This document shows, in pieces, positions 1 to 64,000 of a stretch of DNA of 64,000 nucleotides. Under the pieces are notes generated by a model. The model had not been told where the DNA came from. It worked only from the letters and a program-made list of their open reading frames with translations, and ran no database searches. Positions within the stretch are counted from its first letter, which is position 1. Each line of letters begins with the position of its first letter. The translations under genes were made by a program, and so were the position numbers. Where the stretch lies: NCBI GenBank assembly GCA_038046765.1, contig JBBSVN010000005.1, forward strand, positions 32,001 through 96,000, in the 5' to 3' direction. The stretch is from Candidatus Micrarchaeota archaeon. Its GTDB lineage: Archaea; Micrarchaeota; Micrarchaeia; Anstonellales; Bilamarchaeaceae.

Positions 1-23
1 TCTAGATTGATAGTAGTTCGCAT
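1..23 (-). CDS. 5' fragment of a small gene (MRTTINL...), possibly VapB/CopG-type antitoxin; runs off the window edge
   Basis: ATG preceded by GGTGA RBS; MRTTINL resembles antitoxin N-termini; only 7 codons visible. Confidence 0.3.
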
Positions 24-35
24 GATTTTTCACCG

Positions 36-84
36 TTGCACAATGCTCAAAACACAAAGCTCACAGCTCAATGCTTAAACGCAT
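36..84. repeat. Degenerate heptamer tandem repeat (consensus ~NNGCWCA)
   Basis: ttgcaca atgctca aaacaca aagctca cagctca atgctta. Confidence 0.6.
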
Positions 85-124
85 ATATGTTTAAGTGTTT
101 ACATGCTAAGATTTAAAAAGATAA

Positions 125-1165
125 CTATCCAAACCAATTTCCAAGTTTACTTTGCGCGCCCTTCTCCTTAACGACTTTTTCAATATCGCTTATTAGTTTC
201 TCAACCCGCTCTAAAGAAAAGTCATGTCGTTCAACTAATATTTTACTTATCTTATCATGATCCATCTTGCCAAATTCGATCTTAACCTCCCTATTATGCG
301 GGGGGTTAGTAAAAAAATCATAAACTTCATCAATATGTTCTTCAAATTCATAGTTATACTTTTGTTTTACATATTCCTTAAGGCCTGAAAAACTACCTAC
401 TTCCTTTACTATTTTTAAAGCAGTTTTTGGCCCTACTTTTGGTACTCCTGCATTAAAATCAGTTCCAACAAGTAAACCAACGTAAATAAGTTTTTCCTGG
501 TCAATTGCAAGTGATTTAAGAGTTTGTTCAAGTCGTATCTCTTCTGGTTCAACTATAATAAATCTGTCCTGGCGCGGAACCTTTCTTTTACCCGTAATAT
601 TTATGTTGCGAACTAAAAGTGGCGCTCCAAATAAAAGTGAATCATAATCTTGTGAAGCTGATGCATATACTTGGTTATTTTTTGCCATCATTGCAGCCTG
701 CGCTTCACCTTCGCTTGGAGCCTGAATATACGGAATTCCCATTGCGCTAATTAATTCTTTAGATTCTTCAACCATTTCCTGCGTTAATCTTGATGAAGCC
801 TGTGCAAATTTTTTAGCTCCGGCCATATCTCCTTCTTCAAGCGCTTTTTTCCATTTCCCTTCTGCTTCTAACCTATTTTTAGCTCGTTCATCACGCGTGC
901 CTTTTTTAAATTTAGGGGCTACTCCATCAAAAACATAAACCAGTTTTATCCCGTTTTCTATTAATCTGGAGTTTCTAAAAAATAGCCCTGAAAGATGCGA
1001 TGTAATATTTCCTTTAAAATCAGTTAATGGATTTCCATCTTCCTGCCTGATACTTGCTAAAAATTGATAAATCGTATTAAATGCATCAACAGCAAGAACC
1101 TTACCAGATAATGATTGGAGTGTTACTGTATTTTTTACTGCTAAATCGCCTAGATCTACTCCCAT
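125..1165 (-). CDS. fen: Flap endonuclease 1
   Basis: MGV start, DAFNTIYQFL, SHLSGLF, APSEGEAQAA, SQDYD, GTDFN, C-terminal PIP box QSKLGNWF. Confidence 0.97.
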   Translation of the reverse strand: MGVDLGDLAVKNTVTLQSLSGKVLAVDAFNTIYQFLASIRQEDGNPLTDFKGNITSHLSGLFFRNSRLIENGIKLVYVFDGVAPKFKKGTRDERAKNRLEAEGKWKKALEEGDMAGAKKFAQASSRLTQEMVEESKELISAMGIPYIQAPSEGEAQAAMMAKNNQVYASASQDYDSLLFGAPLLVRNINITGKRKVPRQDRFIIVEPEEIRLEQTLKSLAIDQEKLIYVGLLVGTDFNAGVPKVGPKTALKIVKEVGSFSGLKEYVKQKYNYEFEEHIDEVYDFFTNPPHNREVKIEFGKMDHDKISKILVERHDFSLERVEKLISDIEKVVKEKGAQSKLGNWFG

Positions 1166-1194
1166 ATAAAAACCAGATTATTTCCTAAGTTAAT

Positions 1195-1677
1195 CTACTT
1201 CTTCTTTTTATCTGATTTTAATAAGTCTTCAAGTGTTGGTAGTACAAATTCTTTTTTAAGACTTCCTTGTTGCTCGTATCGTGTTCGCTCAACAAGCGTA
1301 ACGTGTAATACTTTTTCCAGTTTTCTTGCAATAGTAAGTGAGGGCGTTAATTGTCCCTTTTCAATTTTTTCTAAATAGTGTGCCTGCTCCCTTAACCTAG
1401 TTGCCAAATCCCCAATACTCATCTGTGCTCTAGTTCTTGCATCTCTTATTATCTTAGGTGCATCTTCTATAATTTCTTCTACAATCTCATTTGAAGTATA
1501 CGCTGGTGTTTGTATAATGTCTCCTTCTTCTTTCCCAAGTTTTCCAATAACGCTTCCAAATCTTGAACAATTTGCGCAAGCAGAAACTTTAGCGCCTTCT
1601 ATTATTGCGAGGTTAAATGCGTCATTTTTTCCGCAAATCTCACAGACAGGTTTTGCTACGTAATTAGTCTTCGTCAT
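1195..1677 (-). CDS. mbf1: Archaeal multiprotein bridging factor 1 (Zn ribbon + HTH)
   Basis: CEICG...CANC Zn ribbon followed by Cro-type HTH with IEKGQLTP. Confidence 0.85.
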   Translation of the reverse strand: MTKTNYVAKPVCEICGKNDAFNLAIIEGAKVSACANCSRFGSVIGKLGKEEGDIIQTPAYTSNEIVEEIIEDAPKIIRDARTRAQMSIGDLATRLREQAHYLEKIEKGQLTPSLTIARKLEKVLHVTLVERTRYEQQGSLKKEFVLPTLEDLLKSDKKKK

Positions 1678-1757
1678 AAAAATTCGACCTTTATCGTTGT
1701 ATGTCCTATAATATTCTAGAATATTCTAAATATTAATCAGGGCTAGAATTTTTATTT

Positions 1758-3149
1758 ATGCACCTTCCATATAATGCTATGAAATATCTACCTGTATTTA
1801 TATTGCTCTGCGTTTTGATCTTTTTTGCGATCTTACAATCGGACCTATCTGGCCTTTATAAATTTATTATAATTTTTATAGAAATGGCTGCAGTAAGTCA
1901 AATTTTAATTAATAAATATGGTTTTAAGGGCGAAATGGGTCTTGTACTTTTAAAAAGTAAAAAAGGTCTGGGTATTATTGAATCTCTTTCCAAGTACGAA
2001 AAATTCTGGAAAACATTTGCTGATTTGGGGATGGTTCTATCTTACGGGGCTTTAAGCTGGTTTTTCATGAAAAGAAAACTTGACTGGAAAATAATTCTAT
2101 TTGGTTTTATTCTCTTGGCTGCGCTTGCGTTTGTTATTGCTCCACTAGCACTAACTTATATTTCAACAGTAATTAAGGGAGGTTCAATTACTCCAACATC
2201 AAATGCTGCACCTGGTTTAAGTGCTGTTGCGATTGTTTATATTTTGCTACTTTTTGCTGGAGGAATGTTTGCAGTTATGTTAGCTAGTATCCTGCTTTAT
2301 GGTGTTTCAATTTTGCAGGCACTAATAAGTACTTTAATTTATGGTACTGGTGCTATTTATTCTACAAAACCCGGTGCAACGCTTTTATTACCCGGTATAA
2401 ATCTTCCACTTCTTGAAGGAATACTTGCGTTATTTGTAATATTAGTCGTCCACGAAGCGTGTCATGCGATTCTAGCAAGAATTGCAAAGATAAAAGTTCT
2501 TTCATCTGGAATTGTTCTATTTGGTATTATTCCTATCGGTGCATTTGTAGAACCTGATGAACAAGAACTCAAAAAAACCGAAGATATAAAACAAAGTAGA
2601 GTTATTGTAGCCGGTTCAACTGCAAATTTAATTTCGTGTATTTTATTCTTTATCCTTTTCCTTGGATTTTTCTCTGTTACAGGTAATTATCGTGAACAAG
2701 GGTTATGGGTTATATCTGGGTTAGGAGATAAAGATACTGTTATATATCAAATTGATCAGACAAAAATTGATATTGACAAAATTGATATAAAAAACTTAAA
2801 CTTAAATCTACCTAAAAGTTCAGATGTTACGTTGTACACAAATAAAGGAACAATTGTTAAAAAGACTGATGAAAACGGCAAACTGGGCGTTAACCTGATC
2901 TTACTTACAAAAGATTCGCTTTTTGGATTATACAATAATATCTTTTTGCAAGCAATCTACACTTTCTTAGGTCTTTGTTTTGCACTTAATTTTGTGATCG
3001 GTTCAGTAAATATTTTGCCAGTACCGCTTTTTGATGGTTACCGGATAATTGATATAAACATTAAACACAAGGCCATTGTAACTGGATTGATGTACATTAC
3101 GATTGCAGCGTTTTTAACAAATATACTTCCGATATTGTTTGTACGTTAA
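1758..3149 (+). CDS. Site-2 protease family (M50) membrane metalloprotease
   Basis: HEACH, GAFVEPDE, NILPVPLFDG motifs; multiple TM segments. Confidence 0.92.
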   Translation: MHLPYNAMKYLPVFILLCVLIFFAILQSDLSGLYKFIIIFIEMAAVSQILINKYGFKGEMGLVLLKSKKGLGIIESLSKYEKFWKTFADLGMVLSYGALSWFFMKRKLDWKIILFGFILLAALAFVIAPLALTYISTVIKGGSITPTSNAAPGLSAVAIVYILLLFAGGMFAVMLASILLYGVSILQALISTLIYGTGAIYSTKPGATLLLPGINLPLLEGILALFVILVVHEACHAILARIAKIKVLSSGIVLFGIIPIGAFVEPDEQELKKTEDIKQSRVIVAGSTANLISCILFFILFLGFFSVTGNYREQGLWVISGLGDKDTVIYQIDQTKIDIDKIDIKNLNLNLPKSSDVTLYTNKGTIVKKTDENGKLGVNLILLTKDSLFGLYNNIFLQAIYTFLGLCFALNFVIGSVNILPVPLFDGYRIIDINIKHKAIVTGLMYITIAAFLTNILPILFVR

Positions 3150-3289
3150 TTTTTTTGTTTTTATCAACCGATAAAAAGACAGTGAATAAACTTCTCTGGA
3201 TTTTTTATTCATTCTTATTTTCTAGAATTAGTAATAATAACTAAAACATTCAATTGACCCGATCATAAGTAAATTAGTATATAAAAGTT

Positions 3290-3464
3290 TGCCGAAGGTG
3301 GAATTTGAATCCACGGCCTCTCGATTTCTCCAAGTGCTACAAAATATCATTGACAATATTGTCTCAGCACTCATCTTATTTCATATGAGTCGAGCACTCT
3401 AAAACCAAGTTGCTCTAGCTTCCTCCAATTAAATTTTAGAAGAAGATATCTGAGCTACTTCGGC
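3290..3464 (-). tRNA. tRNA-Met(CAT), probably elongator, with two introns (3410-3449 in D-loop, 15/16; 3326-3383 at 37/38)
   Basis: GCCGAAG/CTTCGGC acceptor, CTCGA/TCGAG anticodon stem, TTCAAAT T-loop; GCUC/GAGC helix with 3-nt bulges at the D-loop intron. Confidence 0.88.
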
Positions 3465-3543
3465 ATAAGTATAAACTTAGTATCTACAGAAGCAGCAGCT
3501 TCTGGAGAGACAGTGAACTTGTTCACTGGATAAACACTCCTTA

Positions 3544-3620
3544 CTAAGAAAAAAGTGCATTTTCTAGTTACAGACCTGTAGGGCAATGTGCATATATTTT
3601 TCTATTCGCATTGCCAGTCG
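3544..3620 (-). ncRNA. Copy A of unrecognised structured leader RNA motif (upstream of tRNA-Met)
   Basis: CGACT-GGCAATG...CATTGCC-CTACAGGTCTGTAA followed by AGAAAA/TTTTCT hairpin; matches copies at 13158, 50742, 59237. Confidence 0.75.
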
Positions 3621-3679
3621 GTTCTATACTCCTATAAAATAGTTCAAAACACAGAACTCAAAACAGAGAATTATAAAAA

Positions 3680-3814
3680 TGCCACAGGCCTGATTTGAAC
3701 AAGCGACCCCACCGTTTCTGCTCATTTTGGGAGTACTTCAGCTTCACAGTTTCTTTTAGTTAAATAAATTTCTAAAAGAAACAGGTGTGCTCTCCCAGGC
3801 TGAGCTACTGTGGC
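3680..3814 (-). tRNA. tRNA-Phe(GAA) with two introns (3743-3783 at 30/31; 3716-3735 at 37/38)
   Basis: GCCACAG/CTGTGGC acceptor; removing both introns gives CACCG-CT-GAA-GA-CGGTG; canonical BHB (CACA/UGUG, bulges CCU and AAG) at first intron. Confidence 0.9.
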
Positions 3815-3936
3815 ATTAGTAGAACAAACTATGAAGGAATATTAATAAAAAGCGTTGGGTTGCAAACTTTGGATTTTTTAAGTTAATACAGTATAACCAA
3901 TAACCTTAAATTACCATTCTATCACATTTAGTTACA

Positions 3937-4199
3937 GTGAGGAGTAGGAAACTACGTTGCTGCAAAGCAATGAGGAAGTTCTGCCCACGATGAAGGTTTT
4001 GGCTCTAAGGGCTAGCAAGATTCAACAGAAACGAACCAGACTCTGGATGAAACGGGTTTCTTGTAATCTAATGAACGTGCAAGGTCTCTGGACCGCTTCT
4101 TAAAATCCGCAAGGATTTTCAAGAGCTCTTGAAACGGTAACGTTTCAAGGGATAGTCTAATGTTTTCTTAAAAAACAGAAGGCAGACTATACTTCTCAC
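3937..4199 (+). ncRNA. rnpB: RNase P RNA (compact, ~263 nt)
   Basis: P1 GTGAGGAGTA/TACTTCTCAC; conserved regions GAGGAAGTTC, ACAGAAA, GATGAAAC, GTGCAAG, AACAGAAGGCAGACTA. Confidence 0.9.
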
Positions 4200-4283
4200 A
4201 ACTTTTATTCTATTTGTTTTTTCCACTAATCTTTAATTTAGACAACTATATGCTTTAAAAAGTGTTATATACTATATTATCTT

Positions 4284-5651
4284 ATGGGTAAATTACTTTT
4301 AGAACATATTCTTAATTTAGAACAATTGCCGGATGATGCTAAAGAAAGAATACTATCTAGGGTAGTTGCTACTGGTAGTGTCGATAAGTTAGTTGACGCA
4401 CTCAAAAGAGTTTATGTTACTCTCTCAAACTATGAATTTCAATCTACCAAAAGTTTGGTTGTAGAAGAACAAATTGTATATCTGACCGGAGTCACTTATC
4501 AGATTTTTGATGCATTACATAAAATCGATCCAAAAAATTTCCAAAAAATGGATATTCTTTGCATTGCAAAAGCAATAGTTACTCTATACCCAGTTATAAA
4601 TATGGATTCGGGCGCAAACGAAAAATCATATATTTTGCATGATTCTCTTACTTATCTGTTTGGGTTAGTTGCCAAGTTAGATAATGGGCCAAATGAACCA
4701 AGTAAATGTAAAATTGATCGTTTAAGTGATATTCCTGAAGTTGTTAATTCCCTACAAGAAAGTATTCTGTTTGTAGAAGATGAATACGACAAACTCCTTA
4801 TTCTTCGAGACCTAATACAAAAAATTGCAGATACTGCTCAAAGTGAATTAAAAACAAGGAAAGAAAAATTATCTAAAGAAGAATACTTAATCGAGCTTAA
4901 AATGCTATTCGCCATAAACAGAGCCGTATTAGAATTTAGAGATTTAGTTACAAGTGCAATGGTTTCTATTGAATCTGCACTAAGTGAATATGTTTCGCAA
5001 GGCGATTTTGCGGCTGCATTTAAACTGGCTAAAAAGATGGAAACCAGTTTTGCTAAAGCTGATGGTTCTTATATTCCTGACACTCCCATTAACCCTACAG
5101 ATCATGTTTTAGATTTGATTGTACGACAAAGAAATGCTCTTTTATTTGAATCAGGAATAGTGTACTCTGGAATCAATTCGCTTGTCGAACTATTAGAACA
5201 GCAAGCAATACATGAACACGCCAATCATTCATCAAAAAAATCCCAGCTTGAATTACTAATTCCTATTGGGAGTGGCTTAGATATTCCAACTAAGATTTCA
5301 TTATTAAAAAAATTAGCTGAATCCGCTCATAGCGAAGAAGTACTTCGTGCGTTAGATAAAATTGATCTGACAGCTAGCAGGGATAAGGTATTAGTTAGTT
5401 CAAAATCAGATAATACTCAAACAAGTGCGTTCGAACCGATTGTGTTGAGAGCTGTTATTGATGCAAAAGAACAACTTCTAGGTAACATCCAACTATCAGA
5501 TCAATTATTTGAAATTCCTCAAATCGTTCGCGCGGTTAGAGTTACGCATCAAACTATTACTTCAAGACCGCCTCCAATACCTGGTTCTGAATCAAGACCA
5601 ACTATTCAAGCACCTAATGGCGAAAGAAAACCAAAAGTTTTGCGTGCTTAG
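4284..5651 (+). CDS. Hypothetical alpha-helical protein
   Basis: 455-aa ORF, no recognised motif. Confidence 0.6.
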   Translation: MGKLLLEHILNLEQLPDDAKERILSRVVATGSVDKLVDALKRVYVTLSNYEFQSTKSLVVEEQIVYLTGVTYQIFDALHKIDPKNFQKMDILCIAKAIVTLYPVINMDSGANEKSYILHDSLTYLFGLVAKLDNGPNEPSKCKIDRLSDIPEVVNSLQESILFVEDEYDKLLILRDLIQKIADTAQSELKTRKEKLSKEEYLIELKMLFAINRAVLEFRDLVTSAMVSIESALSEYVSQGDFAAAFKLAKKMETSFAKADGSYIPDTPINPTDHVLDLIVRQRNALLFESGIVYSGINSLVELLEQQAIHEHANHSSKKSQLELLIPIGSGLDIPTKISLLKKLAESAHSEEVLRALDKIDLTASRDKVLVSSKSDNTQTSAFEPIVLRAVIDAKEQLLGNIQLSDQLFEIPQIVRAVRVTHQTITSRPPPIPGSESRPTIQAPNGERKPKVLRA

Positions 5652-5655
5652 TATG

Positions 5656-5790
5656 TTAAAGCTTGAATCGTTTTCTTTTACATTCCGGGCAAATCCCTGT
5701 TTTCCTGGTTCTTCTTAGGTACACAACAATTTCTTCAGGCATGTCATGCATGCCAGCAAAAGCATAACTTTTAAATTGAAAACTACCCAT
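5656..5790 (-). pseudogene. 44-aa ORF resembling the N-terminal zinc-finger part of an ISL3-type transposase (remnant)
   Basis: MGSFQFKSYAFAGMHDMPEEIVVYLRRTRKTGICPECKRKRFKL*; single CPEC knuckle, truncated. Confidence 0.35.
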
Positions 5791-5905
5791 TAGAAACTGT
5801 CTAGGTTTGATAAAGTTCATATTTGGTTTACACCGAATATGATTTTATCATTTTTCTATCCCAAACTGGGAGAAGCGCCGGAATTTATTATGTTGGTTGA
5901 ATTAA

Positions 5906-6427
5906 ATGAAACCCGCTTCGATATTCAAATCCGAAAGAAATAATTTTTCTTTAATCAAATCTCTTGGCTGGTTGTTTATTCTACTTTTCGCCATTTCAAT
6001 AATTAGTGCGCTAACTGCTATCGATTATAATATGTTTATTAATCCAATATTTATGTTGTCGATTATTTTTTTACTATATTTCATATATCCCCTGTTAAAA
6101 ATATTAAATTCTGACACGGTCTGTTTTGAATTGTTTGAAGATAAAATAAACTTCTATAAAGAGTCAGGTAGATACGAAATATTTAGTATGAATCAACTTG
6201 AATCTGTAAATCTTTTGGATCCCAGTATATTTCGAGTCAAATCTGTACATACTGGAAGACTATTAGATTTCAACTTAAAAAATAAAATAAATACATTTAT
6301 CTTTAATGACAACCCTGAAACTTTTATAACTACGCTAAAAAATCTGGGATTTGAAGAAAAGAAAGGAAATTTTCTGGAAAATATTTTGTATCGAAAAAGG
6401 TTTTTTAAGAAATCCAGAATAAACTGA
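5906..6427 (+). CDS. Hypothetical membrane protein (2 TM + soluble domain)
   Basis: Two hydrophobic segments near N-terminus; very AT-rich. Confidence 0.6.
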   Translation: MKPASIFKSERNNFSLIKSLGWLFILLFAISIISALTAIDYNMFINPIFMLSIIFLLYFIYPLLKILNSDTVCFELFEDKINFYKESGRYEIFSMNQLESVNLLDPSIFRVKSVHTGRLLDFNLKNKINTFIFNDNPETFITTLKNLGFEEKKGNFLENILYRKRFFKKSRIN

Positions 6428-6524
6428 TTGGTAACTTCTCCAAGACAATTTAATGCAATTGGGGAAATGGACGAATATCTAGCTTCTAAATAATTCGTTT
6501 CGTATTCTAATTAACTTTCAATAC

Positions 6525-7847
6525 CTAATTCATCTTCAATCCAGCCATATTTCCGCCTTTCATCATCTTCTCAATTTGTGATCGGAATCCTCGATTCTTT
6601 CTAAACATGTTCATCATCTTTTCAATCTTTTCAAACTGTGCTAGGAATTCTCGTACGTCTTTTTCGCCCGTCCCGCTTCCCTTAGCAATTCTCGCAACAC
6701 GAGTTGGCTGTTTCTTTAAAAGTGCGGCATCTTTCTTCTCCTTTTTAGTCATAGAATTAATCATTGCTTCGTATTTTTTCATTTTTCCTTCGCTTTGTTG
6801 AACTACGTCTTTTGGCAAATCGCTAACTCCGAGCATTCCCATTACATTTCCTAATGGTCCTAGTTTCTTAGCTGCCTTTAGTTGTTGATAAAAAGTTTCG
6901 ATCGTAAGTTCTTCGGATTCGATATTCTTTAGGTTTTCTTCTTTTGCGATTTTTTGTATTTTTTCCATTAAGGCCCCGATATCCGGAACTCCTAATAATT
7001 TTCCAACAAATTTTTCAGAATTATAAATTTCAAAATCTTCAACTTTTTCTCCAGTTCCAATGAATGCGACTTTCGCTTCGGTTGCGCCAACTGCGCTTAA
7101 AGCTCCACCTCCTTTTCCGCTTCCATCCATCTTAGTAACGATTACTCCGCTTAGTTTTGCGATTTTGTTAAATTCCTCTGCCTGTTTACTTGCAATTTGT
7201 CCAATGTCACCACTAATAACAAGGTAGACTTCTTCTGGCTCAAGTACATCGTTAATTTTTTGTAGTTCGCTAGCTAAATCGTTATCAAACGCACTTCGAC
7301 CTGCGCTATCAACAATTATTACATCGCTTTTAAGAGTTTTGATTCCGCGTTCAACAATTTTTGAAGCATTTTTCTCATCCTTGATAGTGAAGAATTCAAC
7401 ATTAGATTTCTTTGCTAACTGTTCCAATTGTTCTTGCGCAGCAGGTCTATCAACGTCGGCAGCAATAACTCCCGCACTTAGGCCTCGACCTTTATAGAAA
7501 TTAGCTAGTTTGTTAACGCTCGTAGTTTTACCAGAACCAAACAAACCGCAAATAAGTACTTTGTGTTTATCCATTCTTGGGGTGTAACTCGTTCCCATTA
7601 GGTTTACAAGTTCTTCGTACACAACTTTTAGTACGTGTTCCTTCAAACTAAGCGCCTGCATTTTATCTGTTTTTAGGCTTCTCTCTTCAATTCGTTTTGA
7701 TAAAGCTAAAACTAGTTTTACGTTTACATCGCTTGAAATTAATACGCGTTGTAAGTCTTTAATCAAAGCTCGCACTGCTTCTTCATCAACGTAAGCTTTG
7801 CCGCTTAATTTGGCAAGCGTTTCGCGTAATCCTTTACCTAGATCCAT
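6525..7847 (-). CDS. srp54: Signal recognition particle protein SRP54
   Basis: GLFGSGKTT, DVDRPAA, DSAGR, TKMDGSGKGGGALS, Met-rich M domain with RIAKGSG. Confidence 0.97.
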   Translation of the reverse strand: MDLGKGLRETLAKLSGKAYVDEEAVRALIKDLQRVLISSDVNVKLVLALSKRIEERSLKTDKMQALSLKEHVLKVVYEELVNLMGTSYTPRMDKHKVLICGLFGSGKTTSVNKLANFYKGRGLSAGVIAADVDRPAAQEQLEQLAKKSNVEFFTIKDEKNASKIVERGIKTLKSDVIIVDSAGRSAFDNDLASELQKINDVLEPEEVYLVISGDIGQIASKQAEEFNKIAKLSGVIVTKMDGSGKGGGALSAVGATEAKVAFIGTGEKVEDFEIYNSEKFVGKLLGVPDIGALMEKIQKIAKEENLKNIESEELTIETFYQQLKAAKKLGPLGNVMGMLGVSDLPKDVVQQSEGKMKKYEAMINSMTKKEKKDAALLKKQPTRVARIAKGSGTGEKDVREFLAQFEKIEKMMNMFRKNRGFRSQIEKMMKGGNMAGLKMN

Positions 7848-7918
7848 TATTATCTACTCGTTACATATAACTTTTCTTATATCTTCTCGCGCGTCATTTT
7901 AAGTATCAATCGCAATTC

Positions 7919-7957
7919 GACCATGCACATTTGAATTTTTTATTGCATGGTCAGTCG
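7919..7957 (-). ncRNA. Partial copy (5' half) of the leader RNA motif upstream of SRP54
   Basis: CGACT-GACCATGCA...TGCATGGTC; lacks the CTAC..GT.TGTA core. Confidence 0.45.
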
Positions 7958-8080
7958 AACATTAATATTTGTTTGTAAAATGTATAAACTTACTTAACTT
8001 TCTAATTATTTTCGACGTTTATGAAGAATATTAATATGTAAAACTAGTTTAAAATCTAAGCTTTGCACCAAAAGTGTGGA

Positions 8081-9415
8081 TTACTTTAACCGTTTTCCCA
8101 TATCTTCAATGTCAAATAACAAGACGTCTTCTCCAATACCTTCTTTATTCTTAAAAGACCTAGCAAATATCGCGAATTTCTCCTTTCTTACTTTGTTATT
8201 CCATTCAAAGTGTTTGGTTTTTTCTTTCAATAATTCTAAAATTGATTGTGCATTAACATCATCTTCCCATTTACATTCTATGAATAATGCCTCTTTTTCT
8301 TCTTCGTTTATTGCAATTAAATCTATTTCAACATCTTTGTGCCACCAGTTTCCTATCTTATCATAAGTAAATTGGTTTTCTTTTATCATCTTTACTAATA
8401 ATTGCTTGCATATCTTTTCAAAAACAAAACCCATGTATTGAGGATACTGTTTTTCAATATTTTTAGATGAAAAAATTCCCTCTTCAATAGAACTTAGATT
8501 CGGCTGGATAAATTTAAACCAGAAAGCAATAAACTGGTCTTTAATAAAATATCTTCCAAGTTTTGACTTTTCTCTTTCGGTTAATGGCACTCTTCTTTCA
8601 ATAAATTCTGTTTCCAGAAGTTTTGATAAATAAAAACTTACATCTGTTCTCTGAAGTTTAGCAAAATCCTTTATTTCACCTGTCGTTGCCTTGCCGTTTG
8701 CTATTGCTTCTAAAATTAACTTATAAGTTCCGACTTCTTCAAATTCGTATTTAATCATAAAATTCAGTTCATCTTTGACAAAAGTTGGGAACTTAAGTTC
8801 TTTATCAAGCCACTGCCAGAAGGGAGTTTTTATTTTTTCTAAATAATATGGCATTCCATCAGCAAAACCATAAATACAAGCTAGTTCAATAAAATCTGAT
8901 TTTGGGAAAAATTCTGATAAATGGAAAAATTCTAGTGGAATTATTTTGGACGAAAAAGTTTTTCTTCCGTATAAAGGACTAGGTTCGCTTAGAACATAAG
9001 ATGAAATAAGCGAGATTGAGGAACCAAGTACAAAGAACTTTAAATTACTATTTTTAAGCGAAGTATCAACTATTCGCTGGAATATTGATAAGAGATTTTT
9101 ATCTTCCTTAGCTAGATTTTGAAATTCATCTATTACAAGTATGTCTATTTTATCTTTTAAAAAATCAATGATTACTTCCCAGTCTTCTTTGAAATTTTTA
9201 ACTTCAGGAAAAGTTTGTGAAACCTTTGATACAAAATAACGGATATTATCTTTTTCAACTGCAAGGTAGTATATATGTTTTTTCTCCCTTATGCATTCTA
9301 GTATTAATCTTGTTTTGCCTACTCTTCTTCTGCCATAGAAAACGGCAAATTCAAAGCCTTTCTTAGTAATAAGGTTGTTTATCTGTGCCTTCTCTTTTTC
9401 TCTGTTTATGAACAT
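8081..9415 (-). CDS. Archaeal AAA-type ATPase with wHTH and C-terminal DUF234/PD-(D/E)XK-like domain
   Basis: FINREKE, YGRRRVGKT, IDEFQ, SPLYGR, EIDLIA..ECKW. Confidence 0.9.
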   Translation of the reverse strand: MFINREKEKAQINNLITKKGFEFAVFYGRRRVGKTRLILECIREKKHIYYLAVEKDNIRYFVSKVSQTFPEVKNFKEDWEVIIDFLKDKIDILVIDEFQNLAKEDKNLLSIFQRIVDTSLKNSNLKFFVLGSSISLISSYVLSEPSPLYGRKTFSSKIIPLEFFHLSEFFPKSDFIELACIYGFADGMPYYLEKIKTPFWQWLDKELKFPTFVKDELNFMIKYEFEEVGTYKLILEAIANGKATTGEIKDFAKLQRTDVSFYLSKLLETEFIERRVPLTEREKSKLGRYFIKDQFIAFWFKFIQPNLSSIEEGIFSSKNIEKQYPQYMGFVFEKICKQLLVKMIKENQFTYDKIGNWWHKDVEIDLIAINEEEKEALFIECKWEDDVNAQSILELLKEKTKHFEWNNKVRKEKFAIFARSFKNKEGIGEDVLLFDIEDMGKRLK

Positions 9416-9592
9416 AAGACCTACCTTTATATGTATATTTTAGAATATACATATTTATAAATCTATTCATAGACTACTTCTTTTTAATCAGTCTCTTTTT
9501 GTATAGTTCGAACTTGTATAGTTTAAAATATACATAATTAAACCACCCCCATAAAACATACATTTTTAAACACTTATAAGCAGAATTTAGAT

Positions 9593-11233
9593 ATGACAGA
9601 TCGACTTAAAACTAAAGATCGCATCAAAGACCGAGTGGACAAAATACTTCAAGATGCAAAAAGATCGGCTACTCCTGCTCGAGGCGTAACTGCAATGGTT
9701 CCATTTGGTACTAGAGATCAGTCTTTATCTTCACCTGTTTCTGGTCTAGAAATCGAAGTAACGCATGTTGCAGATATGGTAAGAGAACCCGAAGGGTGTT
9801 CTTTAGGTAAGGTTACAATTGGAATAGAAGGGGGACAAAGAACTTATAATTTACTAAAAATATTAACAAGTTCTGCAAGTCTAAGAGAAACCCCAGATAA
9901 ACCAATAACTTATTTAGCAGAATGCTTAGAGACTGGAGAAAAGGTCGTAGTAAAAAAAGCTCCAATGACTTTTCAGAATCTTAAATTAGAGGAAAGAGGT
10001 TATAAAGTTTTAAAGGAAATTGATAATCCTCATGTTGTAAAAGTATTGATTGATGATGCAAAAGAAGGTTTTTATTATCAAGTTATGCAACTAGTTAGCG
10101 GAAATAATTTAAGACAATTCTTAGAAACTGATCAGCTTACGTTAAATCAGGTAATTGGTTTAGCAAAGCAGATTTCAAAGGGGCTTACTGCAGTCCATGA
10201 TGTAGGCGCAGTACATAGAGATATTCACCCTGGCAATGTAATGATTTATCTAGAAGATGGAAAACTACACGTTGTAATTGTGGATTTTGGTCTTTCATAT
10301 AAGACAAATGGAAGCACACATCATAGCACTGTTATGCGTGCTCCTTTTACACCAAATTATACCGCACCTGAATTGCTTGAGATGGGAGAAGCGACAGTGA
10401 GAAGCGATGTTTATTCTTTTGGAGCAGTACTTTCTTGGATATTTACTGGAATTGAAGGTAGTTTAATAAAAAAGAAAATTGCAGATAAAGAAGAAATTAA
10501 TTTTAGAGTAAATTGTACTTATGCGCAAAAAGAAAGAATTTTATTAATAATACAGAAAGCACTTCATAGCGATGCAAGTAGAAGGTATGAAAGTTCAGAA
10601 GAAATATTGCTGGATTTAAATAACTTAAAACCTTCTGTTACTAATTCAAGCGAAGTTCCAATTATAAAAACAAAAAGAAGATCATTTTTTTCAGAAGTTG
10701 TAAGAGGAACCGCAGCGCTTTTACTAGTCTTCGCGGGGGTAAATTTTTTAGATAAAGTTACCCCACCAGATTTTATAAGAAGAACTGGTGAAGTGGTTGC
10801 TTCAAAAATTGATAATTTAGCTAATACGGAAGAAAATAAGAAAATGACAGATGATGAAAGACAAGAAATTTTACTTGAAGCAATAGTTGCTGGAGACATA
10901 AAAAAATTACGCCAAAATCTTGCTTTTATCCAAGATATTAATCAGCCGCTGTTACACGCGGATTATGGCTCCAAATTAATGATTCCAATTTCTTTATTTG
11001 ATTATGCTCTAACTGGGGCACCTATTGAAAAGAGATTAGAAATACTAGAAATTCTTCTAGCTCATGGAGCAAATCCAGATTTAAAGGACTCATTTCACAC
11101 AAATATTCTAACTTTATTCCGCAAACAAATTGAAGTTTTAAGGTCTCAAGAAGGCAATCTCAAAACTTCGCAAGAAATAAAATACATAAAAGCTATAATC
11201 GTCTTCCTTAAAAAATACGGGGCTAAAGAATAA
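9593..11233 (+). CDS. Hanks-type Ser/Thr protein kinase with TM segment and C-terminal ankyrin-like repeats
   Basis: VVVKK, HRDIHPGN, DFG, YTAPE, SDVYSFG; hydrophobic stretch; LLAHGANPDLKD and LKKYGAK. Confidence 0.88.
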   Translation: MTDRLKTKDRIKDRVDKILQDAKRSATPARGVTAMVPFGTRDQSLSSPVSGLEIEVTHVADMVREPEGCSLGKVTIGIEGGQRTYNLLKILTSSASLRETPDKPITYLAECLETGEKVVVKKAPMTFQNLKLEERGYKVLKEIDNPHVVKVLIDDAKEGFYYQVMQLVSGNNLRQFLETDQLTLNQVIGLAKQISKGLTAVHDVGAVHRDIHPGNVMIYLEDGKLHVVIVDFGLSYKTNGSTHHSTVMRAPFTPNYTAPELLEMGEATVRSDVYSFGAVLSWIFTGIEGSLIKKKIADKEEINFRVNCTYAQKERILLIIQKALHSDASRRYESSEEILLDLNNLKPSVTNSSEVPIIKTKRRSFFSEVVRGTAALLLVFAGVNFLDKVTPPDFIRRTGEVVASKIDNLANTEENKKMTDDERQEILLEAIVAGDIKKLRQNLAFIQDINQPLLHADYGSKLMIPISLFDYALTGAPIEKRLEILEILLAHGANPDLKDSFHTNILTLFRKQIEVLRSQEGNLKTSQEIKYIKAIIVFLKKYGAKE

Positions 11234-11251
11234 AAAATTAAAATAAAAAAT

Positions 11252-13129
11252 TTAATTAAATATCGGCCTTCTACTTAATTCCGTTTCAAGCGAAAGTTTT
11301 TCAAATGGCTTTCCAGTTGTGTGCTTGTGAATTTCACTAACTAGTTCTTCAACAGCGTATTCTTTCTTTTCGCCAGTTGCCCTGACAGTTACAGCCAATT
11401 TACCTGATTCGATTTCCTTATCTCCAATAACTGCAATGTACGGGCTCCATTCCTTTTCTGCATCACGAATCTTTTTACCTAAAGTTTCGCTTCGGTCATC
11501 GCAATCAACACGAACACGTTGCAACTTTAAATCATTGGTTAGTTTCATCGCGTAATCCTTATGTTTATCGCTAACAGGAATAATTCTAAGTTGCGTTGGA
11601 GACAACCAAAGAGGGAACATTGCTTTTCTTCCCTGTTTCATTTCCATTGCCTGTTTTTCTAAAAGTGCATAAACAACTCTTTCAACAGCACCAGGAATTG
11701 AAGTGTGCAATATTGGACCTCTTTTCTTTTCTCCCTTTTCATCAATGTAATTCACATCAAATCGTTCGCAGTTTTCAACATCGATTTGTACTGTGCTCAT
11801 ACCGCTAGCTTTACCAGCGTTATCGATAAAGTTCATTTCAAATTTAGTTATGAAATATGCATATCTTTCTTGATAAAGTTCGATTAACATTGGCCGGTTT
11901 CTTTTTTTGAGCATTGCCATGTACCAATCCTTATTTTCATTAAAGAAATCAGTTTGTGCCCTGAATGCTAGTTCGTAATCAAGTCCAAGATCCTCATTCC
12001 ATGCTCTACATAATTCGTATTGATTAGAAAATTCTAATTTTGCCTGGTCTAAATCAGCGCAAAGTGTGTGCATATCTGGCATGCTAAATGCTCGCAATCT
12101 TTTAAGTCCAGCGAGTTCGCCACCTTGTTCGCGTCTAAATGAATAGTGGGTTAATTCATAAATCCTAAAAGGTAGATTTTTGTAGGTAATTACTGCGTCA
12201 TGTGCGCAGAGGAACTGACCGAAACAGGCACTAAATCTCAAGAAAAACTGCTTGTTATCGCTCTTTAAAGTATATTGACGTGCTGGGAATCGGTTCAAAT
12301 AACTCTTTAGCGCAGGGTGTTCAAAGTCATACATTATAGGGGTTTCAACTTGATGCGCTCCGTAATCAACTGAAATATCAGTTACGTGCTTTTCGATTAG
12401 TCTTTTTATTAAAAGTCCTTTTGGAAGCCATCTGAAATTACCCGAATCGCTTGCTGGTTCATAATTAACTAATGAATGTTCTTTCATTAATTTGATGTGT
12501 GGGGGTTCCTCCGAATATGCCCGGACTTTTTTTACTTCATAATCAACAAATTTCTTTAGGTTTGGATACTTTGCGTAATTGAATTTTTCCGGCTCAATCA
12601 AAGACCCGTCAACATCTAAGACATAAACATTGGTTTTCATTTCTGATTCTTGCTTTAAGCTGCTTGAAACTACTTCAGTTTCTTCTTTTATTTTTCCAAC
12701 ATCTCCGTTAGCGCTTAATTCTCTAGAGAGTTCGCTTAATGGGTGTCCTTTAGTTTTTATTGAATAAGCTTTGTACCAGCCAAAAGGTGCATGATCGCAA
12801 GTATATCCTTCTTTTTTTATTTTTTCTTCTGCTTTTTGCAATACCTTTAGTGCTACTCGTGGGGCAGATGGCTTAGAAGTTAAATGAACAAAAGGATAAA
12901 GTAAAATATTCTTTGTTTTTATTTGGTTTGCAACTGCTATGCTTTCTTTAGTTAGTAAATCTGAAACCGCTTCGACATCCTCATCTCCTTTTTCAATCGA
13001 AGTAAAAATTACCAGTACTTCTTCAGCACGCATTTTCTTTTTAGATTCATCAATTACTTCTGCGTCTTCAATTGCTTTAGTTCTTGCTTCAATTTCAATA
13101 TAATCCGAATGTATTGCTAAAATTCTCAT
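11252..13129 (-). CDS. thrS: Threonyl-tRNA synthetase, archaeal type with N-terminal editing domain
   Basis: MRILAIHSD, YPFVHL, APFGWYK, LRFSACFGQF, FRREQGGEL, RLRAFSMPDMH. Confidence 0.97.
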   Translation of the reverse strand: MRILAIHSDYIEIEARTKAIEDAEVIDESKKKMRAEEVLVIFTSIEKGDEDVEAVSDLLTKESIAVANQIKTKNILLYPFVHLTSKPSAPRVALKVLQKAEEKIKKEGYTCDHAPFGWYKAYSIKTKGHPLSELSRELSANGDVGKIKEETEVVSSSLKQESEMKTNVYVLDVDGSLIEPEKFNYAKYPNLKKFVDYEVKKVRAYSEEPPHIKLMKEHSLVNYEPASDSGNFRWLPKGLLIKRLIEKHVTDISVDYGAHQVETPIMYDFEHPALKSYLNRFPARQYTLKSDNKQFFLRFSACFGQFLCAHDAVITYKNLPFRIYELTHYSFRREQGGELAGLKRLRAFSMPDMHTLCADLDQAKLEFSNQYELCRAWNEDLGLDYELAFRAQTDFFNENKDWYMAMLKKRNRPMLIELYQERYAYFITKFEMNFIDNAGKASGMSTVQIDVENCERFDVNYIDEKGEKKRGPILHTSIPGAVERVVYALLEKQAMEMKQGRKAMFPLWLSPTQLRIIPVSDKHKDYAMKLTNDLKLQRVRVDCDDRSETLGKKIRDAEKEWSPYIAVIGDKEIESGKLAVTVRATGEKKEYAVEELVSEIHKHTTGKPFEKLSLETELSRRPIFN

Positions 13130-13157
13130 AGTATTGACACCCTATAAACTAGCTCAC

Positions 13158-13285
13158 TTATACAAAAGCGGCCCTTCTTACTACATACTGGTAGGACGCA
13201 GCACAAATGATTCCTTATCTCGTGATCAGGATTGCCGATCACGATCTGTCCAAAACATTCTGTTTTGTACATGGCTGCGTCAGTA
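13158..13285 (-). ncRNA. Copy B of leader RNA motif (thrS 5' UTR), with extended inner stem
   Basis: TACT-GACGCAGC...GCTGCGTC-CTACCAGTATGTAGTAAGAAG; two extra internal hairpins. Confidence 0.75.
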
Positions 13286-13314
13286 ATAAACGTTAGCTAC
13301 TAATGGTATTAATA

Positions 13315-13531
13315 TTATATCAAAATATCTAAAAACTGCTCTTTTTGTAGATTTCTCCAGACTGTCATTCTTGAAACGTTTAAGATTTGTGCAATGTTTC
13401 TGATTGTCTTTCTTTCTTTGTAGTACAAGTCGCTAACAAATTTACTTTGTTCATCGTTTAGTACGCTTTTTCTCCCTACTCTATTTAGTTTAAGGTTGTG
13501 TTTCTAAACACCCTGCAGATTGTTTTTCCAT
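13315..13531 (-). CDS. Small HTH protein whose start and HTH domain lie in different frames (+1 recoding or pseudogene)
   Basis: GAGGTG RBS + MEKQSAGCLETQP*; +1 frame encodes ...GRKSVLNDEQ...IRNIAQILNVSRMTVWRNL...*. Confidence 0.65.
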
Positions 13532-13742
13532 AACTTTCACCTCAAGGTTTTCATTCTAGCTAAAGCTAAATCCTTAAGGAAAAGAAATTTTGAAAAAAAG
13601 TTATTTATTTTCTTATTAAGGATTTAGTCAAAACTAGGTAATTAGCATGTAGTTGTTTCTGTAACTAAATCCATTCTTATCATTTGTATCAATTTCATTT
13701 GGTTTTAATTTATTTATAAAGGTTTGTCACGAATTAAATCTT

Positions 13743-14777
13743 CTATTGGAGCAAATTCGACCATTCACTTTGATTGATGAAAAGTAAATCGTGCATTTCT
13801 TTGAATTTTCCCTGTTCAAAAGCACACTGCGCAGCTTCTGCAGCTATTTGGGCATTTGGGTCGATATTTGTTAATGGAAAATCCCTATAAATTATTTGCA
13901 CTTGTCCTGTGTCAACATAATTCGAGACTATCATTCTATAGGCTCCTGTATAAAATCTGCTACAAAAAGGAGACTGGAAATCGCAGAATTCTATAATTAA
14001 TATGGGTGCGTTGTAGCTTCCGATATATGGGTCATCATCAACAAATGAACTTGTTTTGATATTAGAATTTACCTTGTTATTTGCCAATTCAGCTTCAATT
14101 GCAGCTTGGAATGCAGAATATGGTTGGGCACCGACTAATGTTTGTGGAGTCCCATCTCTTCTTCCTATCATAAATGAAGGTACACCTTGTATACCTAATG
14201 CTAAACCATCTGAAAAGTCTTTTTGTATTTCATTACTGTATTTTGAAGTATCTAAACAAATATTGAATTTTTGTGTGTCTAAACCGATGCTGGAAGCGTA
14301 TTGTTTTAGTTTGGATTTTACGATATTTGCTGGTGGGGTATTTGGGATTATAGTTGGTGTATTTGGAGCTACAGTTACGTTAGTTTGATTTGCAATTTTT
14401 ATCTCTTCTTTTTGTTTTTCAGTTTTGTTTGGTATCTTATTCTTGACAACTGTACACAACACTTTTTCAGAACTTTCATCAATTAATGTTAAAGCATCTA
14501 CATCTTTGGAAATCATTGTAATCTTATAATAAGCTTTTATTTCAAATGCTCTGCCACAATCTTTCTTGAAATTCTCAATTTCATTACTAAAAGATGTTTC
14601 ATCCAGATATGTTACTGTTATGGTCGAATTTGGATAATTTTCTAAGAATTGTTTTATTTGGGGTTGATTCTTTGCTATTTCTTGATATGCTGCTGCTTTG
14701 TTTGACCCAACGCATCCTCCAATTAAAATAAAAATTCCGATTATAAGAATAAATAAATTTTTCATAGTGTAGACCAT
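13743..14777 (-). CDS. Secreted/lipoprotein DsbA-like thioredoxin-fold protein, permuted domain order
   Basis: Signal with GGC; GVPSF..GAQPYSAF precedes DDDPYIG..IEFCDFQSPFC..YRDFPL. Confidence 0.8.
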   Translation of the reverse strand: MVYTMKNLFILIIGIFILIGGCVGSNKAAAYQEIAKNQPQIKQFLENYPNSTITVTYLDETSFSNEIENFKKDCGRAFEIKAYYKITMISKDVDALTLIDESSEKVLCTVVKNKIPNKTEKQKEEIKIANQTNVTVAPNTPTIIPNTPPANIVKSKLKQYASSIGLDTQKFNICLDTSKYSNEIQKDFSDGLALGIQGVPSFMIGRRDGTPQTLVGAQPYSAFQAAIEAELANNKVNSNIKTSSFVDDDPYIGSYNAPILIIEFCDFQSPFCSRFYTGAYRMIVSNYVDTGQVQIIYRDFPLTNIDPNAQIAAEAAQCAFEQGKFKEMHDLLFINQSEWSNLLQ

Positions 14778-14835
14778 TAATACTTAGTTTCCTAAGTATA
14801 TACTATTAATACTAAAATTTAAATTATAATCGTTC

Positions 14836-15030
14836 ATGGAAACAAAAAGAGAAGTTTTGACTATGAATGTCAAAAAAATTGTACCTTGGGCAACAGGCCT
14901 TGCCTTATTTGTTACTAAAGAAGCAAAAGCACTAAGCTGGACAGATAAGGATCAAGTCATAATAACTGCATTTAGGGATGAAACTGGGGAAGGAATAGAA
15001 ATTAGACGAGCACCAATAAAAAGGAAATAA
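14836..15030 (+). CDS. Small AbrB/MazE-like protein
   Basis: KKIVPWATGLALFVTKEAKALSWTDKDQV pattern resembles swapped-hairpin proteins. Confidence 0.45.
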   Translation: METKREVLTMNVKKIVPWATGLALFVTKEAKALSWTDKDQVIITAFRDETGEGIEIRRAPIKRK

Positions 15031-15105
15031 TTTGTATTTTTGCAATTTTCTATAAAAATGTTCAAAAAGGATACTTTTATAAATTTATGAATTTATATTA
15101 TATTT

Positions 15106-15170
15106 GTGGTTGTAAGTCCTCTGAAAGCTATGAGGCCTCCGTGAGTGAGGGTGGGAGCAAGTAAGTTGGG
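15106..15170 (+). ncRNA. Putative small RNA convergent on DUF3800 gene
   Basis: GC-rich island with two CCTC/GAGG hairpins; TTTATAAA box ~25 nt upstream. Confidence 0.45.
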
Positions 15171-15794
15171 TTACCACATTTTATTAATTATTTTTATCTT
15201 ATTCTTGATTAAATCGTAATACTGCGTATTTTTATGTTCTAACTTATGAAAAAGTGCACCGCAGAAAAAATCAACTGCCTGAAGACTGCATTCTTCATCT
15301 GATTTTTTATGGTCAATGCAAAGATTTTCTTTTAGTTTAAGAGGAGTACGAAACTGCATGATATAATCATCAAAAGAGTTTCTTGCTGATTTGTAAAGTG
15401 ATCTATCAAGAACTATATGCACTTTAGTTGTGTGATTTGTTCCCTCTGTTAATAATACGTGCTCAATTAATCTACCGACAATAAAATTGTAAAGTATTGG
15501 CGGTGTTTCTTTTAGATTACTGTTTTTGGTATTCTGTTTGTCTATAAAATAAGCATAAAATGAAACTTCTGTTCTTGCTAATTGTTCCAATATGAAAGTT
15601 CGCATATCTTCGTCAGTTTTAGAAAACTTGAATTCTGGAATATCACTAAGTTTTTTCTTTAGTTTGTTTCTTGCTTTTTTAAATATTTTTTGCATTTCTT
15701 TTGGTTCATTTAAAGTTAACGCACCGACTATAAAATGTTTTGTCGAGTTTTGTGAAAAACCGAGGTCTCCTGACTCATCTATGAATATAAACAT
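15171..15794 (-). CDS. DUF3800 family protein (RNase H-like)
   Basis: MFIFIDESGDLG, EFKFSK, LQAVDFFCGA. Confidence 0.88.
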   Translation of the reverse strand: MFIFIDESGDLGFSQNSTKHFIVGALTLNEPKEMQKIFKKARNKLKKKLSDIPEFKFSKTDEDMRTFILEQLARTEVSFYAYFIDKQNTKNSNLKETPPILYNFIVGRLIEHVLLTEGTNHTTKVHIVLDRSLYKSARNSFDDYIMQFRTPLKLKENLCIDHKKSDEECSLQAVDFFCGALFHKLEHKNTQYYDLIKNKIKIINKMW

Positions 15795-15835
15795 CGTACT
15801 CGTGCGCTCTTATTTTAGTATTTCTATTATCATCT

Positions 15836-16834
15836 CTAGAACAATAAAATTACAATAACCCCAAACACAACTTCCAAACTAATAAAGAACATCGAAAGGT
15901 CTTTCTCGCTAATCCCGTTAAATGTTTTCATAACTAGCTGTGCAAATCCCCGAACTTTTCCGCCATATGGGTAAAGCTTGCCGTTTTTATATTCGCCCCA
16001 CCATTCACGACTTGGAAACTTGTTCATTGCTTTAATTAAGAAATCTACTGCATAAGGGATCATGAGTATTACTCCTGCCGTTTCAAAGTTTCCTATAATT
16101 ACTCCAGCTGCTAAAACTGCACCGATTGTTAAATTTCCAACATCTCCCGGGAATACTTTTGAGGGATATTTACTATATATAAAGAATCCAATTAGTGCGC
16201 CTAGCATAGATAAAAACAAAACAAGCATTTCGCTTGAACCCTTTTTAAGTGCTAAAATTGACATCGTTGCAAAAATAATTATTCCCATACCCGCTTCCAT
16301 TCCGTTAAAACCAGCTAGCATGTTTGTTAAATTTGACGCTACAGCCATTCCGATAGGGACTAAAAGAAAAAGGTAAATCATCCCTAAATCAATCGAACCT
16401 AAAAACGGAATAGTTACTGCGGTGCTTCCTGCTGCAACTGCTATTAATGGAACTGCGGCAAAAAGAGGTAAAAATGCCTTAAGCCATTGCGGGACATCTA
16501 ATAAATCATCAACCATTCCGATAAACGCGATACTGTGGATTGTAATAAGCGCGGCTAAAACTTCGATCAAATTAAGTTTAAACCCTAAAAATGAATTAAG
16601 AAAAACAGCTAATAAAACTCCTCCTGTAAATCCTGCGACTATTGCGATTCCGCCCATTTCTGCTACTTCTGGCATGTCTGGTTTGTTTATATCTTTGCCA
16701 GTCATCTTAAATCGCTTTAACCTTGGAATTAACAAATAAGTAAATACGTAAGTAACCAGAAATGAAATTACTATAATTCCAAGCGAGCCTAATCCAACCA
16801 TAAACTTAACCTTTGATCTCATTTTTTCTTGCAT
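15836..16834 (-). CDS. UDP-GlcNAc:polyprenol-phosphate GlcNAc-1-P transferase (GT4/MraY-like, AglH-type); start probably near 16801
   Basis: GKDINKP, EMGG, GMVDD, NMLAGFNGME, VFPGDVG. Confidence 0.9.
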   Translation of the reverse strand: MQEKMRSKVKFMVGLGSLGIIVISFLVTYVFTYLLIPRLKRFKMTGKDINKPDMPEVAEMGGIAIVAGFTGGVLLAVFLNSFLGFKLNLIEVLAALITIHSIAFIGMVDDLLDVPQWLKAFLPLFAAVPLIAVAAGSTAVTIPFLGSIDLGMIYLFLLVPIGMAVASNLTNMLAGFNGMEAGMGIIIFATMSILALKKGSSEMLVLFLSMLGALIGFFIYSKYPSKVFPGDVGNLTIGAVLAAGVIIGNFETAGVILMIPYAVDFLIKAMNKFPSREWWGEYKNGKLYPYGGKVRGFAQLVMKTFNGISEKDLSMFFISLEVVFGVIVILLF

Positions 16835-17963
16835 GTAACTTCATATGCCCTTCTTGTATTCCTGTTGTTGATAGGGCGTACATTGCAGCAAAATTATTTG
16901 CTAATCCAGCGCAAGCAATTGCCATAGCTAAATCCTGTGATGATTTTGCACCAAGAATTTTTAATGCTAGTTTAGCAGTTGGTAACGTATTTATTGCTCC
17001 ACCAACTGTTGCAATTGCTAATGGCAATTCGATCGAACCAACTAAATCTCCATACTCATCTTTTTCATAGTGCGTTAGCGATGTGTATCCTTTTCTTTGT
17101 TCTTTAGTTGCGGCATAAGCATGCGCTCCGGCTTCAACTGCGCGCCAGTCATTTCCTGTAGCTAGTACAACTGCATCAATCCCGTTCATTATTCCTTTGT
17201 TATGCGTTGCGCATCGATAAACATCATTTAATGCAAATTCGTAAGCATCTAAGAATTTTTCTATCGTTTCTTCTCCAATAATTTCCTTTTTCCAAACTGC
17301 TTTTGCCCGAACCATTCTTTTTGTTGCTAAGTTACTTAGTATTCTAAGGCGAACTTCGCTTTGGGTGTACTCTGCAATTGTTGGTGAGATTTTTTCTAAA
17401 AATGTATTAATTGTATTTGCACCCATTGCATCTGCAACATTAACATAAAAATAAACAATTATCATTTCTCCCCTGTTCGTTTCTATTAGTTTCATTTTAA
17501 AGTTCTGTACTCCGCCTCCGTACTTAGTTAAAGACTCGGTAAGTTTTTTTGCAAGAACTAATATCTCATCTCGCTTTGCGTTTAGTGTTTCAATCGCTTT
17601 TTTCGGGTTTTTAACATTGACCAGTTGAATCTGGCCGATCATAATCGATGGATCTGCTGATGCAGTAAATCCATCTGGTAAACATAATTTAGCTGCTTTA
17701 CTAGCTCCTGCAATTACGCTTGGTTCCTCAATAGCCATCGGGATGATTTTTTCAGTTCCATTAATCTTAAAGTTCATCGCTAATCCTAGCGGCAAGTGAA
17801 TCGCACCAATTGTATTTTCGATCATGGTGTTCGCAGATTCAAGAGAAAGTGAACCGCTGTTTTTAAGTAAAATTAGTTCGTCATCGCTTAAGCTAAGTTC
17901 TTTCTTTAAAATCGCTAGCCTTTGTTCTAAGGATAGTTTATAGAAACCAGAGAAATTTGACAT
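16806..17963 (-). CDS. mvaA: HMG-CoA reductase, class II
   Basis: IENTIG, EEPSVIA, DAMGAN, ATHNKGIMNG, GNDWRAVEAGAH, GIQEGHMKLH. Confidence 0.95.
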   Translation of the reverse strand: MSNFSGFYKLSLEQRLAILKKELSLSDDELILLKNSGSLSLESANTMIENTIGAIHLPLGLAMNFKINGTEKIIPMAIEEPSVIAGASKAAKLCLPDGFTASADPSIMIGQIQLVNVKNPKKAIETLNAKRDEILVLAKKLTESLTKYGGGVQNFKMKLIETNRGEMIIVYFYVNVADAMGANTINTFLEKISPTIAEYTQSEVRLRILSNLATKRMVRAKAVWKKEIIGEETIEKFLDAYEFALNDVYRCATHNKGIMNGIDAVVLATGNDWRAVEAGAHAYAATKEQRKGYTSLTHYEKDEYGDLVGSIELPLAIATVGGAINTLPTAKLALKILGAKSSQDLAMAIACAGLANNFAAMYALSTTGIQEGHMKLHARKNEIKG

Positions 17964-17995
17964 AAATGATATTTGGATGGATAGTTTTAAAGGAG

Positions 17996-18475
17996 CTACT
18001 TATACCCATCTTCAACCCTGGAAATGGCTTCTTCTATATCCTTAAAAGCAGTAGTTACTTTAGAAATGTAAAATTCCTTTAATATTTCTGAAATTTTGCG
18101 CTCATCCCCGTTACCAAAAAATATCTTTCCTTTTTTACGGTCTATTAAACCCATTTCTTTAAGCTTCAAAATATGGTAATAAACTGCCTTCGGGTAAACT
18201 TTATCTTCTTCAGTTTTTCCTTCATCAAGCTTTGCAATTATTTGTTCGGTTGTTGGCTGTTCCTTTTTAGCGTGAAAATAAAAGAGCGCATCTAGTATTT
18301 CAAGAAGTAATTGCCTTGTTTCATTTGGATAAATTAAACCTAATGATAATGCAATCCATCTAATTAGTGATTTACGTGCTAGTTTTACATCTTCTGGAAG
18401 CGACATTTCCCGAATAATTAATTCGTTTCTAATAAGTTTTGCTTCTGGAATCATTTTTATCAAACTTCTTATCAA
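17996..18475 (-). CDS. Archaeal wHTH-like protein
   Basis: WIALSLGL..ETR, YYHILKLKEMGLIDRK. Confidence 0.65.
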   Translation of the reverse strand: MIRSLIKMIPEAKLIRNELIIREMSLPEDVKLARKSLIRWIALSLGLIYPNETRQLLLEILDALFYFHAKKEQPTTEQIIAKLDEGKTEEDKVYPKAVYYHILKLKEMGLIDRKKGKIFFGNGDERKISEILKEFYISKVTTAFKDIEEAISRVEDGYK

Positions 18476-18505
18476 AGGTAAATTATAAAAAATAACTTGG
18501 TAAAC

Positions 18506-18563
18506 TATCTTTCGATACGATGTTTTTTTTGTTTATTAATCTTTCTATCAATATCGAAAGATA
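18506..18563. promoter_or_regulatory. 12-bp inverted repeat abutting the TATA box of the HTH/NTase pair; likely operator
   Basis: TATCTTTCGATA ... TATCGAAAGATA followed by TTTAAATA. Confidence 0.55.
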
Positions 18564-18592
18564 TTTAAATAAGAAATGCTATTAATAGAATC

Positions 18593-19177
18593 ATGTTATC
18601 TAAGAAAGAAATTATTTATCGTTATCTGCTTGATCAGTACTTTGAGAAAAAACAGTTTAAGTTTACTCAAAGTGAACTAGCTAAATTTTTTCATATTTCC
18701 TTAAGCACAGTAAATAATGCACTTAAGCCATTACGTGCTATGGGAGCAGTAGAAGTTAAATCAAGAAGTTTCAACATGTTGGACTCTAAGAAATTGATTT
18801 TGTACTCTGCAACAATAAGAAAATTTGAAAAAGACATAATCTATTCAACAAGGTATGAAAATTCAGTTTCAGAAATGGAAAAGCTAATGCCTTCTGGTGC
18901 TGTTTTTACTGCTTATAGTGCTTATAGATTCGCATACAAAGATGCTCCTTCGGATTACAGTGAAATTTATGTCTATCTTTCCAAAGAAGAATTAATAGAA
19001 ATAAAAGAACGTTTTCCACCTAAAACTGGGTCTCCAAATTTATTTGTTTTAGAAAAAGATTCTTTTATTAGGAAAAACAAAGTTTCATCTTCCCAAATTT
19101 TCGTAGATTTGTGGAACATTAGAACCTGGTATGCTAAAGAGTATTTAGATGCAGTTGAAAAAAGGTTATTTTTATGA
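18593..19177 (+). CDS. wHTH protein, AbiEi-like antitoxin/regulator
   Basis: FTQSELAKFFHISLSTVNNAL HTH; overlaps downstream NTase gene. Confidence 0.65.
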   Translation: MLSKKEIIYRYLLDQYFEKKQFKFTQSELAKFFHISLSTVNNALKPLRAMGAVEVKSRSFNMLDSKKLILYSATIRKFEKDIIYSTRYENSVSEMEKLMPSGAVFTAYSAYRFAYKDAPSDYSEIYVYLSKEELIEIKERFPPKTGSPNLFVLEKDSFIRKNKVSSSQIFVDLWNIRTWYAKEYLDAVEKRLFL

Positions 19178-19803
19178 TCGAGAGAAAAATTAAGGAATTT
19201 TGGAGTGAAGAAGTTACAAGTGCAAGCTGGATAAGGCTGCTTGAGTTATCTAAAAAATACGATTTTATTCTTATTGGTGGATGGTCTGCTTATATGTGGA
19301 CAAAAACTCATAAGTCCAAAGATATTGATATCGTAGTTAATTATCTGAGCCTGGAAGTGTTAAAAGCAGACTTTTCATTAATAAAAAATGAACGGTTGGC
19401 AAAATACGAGATCAAACAAGATAATTTTGACATTGATGTTTATGTTTCTCATTATTCTAAACTTGCATTACCTGTTGAAATCTTAGAAAAACATACTGCA
19501 AAAGTGGAAGGTATAACTACCGTTACACCAGAAATTCTGGTTATCTTAAAGCAGGGTGCAGAGATTGATCGAAGGGGAAGTATAAAAGGAAAGAAGGATC
19601 AAATCGATTTGCTTACTTTGCTTATTTACTCGCCCTTTGATTTTAAAAAATACCTAAATCTAATTGGGGAGTTTAAGATGCAAAACTACAAAGATGAGCT
19701 TGTAAGAGTAGTTAAAGAATTTAACGAAAAAGATATTTCTTACCTTAGTTTTGATCATCAGGAATTTATAAAGTGGAAAAAAGAGTTTTCTAAAAAACTC
19801 TAA
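19174..19803 (+). CDS. Nucleotidyltransferase-fold protein (AbiEii-like)
   Basis: LIGGWS, SKDIDIVV, LK..A, KGKKDQID. Confidence 0.7.
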   Translation: MIERKIKEFWSEEVTSASWIRLLELSKKYDFILIGGWSAYMWTKTHKSKDIDIVVNYLSLEVLKADFSLIKNERLAKYEIKQDNFDIDVYVSHYSKLALPVEILEKHTAKVEGITTVTPEILVILKQGAEIDRRGSIKGKKDQIDLLTLLIYSPFDFKKYLNLIGEFKMQNYKDELVRVVKEFNEKDISYLSFDHQEFIKWKKEFSKKL

Positions 19804-19804
19804 T

Positions 19805-20491
19805 TTATCCCATCAATTCATTTAATATTTCATAAGCTATCTTTGTATCTGCCTGCTTTATTACAAAATTCGTATCTGTATAGCATGAAACAAATTCAAC
19901 AACGTTTATTCCTTCGCTAGCTAATGATTGGAGAATATGTGCAATAACGCCTGGTGTTTCTTCAAGTTCGACTGGGCTGTGCACTGAAACCAGATTTAAA
20001 TTTATTTCGCTGGTTACGATGTTTCGTTTTGAATTTCTATCTATCTTTTCAAATTCTTTCTCATCTATAATGTACGTGATTGTTCCTTTACTCTCCGCGT
20101 AAGAATAATACTTTAGTTTTTCTATTTCTTTAGTTGAAATTACAACTGCAACTTTGCTTCTTATTGTTAAAGAACTTCTTTTTAGTACGTTTAATATTTT
20201 ACCTTCCAAATCTTCTTCTTTTTCTGCATTTTTTTGCGTTAAACGTACAAGTGCCATTTTTATTGCATTCACAAATTGTAAGTTTGATTTCTCATTTTGT
20301 GAAGTTTTGACCGAACCACGGTCAAACTGATTTTCCTTTTTGTTCATTCCAAGTTCAATTGATATTTTTCTAGCTAGGGATGAATAGTTTACTATCCCTT
20401 CACGTATGAGTTCTTTTAGGAACGGTCTTCGTTTAATGTAAAGTCGAACTAGTTCGCTTATTTTTTCGCTAGATTTTGCAGGTTCTTTCAT
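19805..20491 (-). CDS. HTH + ACT-domain protein (contains a 69-nt structured insertion)
   Basis: GIVNYSSLAR, TPGVIAHIL..LASEGINVVEFVSCYTD. Confidence 0.85.
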   Translation of the reverse strand: MKEPAKSSEKISELVRLYIKRRPFLKELIREGIVNYSSLARKISIELGMNKKENQFDRGSVKTSQNEKSNLQFVNAIKMALVRLTQKNAEKEEDLEGKILNVLKRSSLTIRSKVAVVISTKEIEKLKYYSYAESKGTITYIIDEKEFEKIDRNSKRNIVTSEINLNLVSVHSPVELEETPGVIAHILQSLASEGINVVEFVSCYTDTNFVIKQADTKIAYEILNELMG

Positions 20492-20573
20492 GTTACAAAT
20501 AGAACAGTAGTGTATTAAAATATAACAGTTGTTACGAAAAGTTTAAATGTGCGTTTTTGTGCATTAGTAGCTG

Positions 20574-21827
20574 GTGATATTTGTGTCAGTAGTAAATTTA
20601 GCAATGGAATTAGGAAAGTTAAAAATGGTAAGTAGCAAGGATCCAAAAGAACAGTTTGCAAAAAAAGCAACTTTTGCTGCGGGATTTCTAATGCTGGAGC
20701 AGTTATTTAAGTCAGCTGGTGCAGATGTTTTTTACATTGATGGGAAAGGGGATAAACACAAGCAAGTCGAAAGCGTGGAAACTCCATATAAAACAATTGT
20801 AGCAGCTAAGGGAAACCCAGAAAAGATATTTACTGGACATATTGATGTAGTTCCAGGCAATGAATCACAGTTTGAGCCAAAGCAAGAAGAGGATAAATTA
20901 ATCATGCGTGGAGCATGCGATATGCTAGCCCCTGTTGCTGCAATGGCGCATGCTTTTGAGGAAACTAAAGCTGATAATGTTTGGTTTGCACTAAGTGATA
21001 GCGAGGAAATCGGAGAAATGCCTGGCGGAATTATTACTTTCGTAAAACTTTACGAACATCTGCTAAAGCAACATGCAGAATTTGTATGCGACCCGGATGG
21101 TGGAAACGGTGAAATTGTTTTAGGACAAAAAGCAGTTAAATTAATCAAGTTAATTGCAACTGGCAAAAATGCACATGCTTCAAAACCATCTCAAGGATCT
21201 AATGCAATTCTTCTATTAGCTCAACAAATTATTTATCTAAATCAGTTTTTGAACGGTTCACCTGCTGGATTTATTGGAGTTCGTGAAGGGAGTACTAATT
21301 CTCACGATGTGGATGATGTCACCTCAACGGTTGTAACTTTTAACGGAGGAAAACAAAAAAATCAAGTTCCAGCTTATGCTCAAGCCGAAGTAGACCTTCG
21401 TTTCTGGCCCGAGCAGGAGAAAAAAATATTAGCTATCTTGTCTAATACGCATTTTGGTTCAGACATACTATCCATATTTTCTGGAATAAATGTCGAAGAA
21501 ATATTCTCAATTCCGGGTTGGATTGCCAAAGACACTAAACAAATAGAATATCTAGCTACGCTTATGCATAAATTTGGGATGCCAGTTACACAATCGTTGA
21601 GTACAGGAAATTCAGATGCTTCGCTCTTTGCAGATATTGCGCCAATATTAATGGTTCGTCCAATATCTGCCAATCAGCATGGGCCAGAGGAATGGGTGGA
21701 TACTCTTTCACTTATTGCCTTTAATCGATTAATGGGTGCGTTAATGACTGATGCTATTGCTAACAATACTTTTGTTAATACTGGGATGTATATTGTCGAT
21801 TCGTACGGTCATCATTACGGAAGATAA
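20574..21827 (+). CDS. M20/DapE-ArgE family metallopeptidase
   Basis: GHIDVVP, RGACDM, SEE, GKNAHAS, NQVP, HGPEEWV. Confidence 0.85.
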   Translation: MIFVSVVNLAMELGKLKMVSSKDPKEQFAKKATFAAGFLMLEQLFKSAGADVFYIDGKGDKHKQVESVETPYKTIVAAKGNPEKIFTGHIDVVPGNESQFEPKQEEDKLIMRGACDMLAPVAAMAHAFEETKADNVWFALSDSEEIGEMPGGIITFVKLYEHLLKQHAEFVCDPDGGNGEIVLGQKAVKLIKLIATGKNAHASKPSQGSNAILLLAQQIIYLNQFLNGSPAGFIGVREGSTNSHDVDDVTSTVVTFNGGKQKNQVPAYAQAEVDLRFWPEQEKKILAILSNTHFGSDILSIFSGINVEEIFSIPGWIAKDTKQIEYLATLMHKFGMPVTQSLSTGNSDASLFADIAPILMVRPISANQHGPEEWVDTLSLIAFNRLMGALMTDAIANNTFVNTGMYIVDSYGHHYGR

Positions 21828-21884
21828 CTTGCAATTTGGGAGTTTGTAATAAATCTTGCTGAACTCTTAATCTAAAAAGGGGTA

Positions 21885-22529
21885 TTATTCATCCCAAACT
21901 CTAGGAATGCATCTTTCTGCTAGTATAATCAGTTGTCCTCTAGTTTCTAAGTCATCCCTTAATTCTTGCATTTCTAAATGTGAATTGTGCATTTTTACAT
22001 CTGCAATTTTAAAAAGTAACTGTGCTAATCTAAATCCTAGTTCAATATTTTCTATTAAGAAAAGCCCTAGTGCTGTGCTTAAATCATCTGGTAGATAGGG
22101 GATTGTGAGCGGAACTGAATAACCTGCAAATCTCTTTTGTCCCCTAAAATCATGATATTCAAGTTCAAATTGTGATAATTCAAAGTGATCGTTAAAAATT
22201 CGGTTTAGCGTTTCAACTATATTATCTTTACTATTACGCGCATTTATTAAAAAACTTAGTTTGGCCTTAAAGTTGAAATCTTTTTTATCTTCCATCTGAG
22301 TTAAAGATATTCCAAAAGCTCCTGCATCAATTTCACTATATGGCAATGGCCTGTTTCCGCGTTCTTCTGGCAGCACTTGAGCCATTGTTGTGTGTGCTGT
22401 AATTAATCCACCTATCATACCTGATTGTGCAAATCCAAGTCTATCTAAAACAGTTCGAAGTTCTTCATGTTTTTCGTTTGGTACTTTTAATACTCTTGAT
22501 CTAGGTAATAGAATACTTGCCTGTGACAT
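21885..22529 (-). CDS. Hypothetical protein
   Basis: ORF with GGTGA RBS. Confidence 0.55.
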   Translation of the reverse strand: MSQASILLPRSRVLKVPNEKHEELRTVLDRLGFAQSGMIGGLITAHTTMAQVLPEERGNRPLPYSEIDAGAFGISLTQMEDKKDFNFKAKLSFLINARNSKDNIVETLNRIFNDHFELSQFELEYHDFRGQKRFAGYSVPLTIPYLPDDLSTALGLFLIENIELGFRLAQLLFKIADVKMHNSHLEMQELRDDLETRGQLIILAERCIPRVWDE

Positions 22530-22599
22530 TTAGTTTTCACCTAGTTATAAATATTATAAGAATAAGTTTATTAATGTTGTGAAAAAAGTTAAAAAAAGA

Positions 22600-22642
22600 A
22601 AGCTACCTGCCCAGTGCTCAATAGCCCAAGGCTCAAAGCCAA
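22600..22642. repeat. Degenerate heptamer tandem repeat
   Basis: aagctac ctgccca gtgctca atagccca aggctca aagccaa. Confidence 0.55.
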
Positions 22643-24022
22643 TCACACATTCCAGTATCTTTCCATTTCCCATGCGCTTATGCTTTTTTGGCTGTCCTTG
22701 AACTCTTGCAATTTCGAGTCTAAATAATCTCCAAGAAGTTCAGTTGGAATAACTCCCTTAATAAATTTAGGATCAGTTTCCAGTGCTTCGACTGCTTCGT
22801 ATAACGTGTTTGGCAACTTATTCCATTTCCTTTTCTTTGCCTCTTCTTCATTTTCGCTTAATGGGTCACCTGGATCTATTTTATTCTTAATTCCATCAAT
22901 TCCGGCAGCGATTATTGCTGAATAAGCCAAGTATGGATTTACTGAAGGATCGGCATTGTTAAACACAACTCGCTTTACTTCCTTTGCATTTTTCTTTGTA
23001 AATGGTGCGAGTACTAATGCCTTTCTGTTATCTTTGCTCCAGCCAACAACTTTTTTATCCATTGTCATTCTTTTATAGGAATTTGTTGTCGGGTTGGTAA
23101 ATAAACAAAGTGCTGCTGCGTGTTCTAAAATTCCGCCAATATAATATCTTCCAGCTTGGCTTAGTTGGGAATACTCATCAGTTCCATCATAAAACATGTT
23201 ACTATCTGCTGTTTTCCATAAGCTCTGGTGAATTGCAAGAGAACTTCCTTTTTCTCCTTTAACTGGGTATGGCATAAATGTTGCGCCCGCGTTAACTGCG
23301 TTAGCGAGGTTTCTTACAACAAATTTTAATGTCGAGATCGCATCCGAAGCTGTTTTCATAGTATACTCTTGTATATCTATATTTTGTTGCCCTGTTGGTG
23401 ATCTACCATGCCTGTGTCCATCAACAAAAAATCCAAATGCATCTTCCATTGTTTCAGCAATCTGGTTTCGTGCAGCGTATAAACTATCATAAGGTTGCGA
23501 TACAAATGCGCCATTTCTTACTCCAGATAATGGCGATGGGTTCCAAGAAGCTTCCCTAGTATCTACTATTGTTCCAGCTCCTCTTTCTGAGGTTGTTCTA
23601 TCTGTAGTTACTGTTTCAAAAATATAAAACTCTAAACTTGCACCTATCTTCGCGCTTTTTATTCCGATTGCGCTTAAGTTTGTCTCGACTCGTTCGCTAA
23701 CATATCTACAATCCTTGGGGTATCTCTCTGTATTGGGGTTCGTTACAACATCACATAATAATCTTATTGAACTAGGCTCCCATGGCAATCTTGCAACTGT
23801 GTTTGCATCGGGTAAAAGTGCCAGTTCCCCCTGTTCGCTTCTTCCAAAAACGTCGTACAAATCTGCGGCTGCAATTCCTTTACTAAACATTTGTTCATCA
23901 ACATCCCGGTTCGAGATTGTTGTTTTGTGCATTAATCCGTTAACATCAAAAAACTGTAAGTCGACCCATCGTATTTCGTTTGTTGCTATATACTTTAATA
24001 CTTCATCAACAGAGGTCATCAT
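22643..24022 (-). CDS. Glutamine synthetase type I homologue with degenerate active site
   Basis: WVDLQFFD, LLPD, ATFMPYP, YYIGGILEHA, NSYKR, DPSVNPYLA; start reassigned to ATG after AGGTGA. Confidence 0.88.
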   Translation of the reverse strand: MMTSVDEVLKYIATNEIRWVDLQFFDVNGLMHKTTISNRDVDEQMFSKGIAAADLYDVFGRSEQGELALLPDANTVARLPWEPSSIRLLCDVVTNPNTERYPKDCRYVSERVETNLSAIGIKSAKIGASLEFYIFETVTTDRTTSERGAGTIVDTREASWNPSPLSGVRNGAFVSQPYDSLYAARNQIAETMEDAFGFFVDGHRHGRSPTGQQNIDIQEYTMKTASDAISTLKFVVRNLANAVNAGATFMPYPVKGEKGSSLAIHQSLWKTADSNMFYDGTDEYSQLSQAGRYYIGGILEHAAALCLFTNPTTNSYKRMTMDKKVVGWSKDNRKALVLAPFTKKNAKEVKRVVFNNADPSVNPYLAYSAIIAAGIDGIKNKIDPGDPLSENEEEAKKRKWNKLPNTLYEAVEALETDPKFIKGVIPTELLGDYLDSKLQEFKDSQKSISAWEMERYWNV

Positions 24023-24083
24023 TATCACCTGATTAGTAGTGAGTGTTAGACGATTACATTGTTTAAATATGTTTGTGTCACAA

Positions 24084-24816
24084 TTATTTCCCAAACCTTC
24101 TCATTCTGTTTGCGTATTCTTTTAATGCATCATCAAAATCTGCCTTTGTAAAATCCGGCCAGAGCTTTTTAGAAAAATATAATTCACTGTAACTAGTTTG
24201 CCAAGACATTAAACCGCTTAATCTTTCTTCGCCCGAAGTTCGGATAACTAAATCTGGATGTGGCAAGCTTGCTGTGTATAAATTCTCCTCAATTATTTTT
24301 TCATCTACTTTTTTTATTCCCTTAGAAATGATCTGATTTACTGCATCAACTATCTCCTGTCGTCCACCGTAAGCTAGTAAAAGATTTAGCTGATATTCAG
24401 TATTTTGTTTGCTTAATTCTTCAGCTTTTTTTATCATTTCTTGTATCTTGACTGGAAACAAACCAAGTCTTCCAAAGAATCGCACGCGAACATTATATTT
24501 ACCCTTTTCATCGCTCATTATCGCTTTTTTAAGATTATCAGTAAATAGTTCAAAAAGAGTTGAAACTTCATTTTCATCGCGATCAAAGTTTTCTGTACTA
24601 AAGCCCCACATTGTAAGCATTTTAACTTCTGATTCTTTGCACCATTTTAAAACTTCCCCAATGTGCCCGATGCCTGTTGCGTATCCTTCTTTTATGCTTT
24701 TTTTATTTTCTTTAGCCCATCTCCGGTTTATGGCTATATAGTTTTTTATTCTATAAAGAACTAATTTTTCCATCCGGGATAATGGCTATATGTTTTGGTA
24801 CTTCTTTTTCATCCAT
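24084..24816 (-). CDS. uppS: Polyprenyl (undecaprenyl) diphosphate synthase, split: join(24768..24816, 24084..24727)
   Basis: Exon 1 MDEKEVPKHIAIIPDG + exon 2 NRRWAKE...FSTENF...YGGRQE...IRTSGEERLS...RRFG. Confidence 0.92.
24728..24767 (-). other. Candidate 40-nt BHB/BHL-type mRNA intron in uppS
   Basis: Outer helix CCGG/CCGG, central helix AUGG/CCAU, AAA bulges; cutting after the 2nd bulge nucleotide gives GAU GGA AAC CGG (D-G-N-R). Confidence 0.85.
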
Positions 24817-25774
24817 GTTTCTTTAACCCCCTATCTATTAATTTTAATGAATTAAAATTATCAATAAATTTGAGTATGTCTGCCTGATTTTGTATCACTA
24901 ATATACTGGCTGTTGTAATTTTTCCATTTCTTATTCCATTATCCTTGTAAATATGCGGTCTTTCAATTCCCATTTTTATTAATATTTCTAAACATTCCTC
25001 TAATATTCTTTTGTTGTGTTGCTTTATGGATATTCTTCTTACTTTGTTTTTAACTATGCTTACACTACCATCTGCATCAAAAAACCCAGCTAAAAAGTAT
25101 TTTTGTAATTCTAAGTTATTTAATATCTTCGGGACATTTGTTTTTTCCTTTTTATTTCCTGTTGGAATTTGGCAAATTTTAGTTAGAAAAAGGTGGATTA
25201 CTTTTGATCGTCCGATCAATCTGTAAAAATTATGCTCCTTAAATAAGGGCGGTTTGTAAGCAAATAACTTGATAAATATCTCTTGTAGATATTCTAAATG
25301 ATGTTTATCAATTGTTGTAATTCGAATCTCTGCGTTATACTTTGATCCATTTCCTATCGTATCATTGGGGTTAGCTAAATGTCCATCACCCATAATATAT
25401 CCTAACAAATAAGCAAGTGACGAATCAATTTGTTTAGGTAAAATGTATTTTTTTGTATTCGTTCCACCTAAATATGTTATTTTTTTGTATAATTCTAGTT
25501 CAGTAATCTGGAGTATTTCTGCTAATTTCAATAATTCCGAAATTGGTATTCCTACATCTCTTTTCGCATCCCCTAACCAGTTTATTATATTCTTGTATTT
25601 GTTGTTACTCATTTTAGCTATTTCTTTGTAAGTATTTTTTCCGAACTTAGTTTTTAAATAATTTTTTATGCTATAAGCTCGTACTTCGTCGTTTCCCTTT
25701 TCCTTAGTTATTTTAAGGTCTTGAATATAACTTCCAAGCTCTATAACTGGGTTCTTGTCCACCATATCAATCAA
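24809..25774 (-). CDS. Free-standing LAGLIDADG homing-endonuclease-like protein with N-terminal HTH
   Basis: YLLGYIMGDG and FLAGFFDADG motifs; no intein splicing termini; AT-rich. Confidence 0.85.
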   Translation of the reverse strand: MIDMVDKNPVIELGSYIQDLKITKEKGNDEVRAYSIKNYLKTKFGKNTYKEIAKMSNNKYKNIINWLGDAKRDVGIPISELLKLAEILQITELELYKKITYLGGTNTKKYILPKQIDSSLAYLLGYIMGDGHLANPNDTIGNGSKYNAEIRITTIDKHHLEYLQEIFIKLFAYKPPLFKEHNFYRLIGRSKVIHLFLTKICQIPTGNKKEKTNVPKILNNLELQKYFLAGFFDADGSVSIVKNKVRRISIKQHNKRILEECLEILIKMGIERPHIYKDNGIRNGKITTASILVIQNQADILKFIDNFNSLKLIDRGLKKHG

Positions 25775-25793
25775 ATAGAATTAGAAACTACGT

Positions 25794-26834
25794 TTAATAA
25801 ATAATTTTGCTAAGCATGTCCTTCTCTTTCGCAAGTTTTAATTCCATTGCCATTCTTTTACCCATACTCATTGGTTCATTATAATAATAAGTTGAATATG
25901 GTGAACCATCAACATAAACATTTGTTCCAGCTACTATTCTAGCTGATACTTCAAATGCATAAATGTCCAAGTCCTCGGTAATCATTGTTTCAATACAATA
26001 CGGGCCATATAATCCGTTAAATAAATCAAAGGAAGAATCGCTTATTCTTTTTCCCATTTCCATATAATCGCTAAGAAGGGATTCTCTTAAAACTAATGGC
26101 TCGTTTCCAATTACTGTAAATGCCATGTCGCTTTTTACTCCTGCGCTTACTGCACGAGCGATTTCATCAGCACTACTTTCAACTCGTCTATCTACACCTA
26201 AAATTTCTATCCTCCCGTTTTTTGTTTTATATCCGTAATTAGAAAATGGTGAAAAGAAATAATGCGGGTAAGCGCGTACTCCAACTAAAAATTCTTGGAT
26301 CATACATTCTTTATCTCCTACGCGTTTTTCAAATTCTTTGTAAGAATTTACTATGATGTATCCGCGTCCGCCTTTAGCTCCAGGGAATTTTACAAAAGCA
26401 GGTCCGTCTATTTCCTCCGGCTTATATACTTTTGGAGTTTTTAGTTTTGCTTTTTTTAGCCATTCGAACATTTTGTCCCGTGAACTTTCCCACTCGATAC
26501 TTTTCCGGTTTCCGTAAATCGGAACTTTTATATCTGAAAATTTTCCCTGTGTGTATTCAATCAGGCTTCCATGTGGTATTAATATTGCTTCATTTGCAAC
26601 TAGTTCGTCTTCGGGGATATTTGCGTAATCATCACAAACTATAAATTCGTCCGGTCGTCCTAGGGGAAATGATTCGTAAAGCTCTTTCTTATCTTTTTTT
26701 ACAATTCCAATTGTCTTTATTCCTAAGGCTCGCGCCCCTTTAAATATCTGAAGTGAAGAATGAGAACAAATTGTCGCTATTTTAAAATTCTTATACTCAG
26801 AAAGTATTTTATCAATTTCTCTTTTTGTTACCAT
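25794..26834 (-). CDS. purP: PurP family ATP-grasp protein (FAICAR synthetase)
   Basis: ATICSHSSLQI, IPHGS, GAKGGRGY, DRRVES, GPYCIE, FEVSARIVAGTN. Confidence 0.9.
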   Translation of the reverse strand: MVTKREIDKILSEYKNFKIATICSHSSLQIFKGARALGIKTIGIVKKDKKELYESFPLGRPDEFIVCDDYANIPEDELVANEAILIPHGSLIEYTQGKFSDIKVPIYGNRKSIEWESSRDKMFEWLKKAKLKTPKVYKPEEIDGPAFVKFPGAKGGRGYIIVNSYKEFEKRVGDKECMIQEFLVGVRAYPHYFFSPFSNYGYKTKNGRIEILGVDRRVESSADEIARAVSAGVKSDMAFTVIGNEPLVLRESLLSDYMEMGKRISDSSFDLFNGLYGPYCIETMITEDLDIYAFEVSARIVAGTNVYVDGSPYSTYYYNEPMSMGKRMAMELKLAKEKDMLSKIIY

Positions 26835-26903
26835 ATATTATATCATCTTTATCTGTTTAAAAAGGTTGTTATTGTAAATATTTTATCTCTATTCTATTAG
26901 TTT

Positions 26904-27863
26904 TTGCTAAATTTTACTCTTTTAAACAAAAGTGATAAGTATTTAAAATATATGGAGGTAAATAACTTTATGACTAGAAACCGAACCCTATGTAATACTC
27001 CAGTTCATGCTACTTCTAGGTCTTATGTTAATTTAAGGTCTAGCGACAAAATTGAGCTATTACGAAAAGGTCTTGGAAAAAAATTACTTGTTGACGTTAA
27101 TCTTGCTAATTTAGTTCGTGATTTATCAGCTACGCCAGAAGGAAAACGAGAACTTCTAAAGGCGTATTACGATCATGTTTCTGGTAATTTAGATCAAGTT
27201 TTTGGTGTTGAAACTGCACATTACGTTGCACTTTATCAAGCCATATCTGGTTCTAGATATTTTTTCGAAGGAAATATCCGAATTTTAGATCCTAGTTGTG
27301 GTACTGGCGAGCTCGCATCTATTTTACTAGGTAAAGTTTGGCGTGATGTAAATGATTCATCTATTAATGGTCCTTTTATTACACCAGCTAATCCGCCCGA
27401 ATTAGTTTTATCTGATCTTTCAGGAAGAATGGTCGTCAGAACAAAACAAAAAATTAGGGGGTTACTTAATCGCAGAAAGGAAATGCGAAGACGAATACAT
27501 ATGGAACAAAAAGATCTTTATACTTATAATCCTCAAGAAGATGGTAAGTTTGATATTGTTATGATGTCTCAATCCTTACCTTTCTTAACTGACCAGGAAC
27601 ATGCACTTAAGATTGTTTTTGATATTTTAAAACAAGGAGGGAGATTTTTTTTAATCGAAGAAGATCATTTTGTTATTAGTTCAGGTACTTCTATTAGTCC
27701 ATATAAATTTATTTATGACATTATTAGTCCACCCTCTAATCGAAACCCTCCAGATGTTATTCGTCATATGGCCGAACAAGTCGGTTTTATTTCCCGCAAT
27801 CGCGTGACTGCGCAAATAGATTCGGATCATAGTTTTTGTGCGCATTCTTTTTTAAGACCTTAA
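26904..27863 (+). CDS. Class I SAM-dependent methyltransferase
   Basis: ILDPSCGTG, DLSGRM, FDIV, LKQGG. Confidence 0.8.
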   Translation: MLNFTLLNKSDKYLKYMEVNNFMTRNRTLCNTPVHATSRSYVNLRSSDKIELLRKGLGKKLLVDVNLANLVRDLSATPEGKRELLKAYYDHVSGNLDQVFGVETAHYVALYQAISGSRYFFEGNIRILDPSCGTGELASILLGKVWRDVNDSSINGPFITPANPPELVLSDLSGRMVVRTKQKIRGLLNRRKEMRRRIHMEQKDLYTYNPQEDGKFDIVMMSQSLPFLTDQEHALKIVFDILKQGGRFFLIEEDHFVISSGTSISPYKFIYDIISPPSNRNPPDVIRHMAEQVGFISRNRVTAQIDSDHSFCAHSFLRP

Positions 27864-27864
27864 T

Positions 27865-28353
27865 TTAACCTAGCGGGTTGTAGTCATAAGGTTGCTTATA
27901 TGTAAATAATATTATTGAAGTGTTTGTCCTGATTATATCTGAATTTTCAATTATTTTTCTTTGAACCTGACTCATCTCATCTCTGTCCTTGACTCTAAAT
28001 AATGCCGCAACGTCATAATTTCCAGTTATTGCGTATAATGCCTGTATTTGTGGTATTTTTGTTATGCTTTCAAGTTGTTTTAAATCTCCGGTTCTTCCTT
28101 TTTTTACCTTCATGAGTACAAGTGCATGAGTATCCCAACCCAATTTTCTAAAATCAATATCTATTGAATATTTTTTTATTACTTTTTGTTCCTCCAGTTT
28201 CTTGATTCTTTGTATTAATGTGTTCGGGTGAGACCCCACTTTCTGAGCTAGTTTTCTTATTGATTGTTTGCTATCTTGCCTAAGTTCTCTTAATATTGCT
28301 AAATCTATCGCATCTGCAACAAACTCTATATTACTTTTTGTCATGTTAATCAC
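27865..28353 (-). CDS. Lrp/AsnC transcriptional regulator
   Basis: DAIDLAILRELRQDS HTH, RIKKLEEQKVI, ITGNYD. Confidence 0.92.
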   Translation of the reverse strand: MINMTKSNIEFVADAIDLAILRELRQDSKQSIRKLAQKVGSHPNTLIQRIKKLEEQKVIKKYSIDIDFRKLGWDTHALVLMKVKKGRTGDLKQLESITKIPQIQALYAITGNYDVAALFRVKDRDEMSQVQRKIIENSDIIRTNTSIILFTYKQPYDYNPLG

Positions 28354-28481
28354 TCTTATATAAATAGTCCTAATAATATGTTTTTGTATGTTCTTTTTTT
28401 AAATACATTGTTATTTTTTCACAGTATTTTATACAAAATATATAAATATTCCACTTTTCTAAAGCGTTTTAGGTGTAAACT

Positions 28482-28901
28482 ATGAGGAGTGTAACTATCT
28501 TAGCGCCGGACCGAGAGGGTCTTCTAGCAGATATATCTTATGTTCTTGGTAAATCAAACATTAATATCGAATCATTGAATGTTGATGTTCTTGGGAACAG
28601 AGCAATTATCTCTATACTGGTTAAGGATCAGAAAAGGGCAACTACTGTTCTGCAACAAAATGGTTTTGAAACTGCAGAAAATTCACCTTTAGTAATTAAG
28701 GTTCCAAACAATCCGGAAGCACTGCCTCAAATTGTTGCGCGTTTAGATCAGCAAAAAGTACATGTTGAAGAGCTGCTTATGCTTGGCAATGATTCATCTA
28801 TAGGTATATTTGCAATAAATGTAGATAAACCAAGAAAAGCCGTAAAAATCCTTAACGATGTTTTAATTAATCCTAATATTGCGACATTACAATTTCAATA
28901 A
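28482..28901 (+). CDS. Tandem ACT-domain protein
   Basis: DREGLLADISYVLGKSNINI; second ACT-like repeat. Confidence 0.85.
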   Translation: MRSVTILAPDREGLLADISYVLGKSNINIESLNVDVLGNRAIISILVKDQKRATTVLQQNGFETAENSPLVIKVPNNPEALPQIVARLDQQKVHVEELLMLGNDSSIGIFAINVDKPRKAVKILNDVLINPNIATLQFQ

Positions 28902-28911
28902 ACTGATTTTG

Positions 28912-30015
28912 CTAAGTTGTAATTTTATCTAGCTGCTTACTTTTTATTCCCTGTTTTATTTCCATCGCAATTCTTCTGCCATAGCTTAAACTGTCTCCGA
29001 AAAGGTAGCCAGAATATGGCGTATAAGCAGTTCCGGGTGATCCAGGAATTCTAAATGAGATATCAAAACAGAAAAACTCTTCCTTACCGCCACTGTTTGT
29101 TATCGCTCCTTGCAATGCAAATGGTCCGATAATTCCTGGAGAAAATTCTTTCTTACAAATATCCACTAATTTTTGTGCACTTTCGAATATATTCTCAAGT
29201 AAACTTTCTCTAAGCGTGCATGCGATATGTCCAACTTCTATGTTATTTACTGATAAATTCTTAATCGAAAGTTGTTCTCGAGCTGGCAATCTTAATACTC
29301 CATCTAAATTCGTCTGCCTTCTTGTGTCTATTCCAAGTAATTCTAATTCTTTTTCTATTGGTGAATAAAAGAAATTAAAATTAAATTGCGCACCGACTAC
29401 AAATTCCTCAATTGTAGCTATCTTCAAATCTTCTCTTTTTATTTTTCCTTCTTTTATGAGTACCTCACTTTTCTCCACATACTCATCATAACTGCCCGCA
29501 AGGAAAAATGCTCTTTCATAGCTGCGTGCTGCTTCTTTTGCCTTTACAATAACTAACCTGTCGATTTTTTGAGGTGAACTTATTTTTTCGGGTTGTTTTA
29601 TCCCACCTTTAGTCATAAGATAATGTTGGTTCTTACTTTCCTCCCGCTCTTCAGCCCGAAGCAGATTCCGATTCCCAAAAACAGGTATATCAAATTTCTT
29701 TTCGATATTTTCATATCCCAAATAAACTGCAAAACTTCTGTTTGGTACAAATATCGCATTCTCATCCTGGAGTATTTTGATATTTTTAGGTTCAACTATA
29801 TCTACGAATTTTGAAACTAGCATATTCTTGTCTACACAGCCGATTTCAGTTTCTCCTCGTGGTCTGGTTTTATAGTGCTGTGTATATGTTTTATCTCTGC
29901 CTTTTTGTGCAACGACTATTGTCCTAAAGCCCTCTTTTTTAGCTCCCTGACAAACGTCAAGAGCAGAATGTGAGCCTATTGTTGCTATAGTATAATCCTT
30001 CATAAAATCATCCAT
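28912..30015 (-). CDS. PurP-like ATP-grasp protein (second paralogue)
   Basis: ATIGSHSALD, VPNRSF, ERAFF, DTRRQTNLDG, GPFALQ, RIPGSPG. Confidence 0.9.
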   Translation of the reverse strand: MDDFMKDYTIATIGSHSALDVCQGAKKEGFRTIVVAQKGRDKTYTQHYKTRPRGETEIGCVDKNMLVSKFVDIVEPKNIKILQDENAIFVPNRSFAVYLGYENIEKKFDIPVFGNRNLLRAEEREESKNQHYLMTKGGIKQPEKISSPQKIDRLVIVKAKEAARSYERAFFLAGSYDEYVEKSEVLIKEGKIKREDLKIATIEEFVVGAQFNFNFFYSPIEKELELLGIDTRRQTNLDGVLRLPAREQLSIKNLSVNNIEVGHIACTLRESLLENIFESAQKLVDICKKEFSPGIIGPFALQGAITNSGGKEEFFCFDISFRIPGSPGTAYTPYSGYLFGDSLSYGRRIAMEIKQGIKSKQLDKITT

Positions 30016-30030
30016 GTTCTATTCATATCA

Positions 30031-30798
30031 TTACTTTGCTTTTATTAGTTTAAGTATGTTTTCCCTACCCTTCTTTATCCTTTTTATTAAACCAAGAACT
30101 TCCATTTCAGATATAATTAAACTCATTTTCGTTTCTGAAAAGTTTAAGATTTGACGTAGTTCTCTTTGAAGAATTCTGCCTTCGTTATCCTGCATTATTT
30201 TTACTATTCTACTAATTTCCTCATCTGGTTTTTCTTTTATTATACCTTGCTCTTCAATATTCTCATCATTGTCATTTTTATTTTCGAGAGTTTTGTTGTT
30301 ACTCGTTTCAATTGCCTGCGTTTTTCCTAATTTTTTTACTAATATATAAATTGCGATTGCTAATCCAATTAATCCTATAATTAAGAATCTATAATCTTCC
30401 AAATTTCCCTTAATTATTTCATTTTCATTAGGTAAGTCCTGATAATTATCCAATATATCATCTATTTGGTCGGGAGCTAAAAGGACAATGTCAAAATTCG
30501 TTTCATTTCCCATTACATTTATGGGATCTTTTGAATACAATAAGAGTTTTCCGGATTCGAAATAAGATGCACTTATATTATAGTTCCCTTCACTTAATTG
30601 TACTAAGTAATTTTGGTTCGCGATAAATTGGGTTGTCCCAACTCCTTCTATCTTTATGATTGTATTATTTATAAGTTCAAAATTCTCTCCATTGATTATG
30701 TCTCCATAAATAGTGGTGGCATTTAGTAAAGTAAGAAATAACAGAAAAGAAGCCAAGATCACAATGTTCTTATTCGTGGATTTTGTTTTTATCTTCAT
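30031..30798 (-). CDS. Membrane-anchored protein with C-terminal wHTH
   Basis: Signal peptide, TM, GRILQRELR..SETKMS..GLIKRIKKGREN. Confidence 0.8.
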   Translation of the reverse strand: MKIKTKSTNKNIVILASFLLFLTLLNATTIYGDIINGENFELINNTIIKIEGVGTTQFIANQNYLVQLSEGNYNISASYFESGKLLLYSKDPINVMGNETNFDIVLLAPDQIDDILDNYQDLPNENEIIKGNLEDYRFLIIGLIGLAIAIYILVKKLGKTQAIETSNNKTLENKNDNDENIEEQGIIKEKPDEEISRIVKIMQDNEGRILQRELRQILNFSETKMSLIISEMEVLGLIKRIKKGRENILKLIKAK

Positions 30799-30864
30799 TA
30801 TAAATACCTTCTTAAATTGTCTTTGAAAGTATGTATTTAAATACTATAATCAAAGAACTTTACT

Positions 30865-31338
30865 ATGACTAATACAATCTTAAAATCATTTTTGTTATTT
30901 TTGTTCTTATCAATAATAACTTCTAGTTATGCTTTTAGTGTGCCTGTAACTAAATCCACTCTTCTAAAAAACTATTATGATCAATTTGAGTGTAACCTTG
31001 ATTTCTACATTTCGGTTTCAGAAGGGACGGCAGCGTATGATTCCAAAGCAGCTCCCATATTATCCAAACTAAATACTGAAAAATCTAACCTTAAGTCCTT
31101 TGCTCTAAAGAACGATGCTAAACGATTTAAGAGCTCATTAATCTCCTTTAGGGATCAGGTAAAATCTGTTGCTAAAAATTATAATCTCGTTCAAAAATCT
31201 CTAAGCATCAAACAACCAATTAAACGAAAGGAAATGGCTGCTTTATTGAATAAATTAATCAATGCTAAAAAGTCTTGTCTAGCGCAACAAAAATTAAAAA
31301 GTTCCACGCAAAATTCTATTTACACTCCGTTCGATTAA
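30865..31338 (+). CDS. Hypothetical secreted protein
   Basis: N-terminal signal peptide. Confidence 0.55.
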   Translation: MTNTILKSFLLFLFLSIITSSYAFSVPVTKSTLLKNYYDQFECNLDFYISVSEGTAAYDSKAAPILSKLNTEKSNLKSFALKNDAKRFKSSLISFRDQVKSVAKNYNLVQKSLSIKQPIKRKEMAALLNKLINAKKSCLAQQKLKSSTQNSIYTPFD

Positions 31339-31379
31339 TTGTTCGATTTGTTTAGTGAACTAAATATAAAACCAAAAAT

Positions 31380-32654
31380 CTAGTTCTTCCTGATTTCAAT
31401 TATTTTTTTATCTAAGTTTTTAAAATTCTTTATTCTGTCTAGTTGCGGGAGAAATAACCTTAATGCAATTTCTATGTTTCTTATTTTTCTTTTTACTTCT
31501 GCCTTTATTCTCCCTGCTTCTATAAACATCCTTGACTTAGCATGTGCTTTTTTAAAATCCCGAAGATGCTCTTTCCTCTTTATTTCTGGTCCGATCATTA
31601 TTCTAAATTTGCTCAATTCTTTTTCTTTTAATCTTAAAATTATCCTTATCTTATTTTCGTTGACATCTATTAAACTTTGGAGAGTTTTAAATCCATTTTG
31701 TCTAAGATAATTATTTAATAATTTTTCGCTTCTTTTTATTTGACCCCACAATATGTCCTCGTTTAAATCTGGTTTTAAGATTTCTAATTCGTATATGTGC
31801 TCATATTTGGCCTTCATCTTAGCAAGCTTTTGCTCAAAAGTCTGGGGGTCATCAAAAAACCTTTTTGTTGGATTTTTCAGGAATTTTTTTGTAAGTTTTT
31901 TAAATATTTTAAAGTTATTTAATGAAAATGCAGCAGCTACATTTCTATTCCTGTCTGTGGGGTCTATGAAAATTAATGGAGCGTTAAATTTTTTTCTAAT
32001 CCTATCGATTTCTGTTTTTTTATCTATCTTTTCTAGCTGTAATAATGTTCCCTCCTCCCAGTTCTGCGCATTTTTCAATGTATTTAGAAACGTTTTATAC
32101 TTTAGTATCAATAGTTCGCATAAGTAGCCTGAGATTCCTTCGTATCTAATTTGTGCACCGTATAATTCATTGCTTTTTAAGAATTTTTTTAGTAGTAATA
32201 CCTCCTCTACCATATCTTTTTTTAGGTTTTTTATAATATACTTTGTATGTAATACACTTCTATCTACTGCGCTTGCCATTTCCGTTGCATTTTTTATTCT
32301 ATAAGCTGGAACTACATCTATTTTTTTACCCTTATAATATAGTTTTATGTAAGGATGTTCTGCATAAGATATCTCGTATCTTTCATTGGGAAATGCCTCT
32401 TCTACGCAATTTCTAACTACTATTTCAAATTCATTTTTATTCTTCTTCCTATCAAAAAGTAGAAATATGTCTATATCCGTACTTTGCCGAAGGTATGTTC
32501 CTTTTGCGATACTTCCTACAAGTACTGCAATAAACTCTTTGGATGTGGCCTGAAGCTTTTTTATACACTTCGCTGCAAGCTTCTTCTCATATCTATCTTC
32601 TTCTTTTGTTGGTTTTATACCTTCTAGCACATTCTTTAGAAAATCATCTTTCAT
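31380..32654 (-). CDS. cca: CCA-adding tRNA nucleotidyltransferase (class I)
   Basis: GSIAKGTYL, DIDIF, YAEHPY, DVVP, SAVDRS, GISGYLCELL, DPTDRNRNVAAA. Confidence 0.95.
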   Translation of the reverse strand: MKDDFLKNVLEGIKPTKEEDRYEKKLAAKCIKKLQATSKEFIAVLVGSIAKGTYLRQSTDIDIFLLFDRKKNKNEFEIVVRNCVEEAFPNERYEISYAEHPYIKLYYKGKKIDVVPAYRIKNATEMASAVDRSVLHTKYIIKNLKKDMVEEVLLLKKFLKSNELYGAQIRYEGISGYLCELLILKYKTFLNTLKNAQNWEEGTLLQLEKIDKKTEIDRIRKKFNAPLIFIDPTDRNRNVAAAFSLNNFKIFKKLTKKFLKNPTKRFFDDPQTFEQKLAKMKAKYEHIYELEILKPDLNEDILWGQIKRSEKLLNNYLRQNGFKTLQSLIDVNENKIRIILRLKEKELSKFRIMIGPEIKRKEHLRDFKKAHAKSRMFIEAGRIKAEVKRKIRNIEIALRLFLPQLDRIKNFKNLDKKIIEIRKN

Positions 32655-32691
32655 ACATAAATTTTAAAATGAAAACTATTTAATCAATGCT

Positions 32692-34953
32692 ATGGCAAGA
32701 AATTTAATTTTTATTATGTTAATCTCATTAGTTCTTTTATCTGGTTGCACTTCAAAGAGCCTGGAGTCAGGAACTCAAAAAGAATTACTCATACGTCAAA
32801 ATACGTTTGATCTTGATGAAGATCAACTTATTGACTATTCGGTCTTTACTTTTTCTACTATAAATTATCCATCGGTTAAATCCTCTTCAACTCGTCAGTT
32901 GTTTGTAACTACTCAGTATGCTCCTGAGTCTATTTTGCTAAACTCAGTTAACTTGAGTACTGCAGTACAATTACAATCTTACTTTAATTCATATATCTCC
33001 CAGAGAACATCTGTAGAATCTTCTTGTAACGCTAAACTTGGCTTAAATGTTGCAGGTTGTTCAAGTTCTAAATCTTGTGCAGACATTTGCTCTTCATCAT
33101 CAGTACAATGCAAATCTTTAGTTAATTCTTACGGCGATTTTATCGGGGACTCCCTTCTACTGTACCAAAGTGATTTTAACGATTTAAAATCAACTGAAGC
33201 CCAAGTTTCATCGTTAATTAATAAGTTGCCATCTATTTCAACAGAACAACAAACAGATCTGTTAAACAAATTATTCTACCTAAAAAATAAGATTATTCAG
33301 ATTAAAACCAATCCGCTTGTTACTTTAAATTCTGTTAAAAGTTGTGACATGGAAAATTTGTCTGAACAAAACCTTCTTTTAGTGACTTCTTCATTAGCTA
33401 ATTACACTCTTTCACCGTCTTCTTATAGATATAATACTCTTTTATTAATTGCATTTAATCAGGCAACAACAGACTCAAACCTAAAGTCAGCCCAAGCTTC
33501 ATTTACAGATATAATCCCTTCAACATTATCTGCAAGTATGAGTTCAATTCTAGTTTCCCCAAGTACGACTTTTACTGCTGGTACCCATGCAGGAAGTAGT
33601 ATTTCGTCTCATGCAATTAAGCCATTACCCCCTAACACCGTGTCATCTTATAGTTTTATTTCAACAGCCGCGCCCGTTGACGCGCTTACCCAAATTCAGT
33701 CCCCCAATATAATATTTACAATTTCCGACCTTGGATTCGCATCTTCTATTGGCGTTGTTTATTCACTATTCTTTTCAATAACCTCTAATTTCTATGTATC
33801 ATTCTCTTTGGCGCTTACGATATGCTTAATTATACTGTGGGTTTTGTTTCAACTTATATACCTAGTTTATAACCTGATTACTGCTTCGCAATCTAATCAA
33901 CCCTTTGGGTCTGCCCTTAGATCTACTTTTGGCAGGATTAAGATTAATTGGAAAGCTGACCTATTTGTTGCGATTGGTGCATTTATATTTGGGCTGCTGG
34001 TAAGTTTTGTCTCCACACCTGCAAACGCTTCCTTGGATTTTTTATCTATTATTGATTTAGCGTTTTCGGATTTTAAAATTCTTGTTTCCTTAGCTTTGTT
34101 TTCTCTTGGGTTTATGTTTGTATATTTTGCATTTGAAAATAAAGTCAAAGTATTTCTCATGGAAAAATATTATGGAAGAGCTATATACGAAGAAAAAAAT
34201 CTCAATATATCGCGAGCAACAGAGTTAAAATCAAGCTCGCGTGAACTTAAGTCTCTTTTGGATGTTATGACTAAAGAAAACTTTGATGTTGGAAATGAGT
34301 ACGAAATATTAACTCCTATTCCAGAAGACCGTATTAATACTTTATCTGCAAAAGCAGATTCATATTCAAGAAAAGTTATTGATGAAGAATTATTTAAAGT
34401 AGAAGATACTTTGCGTAAACTTCAGGAAAGGCGTAAACTTGCAATCGAAAGGTGGCCTTTATGGGAAAAATCCATGTCTGAATTATTTAGTGAAAACGTT
34501 GAAGTTTCATCTTCTTCACTTACCTTTATCCCAAGTCCCCTTCGTGACTGGGCACTTAAAAAATATCTTAGTGCACACTCTAATGAAAACGTTTCCTTGT
34601 CTGGTGAAACTTTAAAAAGAAAAACTATTACTGCAGAAAAAACTGCCGAAACATTCGTTAACAAAGGTTTAGTTCATGGTTGTGTTATAATTCGGGATAA
34701 CAAAATTTCATTTTCCTCCCTAACTGAAGGCAGCTCAACAATGTTTGGTGTACTATCTTTTAAGCTTATCGAGGATCTTAAATCTCTTCCAAAGTATCTT
34801 TCATTCGGAGTAGTACATTCTTCGGTTTCTGTTGGTGAAAAATACGTGTTTGCATTAATTAGGCAAAAGACAATTGACAGCGTACTTATTCTTGAAAAGC
34901 CTAAATTCAAGGAAGCTATTGAAGAATGGAAAACGAAGATGAAAGGCTTCTAG
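32692..34953 (+). CDS. Large membrane lipoprotein: Cys-rich extracellular region, TM segments, cytoplasmic tail
   Basis: LSGC lipobox, Cys cluster, 3-4 TM segments. Confidence 0.65.
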   Translation: MARNLIFIMLISLVLLSGCTSKSLESGTQKELLIRQNTFDLDEDQLIDYSVFTFSTINYPSVKSSSTRQLFVTTQYAPESILLNSVNLSTAVQLQSYFNSYISQRTSVESSCNAKLGLNVAGCSSSKSCADICSSSSVQCKSLVNSYGDFIGDSLLLYQSDFNDLKSTEAQVSSLINKLPSISTEQQTDLLNKLFYLKNKIIQIKTNPLVTLNSVKSCDMENLSEQNLLLVTSSLANYTLSPSSYRYNTLLLIAFNQATTDSNLKSAQASFTDIIPSTLSASMSSILVSPSTTFTAGTHAGSSISSHAIKPLPPNTVSSYSFISTAAPVDALTQIQSPNIIFTISDLGFASSIGVVYSLFFSITSNFYVSFSLALTICLIILWVLFQLIYLVYNLITASQSNQPFGSALRSTFGRIKINWKADLFVAIGAFIFGLLVSFVSTPANASLDFLSIIDLAFSDFKILVSLALFSLGFMFVYFAFENKVKVFLMEKYYGRAIYEEKNLNISRATELKSSSRELKSLLDVMTKENFDVGNEYEILTPIPEDRINTLSAKADSYSRKVIDEELFKVEDTLRKLQERRKLAIERWPLWEKSMSELFSENVEVSSSSLTFIPSPLRDWALKKYLSAHSNENVSLSGETLKRKTITAEKTAETFVNKGLVHGCVIIRDNKISFSSLTEGSSTMFGVLSFKLIEDLKSLPKYLSFGVVHSSVSVGEKYVFALIRQKTIDSVLILEKPKFKEAIEEWKTKMKGF

Positions 34954-35054
34954 TTTTGTAGCTTCTTCCCAGTGTTTTCCTTGGGACACTTATTTAAATA
35001 TATTTCTTTACCTTAATATGTTATAAAAAATAAAATCATTTGAGGTGAAAATAC

Positions 35055-35358
35055 ATGGGAAGAAGCGAAAACGTAGCTTGTAAAAATGTAAACGGGTGTT
35101 TAGAAATCCAGTAAAGGAACTGTTAATCTAACAAATAAAAATGAAAATCGAAAGTCTAGTTTTAATAAAAAAGTCGAACTTAAAAAGTCAGTTTCTCTAG
35201 ACGGGGAAAAGTTAAACCAATTATTTAAAGCATATTATTCTAAGCCATACTCTTTGCGGCAGCTTGCAACCATGTTTGGAGTTAGTCGTATGACTGTTTG
35301 GCGAGCTGTGCAAAACTTTGTGCCATCTACTATTGGGGCTAACCCCTCTTTTTTATAG
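35055..35358 (+). CDS. Small HTH protein, start and HTH in different frames (+1); paralogue of 13315..13531
   Basis: GAGGTG RBS + MGRSENVACKNVNGCLEIQ*; +1 frame ...YSLRQLATMFGVSRMTVWRAV...*. Confidence 0.65.
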
Positions 35359-35371
35359 AGGTGAATTAAAC

Positions 35372-35818
35372 ATGCGTGTTGCATTTGCAGAGTCTAGACA
35401 ATCTGATCGTTCGCTACCTACAAATAAAATTTCTTTAGGTGATTTAGTTAAGCGTTTTAAAGATGATCCAAGGTTAATGCAAAGTTTAGCATTTCAAAGA
35501 GTTCATGCTGACCTAGATTCTACTTTATGGGATCCAGATAAATTATATCTCGCTTCATTAAGACACGTTCCAACTGACGATGTATCTGAAAAAGTTCGTT
35601 TAGGTGCTTTTGTAGTTAGTTTGTGTCGCCTTAGTTTAAGACCAGATGTTGCTCCTGTTCTTTACCAAGGCCATAGTGATTCGTCTCGGTTTGTCCTAAG
35701 TTCTGGGTTTAAAGAGAATGCTTTAGCTCATTTTGTGTATTTTGTTCCTGTACGTGAGCCAATGAGTGAAGAACTTAGTGCGTATTTTCATGAGCGTGAA
35801 ATGAGGATGCGAACCTAA
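35372..35818 (+). CDS. Hypothetical protein
   Basis: ATG after GAGGTG RBS within ORF 35318..35818. Confidence 0.5.
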   Translation: MRVAFAESRQSDRSLPTNKISLGDLVKRFKDDPRLMQSLAFQRVHADLDSTLWDPDKLYLASLRHVPTDDVSEKVRLGAFVVSLCRLSLRPDVAPVLYQGHSDSSRFVLSSGFKENALAHFVYFVPVREPMSEELSAYFHEREMRMRT

Positions 35819-35890
35819 CTCCTTTAATTTTAATTCCATTTATATTTTTTCCTATTCTAATTATACTTATCATAATAAATCAAAACATTA

Positions 35891-36106
35891 GTGATATCTA
35901 TGAAAACAAAAATATTTTTCTTATTTGCAATTTTGATTTTATCCGCTAGTTTAATCTATGCTAATGAAAAAGCAGGAGAAGCTGGCACAGAAAAGACTGT
36001 AGAAAAAGTAGATGTTTGGGAAAAAGTAGGGTTAATGCTTATAGGAGTTGTTGTTTCGGCAATACTTATCCTGCTTTTTGTGTTTTTAACTAAGGGGAAA
36101 TATTAG
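35891..36106 (+). CDS. Small membrane protein
   Basis: Signal peptide + C-terminal TM. Confidence 0.55.
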   Translation: MISMKTKIFFLFAILILSASLIYANEKAGEAGTEKTVEKVDVWEKVGLMLIGVVVSAILILLFVFLTKGKY

Positions 36107-36119
36107 CTTTTTTATAATT

Positions 36120-36779
36120 TTATATTTGTAATTTTTTCACAGTTTCATATAATGCATCTAACGACTTAAATATATCTTTAGTTGTTATTTCAGATTTTAC
36201 TATAATTAGATTAACCTTAGTAGAACCTATTTCGAATATTATGTCGAAAGGAGTTCGTATCAAAGGTGTTCCTCTATCATAAAGTCTCATATTAGGAGTA
36301 ACATCCGCAAATTTTTCGTAAACATCTTTTAGCCCCACCTCAACAAATTTCTCTTTTGAATCTAAAAAAGCGTATTTTGGCGCGACCCCTAACCTATTCT
36401 CTGTTTCGATTGATAAAATCCAGTAGAAAAAGCTTGATAATTTTCCTTGCATTGTAAAACCGCCGTATGCTGCGTACCTAGAAATCAATATCTTATAAGT
36501 TCTTTTATCATATTCTCCTTGCCACGCCATTCCATCTATTGGTTTTCCAGTTATTTGAAATCCTTTCTTGTTTAGCTCCTTATTTATGTTTTCAAAATAT
36601 CCTAAATCTTTATGACTTTGATACCACATATATCCTAAACCGCCTAAGAAAATTATTGTGAACGCCAATATTCCTGCCGTATTTGCTCTAGGTGTAGCAA
36701 AATAGTAAAGAAATACGAAAAAAATTATGCTAATTATAAGAATAATTAAATAAATCCGATCGATAGGGGTTATTCTCAT
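36120..36779 (-). CDS. Hypothetical membrane protein
   Basis: Two N-terminal TM segments. Confidence 0.6.
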   Translation of the reverse strand: MRITPIDRIYLIILIISIIFFVFLYYFATPRANTAGILAFTIIFLGGLGYMWYQSHKDLGYFENINKELNKKGFQITGKPIDGMAWQGEYDKRTYKILISRYAAYGGFTMQGKLSSFFYWILSIETENRLGVAPKYAFLDSKEKFVEVGLKDVYEKFADVTPNMRLYDRGTPLIRTPFDIIFEIGSTKVNLIIVKSEITTKDIFKSLDALYETVKKLQI

Positions 36780-39700
36780 TTAGTCCACTTTCTTTTCATG
36801 TGCGTTTGCTGGGGGTTTTTCTTCCTGTGCATTTACTTCTGTTCCATTTGTTTTTTCCTTCGGTACATTTGCTTGGTCGGTTTCTCCTGCATTCACCGTA
36901 TTTACTACGTCTGTTTCTTGCGTCGTATCTGGTTTACTTTCAAATGCGGCAAAGCTAGCGACCTTTTCCCCTTCGTTAAGTTTGATTATCCTAACTCCCA
37001 TCGTGTTCCTGCCGATTATCGAGATTCCATTCGCTCCTACGCGTATTGTCTGGCCTTTGTCAGTTACAACTAAAATCTCATCGTTTTCATTTACGCATTT
37101 AGCTCCGCAGACAAAACCATTTCTTTCTTCGGTTTTTATGTTTATTATTCCGCTTCCGCCTCGCCCTTGTAATCGGTATTCTTCAATCTCGGTTCGTTTT
37201 CCGTATCCGTTTTCAGTTATTGTCAATAATACGGAAGTATTGCAAACAGTCATGCTGACAACTTCGTCATCATCGTCCATCCTAATTCCAATTACCCCTT
37301 GGCCGGTTCGTCCTATTTCGCGTGCATCTTCTTCCATGAATCTTATTGATTGACCTTTTTTAGTTGAAATTAAAACGCTTTGCTTGCCATCGGTTTTAAC
37401 TACATCAACTAGTCCGTCCTTTTCCTTTAATGTAATTGCAATAATTCCGTTTTTTCTTGGATTATTAAAGTTTGCTAGTGAGGTTCTTTTTATTATCCCC
37501 AACTTAGTTGACATCATTAAAAATTCATTTTCATTGAACTTGTCAACAGAAATCCATGAGGTTACCTTTTCATCTTTAAGATCAAGCAAGTTAACTATCG
37601 TTTTTCCTGTTGCATGTCTTGAAACCTCTGGGACTTTATATGATTTCAACCAAAATACTCTTCCTAAATTCGTGAAGCATAACATGTAATTGTGATTTTT
37701 AGTTACAATAACATCGAGTATTGCATCTTCTTCTTTTGTCTCGCCACCAACTCCCTTTCCGCCTCTTCTTTGTACGTGATACTCGTTTAATTTCATTCTT
37801 TTTATGTATCCTCTTCCAGTTATTGCTAGTACAACGTCATCGTTTGGAATAAGCGCTTCGTCATCAATCTCCTCATCGCTATCAAGTATTTCTGTTCTTC
37901 TTGGGTTGTTGTGTTTTTCTTTTATTTCTGCTAATTCTACTTTTATAATTTCTAAAATTTTGTTAATATCTGAAAGAATATCTTTTAATTTTAAAATTTC
38001 TTTCATCAGTTCGCTTAGTTCTTCCTCTATCTTCTTTCTTTCTAATGAAATTAATTTTTGGAGTCTCATATCTAAAATAGCGTTAGCTTGTTTTTCGCTT
38101 AGTTGATAATTATTCATTAATCCAAGTCTTGCTTCCTGAACATCTTTTGATTTTTTTAAGAATGCGACTATTGGTTCAATGTTGTCTAATGCCTTAGTTA
38201 ATCCTTCTAATATGTGTGCTTTATCTGTTGCAACTCTAAGTTCAAATTGGCATCTTCTTGTTACAATTTCTTTTCTAAAATCTACAAATTCACGAATCAT
38301 TTCATATAACGGAAGTACTTTTGGTTGCTTTCCAACAAGTAGTAAATTTATTATTCCAAAACTTGATTGTAAACCCGTATGCGTATAAAGTTGGTTTAGT
38401 GTTACTTCTGGGTTGGCATCTCTTGTTAATTCAACCACTACTTCTATTCCAGTTCGGTCGCTTAAATCATGTACTCCGCGAACTCCTTCGATTACCTTAT
38501 CCCGAACTTTATCTGCAATCGTTTCGATGATACTAGTTTTAGTTACCTGGTATGGAATTTCTTTTATTATTATCGCATTTTTCTTATGGTCTATTTCGCA
38601 TTTTCCTCTTAATTTTATGCTTCCTCTTCCTGTTTTTTGAGCGTTATAAATCCCGTTTCTTCCTAATATTTGTCCGCCAGTTGGAAAATCAGGGCCCAAA
38701 ACATGGCTCATAACCTGTTCTTCATTTGCGCCACTAATGTAAGCCAATATTCCATCAACAATTTCGCCTAGGTTATGCGGTGGCATGTTTGTTGCCATAC
38801 CAACTGCGATTCCAGAACTTCCGTTAATTAATAAGTTTGGAAATTTACTTGGCATTACTGTCGGTTCCTTTAATGTTCCATCAAAATTAGGTACAAAATC
38901 TACTGTTTCTTTTTCTAAATCATTTAGCATTTCTTCAGCAAGTTTTTGTAATCTTACCTCGGTATATCTCATTGAAGCGGGCGGGTCTCCATCAATCGAA
39001 CCAAAATTTCCCTGTCCTTCTACTAAAGTGTATCTCATGCTAAATTCTTGAGCCATTCTTACTAATGACTCGTAAATAGGTGAGTCTCCGTGTGGATGGT
39101 ACTTACCCATACAATTATGAGAAATCATTCCGTTTGCAATAAATTCATGCGAGTTTTCAACTTGAATGTCGTAAGTTTTTTCGATACCCGCGTCCTCTAT
39201 TTTTTCCACTTTTAAGAAATATGTGTCATTGTCTAAAACTTCATTTATGAAATTAGCTAAAGGAGATTTCATTTGATTTAATTTTTCTTGTATCCCCAAA
39301 TCAACAATCTGGGTTCTTCCAAGATTTTTTTCTTTTAAGTCCTTTGAATATCTAATTTTTGTTCCATCAGGGTATTTTATCCCCATTTTGAATTTTTGGT
39401 TATCTGCATCTTGGTACCAGCCACCGCCTAAATGCTTATTACTAAATTCTCCAAATATTATCTTTCCTGCATATGGGATTTGGTCATATTTGCAAACTTT
39501 CATATCTTGTCCTATTTTTTCCTTACCTGCTATTTTTCTTTCATCAAAGAATTCTAACATTTCCGCTAATTCAATTGCAAATCTACTTCTTACTTCAAGT
39601 GAGTGTGCTGGGAAATTTCCCTTAGCCATTCTACCATTTATCATGTGTGCTTCTTTGGGTTCCTGCACATATCTTGTACTAAAAATACCTATATGTTGTA

Positions 39701-40718
39701 AAATAATCTGAATCTGGTCAATCATTTTTTCTGAAACAGAGACATATCTCAAACAGTTTCGTTCGCTATCTATGCTCCCATCTCCATCTATTAATCCGCT
39801 TAATAATGCGTTTATAACTGGTTTTGGTGAAGAAAATATTTGTTTAGGAATAAATTTTGTTTCTGCCAAAGCGTTTTCTAATTCAAATGTTTTTACTAAG
39901 AAGTTGTTTACATCTACTTTATTTACCCTTACTAGATACATCTTATTTAGAAGAATTTGGCCTGTTGTTGTTTCTACCTCATATTCTCTTTCTTCCAATG
40001 TTGCTTCATAATTAAATTCTTCATTTAATATCTCTATTAATTTTTGGATTACTGCAATCGAGTTACTCGAAACCGCGCATCTGTAATCCTTACCGTGATT
40101 ATATCCTTTTTCAACCCAACCATCTGATAATAATTGACCTAAAAGATACGCTATGTTTTCATTTAAGTATACTTTTTTACCTTCAAATTCTCCAAGTAAC
40201 ACATGCTTTTTTATGTTTGGATAAATAGATCTTGAAACGACGTATTGATTTTCTTTTAAATCCTTCGCTTCAATCCAAACAAATTCCATTTTTTCATTCA
40301 ATATCTTGAATTTTTGTGATTTAGTAACTATGTTTGAAATTCCATTTGCAAGTTTGATTTTTATTAATTCTTTTTCAGGCATTTCGTATAGCTCGTTAAC
40401 TTTATTTTCTCCATTTTGAGTGTAAACAATGTCTCCTTTCTCTATTTCTTGTATTGGGATTAATCCCCTTTTAGCTGCAACTAAGGTATCTTTTACAAAA
40501 CATTCCCCAACTACTCTAGCTGATTTTTTAGTTGGTTTACTATGTGTGTTTCCTAGTTCGTGCATTGAAAAAAGTATTCTTCTATGTACTGGTTTTAATC
40601 CATCTCGAATATCGGGAATTGCCCGTCCAACAATTACGCTCATCGAGTAGTTTAAGTAACTTTCTTTTAGGTCTTTTTCAATTGACTGGTTGATGATTAT
40701 TTCGGACATAAATACCAC
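36780..40718 (-). CDS. gyrA: DNA gyrase subunit A containing an intein
   Basis: [23 protein letters not shown], GyrA-box QRRGGKG, beta-pinwheel repeats. Confidence 0.96.
39114..40502 (-). mobile_element. 463-aa intein with LAGLIDADG endonuclease in GyrA
   Basis: [10 protein letters not shown] ... [36 protein letters not shown] and LSGLIDGDG. Confidence 0.95.
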
Positions 40719-40815
40719 TAAATCTATAGTTTAATCGTGTGTTTTTTTATTTATAAAATTAGGCTGTTTTTGCCTTATATATTTATCGCAAAAACGTATT
40801 AAATACCTGACGGTT

Positions 40816-41889
40816 TTACTTTCTTGCAATTATCGCTTCTCTTGTAGCATTGCGCTCTTCATAAGTTCCTCCAAGTGCTTCATAGTGCGTTGGTTTTCTG
40901 AATGTTTCTGAATAATACTCCGAAGGCAAATACCAAGCTTGTGTATCTCTAAAAAATGCTCCACTTTCATCTACTTCACTTGTTCCAAAAATAGAACTTT
41001 GTTCCAATGTTCCTGCCCACTTCATTCCAGCTAATCTGCAACAGGCTTGTAAAATACTACTATCTGCGCGTGCTTCTGCAAAGACTACTAAATTAGGGCC
41101 GTAGGTATTTCTTGCGATATAAACTGCCTTGTAAGCCATAAACGGAATGATGTCTAAGACAATTTGCCTATCCGCATCAACATTTACAAAATCCAAGAAT
41201 GCTACTTCTTCCTCATCATTGGCTCTTTCGCCTACTCTAAGTTCCCCAGTTTTCCTATTCAAATTTACAATTTCTTTATCTGCCATAAATACTGCTGCAA
41301 TTTTATCACTGCCAATTTTTCTTGCAACTAGTACGATGTGGTCGTTTGGCATTTTCATTACTGCTTCTGGACTAATGTCTGTTGGATAATCATAAAATAT
41401 TCTTGTAAACCTAGCTGAAATTTGCGTAGCAAGTGCTTCGTTCATGTGTGTTATTTGTTCAACCGCATAGCCTTCACAACTTCTAACTAATCCCTTTATT
41501 TCCGGAACAGGATATTCTTCTTCAATGCGCGAAATCTGTTCTAAATATTTTGCTTTAGCTTCTAAGTTACTTCTTCTTGAAGGCGTATTATGTGCCAGAG
41601 TAACTAAATTATATCCTTTGAAAATATGCTCTACAGGAAAATTTGCTTCTATTGAAAAACCATTTAGCGTTTCTCTACTTTTTTTAATTGCATTAACTAA
41701 ACTGGATTCGATAAATGCTCTGATCATTACTCTAGTTGCAGGTGAAGTTTTCGGGTGTCCTATAAGTTTTTTTGCATCATCCATCAAATCTTCAATGTGT
41801 TCTTTGTCTATTAATCTAAAACATAAACCTTTGATTCGATTATTCTTTGGGTCATACCGGGGTAAATGAATTCCTAATCTTGCTGACAT
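40816..41889 (-). CDS. Hypothetical protein, possible GNAT-like C-terminal half
   Basis: VFAEARA..AGMKWAGTL resembles acetyltransferase ends; weak. Confidence 0.5.
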   Translation of the reverse strand: MSARLGIHLPRYDPKNNRIKGLCFRLIDKEHIEDLMDDAKKLIGHPKTSPATRVMIRAFIESSLVNAIKKSRETLNGFSIEANFPVEHIFKGYNLVTLAHNTPSRRSNLEAKAKYLEQISRIEEEYPVPEIKGLVRSCEGYAVEQITHMNEALATQISARFTRIFYDYPTDISPEAVMKMPNDHIVLVARKIGSDKIAAVFMADKEIVNLNRKTGELRVGERANDEEEVAFLDFVNVDADRQIVLDIIPFMAYKAVYIARNTYGPNLVVFAEARADSSILQACCRLAGMKWAGTLEQSSIFGTSEVDESGAFFRDTQAWYLPSEYYSETFRKPTHYEALGGTYEERNATREAIIARK

Positions 41890-41987
41890 AAATATTTCAC
41901 CGTTTAAAATTAGTTTAAATTAGTTTTTTATTTTTAGCTACTTTAATATATATTTGGTAACATTAAAAAGGGTTTTGAAAAGCAATC

Positions 41988-42039
41988 GATTCCGTTCTAG
42001 CGAACTTTTAGGCTGTTTTTGATGGTTGGAGCGGAAACG
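41988..42039. repeat. Palindromic ~52-bp direct repeat, copy 1
   Basis: GATTCCGTTCTAGCG...GGTTGGAGCGGAAACG. Confidence 0.85.
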
Positions 42040-42047
42040 TTTTATAA

Positions 42048-43316
42048 TTAAACTGATAAGGCAAATAACGGAAGATATAATCTGGTTTTTGTAATTGTTT
42101 TATCAATATCCAACATTATCGTGCCATCTCTCTGTTTTTTACCCTTGCCTACTTCAAATTTTAGTTTTCCTGCAATAAAATCTGCTTCATGGCTGTAAAA
42201 TAAATCTGGTTCACTTTCAACTAAATGCCGAAATACTGAGCCCTCTCTTGAGTTACCAGTTAATTCTGCAATGTTCGCAATTGGGAGGGCAAGGTAATAT
42301 CTAATAGAAGAAGAATAGAAAAACCATTTTTTCGGTTTTTTTAGCATTCGATTTCTTCCTTCAAATGTTATGCCTTTTATAAGAACGCTATTTTCAAGAG
42401 CATCTAGTATTTTAACAACACTTTCCTTTGAAATACCAATAACTTCTGAAAGGCTTGATATTTTTACCCCATCAGAAGGTATTGTAGACAAGTATTTTAT
42501 CATTTTTTCTGCGCTTGATAACATTTCACCACTGAATTTCTCATATTTTGCAAGATCTTCGTAAACCGTTCTTTTGATTAACTCAGTTATCGCTTCTTTA
42601 TACGCAATATCGCTAAGGTTAAGTGAAAATGGCATGTCTTGTTTTACATATTCCTCATAAATTGCAGATAAATTGTAGTTCTTCATAATTACAAGAACTT
42701 TAAGATATTGTGGATTGCAATCTTCTTCCTTTTTGATGTTGTTTCGTATCTCTAAAGTCAACTCTTCAGGAATTACCAAGTCATATTTTAATGCTAAGTA
42801 TTCTCTAAATGAGAACGGCAATGCATGTAATTCAAAAGCTCGTCTTGCCAATTCCTTTGTCTTTTTTATTGGCAATGCTGACGATGACGTGGCTATAATT
42901 ATAATGTTTGGTCTTCGGTCTCTTAGTACTTTTAATTTAAGATCCCAGTTCTCAAGGTAAGTTACTTCGTCGAGTAAAAGCAGGAACTGTTTGCTCATAC
43001 CAATGTTTTGTTTTTGTATGTAATCTAAAGCTTCTATTGCATCTTCTAAACTTATCCCCCTTGAAACTAAGGCATCTGCAGATAAATAAGTGATACTATC
43101 ATTATTTTTACTTTCCATTATCTGATAAAGTGCAGTCGTTTTCCCAGTTCCTCTTAAACCACTTATAAGAATTACTCTCTGACCGCTTTCTTTTATTGCT
43201 TTCTCAAGATTGCTTACAAAAAATCTTCTTTTTGTTATCTTCTTTAGTTCTTCTTGTGCCAAGATAACATTTTCTGCAATTGAGTTTGATATAAAATTTA
43301 CTATTTTGTCATCCAT
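42048..43316 (-). CDS. AAA+ ATPase (AAA_14/DUF4143-like)
   Basis: GLRGTGKTT, LLDEV, TSSS, PFSFREYL, PKKWFF, EADF. Confidence 0.85.
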   Translation of the reverse strand: MDDKIVNFISNSIAENVILAQEELKKITKRRFFVSNLEKAIKESGQRVILISGLRGTGKTTALYQIMESKNNDSITYLSADALVSRGISLEDAIEALDYIQKQNIGMSKQFLLLLDEVTYLENWDLKLKVLRDRRPNIIIIATSSSALPIKKTKELARRAFELHALPFSFREYLALKYDLVIPEELTLEIRNNIKKEEDCNPQYLKVLVIMKNYNLSAIYEEYVKQDMPFSLNLSDIAYKEAITELIKRTVYEDLAKYEKFSGEMLSSAEKMIKYLSTIPSDGVKISSLSEVIGISKESVVKILDALENSVLIKGITFEGRNRMLKKPKKWFFYSSSIRYYLALPIANIAELTGNSREGSVFRHLVESEPDLFYSHEADFIAGKLKFEVGKGKKQRDGTIMLDIDKTITKTRLYLPLFALSV

Positions 43317-43346
43317 AAGTCTATTCTATTTAAATAGGTATTTAAA

Positions 43347-43399
43347 GATTCCGTTCTAGCGGAAGTTTTAGGGTGCTTTTGAAGGTTGGAGCGGAAACG
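43347..43399. repeat. Palindromic ~52-bp direct repeat, copy 2
   Basis: GATTCCGTTCTAGCG...GGTTGGAGCGGAAACG. Confidence 0.85.
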
Positions 43400-43445
43400 C
43401 AAAAGAGCTCTGCATTTTTTAAATTGTTGTATTTATAATAATTTT

Positions 43446-44318
43446 ATGGTTAGAGAGTTTAAACTAGGTAAAGAAATAATTGCTGCAACAAGAAGTTATG
43501 TTCAAGTAGCCTTAAGAGATGCACTTAGAAAACAGGAAATGCTGGAACCAGATGGATTGTCCATGCAGGAAGGTTTACCAAAGAGAAAACACTATGATTG
43601 GACAGAAGAAAAACGAGCTTATCTTATCCAACTTCTAGAAGAACATCCTGATTTTGGTTATCAAGAAATAGCAGATGCAATAAATGAGAAATTTCCAGAT
43701 GGAGTTAAAGTAGACAGATATAAAATTAATGCGAAGCTTTCTTTTGACATTTACAAAGAAAAACCAGAATTAAGAAGGATAGCAGAATACCGACCATCTT
43801 GTGAATGGACAAAAGAAAAAAGATCTTATTTAGTAAAACTTTTAGTCGATTTTCCTGAACTTAGTCATGAAGAATTAGCAGATAAGCTAAATGAAAAATT
43901 TCCGAACGGAGTTCAAGCTGAAAAAGACACCGTTAAGGGTATAATCAGTCGTATTCACCAAGAAAACAAAGAATTAAGATGTGATTCCTTAATCTTTGAA
44001 GAACCTCGCGAACTAGATAATCAAATATTAACTAGAAATTATGCCTCAATTCCAGAAGATATTTTAGGTCTAAGTTTTGGTGAATCTTCACTTCCAAGCG
44101 ATCCAGAAAAGCATTTGTTGCATCTTGAAAAATTAGCTTGGCTTAAAGTAGCTTTAGAAAACTTGTCTGCTCGTGAAAGATATATATTAGAAAAACGTTT
44201 TGGGCTTGGTTGTGAAGAACAAACCTTAGAATCAGTTGCACATGAAATTGGTATTTCAAGGGAAAGAACTAGACAAATAGAAATCAAGGCACTTTCTAAA
44301 TTAAGAAGATCTCTTTAG
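43446..44318 (+). CDS. Protein with two Myb/HTH-like repeats and a C-terminal sigma70 region 4 domain
   Basis: WTEEKRAYL../WTKEKRSYL.. repeats; LSARERYILEKRFGL..TLESVAHEIGISRERTRQIEIKALSKLR; ATG start chosen within ORF 43386..44318. Confidence 0.8.
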   Translation: MVREFKLGKEIIAATRSYVQVALRDALRKQEMLEPDGLSMQEGLPKRKHYDWTEEKRAYLIQLLEEHPDFGYQEIADAINEKFPDGVKVDRYKINAKLSFDIYKEKPELRRIAEYRPSCEWTKEKRSYLVKLLVDFPELSHEELADKLNEKFPNGVQAEKDTVKGIISRIHQENKELRCDSLIFEEPRELDNQILTRNYASIPEDILGLSFGESSLPSDPEKHLLHLEKLAWLKVALENLSARERYILEKRFGLGCEEQTLESVAHEIGISRERTRQIEIKALSKLRRSL

Positions 44319-44330
44319 TGCATGGACTTA

Positions 44331-44894
44331 CTAGATTAGTTCCAAAACCCGTTCATACTTAATAAATCCGCTTTCTTTATTCATGTGCCCTGCATTGTGT
44401 TCAACAATAAATTCTGTGTTTGGTTTATTTAGTAAGCTTCTTAGCTTCTCGCTTTCTTTCATCGGAATGTACGGATCATTATCGCTTGCGATTATTATGA
44501 ATTTTTCACAACTTTGTTTTATCTTTTCCCAATTAAAAGGAGTTTTAAAAAAGTCCGAAATTGCCTTTATGTGTCCAGCTCGTTCGTTCTTATTTGTCGT
44601 GAATCCGCCAACAAGAATCGCGCATTTTATCTTCTTCCCTTCTTCAAGAGTTTCTAAAAATCTAAGTATCGCAACCGCACCCATACTATGCCCGACAATA
44701 ACTAGTTCTTCTATCTGCTCGTCCTTAATCGTTTCATTTATTTTAGTTAACCATTCTTTTTGCTTTGGAAAATCAGAATTAGGTAAATCTGGAGCATAAA
44801 CTGTTTCCTCAAGTTTTTCTAGTTCCGTTTTTAACCAAGGAAACCAGTTTCCAGAAGAATTGTTTTCCCAACCATGAAGGATAAGAATTGACAT
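44331..44894 (-). CDS. RBBP9/YdeN family alpha/beta hydrolase
   Basis: LHGW, NWFPWLK, GHSMG, SDNDPY, AGH. Confidence 0.9.
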   Translation of the reverse strand: MSILILHGWENNSSGNWFPWLKTELEKLEETVYAPDLPNSDFPKQKEWLTKINETIKDEQIEELVIVGHSMGAVAILRFLETLEEGKKIKCAILVGGFTTNKNERAGHIKAISDFFKTPFNWEKIKQSCEKFIIIASDNDPYIPMKESEKLRSLLNKPNTEFIVEHNAGHMNKESGFIKYERVLELI

Positions 44895-44973
44895 GAACTT
44901 TATTGCACCTCAAATCAGATATCTTGTTCTAATTAATCTATTTAAAGATTCTAGTATATAAAATTCTCTATTA

Positions 44974-47900
44974 TTGGGTCATTTTATGTTCAAAGAACCT
45001 GAATCAGCAAAACCTAAATTTTCACAGGAAGAATTGGCAGTTCAAAAAACATTAACTGACCTTCGTACACTCCGGGTGAAAGTTCCCGAGCCTGCAAAAG
45101 CAGTTCTGTCTAATCTTGATTATGCAATAAAAAGTTACGAAGCAGCCGCAGAAAGCTGGAAAAAAGGCGATAAAAAAGAGGCATTAATTTTTCAGCAAAA
45201 TGGTGCACAAAGTTATACTTTTGCAATTTCTAAAATACCTGAGTATGAACGAGACATGGCCGGAATGGCAGCAGTAAAAGGAACAATTCAATCTGCATCT
45301 AGTTTAAGGGACGAAATAAGAAAAAGTACTCAAGCTGCATTAAATGATGAATCAACGCCCGCAGATGTACGTAAATCTGTTATGCAACAAGGAATTGCAA
45401 ATGTCGCTCTTTTAAACCAGATCATTGAAGATGCTCAAAAACAAATGAAAATCGTTGAAAAAGATGGGGTTGAAGGTGCTAAAGATTTACAAAAAATTTC
45501 TCCTTCTTGGTCTGTTTCACTTTCAGCAGTTAATAGAAGTTTTCAGTTATCGGAGTTAGCTATGCAAGCTAGATCCTGCGAAAGACTATCTGGTAGCGAA
45601 GCTAAGGCAGTAGAAAAAGAATTAAGAGACGCTGCTGCAGCATTTACTAAAATTGCAGAGAATGCATTTAATTTAAAATCTCCTGAAAAATTAGAATCCG
45701 ATATAAAAACTGCTTTTGATAAAATGGCATCTGCGTTTTCTAATAGGGATAGTTTTCTAAAAAATAGGGTTGAAGGAATTACAAATCAGATGCGCTACTG
45801 GATGGTTGCACAAGTGCGGGGCACCCAACCTGAGTTTACTCCAACTGATGTTGAGGCTGCAGAAAGAAATTACATGCAGATTTCAACAGTTTTTCTAAAC
45901 ATTGAAGGTCAGTCTAAAAGAGAAGGGGCTTATAATTTAGCAATCAGAAATTTTAGGACAGTTAGGGATATGAAAGGGAAAATCGGGGCAGAGCGGGAGC
46001 GTGCAGAAGAATCTGCCATCGCAACAAAACGAATGCTTGAAGATTATATTCCAGCTGAAATTCAGTCTACCAAAAATTTTAATACAATGACAAATCTAAC
46101 AAAATTAGCTACTTCCTTTGCTTTTGCTCCTGTTGGAATTGCACTCGCATTTCATGGAATATACGAACAATACGAACGAACCGGAAGCGTTCGTGGCGTT
46201 GATGTTGGATTAGCTGCTGCTGGTGTAGTTGTTCCTGGTTTAGGAAAATTAGGAAAATCTGGTAAAACTTTGGCTGCTGCAGTCGGGTTAACTGCGTTTG
46301 GGGTCGGGACTGCCGTTGGTGTTAATGATCTTTATAAATCAATTCAAGCATTTAAGCAACAAAATCCGGGGCAAGAACTTGATGCGAACAAATTAATCGA
46401 ACTTAGTGCTCAGGCTGCTTCTGTTCTTTATCCACTAGGTCATCCTGCCCGAGCGGCTATTGGCGGAATAAAAAGCGCAGCACCCAAATTAAAAACAATT
46501 ATACCAAAATTAACAGAAGGTGTGAAAAAAGCAGCCGATCGTTATAAGGAATTGCAAGAAGAAAGAAGAGCAGCAGGTTTTAATCCACAAAGAGGATCAA
46601 TAGAAATGCCTTTATATGGCGCAACTAAGGTGACTCCAAAAGGTTTTGTAAGAACAATCGATAGCGAACCAACAAGTTTTAATCGGGATATTGTTCTTGG
46701 CAAATCCCCTCCAACTAACTATTTTCATGTTGAAACTCTATCTGCTTCCGATGTTTTAAAAGGCATAATAAAAAGTACAGGTATTTCATTATCAGAAGAT
46801 CAACAAGTCTCGCTTTCAGTTCGTATTGCTGGCGCAGTAAGGCAAGCTCAAGTTGCTTTTGGAAAAGAAAAAGTTGGGTTGCCTTTATCACCTAGCGAAC
46901 AAACTTTGGTAGCTACATTTAAACAAGAATTTCATTCTGCTGCCACAAGACCAAGAGGAGTATCTCCATCTGAAGTAGAATCATTCGGAGAGCATACCTT
47001 TGTTGCAAGGCAGATGGTTTTAGATTTCGTTAAGTATGGGAGAAAAGACAAATTAGAACCTTTAGGGGTAGTGCTTCCCGAACCTATGGTTAAAAAAATA
47101 AGAGCTGATATAGACGCACAAAAAAAAGTAAGTCCTGCTACTGATCCTAGGTCAGAAGCTCCATCTGTATCTATTACTGCTCCAACCGTTGAACAAGTTC
47201 TTTCAATACGCGGTCGACTTGTTAATCAACTTGCTTCTAATGAAGGTCTTAGTATTGAAATTAATGCGGGTGAAACTAGAAATGCTCGTGCTTTAGGTGC
47301 TACCAGATTTGCCGAAGCTACTGCAGAATTTAGCATACGTAACGAGCACGGACTAACTGCGGCAAAATGTGCTGAAATCGGAATCAGTGCAGAGACTTCT
47401 TTGGTAAAACTCACTGAAGTTTTGACTAAAGTTGAAAAAGATTACTCTCTTAGTTCATCTGAACAAAAATTATTCGATCGATTTAAATCAGATTATCAAG
47501 CACTTATTAATCGCGATGAATCTTTAAAATCTCTTTCTGTTTCCGATCGAAGTAGTGCAATTGCAAGCGGGTTATTAGAAAAAGCCTTAAAACAAGGAGA
47601 TACTTCTAAACTAGATTCGCTTGGTATTTCGATTCCTGAAAAAGTTCAACCTAAACCAGAAGTTGCACCTAAAGCTCCAGAGAAAGTTGTTAGTGAAGTG
47701 CCGATCGCCGAGTCTGCACCTGTTTCTAAACCGCAGTTAACACCTCAAAATGTTCTTGAGATATATAGTAATAAGACTTTTGGGGATAAAAAACATACTG
47801 CGGAAGAGTATGTTGTGCAGGGTTATTCTAAAAAAGTATTTCGTTCTTGGATGACTACAAAACCAGAAGAAGGGGCTAAAGTTACAATCGAGCTTACTTT

Positions 47901-48177
47901 AAAAACAAAAACACTTTCAGAGGCATTTGTTAAACTTGAAAAAGGACAGGCACTATCAACTGAAGAAAAAAGTTTATTTGATACAGTTATGGGCTCGAGC
48001 AAAACTACCCCCGCTGCATTATTAAGCGAGGCACGTTCTTATGCTAGTGCTGATGGTCATGTTTATGCTGCACAAAAAGCTATAACTCAATTTTTAGGTG
48101 CAGAATTAAGCCCTAACCCACGTGTCATGATTCCAAAACTCCAGCAGATCGGAATTACCTTAGCTAGATGGCAATGA
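44974..48177 (+). CDS. Large hypothetical protein with central Gly/Ala-rich hydrophobic helices
   Basis: 1067-aa ORF; helical N-terminus, hydrophobic middle, repeated C-terminal units. Confidence 0.6.
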   Translation: MGHFMFKEPESAKPKFSQEELAVQKTLTDLRTLRVKVPEPAKAVLSNLDYAIKSYEAAAESWKKGDKKEALIFQQNGAQSYTFAISKIPEYERDMAGMAAVKGTIQSASSLRDEIRKSTQAALNDESTPADVRKSVMQQGIANVALLNQIIEDAQKQMKIVEKDGVEGAKDLQKISPSWSVSLSAVNRSFQLSELAMQARSCERLSGSEAKAVEKELRDAAAAFTKIAENAFNLKSPEKLESDIKTAFDKMASAFSNRDSFLKNRVEGITNQMRYWMVAQVRGTQPEFTPTDVEAAERNYMQISTVFLNIEGQSKREGAYNLAIRNFRTVRDMKGKIGAERERAEESAIATKRMLEDYIPAEIQSTKNFNTMTNLTKLATSFAFAPVGIALAFHGIYEQYERTGSVRGVDVGLAAAGVVVPGLGKLGKSGKTLAAAVGLTAFGVGTAVGVNDLYKSIQAFKQQNPGQELDANKLIELSAQAASVLYPLGHPARAAIGGIKSAAPKLKTIIPKLTEGVKKAADRYKELQEERRAAGFNPQRGSIEMPLYGATKVTPKGFVRTIDSEPTSFNRDIVLGKSPPTNYFHVETLSASDVLKGIIKSTGISLSEDQQVSLSVRIAGAVRQAQVAFGKEKVGLPLSPSEQTLVATFKQEFHSAATRPRGVSPSEVESFGEHTFVARQMVLDFVKYGRKDKLEPLGVVLPEPMVKKIRADIDAQKKVSPATDPRSEAPSVSITAPTVEQVLSIRGRLVNQLASNEGLSIEINAGETRNARALGATRFAEATAEFSIRNEHGLTAAKCAEIGISAETSLVKLTEVLTKVEKDYSLSSSEQKLFDRFKSDYQALINRDESLKSLSVSDRSSAIASGLLEKALKQGDTSKLDSLGISIPEKVQPKPEVAPKAPEKVVSEVPIAESAPVSKPQLTPQNVLEIYSNKTFGDKKHTAEEYVVQGYSKKVFRSWMTTKPEEGAKVTIELTLKTKTLSEAFVKLEKGQALSTEEKSLFDTVMGSSKTTPAALLSEARSYASADGHVYAAQKAITQFLGAELSPNPRVMIPKLQQIGITLARWQ

Positions 48178-48193
48178 AATTAATTTTTGACAT

Positions 48194-48592
48194 TTATCTT
48201 ACTTTTAGAATTATTGCCGAGTTTTCTCTATTCATTGCGATTATTCTACTTTCCCCATTTTCTGCTTGCGAAGGACAACCGTAAAGCATTATATTCTCTC
48301 CAATCCATTTCTTACCTGGTCCAATTTCCCTTCTAACTATTCTTCTTCTAGGGATTGTTATATTCATTTTATCTTCTTTTATCCGGTCAAGTATTACTGC
48401 AATCTTCCCGTCAACTAGTACGTGGAATTTCTCGCCCCGATTAATTTCAACCCCTGTTTTTGCACATTCTTCAAGAGCTGGTTTAATTGATATAAAATCA
48501 TTTTCAGTTCTTATCTGGTTTCTAAGTAATGGGGTTCTTGAACAAGACAATAATACTGCTGCTCCTAATAATAATTTTTTATGATTTATCAT
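48194..48592 (-). CDS. Hypothetical lipoprotein-like protein
   Basis: LLSC lipobox-like signal. Confidence 0.5.
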   Translation of the reverse strand: MINHKKLLLGAAVLLSCSRTPLLRNQIRTENDFISIKPALEECAKTGVEINRGEKFHVLVDGKIAVILDRIKEDKMNITIPRRRIVRREIGPGKKWIGENIMLYGCPSQAENGESRIIAMNRENSAIILKVR

Positions 48593-48615
48593 GCGTTTCT
48601 ACCCTTTTAATCAAA

Positions 48616-50517
48616 TTAGATATCCAAATTCTTAACTTCTTTAGCATACGCTTCGATAAATGCCCTTCGTGGTTCAACTTCTTCGCCCATTAGGACGGTA
48701 AATAACTTATCAGCACCCATCGCATCATCAACAGTTACTTTCTTTAGTGTTCTTCTTTCTGGGTCCATTGTTGTTTCCCATAGCTGATCTGGGTTCATTT
48801 CACCTAAACCTTTGTATCGTTGTATTTCGCCTTCGCCATTTGTAGCAAATAGTTTTTGCAATTCTTCATCGCTATAAACATACTGCTCGGTTTTTCCTTT
48901 TTTGTACCTATAAAGCGGAGGGGTTGCAATGTATATATATCCTTTTTCAACTACCTCTTTAAAGTAACGATAAAATAATGTCAAAAGTAACGTCCGTATA
49001 TGTGCCCCATCAATATCAGCATCTGTCATAATGACAATTTTGTGGTATCTTAATTTTGCCATGTTAAAATCTTCCTTAAACCCAGCTCCAAGTGCCAATA
49101 TAACATTTCTGATTTCTTCACTTGCAAATATCTTATTTATTGGCGCTTTTTCAACGTTTAATATTTTTCCACGAAGCGGTAATATTGCCTGGAATTTACG
49201 GTCACGGGCGCCTTTACTACTTCCGCCGGCGGAGTCTCCCTCGACAAGGAACACTTCAGCTTTTGTCGGGTCTTCTTCAATGCAATCAGCTAGTTTACCT
49301 GGCAAAACTGAACTTTCTAAAACATTTTTCCTTCTAATTAATTCCCGCGCTTTTTGGGCGGCTTCCCGTGCTTCCATTGAACTTACAATCTTTAATGAAA
49401 TTTTCTTTGATGCATCGGGATTTTCTTCAAAATATGTCTTTAATGCTTCATAAGCAATACTGTCTACGATTCCCTTTACTTCGCTATTTCCTAGTTTAGT
49501 TTTCGTTTGTCCTTCAAATTGTGGTTCAGGAATTTTTGCGCTTAAAACTATTGTGACGCCTTCAAGAACATCGTCCCCGGATATTTTTCTTTCATCTTTG
49601 ATTATTTTATTTGACCTTAAATAATCATTTATTGCACGCGTTAGTGCTGTTTTTAAACCAGCTAAATGTGTTCCTCCTTCAACGGTTTTTATGTTATTTA
49701 CAAATGAGTAAATACTTTCGCTATATGCGTCCGTATACTGGAGTGCAAACTCTACTTCTACTGATTCTGCTCTTTTAGAACTATAAATCGGAGGATGCAA
49801 TTTCACTCTAGCTTGGTTTAAATATTCAACAAACTCTGCAACCCCGCCTTCAAAATGAAATACTTCATTTTTTTCTTTTCCTTCTCGTGTGTCAGTTAAG
49901 ATTATTTTAATTCCTTTATTTAGGAAAGCTAATTCCATTATCCTGTCTCTTATTAATTCGTAATCGAATTCGTTTACTTGGAAAATTGTTGAGTCTGCTT
50001 TAAATGTTACTTTTGTTCCGTGTTTATCTGTTGTTCCTTCTACAGTTAATTCTGTTTTGGGATCTCCCCTAGCATAAAGTTGTCTATGAATTTTTCCATC
50101 TTTATAAACTTCAATTTCCATTTTTTCGCTTAATGCGTTTACTACGCTTAAACCAACTCCGTGCAATCCGCCGCTAACTTGGTATGCTTTTTTTTCGAAT
50201 TTACCTCCTGCGTGTAATACTGTGGCTACTGTTTCTACTGCGGATTTTCCGGTTTGAGCCTGGATATCTACAGGAATACCTCTACCATCATCAAGTACGC
50301 TCGCGCTGTTATCTTTTAGTATTGTTATTTCAATATTGCTGCAGTGTCCGGCTAGTGCTTCGTCAATTGAATTAGCTACTATTTCTTCTAATAAATGGTG
50401 AAATCCTCGTTTTCCAATGTCACCAATGTACATTGCCGGTCTTTTTCTTACTCCTTCTAAACCTGTTAAAACTTGAATTTCACTTGCAGTATACTGTGTA
50501 TTGTTTTGTTCTGTCAT
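48616..50517 (-). CDS. gyrB: DNA gyrase subunit B
   Basis: VRKRPAMYIG, DDGRGIP, GGLHGVG, VEGDSAGG, PLRGK, DADIDG, RYKGLGEM. Confidence 0.97.
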   Translation of the reverse strand: MTEQNNTQYTASEIQVLTGLEGVRKRPAMYIGDIGKRGFHHLLEEIVANSIDEALAGHCSNIEITILKDNSASVLDDGRGIPVDIQAQTGKSAVETVATVLHAGGKFEKKAYQVSGGLHGVGLSVVNALSEKMEIEVYKDGKIHRQLYARGDPKTELTVEGTTDKHGTKVTFKADSTIFQVNEFDYELIRDRIMELAFLNKGIKIILTDTREGKEKNEVFHFEGGVAEFVEYLNQARVKLHPPIYSSKRAESVEVEFALQYTDAYSESIYSFVNNIKTVEGGTHLAGLKTALTRAINDYLRSNKIIKDERKISGDDVLEGVTIVLSAKIPEPQFEGQTKTKLGNSEVKGIVDSIAYEALKTYFEENPDASKKISLKIVSSMEAREAAQKARELIRRKNVLESSVLPGKLADCIEEDPTKAEVFLVEGDSAGGSSKGARDRKFQAILPLRGKILNVEKAPINKIFASEEIRNVILALGAGFKEDFNMAKLRYHKIVIMTDADIDGAHIRTLLLTLFYRYFKEVVEKGYIYIATPPLYRYKKGKTEQYVYSDEELQKLFATNGEGEIQRYKGLGEMNPDQLWETTMDPERRTLKKVTVDDAMGADKLFTVLMGEEVEPRRAFIEAYAKEVKNLDI

Positions 50518-50741
50518 AATCTTTACCTGTGTGCATTTTGTAGCTTATAATTCATTCTAATTAGCATATAATTTATCGTCGTAATCTAATATGCCCAAAA
50601 GGGTTTAAATTGGTTTGTTTTTGGGTAATCTTGCAGAACCGATTATCTTAAAATAACTTGCTTGAATTTATTAGTCTACTAGTTCTTTCTAGAAGAGAAA
50701 TCCTTTTCTCTTAAATAAGCTAGTCGATAATTGATAATAAT

Positions 50742-50816
50742 CGACTGGCACTGCCATATGGATGTATTTGTGCAGTGCCCTACAGGTCTGTAATTAGAAA
50801 ATACACTGTTTTCTAA
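50742..50816 (+). ncRNA. Copy C of leader RNA motif (upstream of tRNA-Gly)
   Basis: CGACT-GGCACTGC...GCAGTGCC-CTACAGGTCTGTAA-TTAGAAAA/TTTTCTAA. Confidence 0.75.
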
Positions 50817-50847
50817 GCATGCCTGTTGATAATAAGCTAATACAAAT

Positions 50848-50940
50848 GCGCCTGTAGTCTAGTGGTAATCGCAAGTTGTGATCACTAAAGGATCGTAGCC
50901 TTCCAAGCTACTGACCCGGGTTCGAATCCCGGCGGGCGCA
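50848..50940 (+). tRNA. tRNA-Gly(TCC) with 22-nt D-loop intron (50867-50888)
   Basis: GCGCCTG/CGGGCGC acceptor, GTAGC-CT-TCC-AA-GCTAC; BHB AGUG/CACU. Confidence 0.93.
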
Positions 50941-51062
50941 AATTTTGATCACAAAATTTGTCGAACTTTAGAAGGCTTTACTGCCATTCTAATGGGCGCA
51001 AATTTATTCTAATTTTTCTAATCAAAAATCATTTTAAAAACTGTTGCTTAAAATATATTTTT

Positions 51063-52097
51063 ATGAAAAATTCGATACTTGAGGATCGAACTGCTTATCG
51101 CAAAAATGCCTCGAATTTACCTACAAATGGTTTTAAGTCACCCGCCCCTTTATTTAGTGCAATTCTTCCGGATGATAATAATCTAGCTGAAGCCAAAGCA
51201 TTTTTTCGAGGAAAATATTTAAGTGTTTCATCTGATGTAGTTAAATTCGATAAACCTTATGATGGTCGCTGCGTTCTCTGCCAGGATAGTTCTATGGTAC
51301 TTGTTGAACCAAATTTTACCGTAACTGGTGTTTTTGATGGGTTTGGGGACTCCGGAGAAGTACTTTCGAGATTTTTTATAGATGAATTATTTCGTGAATT
51401 TCATGCTAAGCGTTCTATTTCTTTTAAGGAAGAAGACTTTAAATCATCTATAAATTTAGCGATCGAATTTTCCTCTCTTAATGCACAGGGTTTTATTAAA
51501 AAAATTGAAGGAGGCACTACTGCAATAGTTGCTCTTATTCTAAATGATGGCACTTACTTTTTAGCTTGCATTGGTGATTCTGCAATTTATAAATTTAGTA
51601 AAACTGGATTGCAAAGATTATCGGATAATTCTATGGTCGGATGCATGAAAAACGAGTCTGGTGTACTTGGTTATTCTGTTTTACCTTATACTCAAATCGA
51701 TCTTAAGCAATACCTAGATAATCGGCATCTTGTTTTAGAATTTTTATCTTCAATTGGTTTAAGTGGCAGCAATCCTAAAATAAATTTTTTATCCGGACAC
51801 CTTGAAAAATCAGAAAAATTAATCCTTGTAACTGATGGTATAACAAAAAATTTATCCATTATTATTGGTCTTTTAGATTTGGTGAAAGATGCGAGCGGGG
51901 TATCGGATTTACAAGAGATTATAAAAACAAAAGCATCCGATCGTTTCATTGGTCGCGCGGTATTAAAAGCAGTAAGAGAAAGGATAGCATCTTCAAGAGA
52001 AACATCTCTTAATGATATCTTAAAATCAAGAACAGATGGCACGGTTCTAGTTCCACAAGATGATGATCGCACGGTCGTAGTTGTTAAAAAATTCTAA
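51063..52097 (+). CDS. PP2C/PPM-family protein phosphatase
   Basis: CQDS, GVFDGFG, GGTTA, IGDS, LVTDG, DDDRT; ATG start within ORF 50958..52097. Confidence 0.88.
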   Translation: MKNSILEDRTAYRKNASNLPTNGFKSPAPLFSAILPDDNNLAEAKAFFRGKYLSVSSDVVKFDKPYDGRCVLCQDSSMVLVEPNFTVTGVFDGFGDSGEVLSRFFIDELFREFHAKRSISFKEEDFKSSINLAIEFSSLNAQGFIKKIEGGTTAIVALILNDGTYFLACIGDSAIYKFSKTGLQRLSDNSMVGCMKNESGVLGYSVLPYTQIDLKQYLDNRHLVLEFLSSIGLSGSNPKINFLSGHLEKSEKLILVTDGITKNLSIIIGLLDLVKDASGVSDLQEIIKTKASDRFIGRAVLKAVRERIASSRETSLNDILKSRTDGTVLVPQDDDRTVVVVKKF

Positions 52098-52099
52098 TT

Positions 52100-52765
52100 T
52101 TAAAATACGCTAGCTAATCCTCTTAAAAATTCTTTAGGATCCTTCGCATTTACATACGCGCTAGCTAACAAGACTCCTCTGCTGCCCAGTGCTAATGCTT
52201 TTGCAACATCCTGCTTAGTACTTACTCCTGCGCCACAAAGTGGGATAATTTTATCATTAACTAGTTCTATCGTTCGTACGCTTTCCTTTACTACTTCTGG
52301 TTTAGCCGTACTTACGCTTATTCCGCTTCCTATTAATTCTGGTGGTTCGATCGCGATATAAGTTGGCAGAAATTCCGCAACCTTTTTCGTTTCTTTTAAA
52401 TCTGCTGTGCAAGCGATGCTTTCTAATGAATTAATGTGCAATCTTTCAATTGTATTCTTTACTGCTTCTAAAGGAAGTTTTTTCTCGGAATGATTAACTA
52501 ATGAACCTCTTACTTTTATTCGTTTTAATGCCTCTGGAGGTAGTGAACCTGTATGCGCTCCTGGTTGCATATAATCAGTATGCTGCGCAAATATGTCGCT
52601 AAAGCGCTCTGCTGATTCTTTTAAATGTATTATTGGAGGACAAACGATGATTCTAACTCCTGTTTCTTCTACTACTTCGCTTGCTACATCTACATAGTAT
52701 AGTGCTTTCTCTAAGCTTTTCTCGTATGTTTTAAGGTTAAGAACTATCATACTTTCACTCTTCAC
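52100..52765 (-). CDS. tpiA: Triosephosphate isomerase (archaeal type)
   Basis: NLKTY, AQH, GAHTG, NHSE, EPPELIGSG, GAGV, GVLLAS. Confidence 0.96.
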   Translation of the reverse strand: MKSESMIVLNLKTYEKSLEKALYYVDVASEVVEETGVRIIVCPPIIHLKESAERFSDIFAQHTDYMQPGAHTGSLPPEALKRIKVRGSLVNHSEKKLPLEAVKNTIERLHINSLESIACTADLKETKKVAEFLPTYIAIEPPELIGSGISVSTAKPEVVKESVRTIELVNDKIIPLCGAGVSTKQDVAKALALGSRGVLLASAYVNAKDPKEFLRGLASVF

Positions 52766-52822
52766 AAGAAAGGAATAAATATGTGCTGATAATTATTACA
52801 AAAAAAGAAAAAAATATTTTAT

Positions 52823-53140
52823 CTACTTTGCAAATTTATTCAATTCAATTTGAGTTAAGTATTGCGCGGCTGGGAACAAGACTAACCACAATACGAATAA
52901 TAATACTTTACTCTGCGAACCTTTTGATACTTTTTCAACATCTTGGGCATATCTCCAGAGAACATAGAATCCTACTATTGGGAGAAGTCCAAGAATTAAC
53001 CAAACTATTGCGCTTGTTTTTCCTCCAGTTAATTCATTTAGTTCGGTTCTTGTTTGATAAAACCAATATAAGTAATATATTCCTAAAGTAAGTATACTAA
53101 ATATAATTACCTTTATCGGATCTCTTTTTTTAATTGCCAT
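52823..53140 (-). CDS. DUF4234-like small membrane protein
   Basis: SILTLGIYYLYWFY..EL, Q.ELN. Confidence 0.75.
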   Translation of the reverse strand: MAIKKRDPIKVIIFSILTLGIYYLYWFYQTRTELNELTGGKTSAIVWLILGLLPIVGFYVLWRYAQDVEKVSKGSQSKVLLFVLWLVLFPAAQYLTQIELNKFAK

Positions 53141-53252
53141 TATCTTTCACCTTATTATAATTAATAAATTGAATGTCAAAGTAAGGTTTAAATTTGTTAG
53201 TTTAGCTCTGTCTGCCTGTTTTTTAACTATTTTTATTTAATTAACCTATACT

Positions 53253-53443
53253 GCCAGGATGACAGAATCCGGTTATCGTGCTTGTCTCGAAACCAAACCT
53301 TTTACATTGGTTTTTCTAAGAAATTTATTCTTAGAATGCGAGTTAACAAGTTCCCTTGCGGGATTGTAGGTTCAAAAGTTTTCGGATTGTTTTTCAAAAC
53401 GCTAGACGCGTAACTGAAAACTGAACATATCCTGCTCCTGGCG
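53253..53443 (+). tRNA. tRNA-Ser(CGA) with two introns (53292-53344 at 37/38; 53376-53428 in T-loop, 58/59)
   Basis: GCCAGGA/TCCTGGC acceptor, CTTGT/ACAAG stem, variable arm TCCC/GGGA, G73; helices CUCG/CGAG and GUUC/GAAC. Confidence 0.9.
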
Positions 53444-53498
53444 TATAATAATAAAAATTGAACATAGAATATAATATATAAAATATCAAATATAAAAT

Positions 53499-53652
53499 GG
53501 GCCTGTAGCTCAGTCTGGATCAGAGCGGCACCGTCCTAAGAGTTCTGTGTCATGTGTTTTACGTTTTGTTCGTTATTCGTTCAAGACGCTAAACTGAAAA
53601 CACAAAACTCGCATGTAGGTGTAGGCCATGAGTTCAAATCTCATCTGGCTCG
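53499..53652 (+). tRNA. tRNA-Arg(CCT) with 78-nt intron (53539-53616, 37/38)
   Basis: GCACC/GGTGT stem, T-arm ATGAG-TTCAAAT-CTCAT; one acceptor mismatch and unusual G32. Confidence 0.82.
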
Positions 53653-53722
53653 TATATTTTTCTTTTTTCTTTTTTTAGTTCTAGCCACAGCTTTATAATC
53701 CTTATTTTCTTTCTTATTAAGC

Positions 53723-54283
53723 ATGACAAAGAAATTCGTTCTTGATACTTCGCTTTTTGTAAACCCTCACGCACGCGGACACTTTGGAAAAACTCCTGAC
53801 TTGGCTGTTAAAGGATTCTTGAAAGCTGCAAAGAAGAAGAATGCAGAATTTTACATGCCACCAAGTGTATTTAAGGAATTAAAAAATTTTCTTAAATCTA
53901 AAACTGCCGATGAATTAGAATTGTTTTTGAAGAATAAAGCACCTAATATTTATGCTACTTACTTGCCAGCTGCAGTACTTTATGATTTTATCGAAGATAT
54001 GCGAAATCGACTGAACAAAGGATTAAGATTAGCCGAAGACTATGCTCAAGATAATCACCCAGATAATGCTGCAAAACTTGGGAAATTAAGGGAAAAATAC
54101 AGAGAAGCAGTTCGTGCTGGCTTAGTTGATAGCAAGGAAGACTTTGAACTTATTCTCTTATCAAAAGAAATAGATGCTCTTTTAGTTTCTAGTGATGAAG
54201 GCGTAATAAAATTTGCAACTAATATTGGGTGCGAATGTTTGAATGCAAGCAAATTAAGCGCGATGTTAAAGAAGTTAAGATAA
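53723..54283 (+). CDS. HARP (protein-only RNase P, PIN domain; 'RNA ligase partner' family)
   Basis: FVLDTS, YMPPSV, R.NKGLR.AE, LREKYREA.R.G.VDS.ED, DEG. Confidence 0.9.
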   Translation: MTKKFVLDTSLFVNPHARGHFGKTPDLAVKGFLKAAKKKNAEFYMPPSVFKELKNFLKSKTADELELFLKNKAPNIYATYLPAAVLYDFIEDMRNRLNKGLRLAEDYAQDNHPDNAAKLGKLREKYREAVRAGLVDSKEDFELILLSKEIDALLVSSDEGVIKFATNIGCECLNASKLSAMLKKLR

Positions 54284-54304
54284 AATAAACTGTGATTCAA
54301 ACAT

Positions 54305-55063
54305 ATGTCTAGAAAAACCAAAATCGCACAAAGTTTTGACAAAATCAGCCGAACTTACGAAGATGTTCGGCCTACTTATCCTGATGTTGTTATCAAAAAG
54401 ATTCTCTCTTTTTCAAAGATCCCAAAAAATGGTAAAATTGTTGAAGTTGGCTGCGGACCAGGTATAGCTACAATTCCATTTGCAAAAAAAGGATACAATA
54501 TCTCTGCCATAGATCCTGGTAAAAATCTCCTTTCTATTGCTAAAGAAAAAACCCGTAAATTTTCAAATGTTTCTTATATTTTAAGTTCATTTGAAGATGC
54601 TAAACTTCCAATTAATACTTTCGATCTTTTAATTTCTGGTACTGCCTTTCATTGGGTTAATCAGAAAACAGGATATAAAAAAGCTGGCGAATTGCTAAAG
54701 AAAGGCGGAACAATCGCGCTTTTCTGGCTTGCTAATAACTATAAACGAACTGACTTTATTCCTGGTTTATCCGCAGTTTTTAAGAAATACTCTAAAAATA
54801 AAAAAATCAAGCAAAAACCCTATGAAAAAGAATTTAAACGCATAGCGCGGTCAGGTCTTTTCGGAAAAGTTCACCGGTTCATTTATAATCAAAGAATCAA
54901 ATACTCTAAGGAAGATTACATTAAACTTGTAAGTACTTTTGGCTGGATAAATGTACATCCTAAAAAACCAGAATTTCTTAAAGACCTTAGTAATTTACTT
55001 GGAAAGAGAAAGTATATTTTAGTTCCGTATTCTACTATTCTTTTTATTGCGAGAAGAAAATAA
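54305..55063 (+). CDS. Class I SAM-dependent methyltransferase
   Basis: RPTYP, EVGCGPG, AFHW, LKKGG. Confidence 0.9.
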   Translation: MSRKTKIAQSFDKISRTYEDVRPTYPDVVIKKILSFSKIPKNGKIVEVGCGPGIATIPFAKKGYNISAIDPGKNLLSIAKEKTRKFSNVSYILSSFEDAKLPINTFDLLISGTAFHWVNQKTGYKKAGELLKKGGTIALFWLANNYKRTDFIPGLSAVFKKYSKNKKIKQKPYEKEFKRIARSGLFGKVHRFIYNQRIKYSKEDYIKLVSTFGWINVHPKKPEFLKDLSNLLGKRKYILVPYSTILFIARRK

Positions 55064-55064
55064 A

Positions 55065-56147
55065 TTAATCCTCAATCCCCTTCCCGCTTAAAGCCTCCTT
55101 TATTTTATGGGTGCTTTTCTTGTAGATTTTTCTAAACTTAATTTTTGTTTTTCCATTTTCTGCTTTGGTTCGGCTCACTTCATCAATTTTTATTTCCTTG
55201 CTCATGTGCCTATGGATCCAGTCCCATATTTTTAAGTCTTTAATGATGATTTCATAATCGTCGTAAATTTGTTTGTCGTTTTCGACTTCCGTTATTGCCT
55301 TTGTCAATTTCTCATAAAAAGCTATCCCAAGTTCTTTTGCAAATTTTTCTTTATTTAGTTCAAACTCCCGAATAAATATCGCACTTCTAAGAACTCTTTG
55401 AACATAAAACCCAAGCGGCATATCAAATAAGCTATGCGATGACCCTGCAATATCTTCTATATCTGCAAAAGGATTGACATATTTTACGGCTTCCTTACGA
55501 TCTTCGCTCTTAAATATTATCCCCTCCTTTCTCTGTTTCATTATTGATAGTGCGATTTCTCTTATTTTCTTTAAATCAGAAATAGCAAACTTGCCAAAAC
55601 TAGGTGCCTCTTCTATTTTATATTTTTTTAGTAACGATTGCCTTTCTTCCGGAGAAATATAATTGCCGTTTCCAGTATCAACATCAAAAACAAATATCTT
55701 AACATCAAATCCCTTAGTCGGTCTAGTATATGGGGTGTTTCCAACCATTTCCGCGCATAATACATAATCTGGAAAATCAGAAAAGAATTTAGGAGTTATT
55801 AATTCGCGCGCTTTCTCACTTGCAAAGTAATCAAGGAATCCGCCACGAGAAAATGCGTAAACATTACCATTAATCTTTGCGATTCGAAGATTATATCCGT
55901 CTATCTTCTCTTCAATGTAAAAATAAGACGCAGTTATGTTCCTTTCTAATCCCTTCTTTAGTGTAAATATCCTTTTAATGTGGGGAAAACCAAAAATAAT
56001 TCGCTCGTTAATAACAATTGTCCCACGTGGAATTCCTCTAAAACCTTCCCGAAAACCAGAATAAATTAGTTCTTCTTTTCGATCAATTAGTTTGCCTCTT
56101 TTACGGGCTTCGGATAGTAATTGATCTGTCATTTCTAGTTTTGGCAT
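55065..56147 (-). CDS. ATP-dependent RNA ligase, Rnl3/Pab1020 family
   Basis: GFPHIKR, EEKIDGYN, SRGG, CAEMVG, EGIIFK, KY. Confidence 0.92.
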   Translation of the reverse strand: MPKLEMTDQLLSEARKRGKLIDRKEELIYSGFREGFRGIPRGTIVINERIIFGFPHIKRIFTLKKGLERNITASYFYIEEKIDGYNLRIAKINGNVYAFSRGGFLDYFASEKARELITPKFFSDFPDYVLCAEMVGNTPYTRPTKGFDVKIFVFDVDTGNGNYISPEERQSLLKKYKIEEAPSFGKFAISDLKKIREIALSIMKQRKEGIIFKSEDRKEAVKYVNPFADIEDIAGSSHSLFDMPLGFYVQRVLRSAIFIREFELNKEKFAKELGIAFYEKLTKAITEVENDKQIYDDYEIIIKDLKIWDWIHRHMSKEIKIDEVSRTKAENGKTKIKFRKIYKKSTHKIKEALSGKGIED

Positions 56148-56191
56148 AAAATAAACAAGTAAATGAATATTATAAATATACTCTAAGTACG

Positions 56192-57973
56192 CTAAGCCAC
56201 CTTAGCTTCCTTATTCTCATTAAGCATTTCCTTTACAATTATTGCATAAGCTGGTCTTGATAATAAGAATCCTAAAACAGCTCCTAGAATTGTCGACGTA
56301 GCAAAACCGATTAATTCAGTTATTCCAGAGAATAATAATGGCATCATCGCAACAATCGCAACAACTATATTTGTTTTAATTATCTCAAAAGCTGAAGCTA
56401 TTTTAGATTCAATCGATCCTCCATCTTTTTTCCTTATTTCATCAGTAATTACAATCTGCGCGTCAACACCAACACCAATAGCAGCTATAATTCCAGCTAC
56501 TCCTGCTAAATCGATGTTAAATGGCGAACCTCCTAAAATAGATAATAAAATTATAAGTTCGCTAATACTTACTCCAACTATTGGTAAAATCATTTTAAGG
56601 CTTCTATACCTAAGCGAAATAAAAATTCCGATTGCGATTAATGAAGCTGCGATACCAAGTATACTTATTTGTAAGAATTCTGCACCTAGTGTTGCAGGTA
56701 TTGTTGTTTTACTTCCAAGAGATATTTGAACTGGTAATGAACCTCCTTTTAATATACTTTCAATAAAACGTGCCTGCTCAAGAGCCAGATTTGCCTTATT
56801 TGTATTTGCACTTAACTGTGTTGTTGGGACGCTTCCGCTGATACCTACTGAATTTCCTGATGGTGGTAATCCCTTTGTTAGTTCTTCTCCTAAAACTGGC
56901 GATGTTAACAACCCTACGGCGGACCATTTTTCTATAGATATGCTTTTATCAATTGGATTATAATTAAACGTCGGTGTTATGTTTTCCTCTGCAATTTCTT
57001 TAACAATAAATCCTTTTTGTTTTAGGTAATCCTTTACTTGTAAGGACGCTTCTGAAGAAATGTATGCTTTTGTTGCGTTGGTTTTTTGAGTTATATTTGT
57101 TTTATTTTGTAAAATTGTTTCTTCAAAATAAAGTTCTATGTTGTCACTATCTGTTTTAAGTGTATTCTTAGCTGCATTTATTGATTCGTAATCATTTAAC
57201 TGGCTATTTGTACCCGTTGAAGAAATTGCATTTGCTGCCGCCTCTGCTGCGCTTGTAAGTTTGTCTCTGTTTATAACAATTATTGCATCTGTTGGTCTAT
57301 CTAAAAACATGTATACTGGGAATTTTGGTTTATTTTTAGCAGTACTGGCAAATTTCTTTGCGCCTTCGTTGGTCATTGTAAAACCAACTTCCCAATCTCT
57401 GCCGGGGGAACTTCCTGGTACTTTTATCCTGATTGTCTGTGTGTATATATCTTCTGAAGTTAAAGCTGTTTTACCATCTATTACTGCAAGAAAAACTCCT
57501 TGTTGTGAAATCGCTTTTTCTATTGCACTTATTTGTTCATCGTTTGTATTTGCCAGTTCTACGTTTATTTCTGTATCTCCTATTGATTTGACTTTTACTT
57601 CGCTTAATCCAAGAACCGATGCTCTGCTTTTTATCGTGTCTATCATTTTATTCATTGTTTCTGCATCAACTTTCTTTTCCAGTATAATTGGTATTTTGGT
57701 ACCACCGCTAAAATCAATTCCAAAATGAAGTCCGTTAAATGCGAGGTTAAACATTGCCAGTAAAACAATCGCAGCCATTCCGAACATTCGTAGTTTAGTG
57801 TCCTTGTAAATTATTGCCATTCCTCCAAAAAGTATGAGTGCCGCAGCAAGTGTCATTCCTGCGAATTTTGAATAACCTGCGATTAAGAATATAAATATTA
57901 AAAATAATGCCCCTAAGAAAGCCATGCTTCGGTCTAGTTTTAACTGGAATTTTGGTCCTTGTTGTTCGTTCAT
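56192..57973 (-). CDS. secD: Preprotein translocase subunit SecD
   Basis: FGIDFSGGT, LKGGSLP, ATLG, IDLAGVAGIIAAIGVGVDAQIVITDE. Confidence 0.92.
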   Translation of the reverse strand: MNEQQGPKFQLKLDRSMAFLGALFLIFIFLIAGYSKFAGMTLAAALILFGGMAIIYKDTKLRMFGMAAIVLLAMFNLAFNGLHFGIDFSGGTKIPIILEKKVDAETMNKMIDTIKSRASVLGLSEVKVKSIGDTEINVELANTNDEQISAIEKAISQQGVFLAVIDGKTALTSEDIYTQTIRIKVPGSSPGRDWEVGFTMTNEGAKKFASTAKNKPKFPVYMFLDRPTDAIIVINRDKLTSAAEAAANAISSTGTNSQLNDYESINAAKNTLKTDSDNIELYFEETILQNKTNITQKTNATKAYISSEASLQVKDYLKQKGFIVKEIAEENITPTFNYNPIDKSISIEKWSAVGLLTSPVLGEELTKGLPPSGNSVGISGSVPTTQLSANTNKANLALEQARFIESILKGGSLPVQISLGSKTTIPATLGAEFLQISILGIAASLIAIGIFISLRYRSLKMILPIVGVSISELIILLSILGGSPFNIDLAGVAGIIAAIGVGVDAQIVITDEIRKKDGGSIESKIASAFEIIKTNIVVAIVAMMPLLFSGITELIGFATSTILGAVLGFLLSRPAYAIIVKEMLNENKEAKVA

Positions 57974-59061
57974 TTTTCCACCGGAGTTTTCTTTGGTTCT
58001 TTTGATTCCACATACATTAAAAGGATTACCGCGTTAATACCCCACGTAGCAAACAAATCTCCAACTAACCCTACTAATGCAACTGCAGATATTTCGTAAT
58101 ATGTTGATATTCTGGTATAAAGCGAAATTATGAAAAGTACTGCAAATGCAATTATTGCAGCGATACTCATTGTTGCTCCTGTCTTAAACGCATCAAACGC
58201 CTTTTCTCTTGGGTCTCCTTGTCTTTTTAACATACGCATTGTAAGTAAAATGTCTGTGTCTAAAGAGAATCCTGCTAGCATTAATAATGCAGCTAAGGTT
58301 GGAAGAGTAAATGGTATTCCTAATAATCCCATTCCGCCTAGCGCAAAAGTTACATCTGCTGCTGCTCCGATTATTACTGCGAGACTCGGGACAAATGTCC
58401 TAAAGAATATGAATACGAAAATTATGCTTACTATTGCTGAATACAATACTGTCTGTTCTGCTTTTTCTACAAATTTTCCCCGTAATAATGGAGAAACTGT
58501 ATGTACGCTGATTGAAGTGTATTTTACGTATTTTTGTATTGGACCAGATATTGACTGCTGGTAGTTATCATAAACTTTAGTATATGCTGCACTTACCTGT
58601 TTATCGATGCTGTTTAATCCTTCATCTTCTGTTATCGTTTTTTGGATTCTCGCAAGCGTTAACATCTGATTGGCTAGTTTTATCATTTCTGGTTTATCTG
58701 TTGTTGCGTTACTTAAATTACCAAAACTTTCTTTTTGAACCTGTGCATCAAGAAGTTTTGTAAAATTTGTTTTTATGCTTTCAGCATTAACTAAGTCCAT
58801 ACTCTGGCCTAATTCTATTTCAACGGCATATCCGGTTGGTAAAGCGTATGTAATAACTGTTCCTTGCAAACCTTCTTTTTCTAAATTTGCTTGTAACTGC
58901 TTAGAGTCAAGGTTTTGGTCTACAGTTAATTTAATTAACGTACCTCCCCGAAAATCAACTCCCGGTTTAATACTTTGCGCAAAGTATAAACTTAAGATTA
59001 GTAAAATTATTGGTATTATTACCAATAATTTATAGTTGCCCTTGTATATATTAGGAATCAT
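57970..59061 (-). CDS. secF: Preprotein translocase subunit SecF
   Basis: GVDFRGG, FRTFVPS, LAGFSLDTDILLT. Confidence 0.92.
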   Translation of the reverse strand: MIPNIYKGNYKLLVIIPIILLILSLYFAQSIKPGVDFRGGTLIKLTVDQNLDSKQLQANLEKEGLQGTVITYALPTGYAVEIELGQSMDLVNAESIKTNFTKLLDAQVQKESFGNLSNATTDKPEMIKLANQMLTLARIQKTITEDEGLNSIDKQVSAAYTKVYDNYQQSISGPIQKYVKYTSISVHTVSPLLRGKFVEKAEQTVLYSAIVSIIFVFIFFRTFVPSLAVIIGAAADVTFALGGMGLLGIPFTLPTLAALLMLAGFSLDTDILLTMRMLKRQGDPREKAFDAFKTGATMSIAAIIAFAVLFIISLYTRISTYYEISAVALVGLVGDLFATWGINAVILLMYVESKEPKKTPVEK

Positions 59062-59148
59062 AAAATCAAATACTTCTCTAAGTAGATATTTTTGTTGTCA
59101 AATAATATAATAGCTATTATTTTTAATTGTTAGGTCTAAATATATTAT

Positions 59149-59183
59149 ACTGGCAGGTAGCTAGTGGCTCTTAGCTAGTAGCT
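59149..59183. repeat. Degenerate heptamer tandem repeat
   Basis: actggca ggtagct agtggct cttagct agtagct. Confidence 0.55.
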
Positions 59184-59236
59184 TTATAATTAAATTGATT
59201 TGTTAACCTTATAATAATGGGTTTATAAAAAAATAA

Positions 59237-59313
59237 CGACTGACGCGACCGTTATTTTATACTAAGTGTCGCGTCCTACAAGTCTGTAATAAGAAGAGCC
59301 TCTTTTTTCTTAG
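59237..59313 (+). ncRNA. Copy D of leader RNA motif (upstream of tRNA-Cys)
   Basis: CGACT-GACGCGAC...GTCGCGTC-CTACAAGTCTGTAA-TAAGAA/TTCTTA. Confidence 0.75.
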
Positions 59314-59342
59314 TAAAGAGTATGTAGTAAGTTTATACTAAC

Positions 59343-59544
59343 GCCGGGTTGGCAGATCGGCTATGCCGCCGCCTGCAAACTCCTTTAATTGCTTAGGGTC
59401 AAACCTAGCTTCTAAAGTTGATGTTTTAAAGGCACTTATGTGATACTTTGTATTACCGTAAGATTCCGCTTTTATGAGGTAAGCGCAAGTTTACCAATGA
59501 TATTTAGAAAGCGGCTTAGACAGGTTCAACTCCTGTACCCGGCT
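59343..59544 (+). tRNA. tRNA-Cys(GCA) with 131-nt intron (59379-59509, 37/38)
   Basis: GCCGGGT/ACCCGGC acceptor, GCCGC-CT-GCA-AA-GCGGC, U73. Confidence 0.9.
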
Positions 59545-59690
59545 TAATTTATTTTTATAATTGATCGTTTAGCGTTTTCAAGTTTCGAGTTTTGTGTTTA
59601 GTATTTTGTTGATTAATCTAGATACCGGGTAGAATTAAAAGCTTTTGCACACTAATTTTAATTATTAACAACTACTTAAGAGCTGATTTT

Positions 59691-60466
59691 ATGTCAAGAA
59701 AATTACGCGTAGCGATATTAGGATGCGAACCAAAAGAGCAACTCTACTTCCTCATAGGGGAAAACAATGTTTTTCAATGGCGATTCTAGCAGATAACCTT
59801 AGCGAAATGTCTTCTAAAGTTGGTTTTAAAATTCAGCCAACAATTTACTGGGTCGCAAACGGAGCACAATTTCCTAGAATAATTTCAAATACATTTGATG
59901 CAGTTGTAACTACGGGTTCACAGTTAAACTTAGATAAAGAAAGCATACCTCTAAATCCATGGTATCAAAACCTCTTTGAGTTTATTCGTTCAGTAAGGCA
60001 TCAAAGAATTCCAATGCTCGGAATATGTTTTGGACATCAGGCAATTGCAGCCGCATTTGGAGTTGAAGTAATTACCAATCCGATTAAACCACAAACAGAA
60101 ATCGGCTTTGCACCAGTTACTTTGACTATAGAAGGAAGAGGAAGCGGATTACTCTCTGGTCTGCCAAGAGATCATTTTGATGCGCTTTTCTCACATTCTT
60201 ATTGTATTACAACTGTTCCACACGGAGCACAAACTTTAGCCATAGGACATGGCAAAATGATTCATGCTTTTAGTTTAGATCTTTTGTATGGAGTTCAGTT
60301 CCATCCGGAAATTTCACCTGATGTCATAAAACATATTGCAGAATTGCGGGCAGAAAAACTTGCGAAACAGGGAATAAAACGAGTAAAAACTGAAATCGAA
60401 AGAAGAGTAGATCATACTGTTCTAGAAAACTTTGTTAAGATGGCTGCGAGAATGCGGGAATTATAA
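59691..60466 (+). CDS. Class I glutamine amidotransferase-like protein; probable N-terminus (59691) is out of frame with the main ORF
   Basis: MSRKLRVAILGCEPK in one frame; TGS, LGICFGHQ, EIG, GVQFHPE in another. Confidence 0.8.
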
Positions 60467-60470
60467 TTTT

Positions 60471-61097
60471 TCATTTCTTCCAAACCCAAAAGTGTCCTTT
60501 GTGATGCAAACGTTTTCCTAAGGTAGTTTCGCTATAATGTAGTAACTTTAAGTTCGCGTAGTTCGTTTCTATTTCTTCTTTATTTCGATAATACATAATA
60601 TTTCCAAACTTTCCAGTTGCACTAGATTTGCTCTGTGAATGTTCGTCCTTATCAGAATAGCAAACGAGTGCAAGAATTCCGTCCTTATCTAAAAGAGAAA
60701 TTTCTTTTTTTGTGTAATGTAAAATATCATCTGGAGTAATATGGTGCATAATTGAATAATCAAAAATAAAATCAAACTTCTTTTCTTCAAACGAATATTC
60801 TAAGAAATCTCCAGTAATAAAATTTATTTTTACTTCCGCAACCTTCGCTTTCTCTTTTGCAATTTTAATTGCTTTTTCTGAAATATCTATCGCAGTAACA
60901 TCAAAACCAAGCTTTGCTAAATAAATAGAATAATTACCTGAACCGCATGCAATATCCAAAATTCGCGAACCGGTTACAAACTTATTTTTTAAAATAAAAT
61001 CTAATTCTACGGGGTGTTTTTCTATTTCCCAAGGAATATCTTCAAGTTTTTTAGAATACATTTTTTGCCAATAATCTGCTTTATCTGCATTAACCAT
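60471..61097 (-). CDS. Class I SAM-dependent methyltransferase
   Basis: IPWE, LDIACGSG, DISEKAI, FDFIFD. Confidence 0.9.
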   Translation of the reverse strand: MVNADKADYWQKMYSKKLEDIPWEIEKHPVELDFILKNKFVTGSRILDIACGSGNYSIYLAKLGFDVTAIDISEKAIKIAKEKAKVAEVKINFITGDFLEYSFEEKKFDFIFDYSIMHHITPDDILHYTKKEISLLDKDGILALVCYSDKDEHSQSKSSATGKFGNIMYYRNKEEIETNYANLKLLHYSETTLGKRLHHKGHFWVWKK

Positions 61098-61150
61098 AAA
61101 TAATAATTAAATACTAACGTTTATTAAGAAGTTCCGTTATATACTATATT

Positions 61151-61465
61151 ATGTCAAGAAGAAGTCTAAACAAGGAATTAGCAAGCGAAAAAGTGGAAAT
61201 ACATTTTTATCTGGTTAGTATAAAAGATGGACAAAAAATCTTAAAACCCCTTAAATTTACAACAAAAATTTCACTAGGTTTAGTTCGAGCGATATCAGCA
61301 GATACTGTAATTCCTACTTTTTATGATACACTATCAGATAATCTAAGAGAGCGTGGCGTAAAGGATGGTTCAACCGTTCAATTACGTGCAAAGTTTAGTC
61401 CAGGGCACGAAATGTTTGACCCATCTTTAAAAGGAACAAAAGTAATCTGCGAAGCTAAAGTTTAA
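61151..61465 (+). CDS. Hypothetical protein
   Basis: 104-aa ORF. Confidence 0.5.
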   Translation: MSRRSLNKELASEKVEIHFYLVSIKDGQKILKPLKFTTKISLGLVRAISADTVIPTFYDTLSDNLRERGVKDGSTVQLRAKFSPGHEMFDPSLKGTKVICEAKV

Positions 61466-61466
61466 T

Positions 61467-62120
61467 TTATTCTTTTTCTATAATTTGAATTAATTGAGCT
61501 ATTCCTAAATTTGTTGGAGCGTGCAGTCTTATTGTCTCTCTTAACATGCTGGTAATATCCGAAGTCGGAGATCCGAATTGACTAGGTTCATCTATTGCTA
61601 ACATTCCTAAAACATGTAAAACTGATCCTTCTAAATCTGCAATTATTCTTCCTTCAACTACTGCTTCAGTACATAAATAATTTAACATTCTTCTTACATA
61701 CATTTCAGAAAGCACAGTCATCCCATTTGCGCTAATATGCGGTTGTTCGATCTGTAGTTTGGCAGAATAAATTCCATTTCCTGCATCTTCTGCATATTCG
61801 TGTGTATGCTCGTATTGGGCAAATGCCCGGACGTAGTTGTATACTAAGTGCCATTTTGCAAAAGAAAAAGGCACGGTTAGTGAAAGTTCTGCAGTTATTT
61901 CTGTTATGTCTTCTTGTGCAGATTTTCCTTCAATGTAGACATCTAGAATTATTTTGGCACTTCCAAAACCATTTAGTTTGTTACTATTAATTAAAATTAT
62001 GCCTTCACTTGTTTCTTCTTTTCTAAACCCTTTTTGTAATAATCCTTTCTCGAAAGTTGCGAGTGCTTCTTTTGGCAATCTCATTTTTTTCCTATCTGTC
62101 GTTGATTGATTTATAATCAT
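61467..62120 (-). CDS. Hypothetical protein
   Basis: 217-aa ORF with AGGTGA RBS. Confidence 0.55.
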   Translation of the reverse strand: MIINQSTTDRKKMRLPKEALATFEKGLLQKGFRKEETSEGIILINSNKLNGFGSAKIILDVYIEGKSAQEDITEITAELSLTVPFSFAKWHLVYNYVRAFAQYEHTHEYAEDAGNGIYSAKLQIEQPHISANGMTVLSEMYVRRMLNYLCTEAVVEGRIIADLEGSVLHVLGMLAIDEPSQFGSPTSDITSMLRETIRLHAPTNLGIAQLIQIIEKE

Positions 62121-62137
62121 AATAATTCACCTTCAAT

Positions 62138-62791
62138 TTAATCTTTATGTTCATGCTGGTATAAACTAACTAATCTTGAAATTAATATTGCAACATACAA
62201 AACTCCGGTTACTGATTCTAAAATCGCTGCTGCCCGTCCGATCGAATTAGTTGATACAATATCGCCATATCCAGTAGTTGTAAGGGTTGTATAACTAAAA
62301 TAAATTAAATCTGAACGCGCGGTTAAGCTTTCTTTATACGAAAATATAAATGTTCCAGGTATAAATTGTTCAATTGTCAGATAGACCGTTGACCAGGCTA
62401 CACCAATAAGTATGTAAACGCAAATTGCAGCGTAAATTACATTGTTATCTACTTTATCTGCGTGAGTTATGTATTTTAGAAGTCTAGTTATTGTGAATGC
62501 ATAAAATAACATTGAAAATATATAATTTAAAAGATGAAACAGTTGATCGCGTTGAAATATTATTACTGCAATCACACTAAGAAAAGCTGGGACACCTAGT
62601 GCAATTGAAATGATTAAATCTCGTTTTGATGTACTAACTGCATATACTCCGCTTATTAAAATGAATGCGAAAACTGCCTGAATTATTACTTCTTGTATTC
62701 CTCCTCCTTCAAGGAAAGGGTAAAGTATCATGGAGGCGATTAGCGAAATTAATAGAAATAACATTTTATCTTCTAAATGTAGAAATGACAT
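62138..62791 (-). CDS. Potassium channel family protein
   Basis: YFSYTTLTTTGYGDI selectivity filter. Confidence 0.9.
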   Translation of the reverse strand: MSFLHLEDKMLFLLISLIASMILYPFLEGGGIQEVIIQAVFAFILISGVYAVSTSKRDLIISIALGVPAFLSVIAVIIFQRDQLFHLLNYIFSMLFYAFTITRLLKYITHADKVDNNVIYAAICVYILIGVAWSTVYLTIEQFIPGTFIFSYKESLTARSDLIYFSYTTLTTTGYGDIVSTNSIGRAAAILESVTGVLYVAILISRLVSLYQHEHKD

Positions 62792-62833
62792 AAACTAATT
62801 ACAATTTCTAAATTTTAAAAATGTTTCTACAGT

Positions 62834-63646
62834 TTGAAACACTTTTCTAAACATTTAAAAATCGTATTAGGCATTAAATATTCCTGTTATGGTGAACAAA
62901 TGAAAGTTAAAGAACTAGTCAAAAGATGTTTTCTTACTTGCGATCAAAAATCTTATGCTCAATTTATGCGAAGATTAAAACTCTTAGAAAAAGAACCCGC
63001 ACTAACCGCAACAGATGGAGCAATAAAATTTTCTGGTTGGTTAAATTCGCTAATCGGTAAACGCTTAGGCGTTCTAATTGCAAGTAAGCTTACTGATCGA
63101 AGTGATAAAATTGCCCGTCAAATTTCGCCATACATTCCTAGTTGGAGTAATGTTTTAGATTTTGGTTGCGGAGACGGAATTGTAGGCCAAAAAATCAGCG
63201 GATTTGCGCGCGTAAGTTTAGCTGATGTAGTAAACTATAATCGAACTAATTTACCATTTTCTTTATTTGATGGAAAATCCTTGTCACTTAAAGATGAGTC
63301 GTTTGATCGCGTGTTGCTTTTAACTGTTTTACATCATGCAAAAGATCCATTAGCTACCCTTAGGGAAGCGACAAGAGTGTGTAAAATTGGCGGGAAATTA
63401 ATTGTGATCGAATCCATTTATTTTAACCAACCTCATAAAATATTCAATCGATTTGCAGATTGGCTTTATAATAATGTTTTTAATGACCCAAGAATCCCCG
63501 TTCCCTGGAATTTTATGACTGCAGGAGGATGGGAAATATTATTTAAAGAATTTGGGTTAAAAACTGTAGAAATGGTTCACTTGGGAATAGATCAACCTAT
63601 TGTTCCTGAATGGCATGTTTTATTTGTACTGGAGAAGACGAGCTAA
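62834..63646 (+). CDS. Class I SAM-dependent methyltransferase
   Basis: LDFGCGDG, SFD.V, VLHH, EATRV. Confidence 0.88.
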   Translation: MKHFSKHLKIVLGIKYSCYGEQMKVKELVKRCFLTCDQKSYAQFMRRLKLLEKEPALTATDGAIKFSGWLNSLIGKRLGVLIASKLTDRSDKIARQISPYIPSWSNVLDFGCGDGIVGQKISGFARVSLADVVNYNRTNLPFSLFDGKSLSLKDESFDRVLLLTVLHHAKDPLATLREATRVCKIGGKLIVIESIYFNQPHKIFNRFADWLYNNVFNDPRIPVPWNFMTAGGWEILFKEFGLKTVEMVHLGIDQPIVPEWHVLFVLEKTS

Positions 63647-63711
63647 GTTTGCCGGTACATTTTTACCATAAAAAATAACTTTATTAATCATTTCCTATAT
63701 AAAATAATGTT

Positions 63712-64000
63712 ATGAAACTGTCAGTTGCAGATGGGCGTCACACTATTGCGAGGTGGCGGCCTAATGGTTCTTCTATATCTGGTTTTATTTTACCAATAGA
63801 AAATGCAGCAATATGCTCTAGAGGGTATTTGCCATTGCCTTTATTTGAGCGTAGTAGCGCAATAATGGCGGGTTGCTCCTCAAAATCTGGTCTAATGCCC
63901 GTTACTCTATCTGAAAATGCTCAAAATAGAAGGGTAATATTCGAAGCTAAAGAAAGCTCGGATTTTTTTATTGAACTGACTAAGGGTGGTATAAAAATAT
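63712..64000 (+). CDS. Partial hypothetical protein running off the window
   Basis: Open frame MKLSVADGRH... to window end. Confidence 0.45.
   Translation, partial: MKLSVADGRHTIARWRPNGSSISGFILPIENAAICSRGYLPLPLFERSSAIMAGCSSKSGLMPVTLSENAQNRRVIFEAKESSDFFIELTKGGIKI

Follow-up and report, generated by a model that had tools for sequence, protein, structure and literature searches.

The palindromes of REP/RAYT and IS200/IS605 systems are imperfect hairpins that carry a bulged base, have a conserved tetramer at the 5′ foot and occur in tandem arrays. The excerpt of PMC2839356 describes the PeSL cassettes of T4-like phages as dispersed intergenic units of ca. 100 bp with a stem-loop, sigma-70 promoters and a Shine-Dalgarno (SD) sequence ending at the start codon; they are associated with accessory phage genes, move by recombination between copies and vary in occupancy among relatives. 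The excerpt of PMC8707807 reports, for halovirus HF2, intergenic repeats of 29–58 bp that are proven promoters and whose positions are conserved in the genus, and that of PMC10879173 reports theta (HDV-like) ribozymes at the 3′ ends of phage tRNAs, folded as an HDV double pseudoknot. Likewise, a 5-bp duplication is described as typical of ISH3 in the excerpt of PMC7002104.

The window, that is, the whole stretch of 64,000 nt analysed from a Candidatus Micrarchaeota archaeon, carries a repeat resembling each of these systems in part. This cassette is dispersed, lineage-specific in position, at times tandem, and enclosed by several types of transposon ends. Our best explanation, to which we give an even chance of being right, is a non-autonomous, family-specific mobile cassette kept as a portable gene-start leader, the leader role being predicted.

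The cassette and its copies in the window

The first-pass annotation had placed four copies of a structured motif at 3544–3620 and 13158–13285 (minus strand) and at 50742–50816 and 59237–59313 (plus strand). These places and strands were correct, and the core pattern was not random, with four matches in the window versus 0.03 ± 0.17 in 100 shuffles, none of which reached four. The motif is thus present, but the element is longer and reaches the gene start: it is a cassette of ca. 105–145 bp with a core of ca. 80 nt, a precise 3′ boundary and a variable 5′ boundary, and units between inverted repeats measure 133–154 bp.

Copy 1 (3465..3625, minus; stem 3615–3582; 88.5 bits) precedes an intron-bearing tRNA (3291..3464, minus; tRNA match of 31 bits), which begins 4 nt past the conserved end of the cassette; ARAGORN made no anticodon call for this tRNA, and its assignment to Met comes from the first-pass annotation. 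The 3′ part of this copy holds a two-hairpin insert of ca. 50 nt, at about 3483–3530. Copy 2 (13130..13291, minus; stem 13281–13195) is flush with the ATG of thrS (threonine-tRNA ligase; 11252..13129, minus; NF003068, 818 bits), and its own two-hairpin insert is 92 % alike over 65 nt with that of the tRNA-Val copy on contig C9. Copies 3 (50737..50847, plus; stem 50747–50754/50772–50779; 90.4 bits; z −3.8) and 4 (59232..59342, plus; stem 59242–59249/59268–59275; 100.3 bits; z −3.5) end at position +1 of tRNA-Gly(TCC), which has a D-loop intron (50848..50940, plus), and of tRNA-Cys(GCA), also with an intron (59343..59544, plus); the span from the first stem G to this position is 101 nt in both cases. 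The original count of four was right as far as it went, but a fifth copy of a divergent subtype (7848..7962, minus; first G of the stem at 7952) is flush with the ATG of SRP54 at 7847; its model matches had E 0.11 and E 0.003 in separate searches.

Alignment of 103 copies revealed a single conserved helix, a 7–8 bp hairpin whose top pair is bulged. The compensatory arms first described for this main stem were confirmed, and its covariation was strong across the alignment. The loop, believed to vary widely in length, is fixed at 13–18 nt, and the long loops correspond to secondary two-hairpin inserts. A helix formed by the 5′ tetramer gave no mutual-information signal in the 103 copies, its neighbouring pairs being often broken (C-A 39, G-A 34), and in a set of 19 copies the suggested UAC/GUA hairpin was paired in only 61 % of cells, its C-G pair being broken in 11 of the copies; since neither pairing is conserved, the switch or pseudoknot built on them is not upheld. 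Outside the stem, C9 and G49 are near-invariant (98 copies each; C-G together in 94); the entire cassette contains only four near-invariant bases plus the one helix. About 20 of the stems contain a tandem G.A/A.G pair. As RNA, the stem folds almost equally well on both strands (59 of the 103 copies favour the sense strand, p 0.07); as DNA it folds slightly better on the antisense strand. In agreement with the initial view that the motif belongs to no known family, Rfam covariance models did not match over it at the gathering threshold in the window, nor at E ≤ 10 in eight loci or in 20 loci from a relative. On their known features and this Rfam result, T-box, H/ACA, hammerhead, hairpin, HDV, attC and bulge-helix-bulge elements were set aside.

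Distribution and transposon ends

In this genome a model search identified 27 copies, of which 13 are flush with a tRNA, one is a tandem partner, four are flush with an ATG, six are upstream in sense orientation but not flush, and three have no sense gene. The downstream genes include 13 tRNA genes, thrS, tyrS (Pfam tRNA-synt_1b), SRP54 and the gene for aIF2-beta. Nevertheless, the cassette is dispensable, because about 18 of the 33 tRNA genes lack it and one tRNA gene on contig C15 has only a deletion derivative. Of 98 genomes from the same family, 19 contain homologues, and empty orthologous sites were found among relatives: thrS is occupied in one of 30 genomes, and is unoccupied in the genome with 36 copies; rpoN is occupied in one of 30, and the tRNA-Pro gene after rpoN in two of 30. 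Other targets are unrelated, such as an epimerase and membrane proteins. Thus, the sense orientation before translation genes noticed at first holds for the four copies (tRNA-Met, thrS, tRNA-Gly and tRNA-Cys), but family-wide the contexts are mixed and some are not sense.

The exact core pattern had seven matches in 60 relatives, none with the stem, and no match in metagenome contigs. Two patterns found five loci in viral contigs, none scored by the model, and an all-species genome scan found 24 loci, the only non-archaeal one of which was not scored by the model. In a phylum sample of 151 genomes, the only match outside the family was weak (E 0.004), and inspection showed that the stem was absent from it.

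Three copies in this genome possess CAGTA-type terminal inverted repeats (TIRs), also present in copies from genomes G025 and G028 (G numbers denote genomes and L numbers loci), together with perfect 5-bp target duplications; the units with such ends are 143–193 bp long and have no ORF. A decayed fourth copy retains 4 of the 5 bp, and L098/L123 shows a perfect 5-bp duplication. A MITE, raised originally as what might overturn the motif, is therefore partly borne out by these three copies, but the placement of most copies is not random. Such ends are restricted to 3–4 of the 27 copies of this genome and match autonomous ISs of relatives (L042 and L047); we call them ISH3-like because the transposases of this type score at best 158 bits against a cut-off of 225 for NF033541. 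No ISH3, DDE_Tnp_1 or Y1 transposase was found in this assembly (90 % complete, 20 contigs), and the core was absent from 10 autonomous ISH3-like loci inspected.

The core was also found between at least three further TIR types, one of them with TA duplications, in a MITE search that was biased towards core carriers; an IS630 origin of the TA-type ends was not supported, the matches being weak and under the cut-off, and L113 and L114 were dismissed as chance matches. Copy-specific TIRs were significant in 37 copies of genomes other than G000, G001 and G035 (p < 0.0002) and absent in 21, 35 and 9 copies of these three genomes, respectively (p 0.3–0.8), whose leader-type copies gave a weak signal of direct repeats, as from a long target duplication (p 0.007–0.07). 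In the core tree, copies clustered according to their host and not according to the type of their ends (p-AU 0.0012), and monophyly of the seven ISH3-type copies was rejected. A single internal module under several unrelated kinds of ends, which is unusual for MITEs, suggests that it is the module, and not the ends, that persists.

Gene-start register and alternative readings

The 3′ boundary of most copies is flush with an ATG or with the 5′ end of a tRNA and, in G001, the register is 94–97 nt in most copies, ahead of ATGs and of tRNAs alike. The predicted duplex with the anti-SD sequence in G001 averaged −7.7 kcal/mol in 20 protein copies versus −0.1 in six tRNA-like copies (p 0.0004), with the SD sequences of protein copies at −14 to −8; the signal was weak in G000 (three protein copies, mean −2.5).

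These features are consistent with a cassette that multiplied in some lineages and was then probably retained at places where its 3′ end adjoins the start of a gene, as a portable gene-start module whose most likely role is that of a transcribed 5′ leader. In it, the hairpin may stabilise or insulate the transcript, the 3′ end would provide the SD sequence for protein genes, and RNase P/HARP would remove the leader from pre-tRNAs. DDE transposases acting in trans could spread the copies that have ends, and flush copies without ends probably go back to gene conversion, based on homology at the 5′ ends of tRNAs, or to a deletion adjacent to an end. If so, a mobile cassette has taken over the 5′ regions of some 40 % of the tRNA genes and several core genes in this small symbiotic archaeon, and has done likewise at different genes in its relatives, so that a repeat would be rewiring housekeeping expression rapidly. 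Points against the leader reading are the near-equal folding of the stem on both strands, the missing TIRs of the leader-type copies, the lack of a partner transposase in the assembly, the dispensability of the cassette and the weak SD signal in G000; the single RNA run among the sequencing runs, with a share of 0.06, offers no evidence for it.

The same mobile cassette could instead be a terminator and promoter unit, which we consider unlikely: transcription from upstream would halt on reaching the hairpin and its T run, and a core promoter would lie in the 3′ half, with a TATA-like box at −36 to −30 and initiation about 6 nt ahead of the tRNA or ATG. Genome-wide, the TATA signal starts about −30/−29 from leaderless ATGs, and in both G000 and G001 the promoter matrix has its best mean position where transcripts would begin +90 to +94 from the stem, inside the 3′ half and 5–9 nt before the gene; however, these means are negative (−5 to −8) and the box is broken in many copies. 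Cassette 3′ halves also occur alone ahead of other genes, most two-hairpin inserts lie upstream of the box, and PeSL stem-loops function as terminators according to the excerpt of PMC2839356. Yet the SD at −14 to −8 would fall upstream of such a start, the Met copy has its 50-nt insert between the box and the tRNA, and TIR-bound copies lack the box. Upstream of the cassettes the matrix showed no consistent strong promoter, which counts against the leader reading, and the TATA-like boxes first described at a set spacing there are not at a fixed distance.

A selfish repeat with no host function, the flush sites being survivors of selection against disruptive insertion, would agree with the lineage-specific occupancy, the deletion derivatives, and the copies that point into stop codons of convergent genes (contigs C1 and C10) or into the 3′ end of the 5S rRNA (L052/L096, L201). 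Template switching, which can create and maintain hairpins according to the excerpt of PMC8794818, would keep the stems perfect, but arm-to-arm copying would erase the tandem G.A/A.G pairs. The near-invariance of C9 and G49 and a register that shifts by no more than a few bases at many tRNAs also make this reading quite unlikely.

Several junctions evoke, instead, a structured RNA. Head-to-tail units of ca. 100–105 nt occur at L132, L198 and L200, one copy is flush with the 5′ end of the tRNA-Pro within the rpoN operon, a point where transcripts are processed and do not start, the antisense 3′ end abutted at the 5S rRNA resembles the 5S 5′ end, and the stop codon of a DGR reverse transcriptase immediately precedes the beginning of one copy. 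A ca. 105-nt RNA/cDNA unit replicating independently, as a gene-start-targeting mini-retroelement that might process itself and be captured as filler by unrelated transposon ends, would be of a kind not described in archaea, and we hold it to be quite doubtful. More generally, a self-propagating structured RNA, either a small ribozyme or an RNA copied by reverse transcription, that becomes joined to RNA ends and inserts again would explain the flush tRNA 5′ junctions, the precise 3′ and variable 5′ boundaries, the tandem units and the capture between many kinds of ends. It is, however, improbable: four near-invariant bases and one helix are poor for a ribozyme, there is neither poly(A) nor a long target duplication, and the reverse transcriptase is present in 12 of 30 genomes and missing from several cassette carriers. 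Its link to the cassette is not general, with a copy at one of 16 RT loci and none at the 15 others.

Finally, a riboswitch or attenuator, as first proposed from the set of translation genes and the lack of an Rfam match, is highly improbable and unsupported because occupancy is lineage-specific, targets are unrelated, no expression-platform helix is conserved, and copies also lie within MITEs and in antisense. For RNA-motif searches, this illustrates that a mobile repeat can mimic a riboswitch through strong covariation and sense sites before translation genes.

Comparison with known systems

The cassette shares the bulged hairpin, the 5′-foot tetramer and tandem copies with REP/RAYT and IS200/IS605 palindromes, but it has no Y1 partner, a long A-rich loop, and a position upstream and not downstream of genes; a REP/IS200 link was rejected, with no Y1 transposase in G000, G001, G035, G023, G025 or G003, and no copy at 30 Y1 loci. 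Like the theta ribozymes it is a small structured element adjoining tRNA genes, although on the tRNA 5′ side, with one helix and no match to an Rfam ribozyme. As with the HF2 repeats, repeated sequences stand ahead of genes of an archaeal system, but here positions are not conserved and the core is a covarying hairpin. ISH3-family MITEs share the CAGTA-type TIRs, the 5-bp duplications and the lack of an ORF with the copies bearing such ends; in contrast, most copies, including the five of the window, have neither TIR nor duplication, the core also occurs under other TIR types, and cassettes are flush with gene starts. The PeSL cassettes are similar in unit size, stem-loop, SD placement and variable occupancy; the archaeal cassette differs from them in being chromosomal, in lying before tRNAs and core genes with a promoter that is only putative, and in having been picked up by transposon ends.

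Copies of the cassette and structure of its stem

The four copies of the hairpin cassette reported by the first-pass annotation are present in the window before tRNA-Met (3544-3620, minus), thrS (13158-13285, minus), tRNA-Gly (50742-50816, plus) and tRNA-Cys (59237-59313, plus), and the core motif occurs there above chance (4 matches versus 0.03 expected); a further copy, weaker and divergent, lies upstream of SRP54. As was claimed, the motif matches no Rfam family: a cmscan-type check over it was blank in the window at the gathering threshold, and at E ≤ 10 no family fell on it in 8 loci of the same genome (G000, of which the window is C5:32001-96000) or 20 loci of one relative. We found no publication on the cassette in the literature searched, though motif tables from RNA screens may list it. 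The cassette is real, and undescribed in the sources searched.

Copies in G000 were sought by descriptor search, profile search and then a covariance model, R1, with which 27 were detected at E ≤ 0.01. By our own reading of the search results, 13 of these stop at a tRNA 5′ end, one is the tandem partner of such a copy, four stop at an ATG (thrS, tyrS, a PIN-like gene and an unknown gene), six lie upstream in sense without being flush, with aIF2-beta and an epimerase among their genes, and three have no sense gene, two abutting a convergent gene at its stop codon and one lying between convergent genes. The four copies noticed first are all in sense before translation-related genes, but across G000 the contexts are more mixed, in gene function and in strand. 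At C1:31866-31974 the cassette is antisense at the stop codon of a small membrane-protein gene, which in the relative G001 (locus L176) has it in sense at its start codon. In nine G000 copies classified by script, tRNA +1 lies 101 nt (five copies), 99 nt (one), 107 nt (two, a second subtype) or 158 nt (one, with an insert) from the stem's first G. Heuristics gave some 33 tRNA genes in G000, a rough count since many carry non-canonical introns; 13 have a full core, 2 a remnant and about 18 neither. Three cassette-free genes fall inside the window, probably for Phe (3680-3814, minus), Ser (53193-53443, plus) and Arg (53499-53652, plus); they contain multiple non-canonical introns, and ARAGORN missed or miscalled them. 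Tandem 7-base repeats occur intergenically beside cassette copies and tRNAs (window about 59165-59185, and loci L122 and L177, in G000 and G001).

The proposed covariation of the main stem was borne out, with six central pairs intact in 19 of 19 copies and many two-sided changes, and the top mutual-information pairs are all inside this stem, both in 34 rows with relatives and in 103 distinct rows; about 20 of the latter contain a tandem G·A/A·G pair within it. The 103-row alignment was fitted to the model and its copies are kin, so that these counts are cells, not events. The other helices of the proposal fared worse: the 5′ tetramer helix had no support in the 103 rows except the near-invariant C9 and G49, and the UAC/GUA helix has only 61% of its cells paired over 19 copies. 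For two candidate 3′ hairpins this share is 78% and 61%, with unconvincing covariation. Long loops do exist, but they are secondary two-hairpin inserts common to several copies rather than a variable loop (thrS versus tRNA-Val copies, 92% alike over 65 nt; the Met copy versus one on C2, 83% alike over 36 nt). A two-hairpin mini-insert of about 50 nt lies within cassette copies at window 3483-3530 and about 13212-13270, in both orientations, and has relatives elsewhere in G000; hairpin pairs that resemble it, likewise shared, occupy the T-loop introns of several tRNAs.

Transposon ends and mobility of the core

Three G000 copies (C2:66855-66997, C4:93604-93796 and C7:95300-95444) are flanked by inverted repeats starting with CAGTA and by perfect 5-bp duplications, and a fourth is decayed; the MITE origin that had been named as refuting a regulatory role therefore applies to part of the family, but in a test over 21 G000 copies inverted repeats were not copy-specific, nor were they in 35 copies of G001 or 9 of another relative, G035. 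A 5-bp duplication is typical of ISH3, according to PMC7002104. Genes for ISH3-like transposases, every one under the curated cut-off, were detected in 8 of 176 genomes from the order, and none was found in the G000 assembly. Two of these transposase loci (L042 and L047) have both ends as in the G000 MITE copies, with 5-bp duplications, and the right end of a cassette copy in the relative G025 is identical to that of L042 over 19 nt; the core was absent from the 10 ISH3-like loci examined. Elsewhere, in a survey that covered MITEs bearing the core, it lies between different inverted repeats whose register is unchanged, about -43 to -52 on the left and about +89 to +104 on the right, several copies having TA duplications, and among 37 copies from other genomes the inverted repeats were copy-specific (p < 0.0002). 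G025 has four identical copies at contig ends and a core-free allele next to 5S rRNA, and several genomes contain head-to-tail units of about 100-105 nt.

A midpoint-rooted tree built on 78 columns of 103 cores, in which half the forks are open, groups the G000 copies in one clade (100/98), which includes two rows of other genomes and, inside it, the ISH3-type copies of G000. A 37-row subset rejected monophyly of the seven ISH3-type copies (p-AU 0.0012); the group was defined by its ends, but the test came after inspection of the first tree. Since the tree groups by host and this monophyly is rejected, the core appears to persist while its ends are borrowed.

Occupancy of gene starts and role of the cassette

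We consider it most likely, at roughly even odds, that the cassette is a mobile hairpin, partly MITE-borne, retained as a putative portable gene-start leader. Of the 35 G001 copies examined, 20 are followed by an ATG at 91-105 nt, mostly 94-96, and six by a tRNA-like 5′ end at 95-97 nt, one of these perhaps SRP RNA; nine fell in neither class. We take the genes that follow, from their N-termini, to be those for RpoN, Spt4, FEN1, aIF2-gamma, L30, S27e and GlmS. Duplex energy with an assumed anti-Shine-Dalgarno sequence averaged -7.7 kcal/mol for the ATG copies versus -0.1 for the tRNA-like ones (p 0.0004), which favours probable transcription through the 3′ end of the cassette, with operon read-through as the alternative. 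A terminator-plus-promoter unit is a rather unlikely reading. G000 TATA boxes begin about -30/-29 from leaderless ATGs, and a genome-derived matrix saw no promoter ahead of the stem that is both strong and consistent, contrary to the TATA-like boxes initially noticed; the position with its best mean score would put the start 5-9 nt ahead of the gene, the mean scores being negative. G001 copies, but not G000 copies, have in common a T-rich tract at positions -32 to -25 relative to the stem.

The anticipated homologues were recovered within the archaeal family, but nearly none beyond it. R1 found weak but real ones in 4 of 98 family genomes and the wider model R2 in 19 of 98, spanning nine other genera, and G001 gave 36 matches at E ≤ 0.5; among 151 genomes sampled from the phylum the sole match outside the family was weak, and a pattern scan of all species genomes placed 23 of 24 loci in Micrarchaeota. 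Orthologous sites are empty in most genomes: the thrS site is filled in 1 of 30 (G000; a few paralogues may be among the 30 best hits), the rpoN site in 1 of 30, and the tRNA-Pro following rpoN has the cassette in 2 of 30, a third genome of that genus lacking it. A neutral repeat, which the scattered occupancy would suit but the fixed distance of many copies from tRNA genes would not, seems to us improbable. Single-copy folds of the sense strand beat shuffles in three of four cases (z -2.1, -3.8 and -3.5; SRP54 copy, -1.6), antisense strands fold too (z -2.6 and -2.3), and, folded as RNA, the sense stem is better than the antisense in 59 of 103 rows (p 0.07), but folded as DNA in 29 of 103. 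Because of this antisense folding and slight strand bias, stem folding does not establish a function at the RNA level. A self-propagating RNA is a somewhat less probable reading than the neutral repeat. The riboswitch or attenuator of translation genes first proposed is very improbable, since occupancy differs by lineage and there is no conserved regulon behind the cassette.

Other elements and comparison with known systems

G000 contains a DGR at C4:70753-72506 (L359) that comprises a template region, a reverse transcriptase (RT) and a variable region at 72423-72506; further variable regions lie remote from it at C4:137372-137448 and C1:24793-24873, and template and RT are paired a second time at C4:12424-13392 (L348). 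The G000 RT is divided between two frames at a GA-repeat run, and among 16 RVT_1 matches from the family's genomes (L348-L360) 13 begin at model position 55-69, in open frames of 114-247 aa; the DGR RTs of Micrarchaeota may possibly share a conserved programmed frameshift. The window also encodes a GyrA with a LAGLIDADG intein (36780-40718, minus), a stand-alone LAGLIDADG protein (24809-25774, minus), a 310-aa archaeal protein with an N-terminal HTH and a C-terminal sigma-70 region 4 domain (43386-44318, plus) and a DUF3800 gene (15171-15794, minus), whose end is overlapped on the opposite strand by an Rfam DUF3800-X RNA (15105-15178, plus; 47.7 bits).

The closest known elements include ISH3 MITEs, and hairpins are reportedly maintained by template switching in one published study (PMC8794818). 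PeSLs (PMC2839356) and HF2 repeats (PMC8707807) are also among the closest described elements. In Nanoarchaeum, leaderless tRNAs have promoters at a fixed 26-27 nt (PMC10100707); the spacing is longer in the cassette, and G000 has both a HARP-like gene (window 53723-54283, adjoining tRNA-Arg) and a weak match to archaeal RNase P RNA (window 3937-4199, plus; 48 bits, gathering threshold 84, E 5.5e-11).

Follow-up and report, generated by a model that had tools for sequence, protein, structure and literature searches.

A candidate amino-acid-sensing +1 frameshift cassette at HTH and amino-acid supply genes of uncultured archaea

Two split HTH genes

The window, by which we mean the whole analyzed stretch of 64,000 nucleotides from a Candidatus Micrarchaeota archaeon, contains two small Pfam HTH_7-like genes, each divided between a short zero-frame leader and a domain-encoding ORF in the +1 frame. 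The features of copy 1 and its neighbors, all on the minus strand, are as follows.

13725..13731 (-): YGTGACA motif directly 5' of the TATA box; candidate operator or BRE-like element
13713..13720 (-): TATA-like box, by consensus match only
13538..13543 (-): Shine-Dalgarno (SD) GAGGTG of the leader; pairs with the genome's 16S tail GAUCACCUC
13490..13531 (-): zero-frame leader ORF, 13 codons, ATG at 13531
13509..13513 (-): internal SD-like GGGUG, 4 nt 5' of the proposed P-site codon
13499..13504 (-): proposed shift site (inferred); P-site GAA -> AAA, A-site ACA (Thr)
13315..13503 (-): +1 ORF, HTH_7-like three-helix domain
13126..13272 (-): SD-less ORF between copy 1 and thrS, 48 codons; its stop overlaps the thrS start (ATGA)
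11252..13129 (-): thrS, threonyl-tRNA synthetase; proposed target of the Thr-codon site

Copy 2 lies on the plus strand.

34983..35000 (+): GGGACA motif and TATA-like box
35042..35047 (+): SD GAGGTG of the leader
35055..35114 (+): zero-frame leader ORF, 19 codons, ATG at 35055
35094..35098 (+): internal SD-like GGGUG
35103..35108 (+): proposed shift site (inferred); P-site GAA, A-site AUC (Ile)
35104..35358 (+): +1 ORF, linker and HTH_7-like domain
35372..35818 (+): orphan gene, 148 aa; its SD overlaps the HTH stop

The elements described in the initial annotation are all present in the sequence: a GAGGTG ribosome-binding site and ATG, leaders of 13 and 19 codons that both end UAA-A, and start-less +1 ORFs (13503->13315 and 35104->35358) that both contain VSRMTVWR, in spans of 217 and 304 nt. 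Neither +1 ORF has an ATG, GTG or TTG ahead of its HTH domain, and the predicted trans-frame products are 71 and 100 aa long. Pfam HTH_7 scores are 30.6 bits for copy 1 and 22.7 bits for copy 2 (gathering cut-off 23.8). The GGGUG of copy 1 forms a 5-bp duplex with the anti-SD (about -6.5 kcal/mol), and a +1-frame UAG directly before the proposed shift site bars an earlier shift. The identical 13-mer reported in both leaders was confirmed, with exactly two occurrences in the window and exactly two in the 1.5-Mb genome; with two mismatches allowed, the window holds four against a chance mean of 2.5, which is chance level, so the weight of the 13-mer lies in its placement and not in its count. 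Beyond the window copies, the genome holds two further HTH paralogues, both +1, and a site of this kind also occurs in four non-HTH genes.

The HTH stop of copy 1 and thrS are 185 nt apart, and the 48-codon ORF between them is a possible second relay to thrS. This ORF overlies a repeat (13143-13286) that recurs elsewhere in the genome. Judged from sequence, the 148-aa orphan, which has no match in Pfam or NCBIfam, is likely to be translationally coupled to the copy 2 HTH.

Conservation of the break and the proposed site of the shift

The break is conserved among relatives: 100 of 155 homologous loci have an SD-led short leader and the HTH in +1. In the +1 loci a leader of about 8–46 codons alone precedes the HTH, which comprises three helices with a Gly-Arg N-terminal arm. 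Structure searches matched it weakly (Foldseek E 0.05 at best), and the N-terminal catalytic domain of serine resolvases/invertases is absent from homologues of 44–140 aa. Fifty-eight of the 59 GAA-type motifs found 5' of an HTH core set that core in +1, the lone exception being the motif of a neighboring paralogue, and 57 share the leader's frame. The HTH frame is free of stops over 1257 linker codons, vs. 198 and 53 stops in the other two. Among 99 +1 loci, 39 have no start codon (ATG/GTG/TTG) before the core and 59 have only SD-poor ones. The core is under purifying selection, with a dN/dS of 0.16 (25 disjoint pairs); substitution periodicity, used to locate the shift, gave no signal, and leader and linker look neutral.

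In-frame HTH loci also exist beside the +1 loci. Of 98 +1 loci, 59 have an SD-led gene starting at the HTH stop, compared to 5 of the 43 in-frame loci in this comparison. The YGTGACA motif, a single pattern, occurs in 41 of 104 +1 loci vs. none of 33 in-frame loci, and three of its five strict genome matches are at HTH genes; it may serve as an operator of the HTH. However, the related words GTACA and GATACA stand before other promoters. Separately, metagenome contigs scanned with a loose pattern yielded at least 119 stretches; screening of those listed gave no HTH match, a result that carries little information.

Cassettes share one order: an SD-like element, one spacer codon, GAA-R or CUU-Y, and the next codon. 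For the GAA type, sequence evidence points to a shift most likely at GAA-A behind the internal GGGUG, where P-site tRNA-Glu would slip from GAA to AAA with the next codon waiting. The shift is bracketed there because a +1-frame UAG stands directly 5' of GAA in 15 loci and leader stops come as near as two codons 3'. Those stops range from 2 to 18 codons beyond GAA (59 sites), take in all three stop codons, with each of the four bases found in the next position, and in three loci fall at or past the conserved Gly-Arg arm of the HTH. In the initial proposal, the idea that +1 recoding is programmed, the role of the SD-like GGGUG and the resemblance to prfB are supported; the placement of the shift at the leader stop is not supported. 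Read-through of UAG, which would permit an earlier shift, was rejected because UAG terminates leaders and genes.

At the 59 sites the slippery codon is always GAA and never GAG (background GAA share 0.64). At protein-selected loci a purine comes after GAA in 66/66 (background 0.69) and a pyrimidine after CUU in 23/23 (background 0.36), which is what wobble re-pairing requires. The SD-like duplexes with the genome's own 16S tail reach -5.3 to -9.4 kcal/mol. Their positions are invariant or nearly so, with AGGGAU-type elements 3 nt from CUU and the GGGUG type 4 nt from GAA (2 nt if GGGUGGU pairs); real starts lie 5–8 nt from the SD in 215 of 229 cases, and none is closer than 4 nt. Tandem sites in successive frames lead to a +2 AbrB-like ORF in this genome and others.

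Several observations count against the proposed sensor frameshift: AUC CAG stop is kept beyond what the model needs, AUC is strongly favored over AUU, re-pairing from GAA to AAA keeps only two of three pairs, and some sites (CGG, CGC, GCC, GGC, CAU) re-pair poorly. No 3' RNA stimulator was found in the 60 nt 3' of the site (mean z -0.05; empty consensus fold), and Rfam covariance models run on 16 loci, including copy 1 and three trp-linked ones, matched only rRNA and tRNA. A nascent-peptide signal (GWCEIQ-like) was also considered: fixed synonymous choices (GGG for 67/67 Gly, GAA, AUC, CAG) point instead to nucleotides, as do the wholly different peptides that the His, Pro and Trp cassettes encode. 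A peptide may contribute in the RWH(E/D)FN leaders before trpB.

Proposed sensor codon and pathway match

The same cassette also breaks enzyme genes, and the next codon is usually that of the pathway's amino acid. It is UGG (Trp) in 6/6 trpE cassettes, always CAY (His) in those of hisG (6), hisD (3) and hisI (1), CCA or CCG (Pro) in proB (5) and proC (3), UGC (Cys) in cysteine synthase, and AUC or AUU (Ile) in five cassettes of the LeuA/CimA family. Genes for ThrS lie 3' of nine HTH loci, all with ACA or ACC (Thr), and of three non-HTH cassettes (ACC, ACC, ACU). Codon and pathway match for 6/8 pathways (exact permutation P 0.0003), or in 4/6 (P 0.006) when thrS and LeuA/CimA are set aside; the two mismatched enzymes are aspartokinase with Tyr and ArgB with Pro. 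In these counts related loci are kin and not independent, and the search pattern behind several of the His, Pro and Cys genes required CUU-Y and so limited their sensor to pyrimidine-first codons. This tracking of pathway by codon, overlooked in the initial annotation, alters what the site is for.

Of 31 hisG-bearing genomes of the family, 25 show a cassette match on the same strand no more than 5 kb upstream, whichever gene comes first. Counting against the reading, ordinary in-frame genes account for 23 of 29 trpE and all 28 anchored top-scoring hisG loci. A 382-aa His-site protein gave no usable match in an Atlas search.

In the HTH family the commonest sensor codon is AUC (43 of 59 GAA sites), and mostly orphans follow. 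A survey of AUC-site neighbors for the Ile pathway yielded a single TPP-enzyme fragment as a possible Ile-pathway gene among 95 scanned (of 190 candidates); it also took in 81 downstream ORFs. In the window, copy 1 carries a Thr codon and precedes thrS. Thr-codon HTHs are close relatives of each other, and four of 15 such loci have no thrS nearby. Copy 2 carries an Ile codon and has an orphan partner; it lacks a matching target because the window's genome has no LeuA/CimA-family match.

We put the probability that this portable +1 frameshift cassette is a hungry-codon, attenuation-like amino-acid sensor at about 0.76. Its architecture, its conservation, the selection on its product and the codon–pathway match are shown by sequence comparison. 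An unlikely rival explanation is a +1 shift at the same site with a set ratio that merely holds expression low, as in FseA (PMC4755241), and senses no amino acid. It has that precedent, fits all the frame and selection evidence, and suits AUC-site genes that are mostly orphans with no Ile link; it gives no reason to expect Trp, His, Pro, Cys and Thr codons ahead of matching genes, or the retention of sense through synonymous changes (CAC/CAU, CCA/CCG, ACA/ACC/ACU, AUC/AUU). Such a shift may operate in the Ile/orphan class even with a regulatory enzyme class.

We consider it quite improbable that the leader stalls at its cognate codon and controls the downstream gene through transcription attenuation, polarity or reinitiation at a non-standard codon, the +1 frame being entered with no tRNA slippage. 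Any stall sensor would fit the codon–pathway match, an in-frame TTG overlaps the leader end of the window genome's trpE, and the +1 codon just before AAA is often ATG, GTG or TTG, where gene callers start. However, in many orthologues that codon is UAG, UGG or GCG, it stands 2 nt from GGUG where real starts keep their 5–8 nt, three of the six trpE cassettes lack an in-frame start where one would normally stand, and conserved RNA structure is missing. Nor would this account for why the relation is strictly +1, why the GAA-R/CUU-Y rule holds or why double sites lead to +2.

Correction at the RNA level, by polymerase slippage losing one base or by splicing of a 3n+1 BHL mini-intron as the initial annotation had suggested, is very unlikely. 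The AAAC/GUUU helix is present in copy 1, but only 11 of 59 sites have GUUUAG, and structure prediction yields no consensus. The site has homopolymer runs of just three bases, an RNA event would not need the motif in the leader frame, and it offers no reason for codon–pathway matching. We give even less credence to a +1 shift at the leader stop that senses release factor as in prfB. The stop is exactly three codons on in 38 of 59 GAA sites and reads UAA-A in both window copies; its varied distance, type and position argue against this, as do CAG, the usual last codon, which is unable to re-pair on AGU, and the sense codon of enzyme cassettes where prfB has UGA. In copy 1, whose leader ends CCU-UAA, such a shift could provide a minor extra route. 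That the breaks are sequencing or assembly errors, or mark pseudogenes, has next to no probability although every genome is a metagenome assembly, given the same +1 relation in 100 loci, the low dN/dS and, for copy 1 only, contigs of three studies (one possibly the assembly's own source) that run through the break without a gap and are identical there.

Proposed mechanism and significance

In the sensor reading, whose ribosomal mechanism, exact site, starvation response, coupling and HTH function we infer, a ribosome would initiate at the SD-led ATG and translate the short leader. The internal SD-like element would pair with the 16S tail, somewhat nearer the P site than at normal starts, as a P-site tRNA occupies the slippery codon, GAA before a purine or CUU before a pyrimidine. 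With the next codon's tRNA well charged, the frame would be kept and translation would end a few codons on; with it scarce, the P-site tRNA would re-pair one base forward and the +1 ORF would be entered. In one class that ORF would encode an enzyme directly (TrpE, HisD/G/I, ProB/C, cysteine synthase, LeuA/CimA family). In the other it would be a small carrier with its stop adjoining the start of the following gene: the HTH family, the AbrB-like ORF (reached by two successive His-site shifts) or a featureless ORF of 23–50 codons. Copy 1 would report Thr-tRNA shortage to thrS, and copy 2 Ile-tRNA shortage to the orphan, perhaps also to targets of its HTH.

On balance we also favor a wider view, in which one programmable cassette with an exchangeable sensor codon would serve an amino-acid regulon of Micrarchaeia. 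The first base of the sensor codon would pick the slippery codon, sites in successive frames would stack as AND gates (the AbrB-like His ORF), sites in the same frame would act as OR gates (Leu plus Ile HTHs), and translational coupling would relay the signal. The many Ile-site HTH and orphan genes would form a general starvation regulon.

Bacterial leader-peptide attenuation (trpL, hisL, pheL, thrL) and T-box riboswitches read tRNA charging. Like them, the cassette would sense the charging of one tRNA at a cognate codon and switch on biosynthesis or synthetase genes, and its tandem His sites resemble the codon runs of attenuator leaders. Unlike in attenuators, one codon is usually enough, no terminator/antiterminator or conserved fold was found, and the output would be a frame change, often within the enzyme gene itself; the main gene of an attenuator has its own start, whereas cassette genes have no usable one.

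A close parallel is bacterial prfB (release factor 2), with its +1 frameshift at SD - 3 nt - CUU-UGA-C (PMC5009743, PMC3711429). It shares the short zero-frame leader, internal SD and single spacer codon and, on the sensor reading, CUU slipping to UUY and an output governed by slow filling of the A site. The cassette differs in having an exchangeable sense codon in place of UGA, a second slippery codon, GAA, for purine-first codons (whose 4-nt spacing from GGUG does not clearly match the 3 nt in prfB), and an archaeal setting on many unrelated genes whose products are not release factors. The yeast CUU-AGG/AGU sites of Ty1, ABP140 and EST3 and hungry-codon frameshifting involve, as presented in PMC5009743, constitutively rare tRNAs or errors, unlike the cassette. 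In the Mesorhizobium ICE, msi172-msi171 yields FseA through a UUU-C site late in a long ORF at 4–13% efficiency (PMC4755241). This too is a DNA-binding regulator made by a +1 shift behind a G-rich stretch, with continuous and split versions coexisting, but the cited account of it contains no codon–pathway code. The archaeal cases covered in PMC8211752 and PMC5009743, namely fucA1 (-1), tail genes of haloarchaeal viruses (-1; HSTV-2 likely +1) and Mg-chelatase (A_AAA_AAR), are likewise programmed, but their sites are heptamers or viral and serve single genes; no case is described there as an SD-stimulated +1 shift in chromosomal genes or as a regulon. The HTH itself resembles Pfam HTH_7 (resolvase HTH) and DeoR/SorC-type domains in its three helices and Gly-Arg arm; unlike HTH_7 resolvases, the window HTHs stand alone with no recombinase domain.

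The cassette, which occurs across a group of uncultured archaea, is most likely a previously undescribed control of amino-acid supply genes; a literature search, mostly of open-access papers without supplements, found no description of such a switch. The supplements of PMC3711429 list predicted frameshift clusters, which could bear on novelty. If the sensor reading is true, the cassette would be a third way to read tRNA charging, beside attenuation and T-boxes, and would fill a gap named in the main frameshifting review, whose 2016 text states that no examples of starvation-specific trans-frame products from hungry-codon shifts were known (PMC5009743). Among archaeal chromosomal genes it would also be the first +1 frameshift that is both regulatory and SD-stimulated, and would imply that elongating archaeal ribosomes scan with their anti-SD. 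At about 25 nt the cassette is suited to reporters. From the sensor codon one would be able to predict what unknown genes do, much as with T-box specifier codons, and the his, trp, pro, cys and leu/ile genes that look broken in these genomes would be functional, which would affect auxotrophy calls for DPANN archaea.

Conservation of the frame break in the HTH family

The window carries two paralogous small HTH genes, each with a short SD-led zero-frame ORF (the leader), a linker and an HTH domain (the core) that sits in the +1 frame. All sequence facts listed for them in the initial annotation were present when the DNA was re-read. The relevant features are:

13531 to 13315, minus strand: copy 1, upstream of the threonyl-tRNA synthetase gene thrS
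13143-13286: repeat between copy 1 and thrS, with an 82% copy at G000:C9:743-886 (G000, source genome) and shorter copies elsewhere in that genome
24809-25774: free-standing LAGLIDADG ORF
35055 to 35358, plus strand: copy 2, adjoining a 148-aa orphan gene (one without family assignment)
36780-40718: gyrA, with an intein that has LAGLIDADG domains

The 1.5-Mb genome contains exactly two occurrences of the 13-mer shared by the leaders, one within each of them. HTH_7 is the best Pfam match for both +1 ORFs (30.6 and 22.7 bits; cut-off 23.8), and the family structure model has three helices (mean pLDDT 89.8) and weak, generic structural matches. Close homologues are found in Ca. Micrarchaeota, some of them Bilamarchaeaceae or Bilamarchaeum. 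An indel error does not explain the break in copy 1, as contigs from three studies span it with no gap and no difference.

In the source genome, each of the four paralogues opens with an SD-led leader and encodes its HTH in +1, and the HTH family is present in 77 of 99 genomes of the taxonomic family, 126 of 176 of the order and 109 of 401 sampled from the phylum. Among 155 distinct loci, which are part of all family matches, the HTH frame relative to the best SD-led start was +1 in 104, in frame in 33, frame 2 in 15 and unclear in 3; after inspection, 14 loci were reassigned (100, 45, 7 and 3, respectively). The break is conserved among relatives (+1 in 100 of 155 loci), and the cores are subject to purifying selection (dN/dS 0.16, 25 disjoint pairs). 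In a frame-blind test, the motif GGTG[GT]TNNGAA[AG], derived from the first 30 loci, was matched upstream of 59 cores (0.2 matches expected), 58 of them in +1, and the sole exception was the motif of a neighbouring paralogue. For the higher-numbered loci, including five re-fetches, the proportion was 47 of 48; shift motifs were found in none of 33 in-frame relatives. The 1257 linker codons contain no stop in the HTH frame vs. 198 and 53 in the other two. An extra sample of 20 regions, 13 from other orders, gave 21 HTH hits, none with an in-frame SD start: 12 show a +1 HTH ORF that overlaps an SD-led leader, one is a weak frame-2 candidate and 8 have no candidate. Judged from these sequence patterns, programmed recoding is almost certainly real (probability about 0.95).

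In seven HTH loci (L029, L069, L072, L073, L075, L079, L085, minus-strand HTH) the HTH lies in frame 2 and the leader closes with NGG UGG U(G/C)U CUC UUU stop; that frame could be reached by slipping -1 or +2 at UUU-stop or by slipping +1 twice. In genus g19 the in-frame HTH subfamily (L108, L113) follows closely after the 16S rRNA gene. In-frame HTH genes of families f6 and f8 (L009, L121, L125, L126, L136, L152, L153) have a conserved upstream ORF of 28-29 codons whose stop falls inside the SD of the HTH gene, and a long 5' region that looks conserved but has no Rfam match is common to the f6 loci. Many database HTH gene calls (P0003-P0028) begin at an ATG or GTG spanning the spacer and GAA codons, which hides the leader.

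Probable location of the shift

The cassette consists of an internal SD-like element, one spacer codon, a slippery codon (GAA-R or CUU-Y) and the next codon (the proposed sensor codon). In 15 loci, both window copies among them, a +1-frame UAG lies immediately 5' of GAA, so the shift occurs no earlier than GAA; nor can it occur much later, because the nearest leader stop is only two codons further on. The initial annotation had placed the shift at the leader stop itself, as in prfB. This part is not supported: the stop lies 2-18 codons past GAA, is of all three types and in three loci falls at or past the Gly-Arg arm, and it is therefore not the trigger.

The conserved stretch around GAA is ~24 nt long, and no RNA fold was found in it. 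A second form of the cassette reads AGGG(A/G)U, one codon, CUU. Among loci picked by protein searches only, a purine follows GAA in 66 of 66 (background 0.69) and a pyrimidine follows CUU in 23 of 23 (background 0.36). By the decoding rules, wobble re-pairing one base forward would put tRNA-Glu UUC on AAR and tRNA-Leu GAG on UUY, and we infer that the GAA-R/CUU-Y rule reflects the requirement of the P-site tRNA for such re-pairing. The 16S tail of the genome, GAUCACCUC, fits the GAGGUG starts and pairs with the internal SD-like element. The latter sits 4 nt before GAA, a spacing below that of nearly every genuine start (5-8 nt in 215 of 229); in bacteria, the available text of PMC5009743 describes stimulation of +1 shifts by a 3-nt SD spacing. 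It is very probable that the ribosome slips by +1 at the GAA/CUU site: the P-site tRNA on either codon would re-pair one base forward, moving translation into the +1 frame.

With default settings, ARAGORN reports only 8 tRNA genes in the source genome, which is rated 90% complete; the remaining tRNAs may be hidden by introns or have an unusual form.

Proposed sensor codons and the genes behind the cassette

HTH genes are not the only carriers of the cassette. In the source genome, scans located it in trpE (CUU-UGG) as well as in three members of an operon whose last gene is hisS (CUU-CAC, CUU-CAU twice, CGG-CAC). The first of these three, an AbrB-like ORF, is in +2 behind a pair of sites placed in successive frames; this double-site form recurs in other genera. 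With CUU-Y, the SD-ATG-cassette pattern was matched 112 times, in 61 of the 99 family genomes (reversed control, 18); the GAA-R pattern was matched 36 times, in 29 of the 127 genomes scanned (control, 0).

Comparison of sensor codons with pathways makes it likely that the cassette senses amino acids through the codon after the slippery codon. For trpE, 29 of 30 fetched loci could be anchored: the cassette is present in 6, each with UGG, and the other 23 are ordinary. Seven HTH loci with UGG in the leader have TrpB-like genes or trpE downstream. Cassettes with His codons (CAC or CAU throughout) belong to hisG (6, among them a weak Pfam hit), hisD (3) and hisI (1). Internal hisG was in frame in 28 of 28 anchored loci; of the 31 family genomes that have hisG, 25 show a cassette match ≤5 kb upstream of it, the sensor codon being read in the fetched ones only. 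Further cassettes occur in glutamate 5-kinase-like genes (5) and ProC (3), with CCA or CCG, in one cysteine synthase (UGC) and in five LeuA/CimA-family synthases (AUC or AUU).

Nine HTH loci have thrS downstream, all with ACA or ACC, and two more have it at 2-2.6 kb; three non-HTH cassettes also precede thrS. In two of the latter a featureless +1 ORF (44 or 50 codons) ends at the thrS start, and one non-HTH thrS cassette reuses the exact window 13-mer. The GGG UGU UUA stretch of the window is shared by enzyme cassettes, where it stands before His, Pro and Ile sites. Among the 17 anchored thrS loci with top scores, just 4 have such a cassette within 1.5 kb, so the majority of thrS genes do without it. 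Codon and pathway are mismatched in aspartokinase (Tyr) and ArgB (Pro). Pathway-level agreement is 6 of 8 (permutation P 0.0003), or 4 of 6 in a stricter set (P 0.006), both values being optimistic because discovery was pattern-based and the loci are kin. AUC sites are the commonest. Whether or not an HTH is present, the genes behind them are mostly orphans, and some AUC-site loci have an additional, same-frame Leu site; that AUC sites would signal branched-chain or general starvation is the weakest part of the proposal.

In copy 1 the probable shift site is GAA-ACA; the gene ends 185 nt before thrS, whose start is overlapped by an SD-less 48-codon intervening ORF. We favor, with some reserve, a role of copy 1 as Thr sensor for thrS; the signal might cross the gap through a relay ORF, through ribosomes covering the transcript or through the HTH protein. 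For copy 2 (GAA-AUC), Ile sensing is only marginally preferred. Ten Ile-site HTH loci are, like copy 2, convergent to gyrA.

An SD-led gene immediately follows the HTH in 59 of 98 +1-type loci vs. 5 of 43 in-frame ones, an arrangement that fits termination-reinitiation coupling as shown in Haloferax (available text of PMC6728339). Since its core is under selection, the HTH probably also binds DNA.

His-codon sites also occur in a family of proteins of about 340-380 aa (L362:2230-3378; L401, L404, L405, L410, L415, L416, L420, L421, L460, L477) with no match in Pfam, NCBIfam or Atlas; in the source genome its operon also contains a VanX-like dipeptidase, a racemase and hisS, and in other genomes radical SAM genes have His sites. 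DIT1/PvcA-like isonitrile synthase genes lie behind cassettes in L504 and L024, in the context of a Thr site before thrS in one genome and of a Phe-site HTH in the source genome.

Relation to known systems

Measured against the established features of attenuators and T-boxes, the cassette is functionally similar but fails one defining test of each. Mechanically it resembles prfB (consensus from the accessible part of PMC3711429), of which it likewise fails one defining test. The nearest regulator made by +1 shifting is FseA (PMC4755241, as far as its available text goes). In the accessible text of a 2021 review of archaeal frameshifting, there is one cellular case, -1 in fucA1, and +1 in a virus only (PMC8211752); that of a 2016 review states that starvation-specific trans-frame products of hungry-codon frameshifting are not known (PMC5009743). 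Our search of mostly open-access literature found no description of such a system.

Follow-up and report, generated by a model that had tools for sequence, protein, structure and literature searches.

In the 64,000-nt stretch of DNA from a Candidatus Micrarchaeota archaeon analysed here (the window), the cis-prenyltransferase gene uppS is interrupted by 40 nt in its active-site motif. Judged from the sequence, this insert is very probably a tRNA-type intron that is spliced. We are highly confident that it represents an ORF-less BHB intron in the uppS mRNA, which would be cut by an EndA of the epsilon2 type and joined by RtcB to restore the DGNRRW motif. Its presence is most likely explained by an overlapping gene for a free-standing LAGLIDADG endonuclease.

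The interrupted uppS gene and its predicted splicing enzymes

The 49 nt of exon 1 contain 16 codons that end in IIPDG, and the frame encoding NRRW resumes 40 nt further on and reaches position 24084 (Table 1). Deleting the 40 nt in silico gave an open frame of 230 amino acids in which PDGNRRW is restored. The unspliced frame runs into a TAG stop after 21 codons, and in 63 intronless uppS alleles from the same family PDG is contiguous with NRRW. The best named relatives of the gene are Micrarchaeota records. A sigma-70 promoter scan remained at chance level, with a model that is ill-suited to archaea. At the DNA level, a contig of run X3 covers positions 23777-25287 with zero differences; X3 and the possible source runs come from one study. 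Run X4, from a different study, has a contig with exon 1 and the complete insert, likewise with zero differences; this contig continues for 3 letters past the insert and leaves the site unbridged.

Table 1 Features of the uppS region (window positions) and of the rnhB region (positions in the host genome, G000)
Feature	Position	Strand	Remarks
LAGLIDADG endonuclease ORF, free-standing, two motifs	24809..25774	-	321 aa from TTG, 318 aa from ATG 25765
GGGGG run, possible ribosome-binding site	24827..24831	-	10 nt before the uppS ATG, within the endonuclease ORF; putative function
uppS exon 1	24768..24816	-	ATG at 24816; 16 codons + 1 nt; ends in PDG motif
5' strand of the junction, outer (CCGG) and central (AUGG) helices	24770..24777	-	within the Pro-Asp-Gly codons
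40-nt relaxed BHB intron of uppS	24728..24767	-	based on the fold and an identical site in 30/93 family genomes
In-frame TAG in the intron (exon-1 frame)	24751..24753	-	intron nt 15-17
3' strand of the junction	24723..24733	-	central CCAU 24733-24730; AAA bulge 24729-24727; outer CCGG 24726-24723; predicted cut 24728/24727
uppS exon 2, cis-prenyltransferase	24084..24727	-	PF01255, E 2.6e-71; TIGR00055 over cut-off
rnhB intron, 37 nt, BHB-type	G000 C4:132971-133007		splits the first catalytic motif
rnhB and LAGLIDADG region	G000 C4:131880-133600 (L405:371-2097)		

A free minimum-free-energy fold of the junction contained the outer helix CCGG/CCGG, the central helix AUGG/CCAU and the AAA bulge on the 3' strand (-23.3 kcal/mol; z = -4.96), and 0 of 200 shuffled sequences were equally stable. 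On the 5' side, the fold has a 6x5 internal loop in place of the strict 3-nt bulge of a canonical BHB, and the motif is therefore relaxed rather than strict. The BHB/BHL core, consisting of a 4-bp central helix, a 3-nt 3' bulge and an exon-exon outer helix, is present. Strict or near-strict BHB forms occur in relatives, e.g. in G023 and G063, and in free folds of the intron alleles at least 7 of the 8 pairs are formed in 28 out of 30. Taken alone, the A-run in the host genome permits four equivalent 40-nt registers; this ambiguity is resolved by relatives, where inserts starting with T or G and one with AG at its end leave only the register that the BHB rule gives. Cuts after the second bulge base, as predicted by this rule, would restore PDGNRR in all intron alleles.

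Both a broad-specificity-type EndA and RtcB are encoded by the host. The EndA of 407 aa matches the ARMAN-2 epsilon2 enzyme 4fz2 (E 2.4e-129), and RtcB is full length. The accessible text of PMC12397907 names Tyr236, His251 and Lys282 as catalytic residues of EndA and ties a loop with Tyr160 and Lys161 to BHB and BHL substrates; all five residues were identical in the alignment (numbering counted by hand). Another EndA-like protein (175 aa; L062:1456-1983, on contig C10 of G000) scored below the TIGR00324 cut-off. We found no second uppS across the genome, which is 89.7% complete, so that another copy could be missing from the assembly. No similar copy of the intron was detected elsewhere in this genome (best match 15 nt), and hence no tRNA-intron donor was found.

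Distribution of the insert among relatives

A pattern search of 99 family genomes yielded 31 matches, one of which (G072) was not uppS and was dropped. Of 93 uppS genes from the family that were parsed, 30 carry the insert and 63 do not. The inserts range from 15 to 114 nt, and 28 of them are distinct with mostly unrelated interiors, but all occupy one identical site. The outer helix consists of four out of four Watson-Crick pairs in all 30 intron alleles (CCGG/CCGG in 15, CCTG/CAGG in 15), compared to a perfect helix in 6 of the 63 intronless alleles. All 9 alleles with exon GAT have intron CCAT, and all 21 with exon GAC have a G opposite; the third base of the Asp codon thus pairs with its intron partner throughout. 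One or two mismatches occur in the central helix of 12 of the 30 introns. All 28 distinct introns contain a stop in the exon-1 frame (expectation from shuffles, 18.6); in the two remaining frames, stops occur in 13 and 8 introns. When the last six intron bases were removed, the counts for the three frames were 28, 8 and 6. As the family genomes are kin and not independent, such counts overstate significance. Exon 2 stays open for 213-220 codons in 29 of the 30 intron alleles and for 187 codons in one at a contig end. By length, 12 inserts are in frame (with a stop), 13 belong to class 2 and 5 to class 1.

Among 401 phylum genomes searched, one clear case outside the family emerged, a 14-nt insert in G296. 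This genome belongs to another order, and its uppS is closest to that of its own family, i.e. native. A looser pattern matched 17 non-family genomes, of which only G296 showed the junction by eye, and only G296 was translated. The insert also occurs in 9 of 80 named loci, which overlap the family set and were not counted again.

To follow the history of the intron, we used a quick single-gene uppS tree (120 rows; G296 left out). On this tree, the intron needs at least 21 changes, 11 of them forced by starred branches. Shuffled presence gave a mean of 26.8 changes and was as low as 21 in 2 of 500 cases, indicating that the intron is weakly clustered; gain and loss are not separable by these counts. 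Close sister genomes differ both in intron presence and in the synonymous codons at the site. In the sister pair G093/G075, 1 of 6 synonymous codons is shared at the site versus a fraction of 0.78 elsewhere, a pattern that looks more like replacement than precise loss, with selection on the helix as a confounding factor. In a comparison aimed at co-conversion of flanking DNA, identity dipped to 0.63-0.77 over the 30 nt before the site in 10 intron/intronless sister pairs versus 0.73-0.93 in 11 intronless pairs; this comparison, too, is confounded by helix selection. In 3 of the 63 intronless alleles the junction sequence is still complete, which is what a recent loss would leave behind.

These results bear on an earlier note on this DNA, which had been made from the sequence alone. 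Its coordinates of the 40-nt insert, the in-frame TAG and the split motif agree with ours, and the free fold reproduces the helices, the 3' bulge and the looser 5' loop that it had drawn. Its exact exon joint, derived from the cut rule, was upheld by the register of the relatives' inserts. The note had also proposed to seek DNA support, a second intact uppS and the presence or absence of the insert in relatives; the two contigs, the single uppS in the incomplete genome and the shared site answer in favor of its reading. That this is an intron of the EndA/RtcB type is strongly supported by the common site in 30 genomes, the compensatory helix changes, the single uppS and the presence of both enzymes. 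What the note had overlooked is the overlapping LAGLIDADG gene.

Free-standing LAGLIDADG genes at uppS and rnhB

The stop of the endonuclease gene overlaps the uppS start by 8 nt. The gene occupies its own open frame of 323 codons between purP and uppS, outside the 40-nt intron and with no intein or intron setting. Its domain match is PF14528, and the acidic residues D130 and D235 of the two LAGLIDADG motifs are invariant in 14 sequences. A predicted structural model (pLDDT 90) has intein and intron homing endonucleases as top matches.

Close homologues are present in 3 of 98 other family genomes (G105, G081 and G089), immediately preceding an intron-bearing uppS in every case. The endonuclease accordingly accompanies 4 of 30 intron-bearing but 0 of 63 intronless uppS genes (Fisher p 0.009; kin not independent), and the four genomes sit on four separate branches of the uppS tree. 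Among seven metagenome loci, three (L314, L315 and L316) combine a close homologue with a readable uppS, which carries the intron in all three; of the other four, L318 is cut off by the contig edge, L317 falls into a distant clade and two match only remotely. Close homologues with readable neighboring DNA thus precede an intron-bearing uppS in seven out of seven cases. In the close homologues P0002, P0007, P0009 and P0010, the C-terminal end reads, in frame, PDG and then residues other than NRRW, and in none of 11 informative cases does a close homologue lie before an intronless uppS. In G105, L314 and L315 (3 of the 7 loci), the endonuclease frame passes through exon 1 and ends at the stop of the intron. 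The G089 copy has decayed through an internal deletion and a frameshift. Among 13 close homologues from the databases, seven (three of them from loci counted above) carry at their C-terminal end the uppS exon-1 peptide and, after it, residues foreign to UppS, in line with the earlier expectation that gene callers misannotate the uppS N-terminus.

A profile search of the 401 phylum genomes gave no further close copy, and the viral contigs searched gave distant matches only. Two weak matches in family genomes (34-35% identity) lie elsewhere than uppS. A LAGLIDADG ORF near uppS in G032 was rejected as a counterpart, as it is a distant homologue located downstream on the other strand. One close homologue (P0012; 49%) stems from a record named Aenigmatarchaeota. 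A distant clade (L317 and P0016-P0028; 32-43% identity) is likewise found next to uppS; the one uppS read there (at L317) has no intron, and the frame-shifted tails of P0017-P0027 suggest an intronless neighbor too. This clade is a candidate for intronless homing and indicates that the endonuclease family can persist without the intron.

A second pair occurs at rnhB in the same genome, where a 352-aa LAGLIDADG ORF with a C-terminal HTH overlaps the start of the intron-bearing gene. The uppS-linked and rnhB-linked endonucleases have no significant similarity to each other. The rnhB intron pattern was found in 12 of 99 family genomes and had no control match; 11 of the 12 loci contain an in-frame stop and 3 an endonuclease upstream. 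At the 11 other rnhB-intron loci, both close homologues of the rnhB endonuclease lie before an intron. De novo BHB scans of the genome, together with a junction-peptide comparison with G014, returned uppS only. They required at least 6 Watson-Crick pairs and at least 10 codons in exon 1, and missed the rnhB intron because of these two filters. In a homology-first scan (570 G014 and 769 G000 queries), which is blind to introns common to both genomes and to genes absent from G014, rnhB ranked first and nothing else was convincing.

Additional LAGLIDADG frames and inserts were observed in the two genomes. At G000 C1:48438-49290, a third free-standing frame of 208 aa ends about 60 nt from a tRNA-like gene on the other strand. 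By eye we take this gene to be of the initiator-Met type with at least two inserts; automated intron removal recovered no clean tRNA there. At G014 C1:1194696-1195573, a LAGLIDADG frame of 257 aa extends into the beginning of a tRNA gene with an intron; this tRNA gene reads Ser CGA once 33 nt are removed. The frame at G014 C1:765569-766999 (476 aa) matches LAGLIDADG weakly and is closely followed by a gene without interruption, presumably IF-2. ARAGORN reported 12 tRNAs in G000 and 43 in G014, and Rfam 10 over cut-off in G000; tRNAs lacking from the G000 count would be either unassembled or hidden by multiple non-canonical introns. Inserts in the apparent large-subunit rRNA gene of about 135 nt (G000 C15 near 24900) and about 46 nt (G014 near 227300) are each absent from the other genome. 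Five long G000 frames (902-1687 aa) with LAGLIDADG domains, one at C5:68780-72730 (window 36780-40730) and the others on C4, C7, C10 and C12, are probably intein-bearing genes.

A proposed route of spread and its relation to known systems

Taking splicing and spread together, we consider it probable that the BHB intron in uppS is spliced by EndA and RtcB and has been spread by the adjoining endonuclease through collaborative homing. In this mechanism, endonuclease and uppS would be co-transcribed, EndA would cut the message after the second base of each bulge, and RtcB would ligate the exons to restore DGNRRW. Intronless uppS alleles would be cleaved by the endonuclease at or close to the conserved motif, and the donor would then serve as template for repair, so that endonuclease gene and intron, about 40 nt apart, would be copied together. 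By splitting the recognition site, the intron would protect the donor allele. Later decay and loss of the endonuclease would leave intron-only alleles. The in-frame stop common to all introns may prevent translation of unspliced messages into an insertion-bearing UppS, and in some alleles it doubles as the stop of the endonuclease. The change counts, the co-occurrence and the second pair at rnhB count in favor of collaborative homing at uppS; that 26 of the 30 intron-bearing family genomes lack the endonuclease counts against it. We regard it as evenly balanced whether the pairing of free-standing LAGLIDADG genes with ORF-less BHB micro-introns is a general way for protein-spliced introns to enter conserved mRNA and tRNA genes of DPANN archaea and to spread through them. 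There, the endonuclease would select for an intron at its target and a broad-specificity EndA would make the intron harmless, while in some alleles splicing would remove the endonuclease stop and so tie its expression to the unspliced message.

Alternatively, a spliced intron may have been neither spread nor selected by the endonuclease, but be old and often lost, or gained by RNA-level transposition. The endonuclease would then be an intronless-homing element with another target that travels with intron alleles. The many intron alleles without endonuclease, the distant clade before intronless uppS and the junction sequence kept in three intronless alleles would fit this scenario, as would the cbf5 intron, described in the accessible text of PMC2738675 as one gain with later losses. 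Nevertheless, we consider it rather unlikely, given that none of the 11 informative close homologues precedes an intronless uppS, that the sharp difference between G093 and G075 resembles replacement more than precise loss (with the same confounding by helix selection), and that the endonuclease-intron pairing recurs at rnhB.

Far less likely still, the insert may not be spliced at all, with uppS being a pseudogene in these host-dependent archaea, starting at the internal ATG 24773, or being read by ribosomal frameshifting or bypass. Micrarchaeota genomes are reduced, and a 229-aa ORF from ATG 24773 does read through the insert in the exon-2 frame. However, this ORF is without the PDG motif, whose Asp we take to be catalytic, and the open exon 2 of the intron alleles argues against a pseudogene. 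Inserts fall into all three length classes, so that no single frameshift fits, and for bypass there is no matching landing codon before exon 2. The compensatory helix changes, moreover, are hard to explain without selection on RNA structure. Finally, although this is a metagenome assembly and no independent study provides a contig that extends 31 letters to both sides of the site, the many distinct inserts at one site and the contigs of two runs that hold the insert without differences make an assembly artefact negligibly probable.

If spliced and spread as proposed, the uppS intron joins two known kinds of element, a BHB mRNA intron, very probably, and a partner in collaborative homing, as we infer from the adjoining gene. 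As the earlier note had remarked, archaeal mRNA introns are rarely described: in its accessible text, a 2023 review (PMC10485636) lists two archaeal genes whose mRNAs are spliced, cbf5 and HVO_1309, and anticipates that others will follow, and that of PMC13149111 does not mention such introns. Our search by title and start of abstract, covering mostly open papers, found neither an uppS intron nor collaborative homing with BHB introns, and a prior description is possible. Together, uppS and rnhB would add coding-region mRNA introns in a different phylum, and the uppS intron is present in about a third of one family's genomes. The adjoining endonuclease bears on the question of how BHB introns that are short and lack an ORF arise and spread. 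For annotation, such genes will be truncated by gene callers or have their exon 1 joined to the endonuclease.

As far as the accessible parts of the cited papers go, cbf5 of Sulfolobales and Desulfurococcales is similar to uppS in having a short ORF-less intron (16-44 bp) in a catalytic motif, BHB-like junctions and hosts with a broad-specificity EndA (PMC2738675, PMC10485636). PMC2738675 points out that a nuclease would not fit into the short cbf5 intron, and considers deletion derivatives. The cbf5 intron differs in gene and phylum, in an (alpha-beta)2 EndA compared to epsilon2 here, and in its mostly vertical inheritance, whereas the uppS intron is very patchy and abutted by a free-standing endonuclease; splicing has been shown for cbf5 and is predicted for uppS. 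HVO_1309 of Haloferax volcanii also presents an EndA substrate in an mRNA, but in the 5' UTR, whereas the uppS intron breaks the coding frame (PMC7714728, PMC10485636). Archaeal rRNA BHB introns such as those of I-DmoI and I-Tsp061I (PMC2738675) combine BHB splicing with the LAGLIDADG fold; in the I-DmoI type, however, the ORF lies inside an intron of an rRNA, whereas at uppS it lies outside an intron of an mRNA. Collaborative homing is known from phage group I introns (PMC3984707, PMC10448857), where, as at uppS, a free-standing endonuclease sits beside a conserved gene and an ORF-less intron marks the presumed target. The phage introns are group I ribozymes, whereas uppS would combine a protein-spliced BHB micro-intron with a LAGLIDADG enzyme of presumed cleavage activity on a cellular archaeal chromosome, and, unlike in the phage pairs, 3 of 7 endonuclease ORFs at the uppS locus run through exon 1 and use the stop of the intron.
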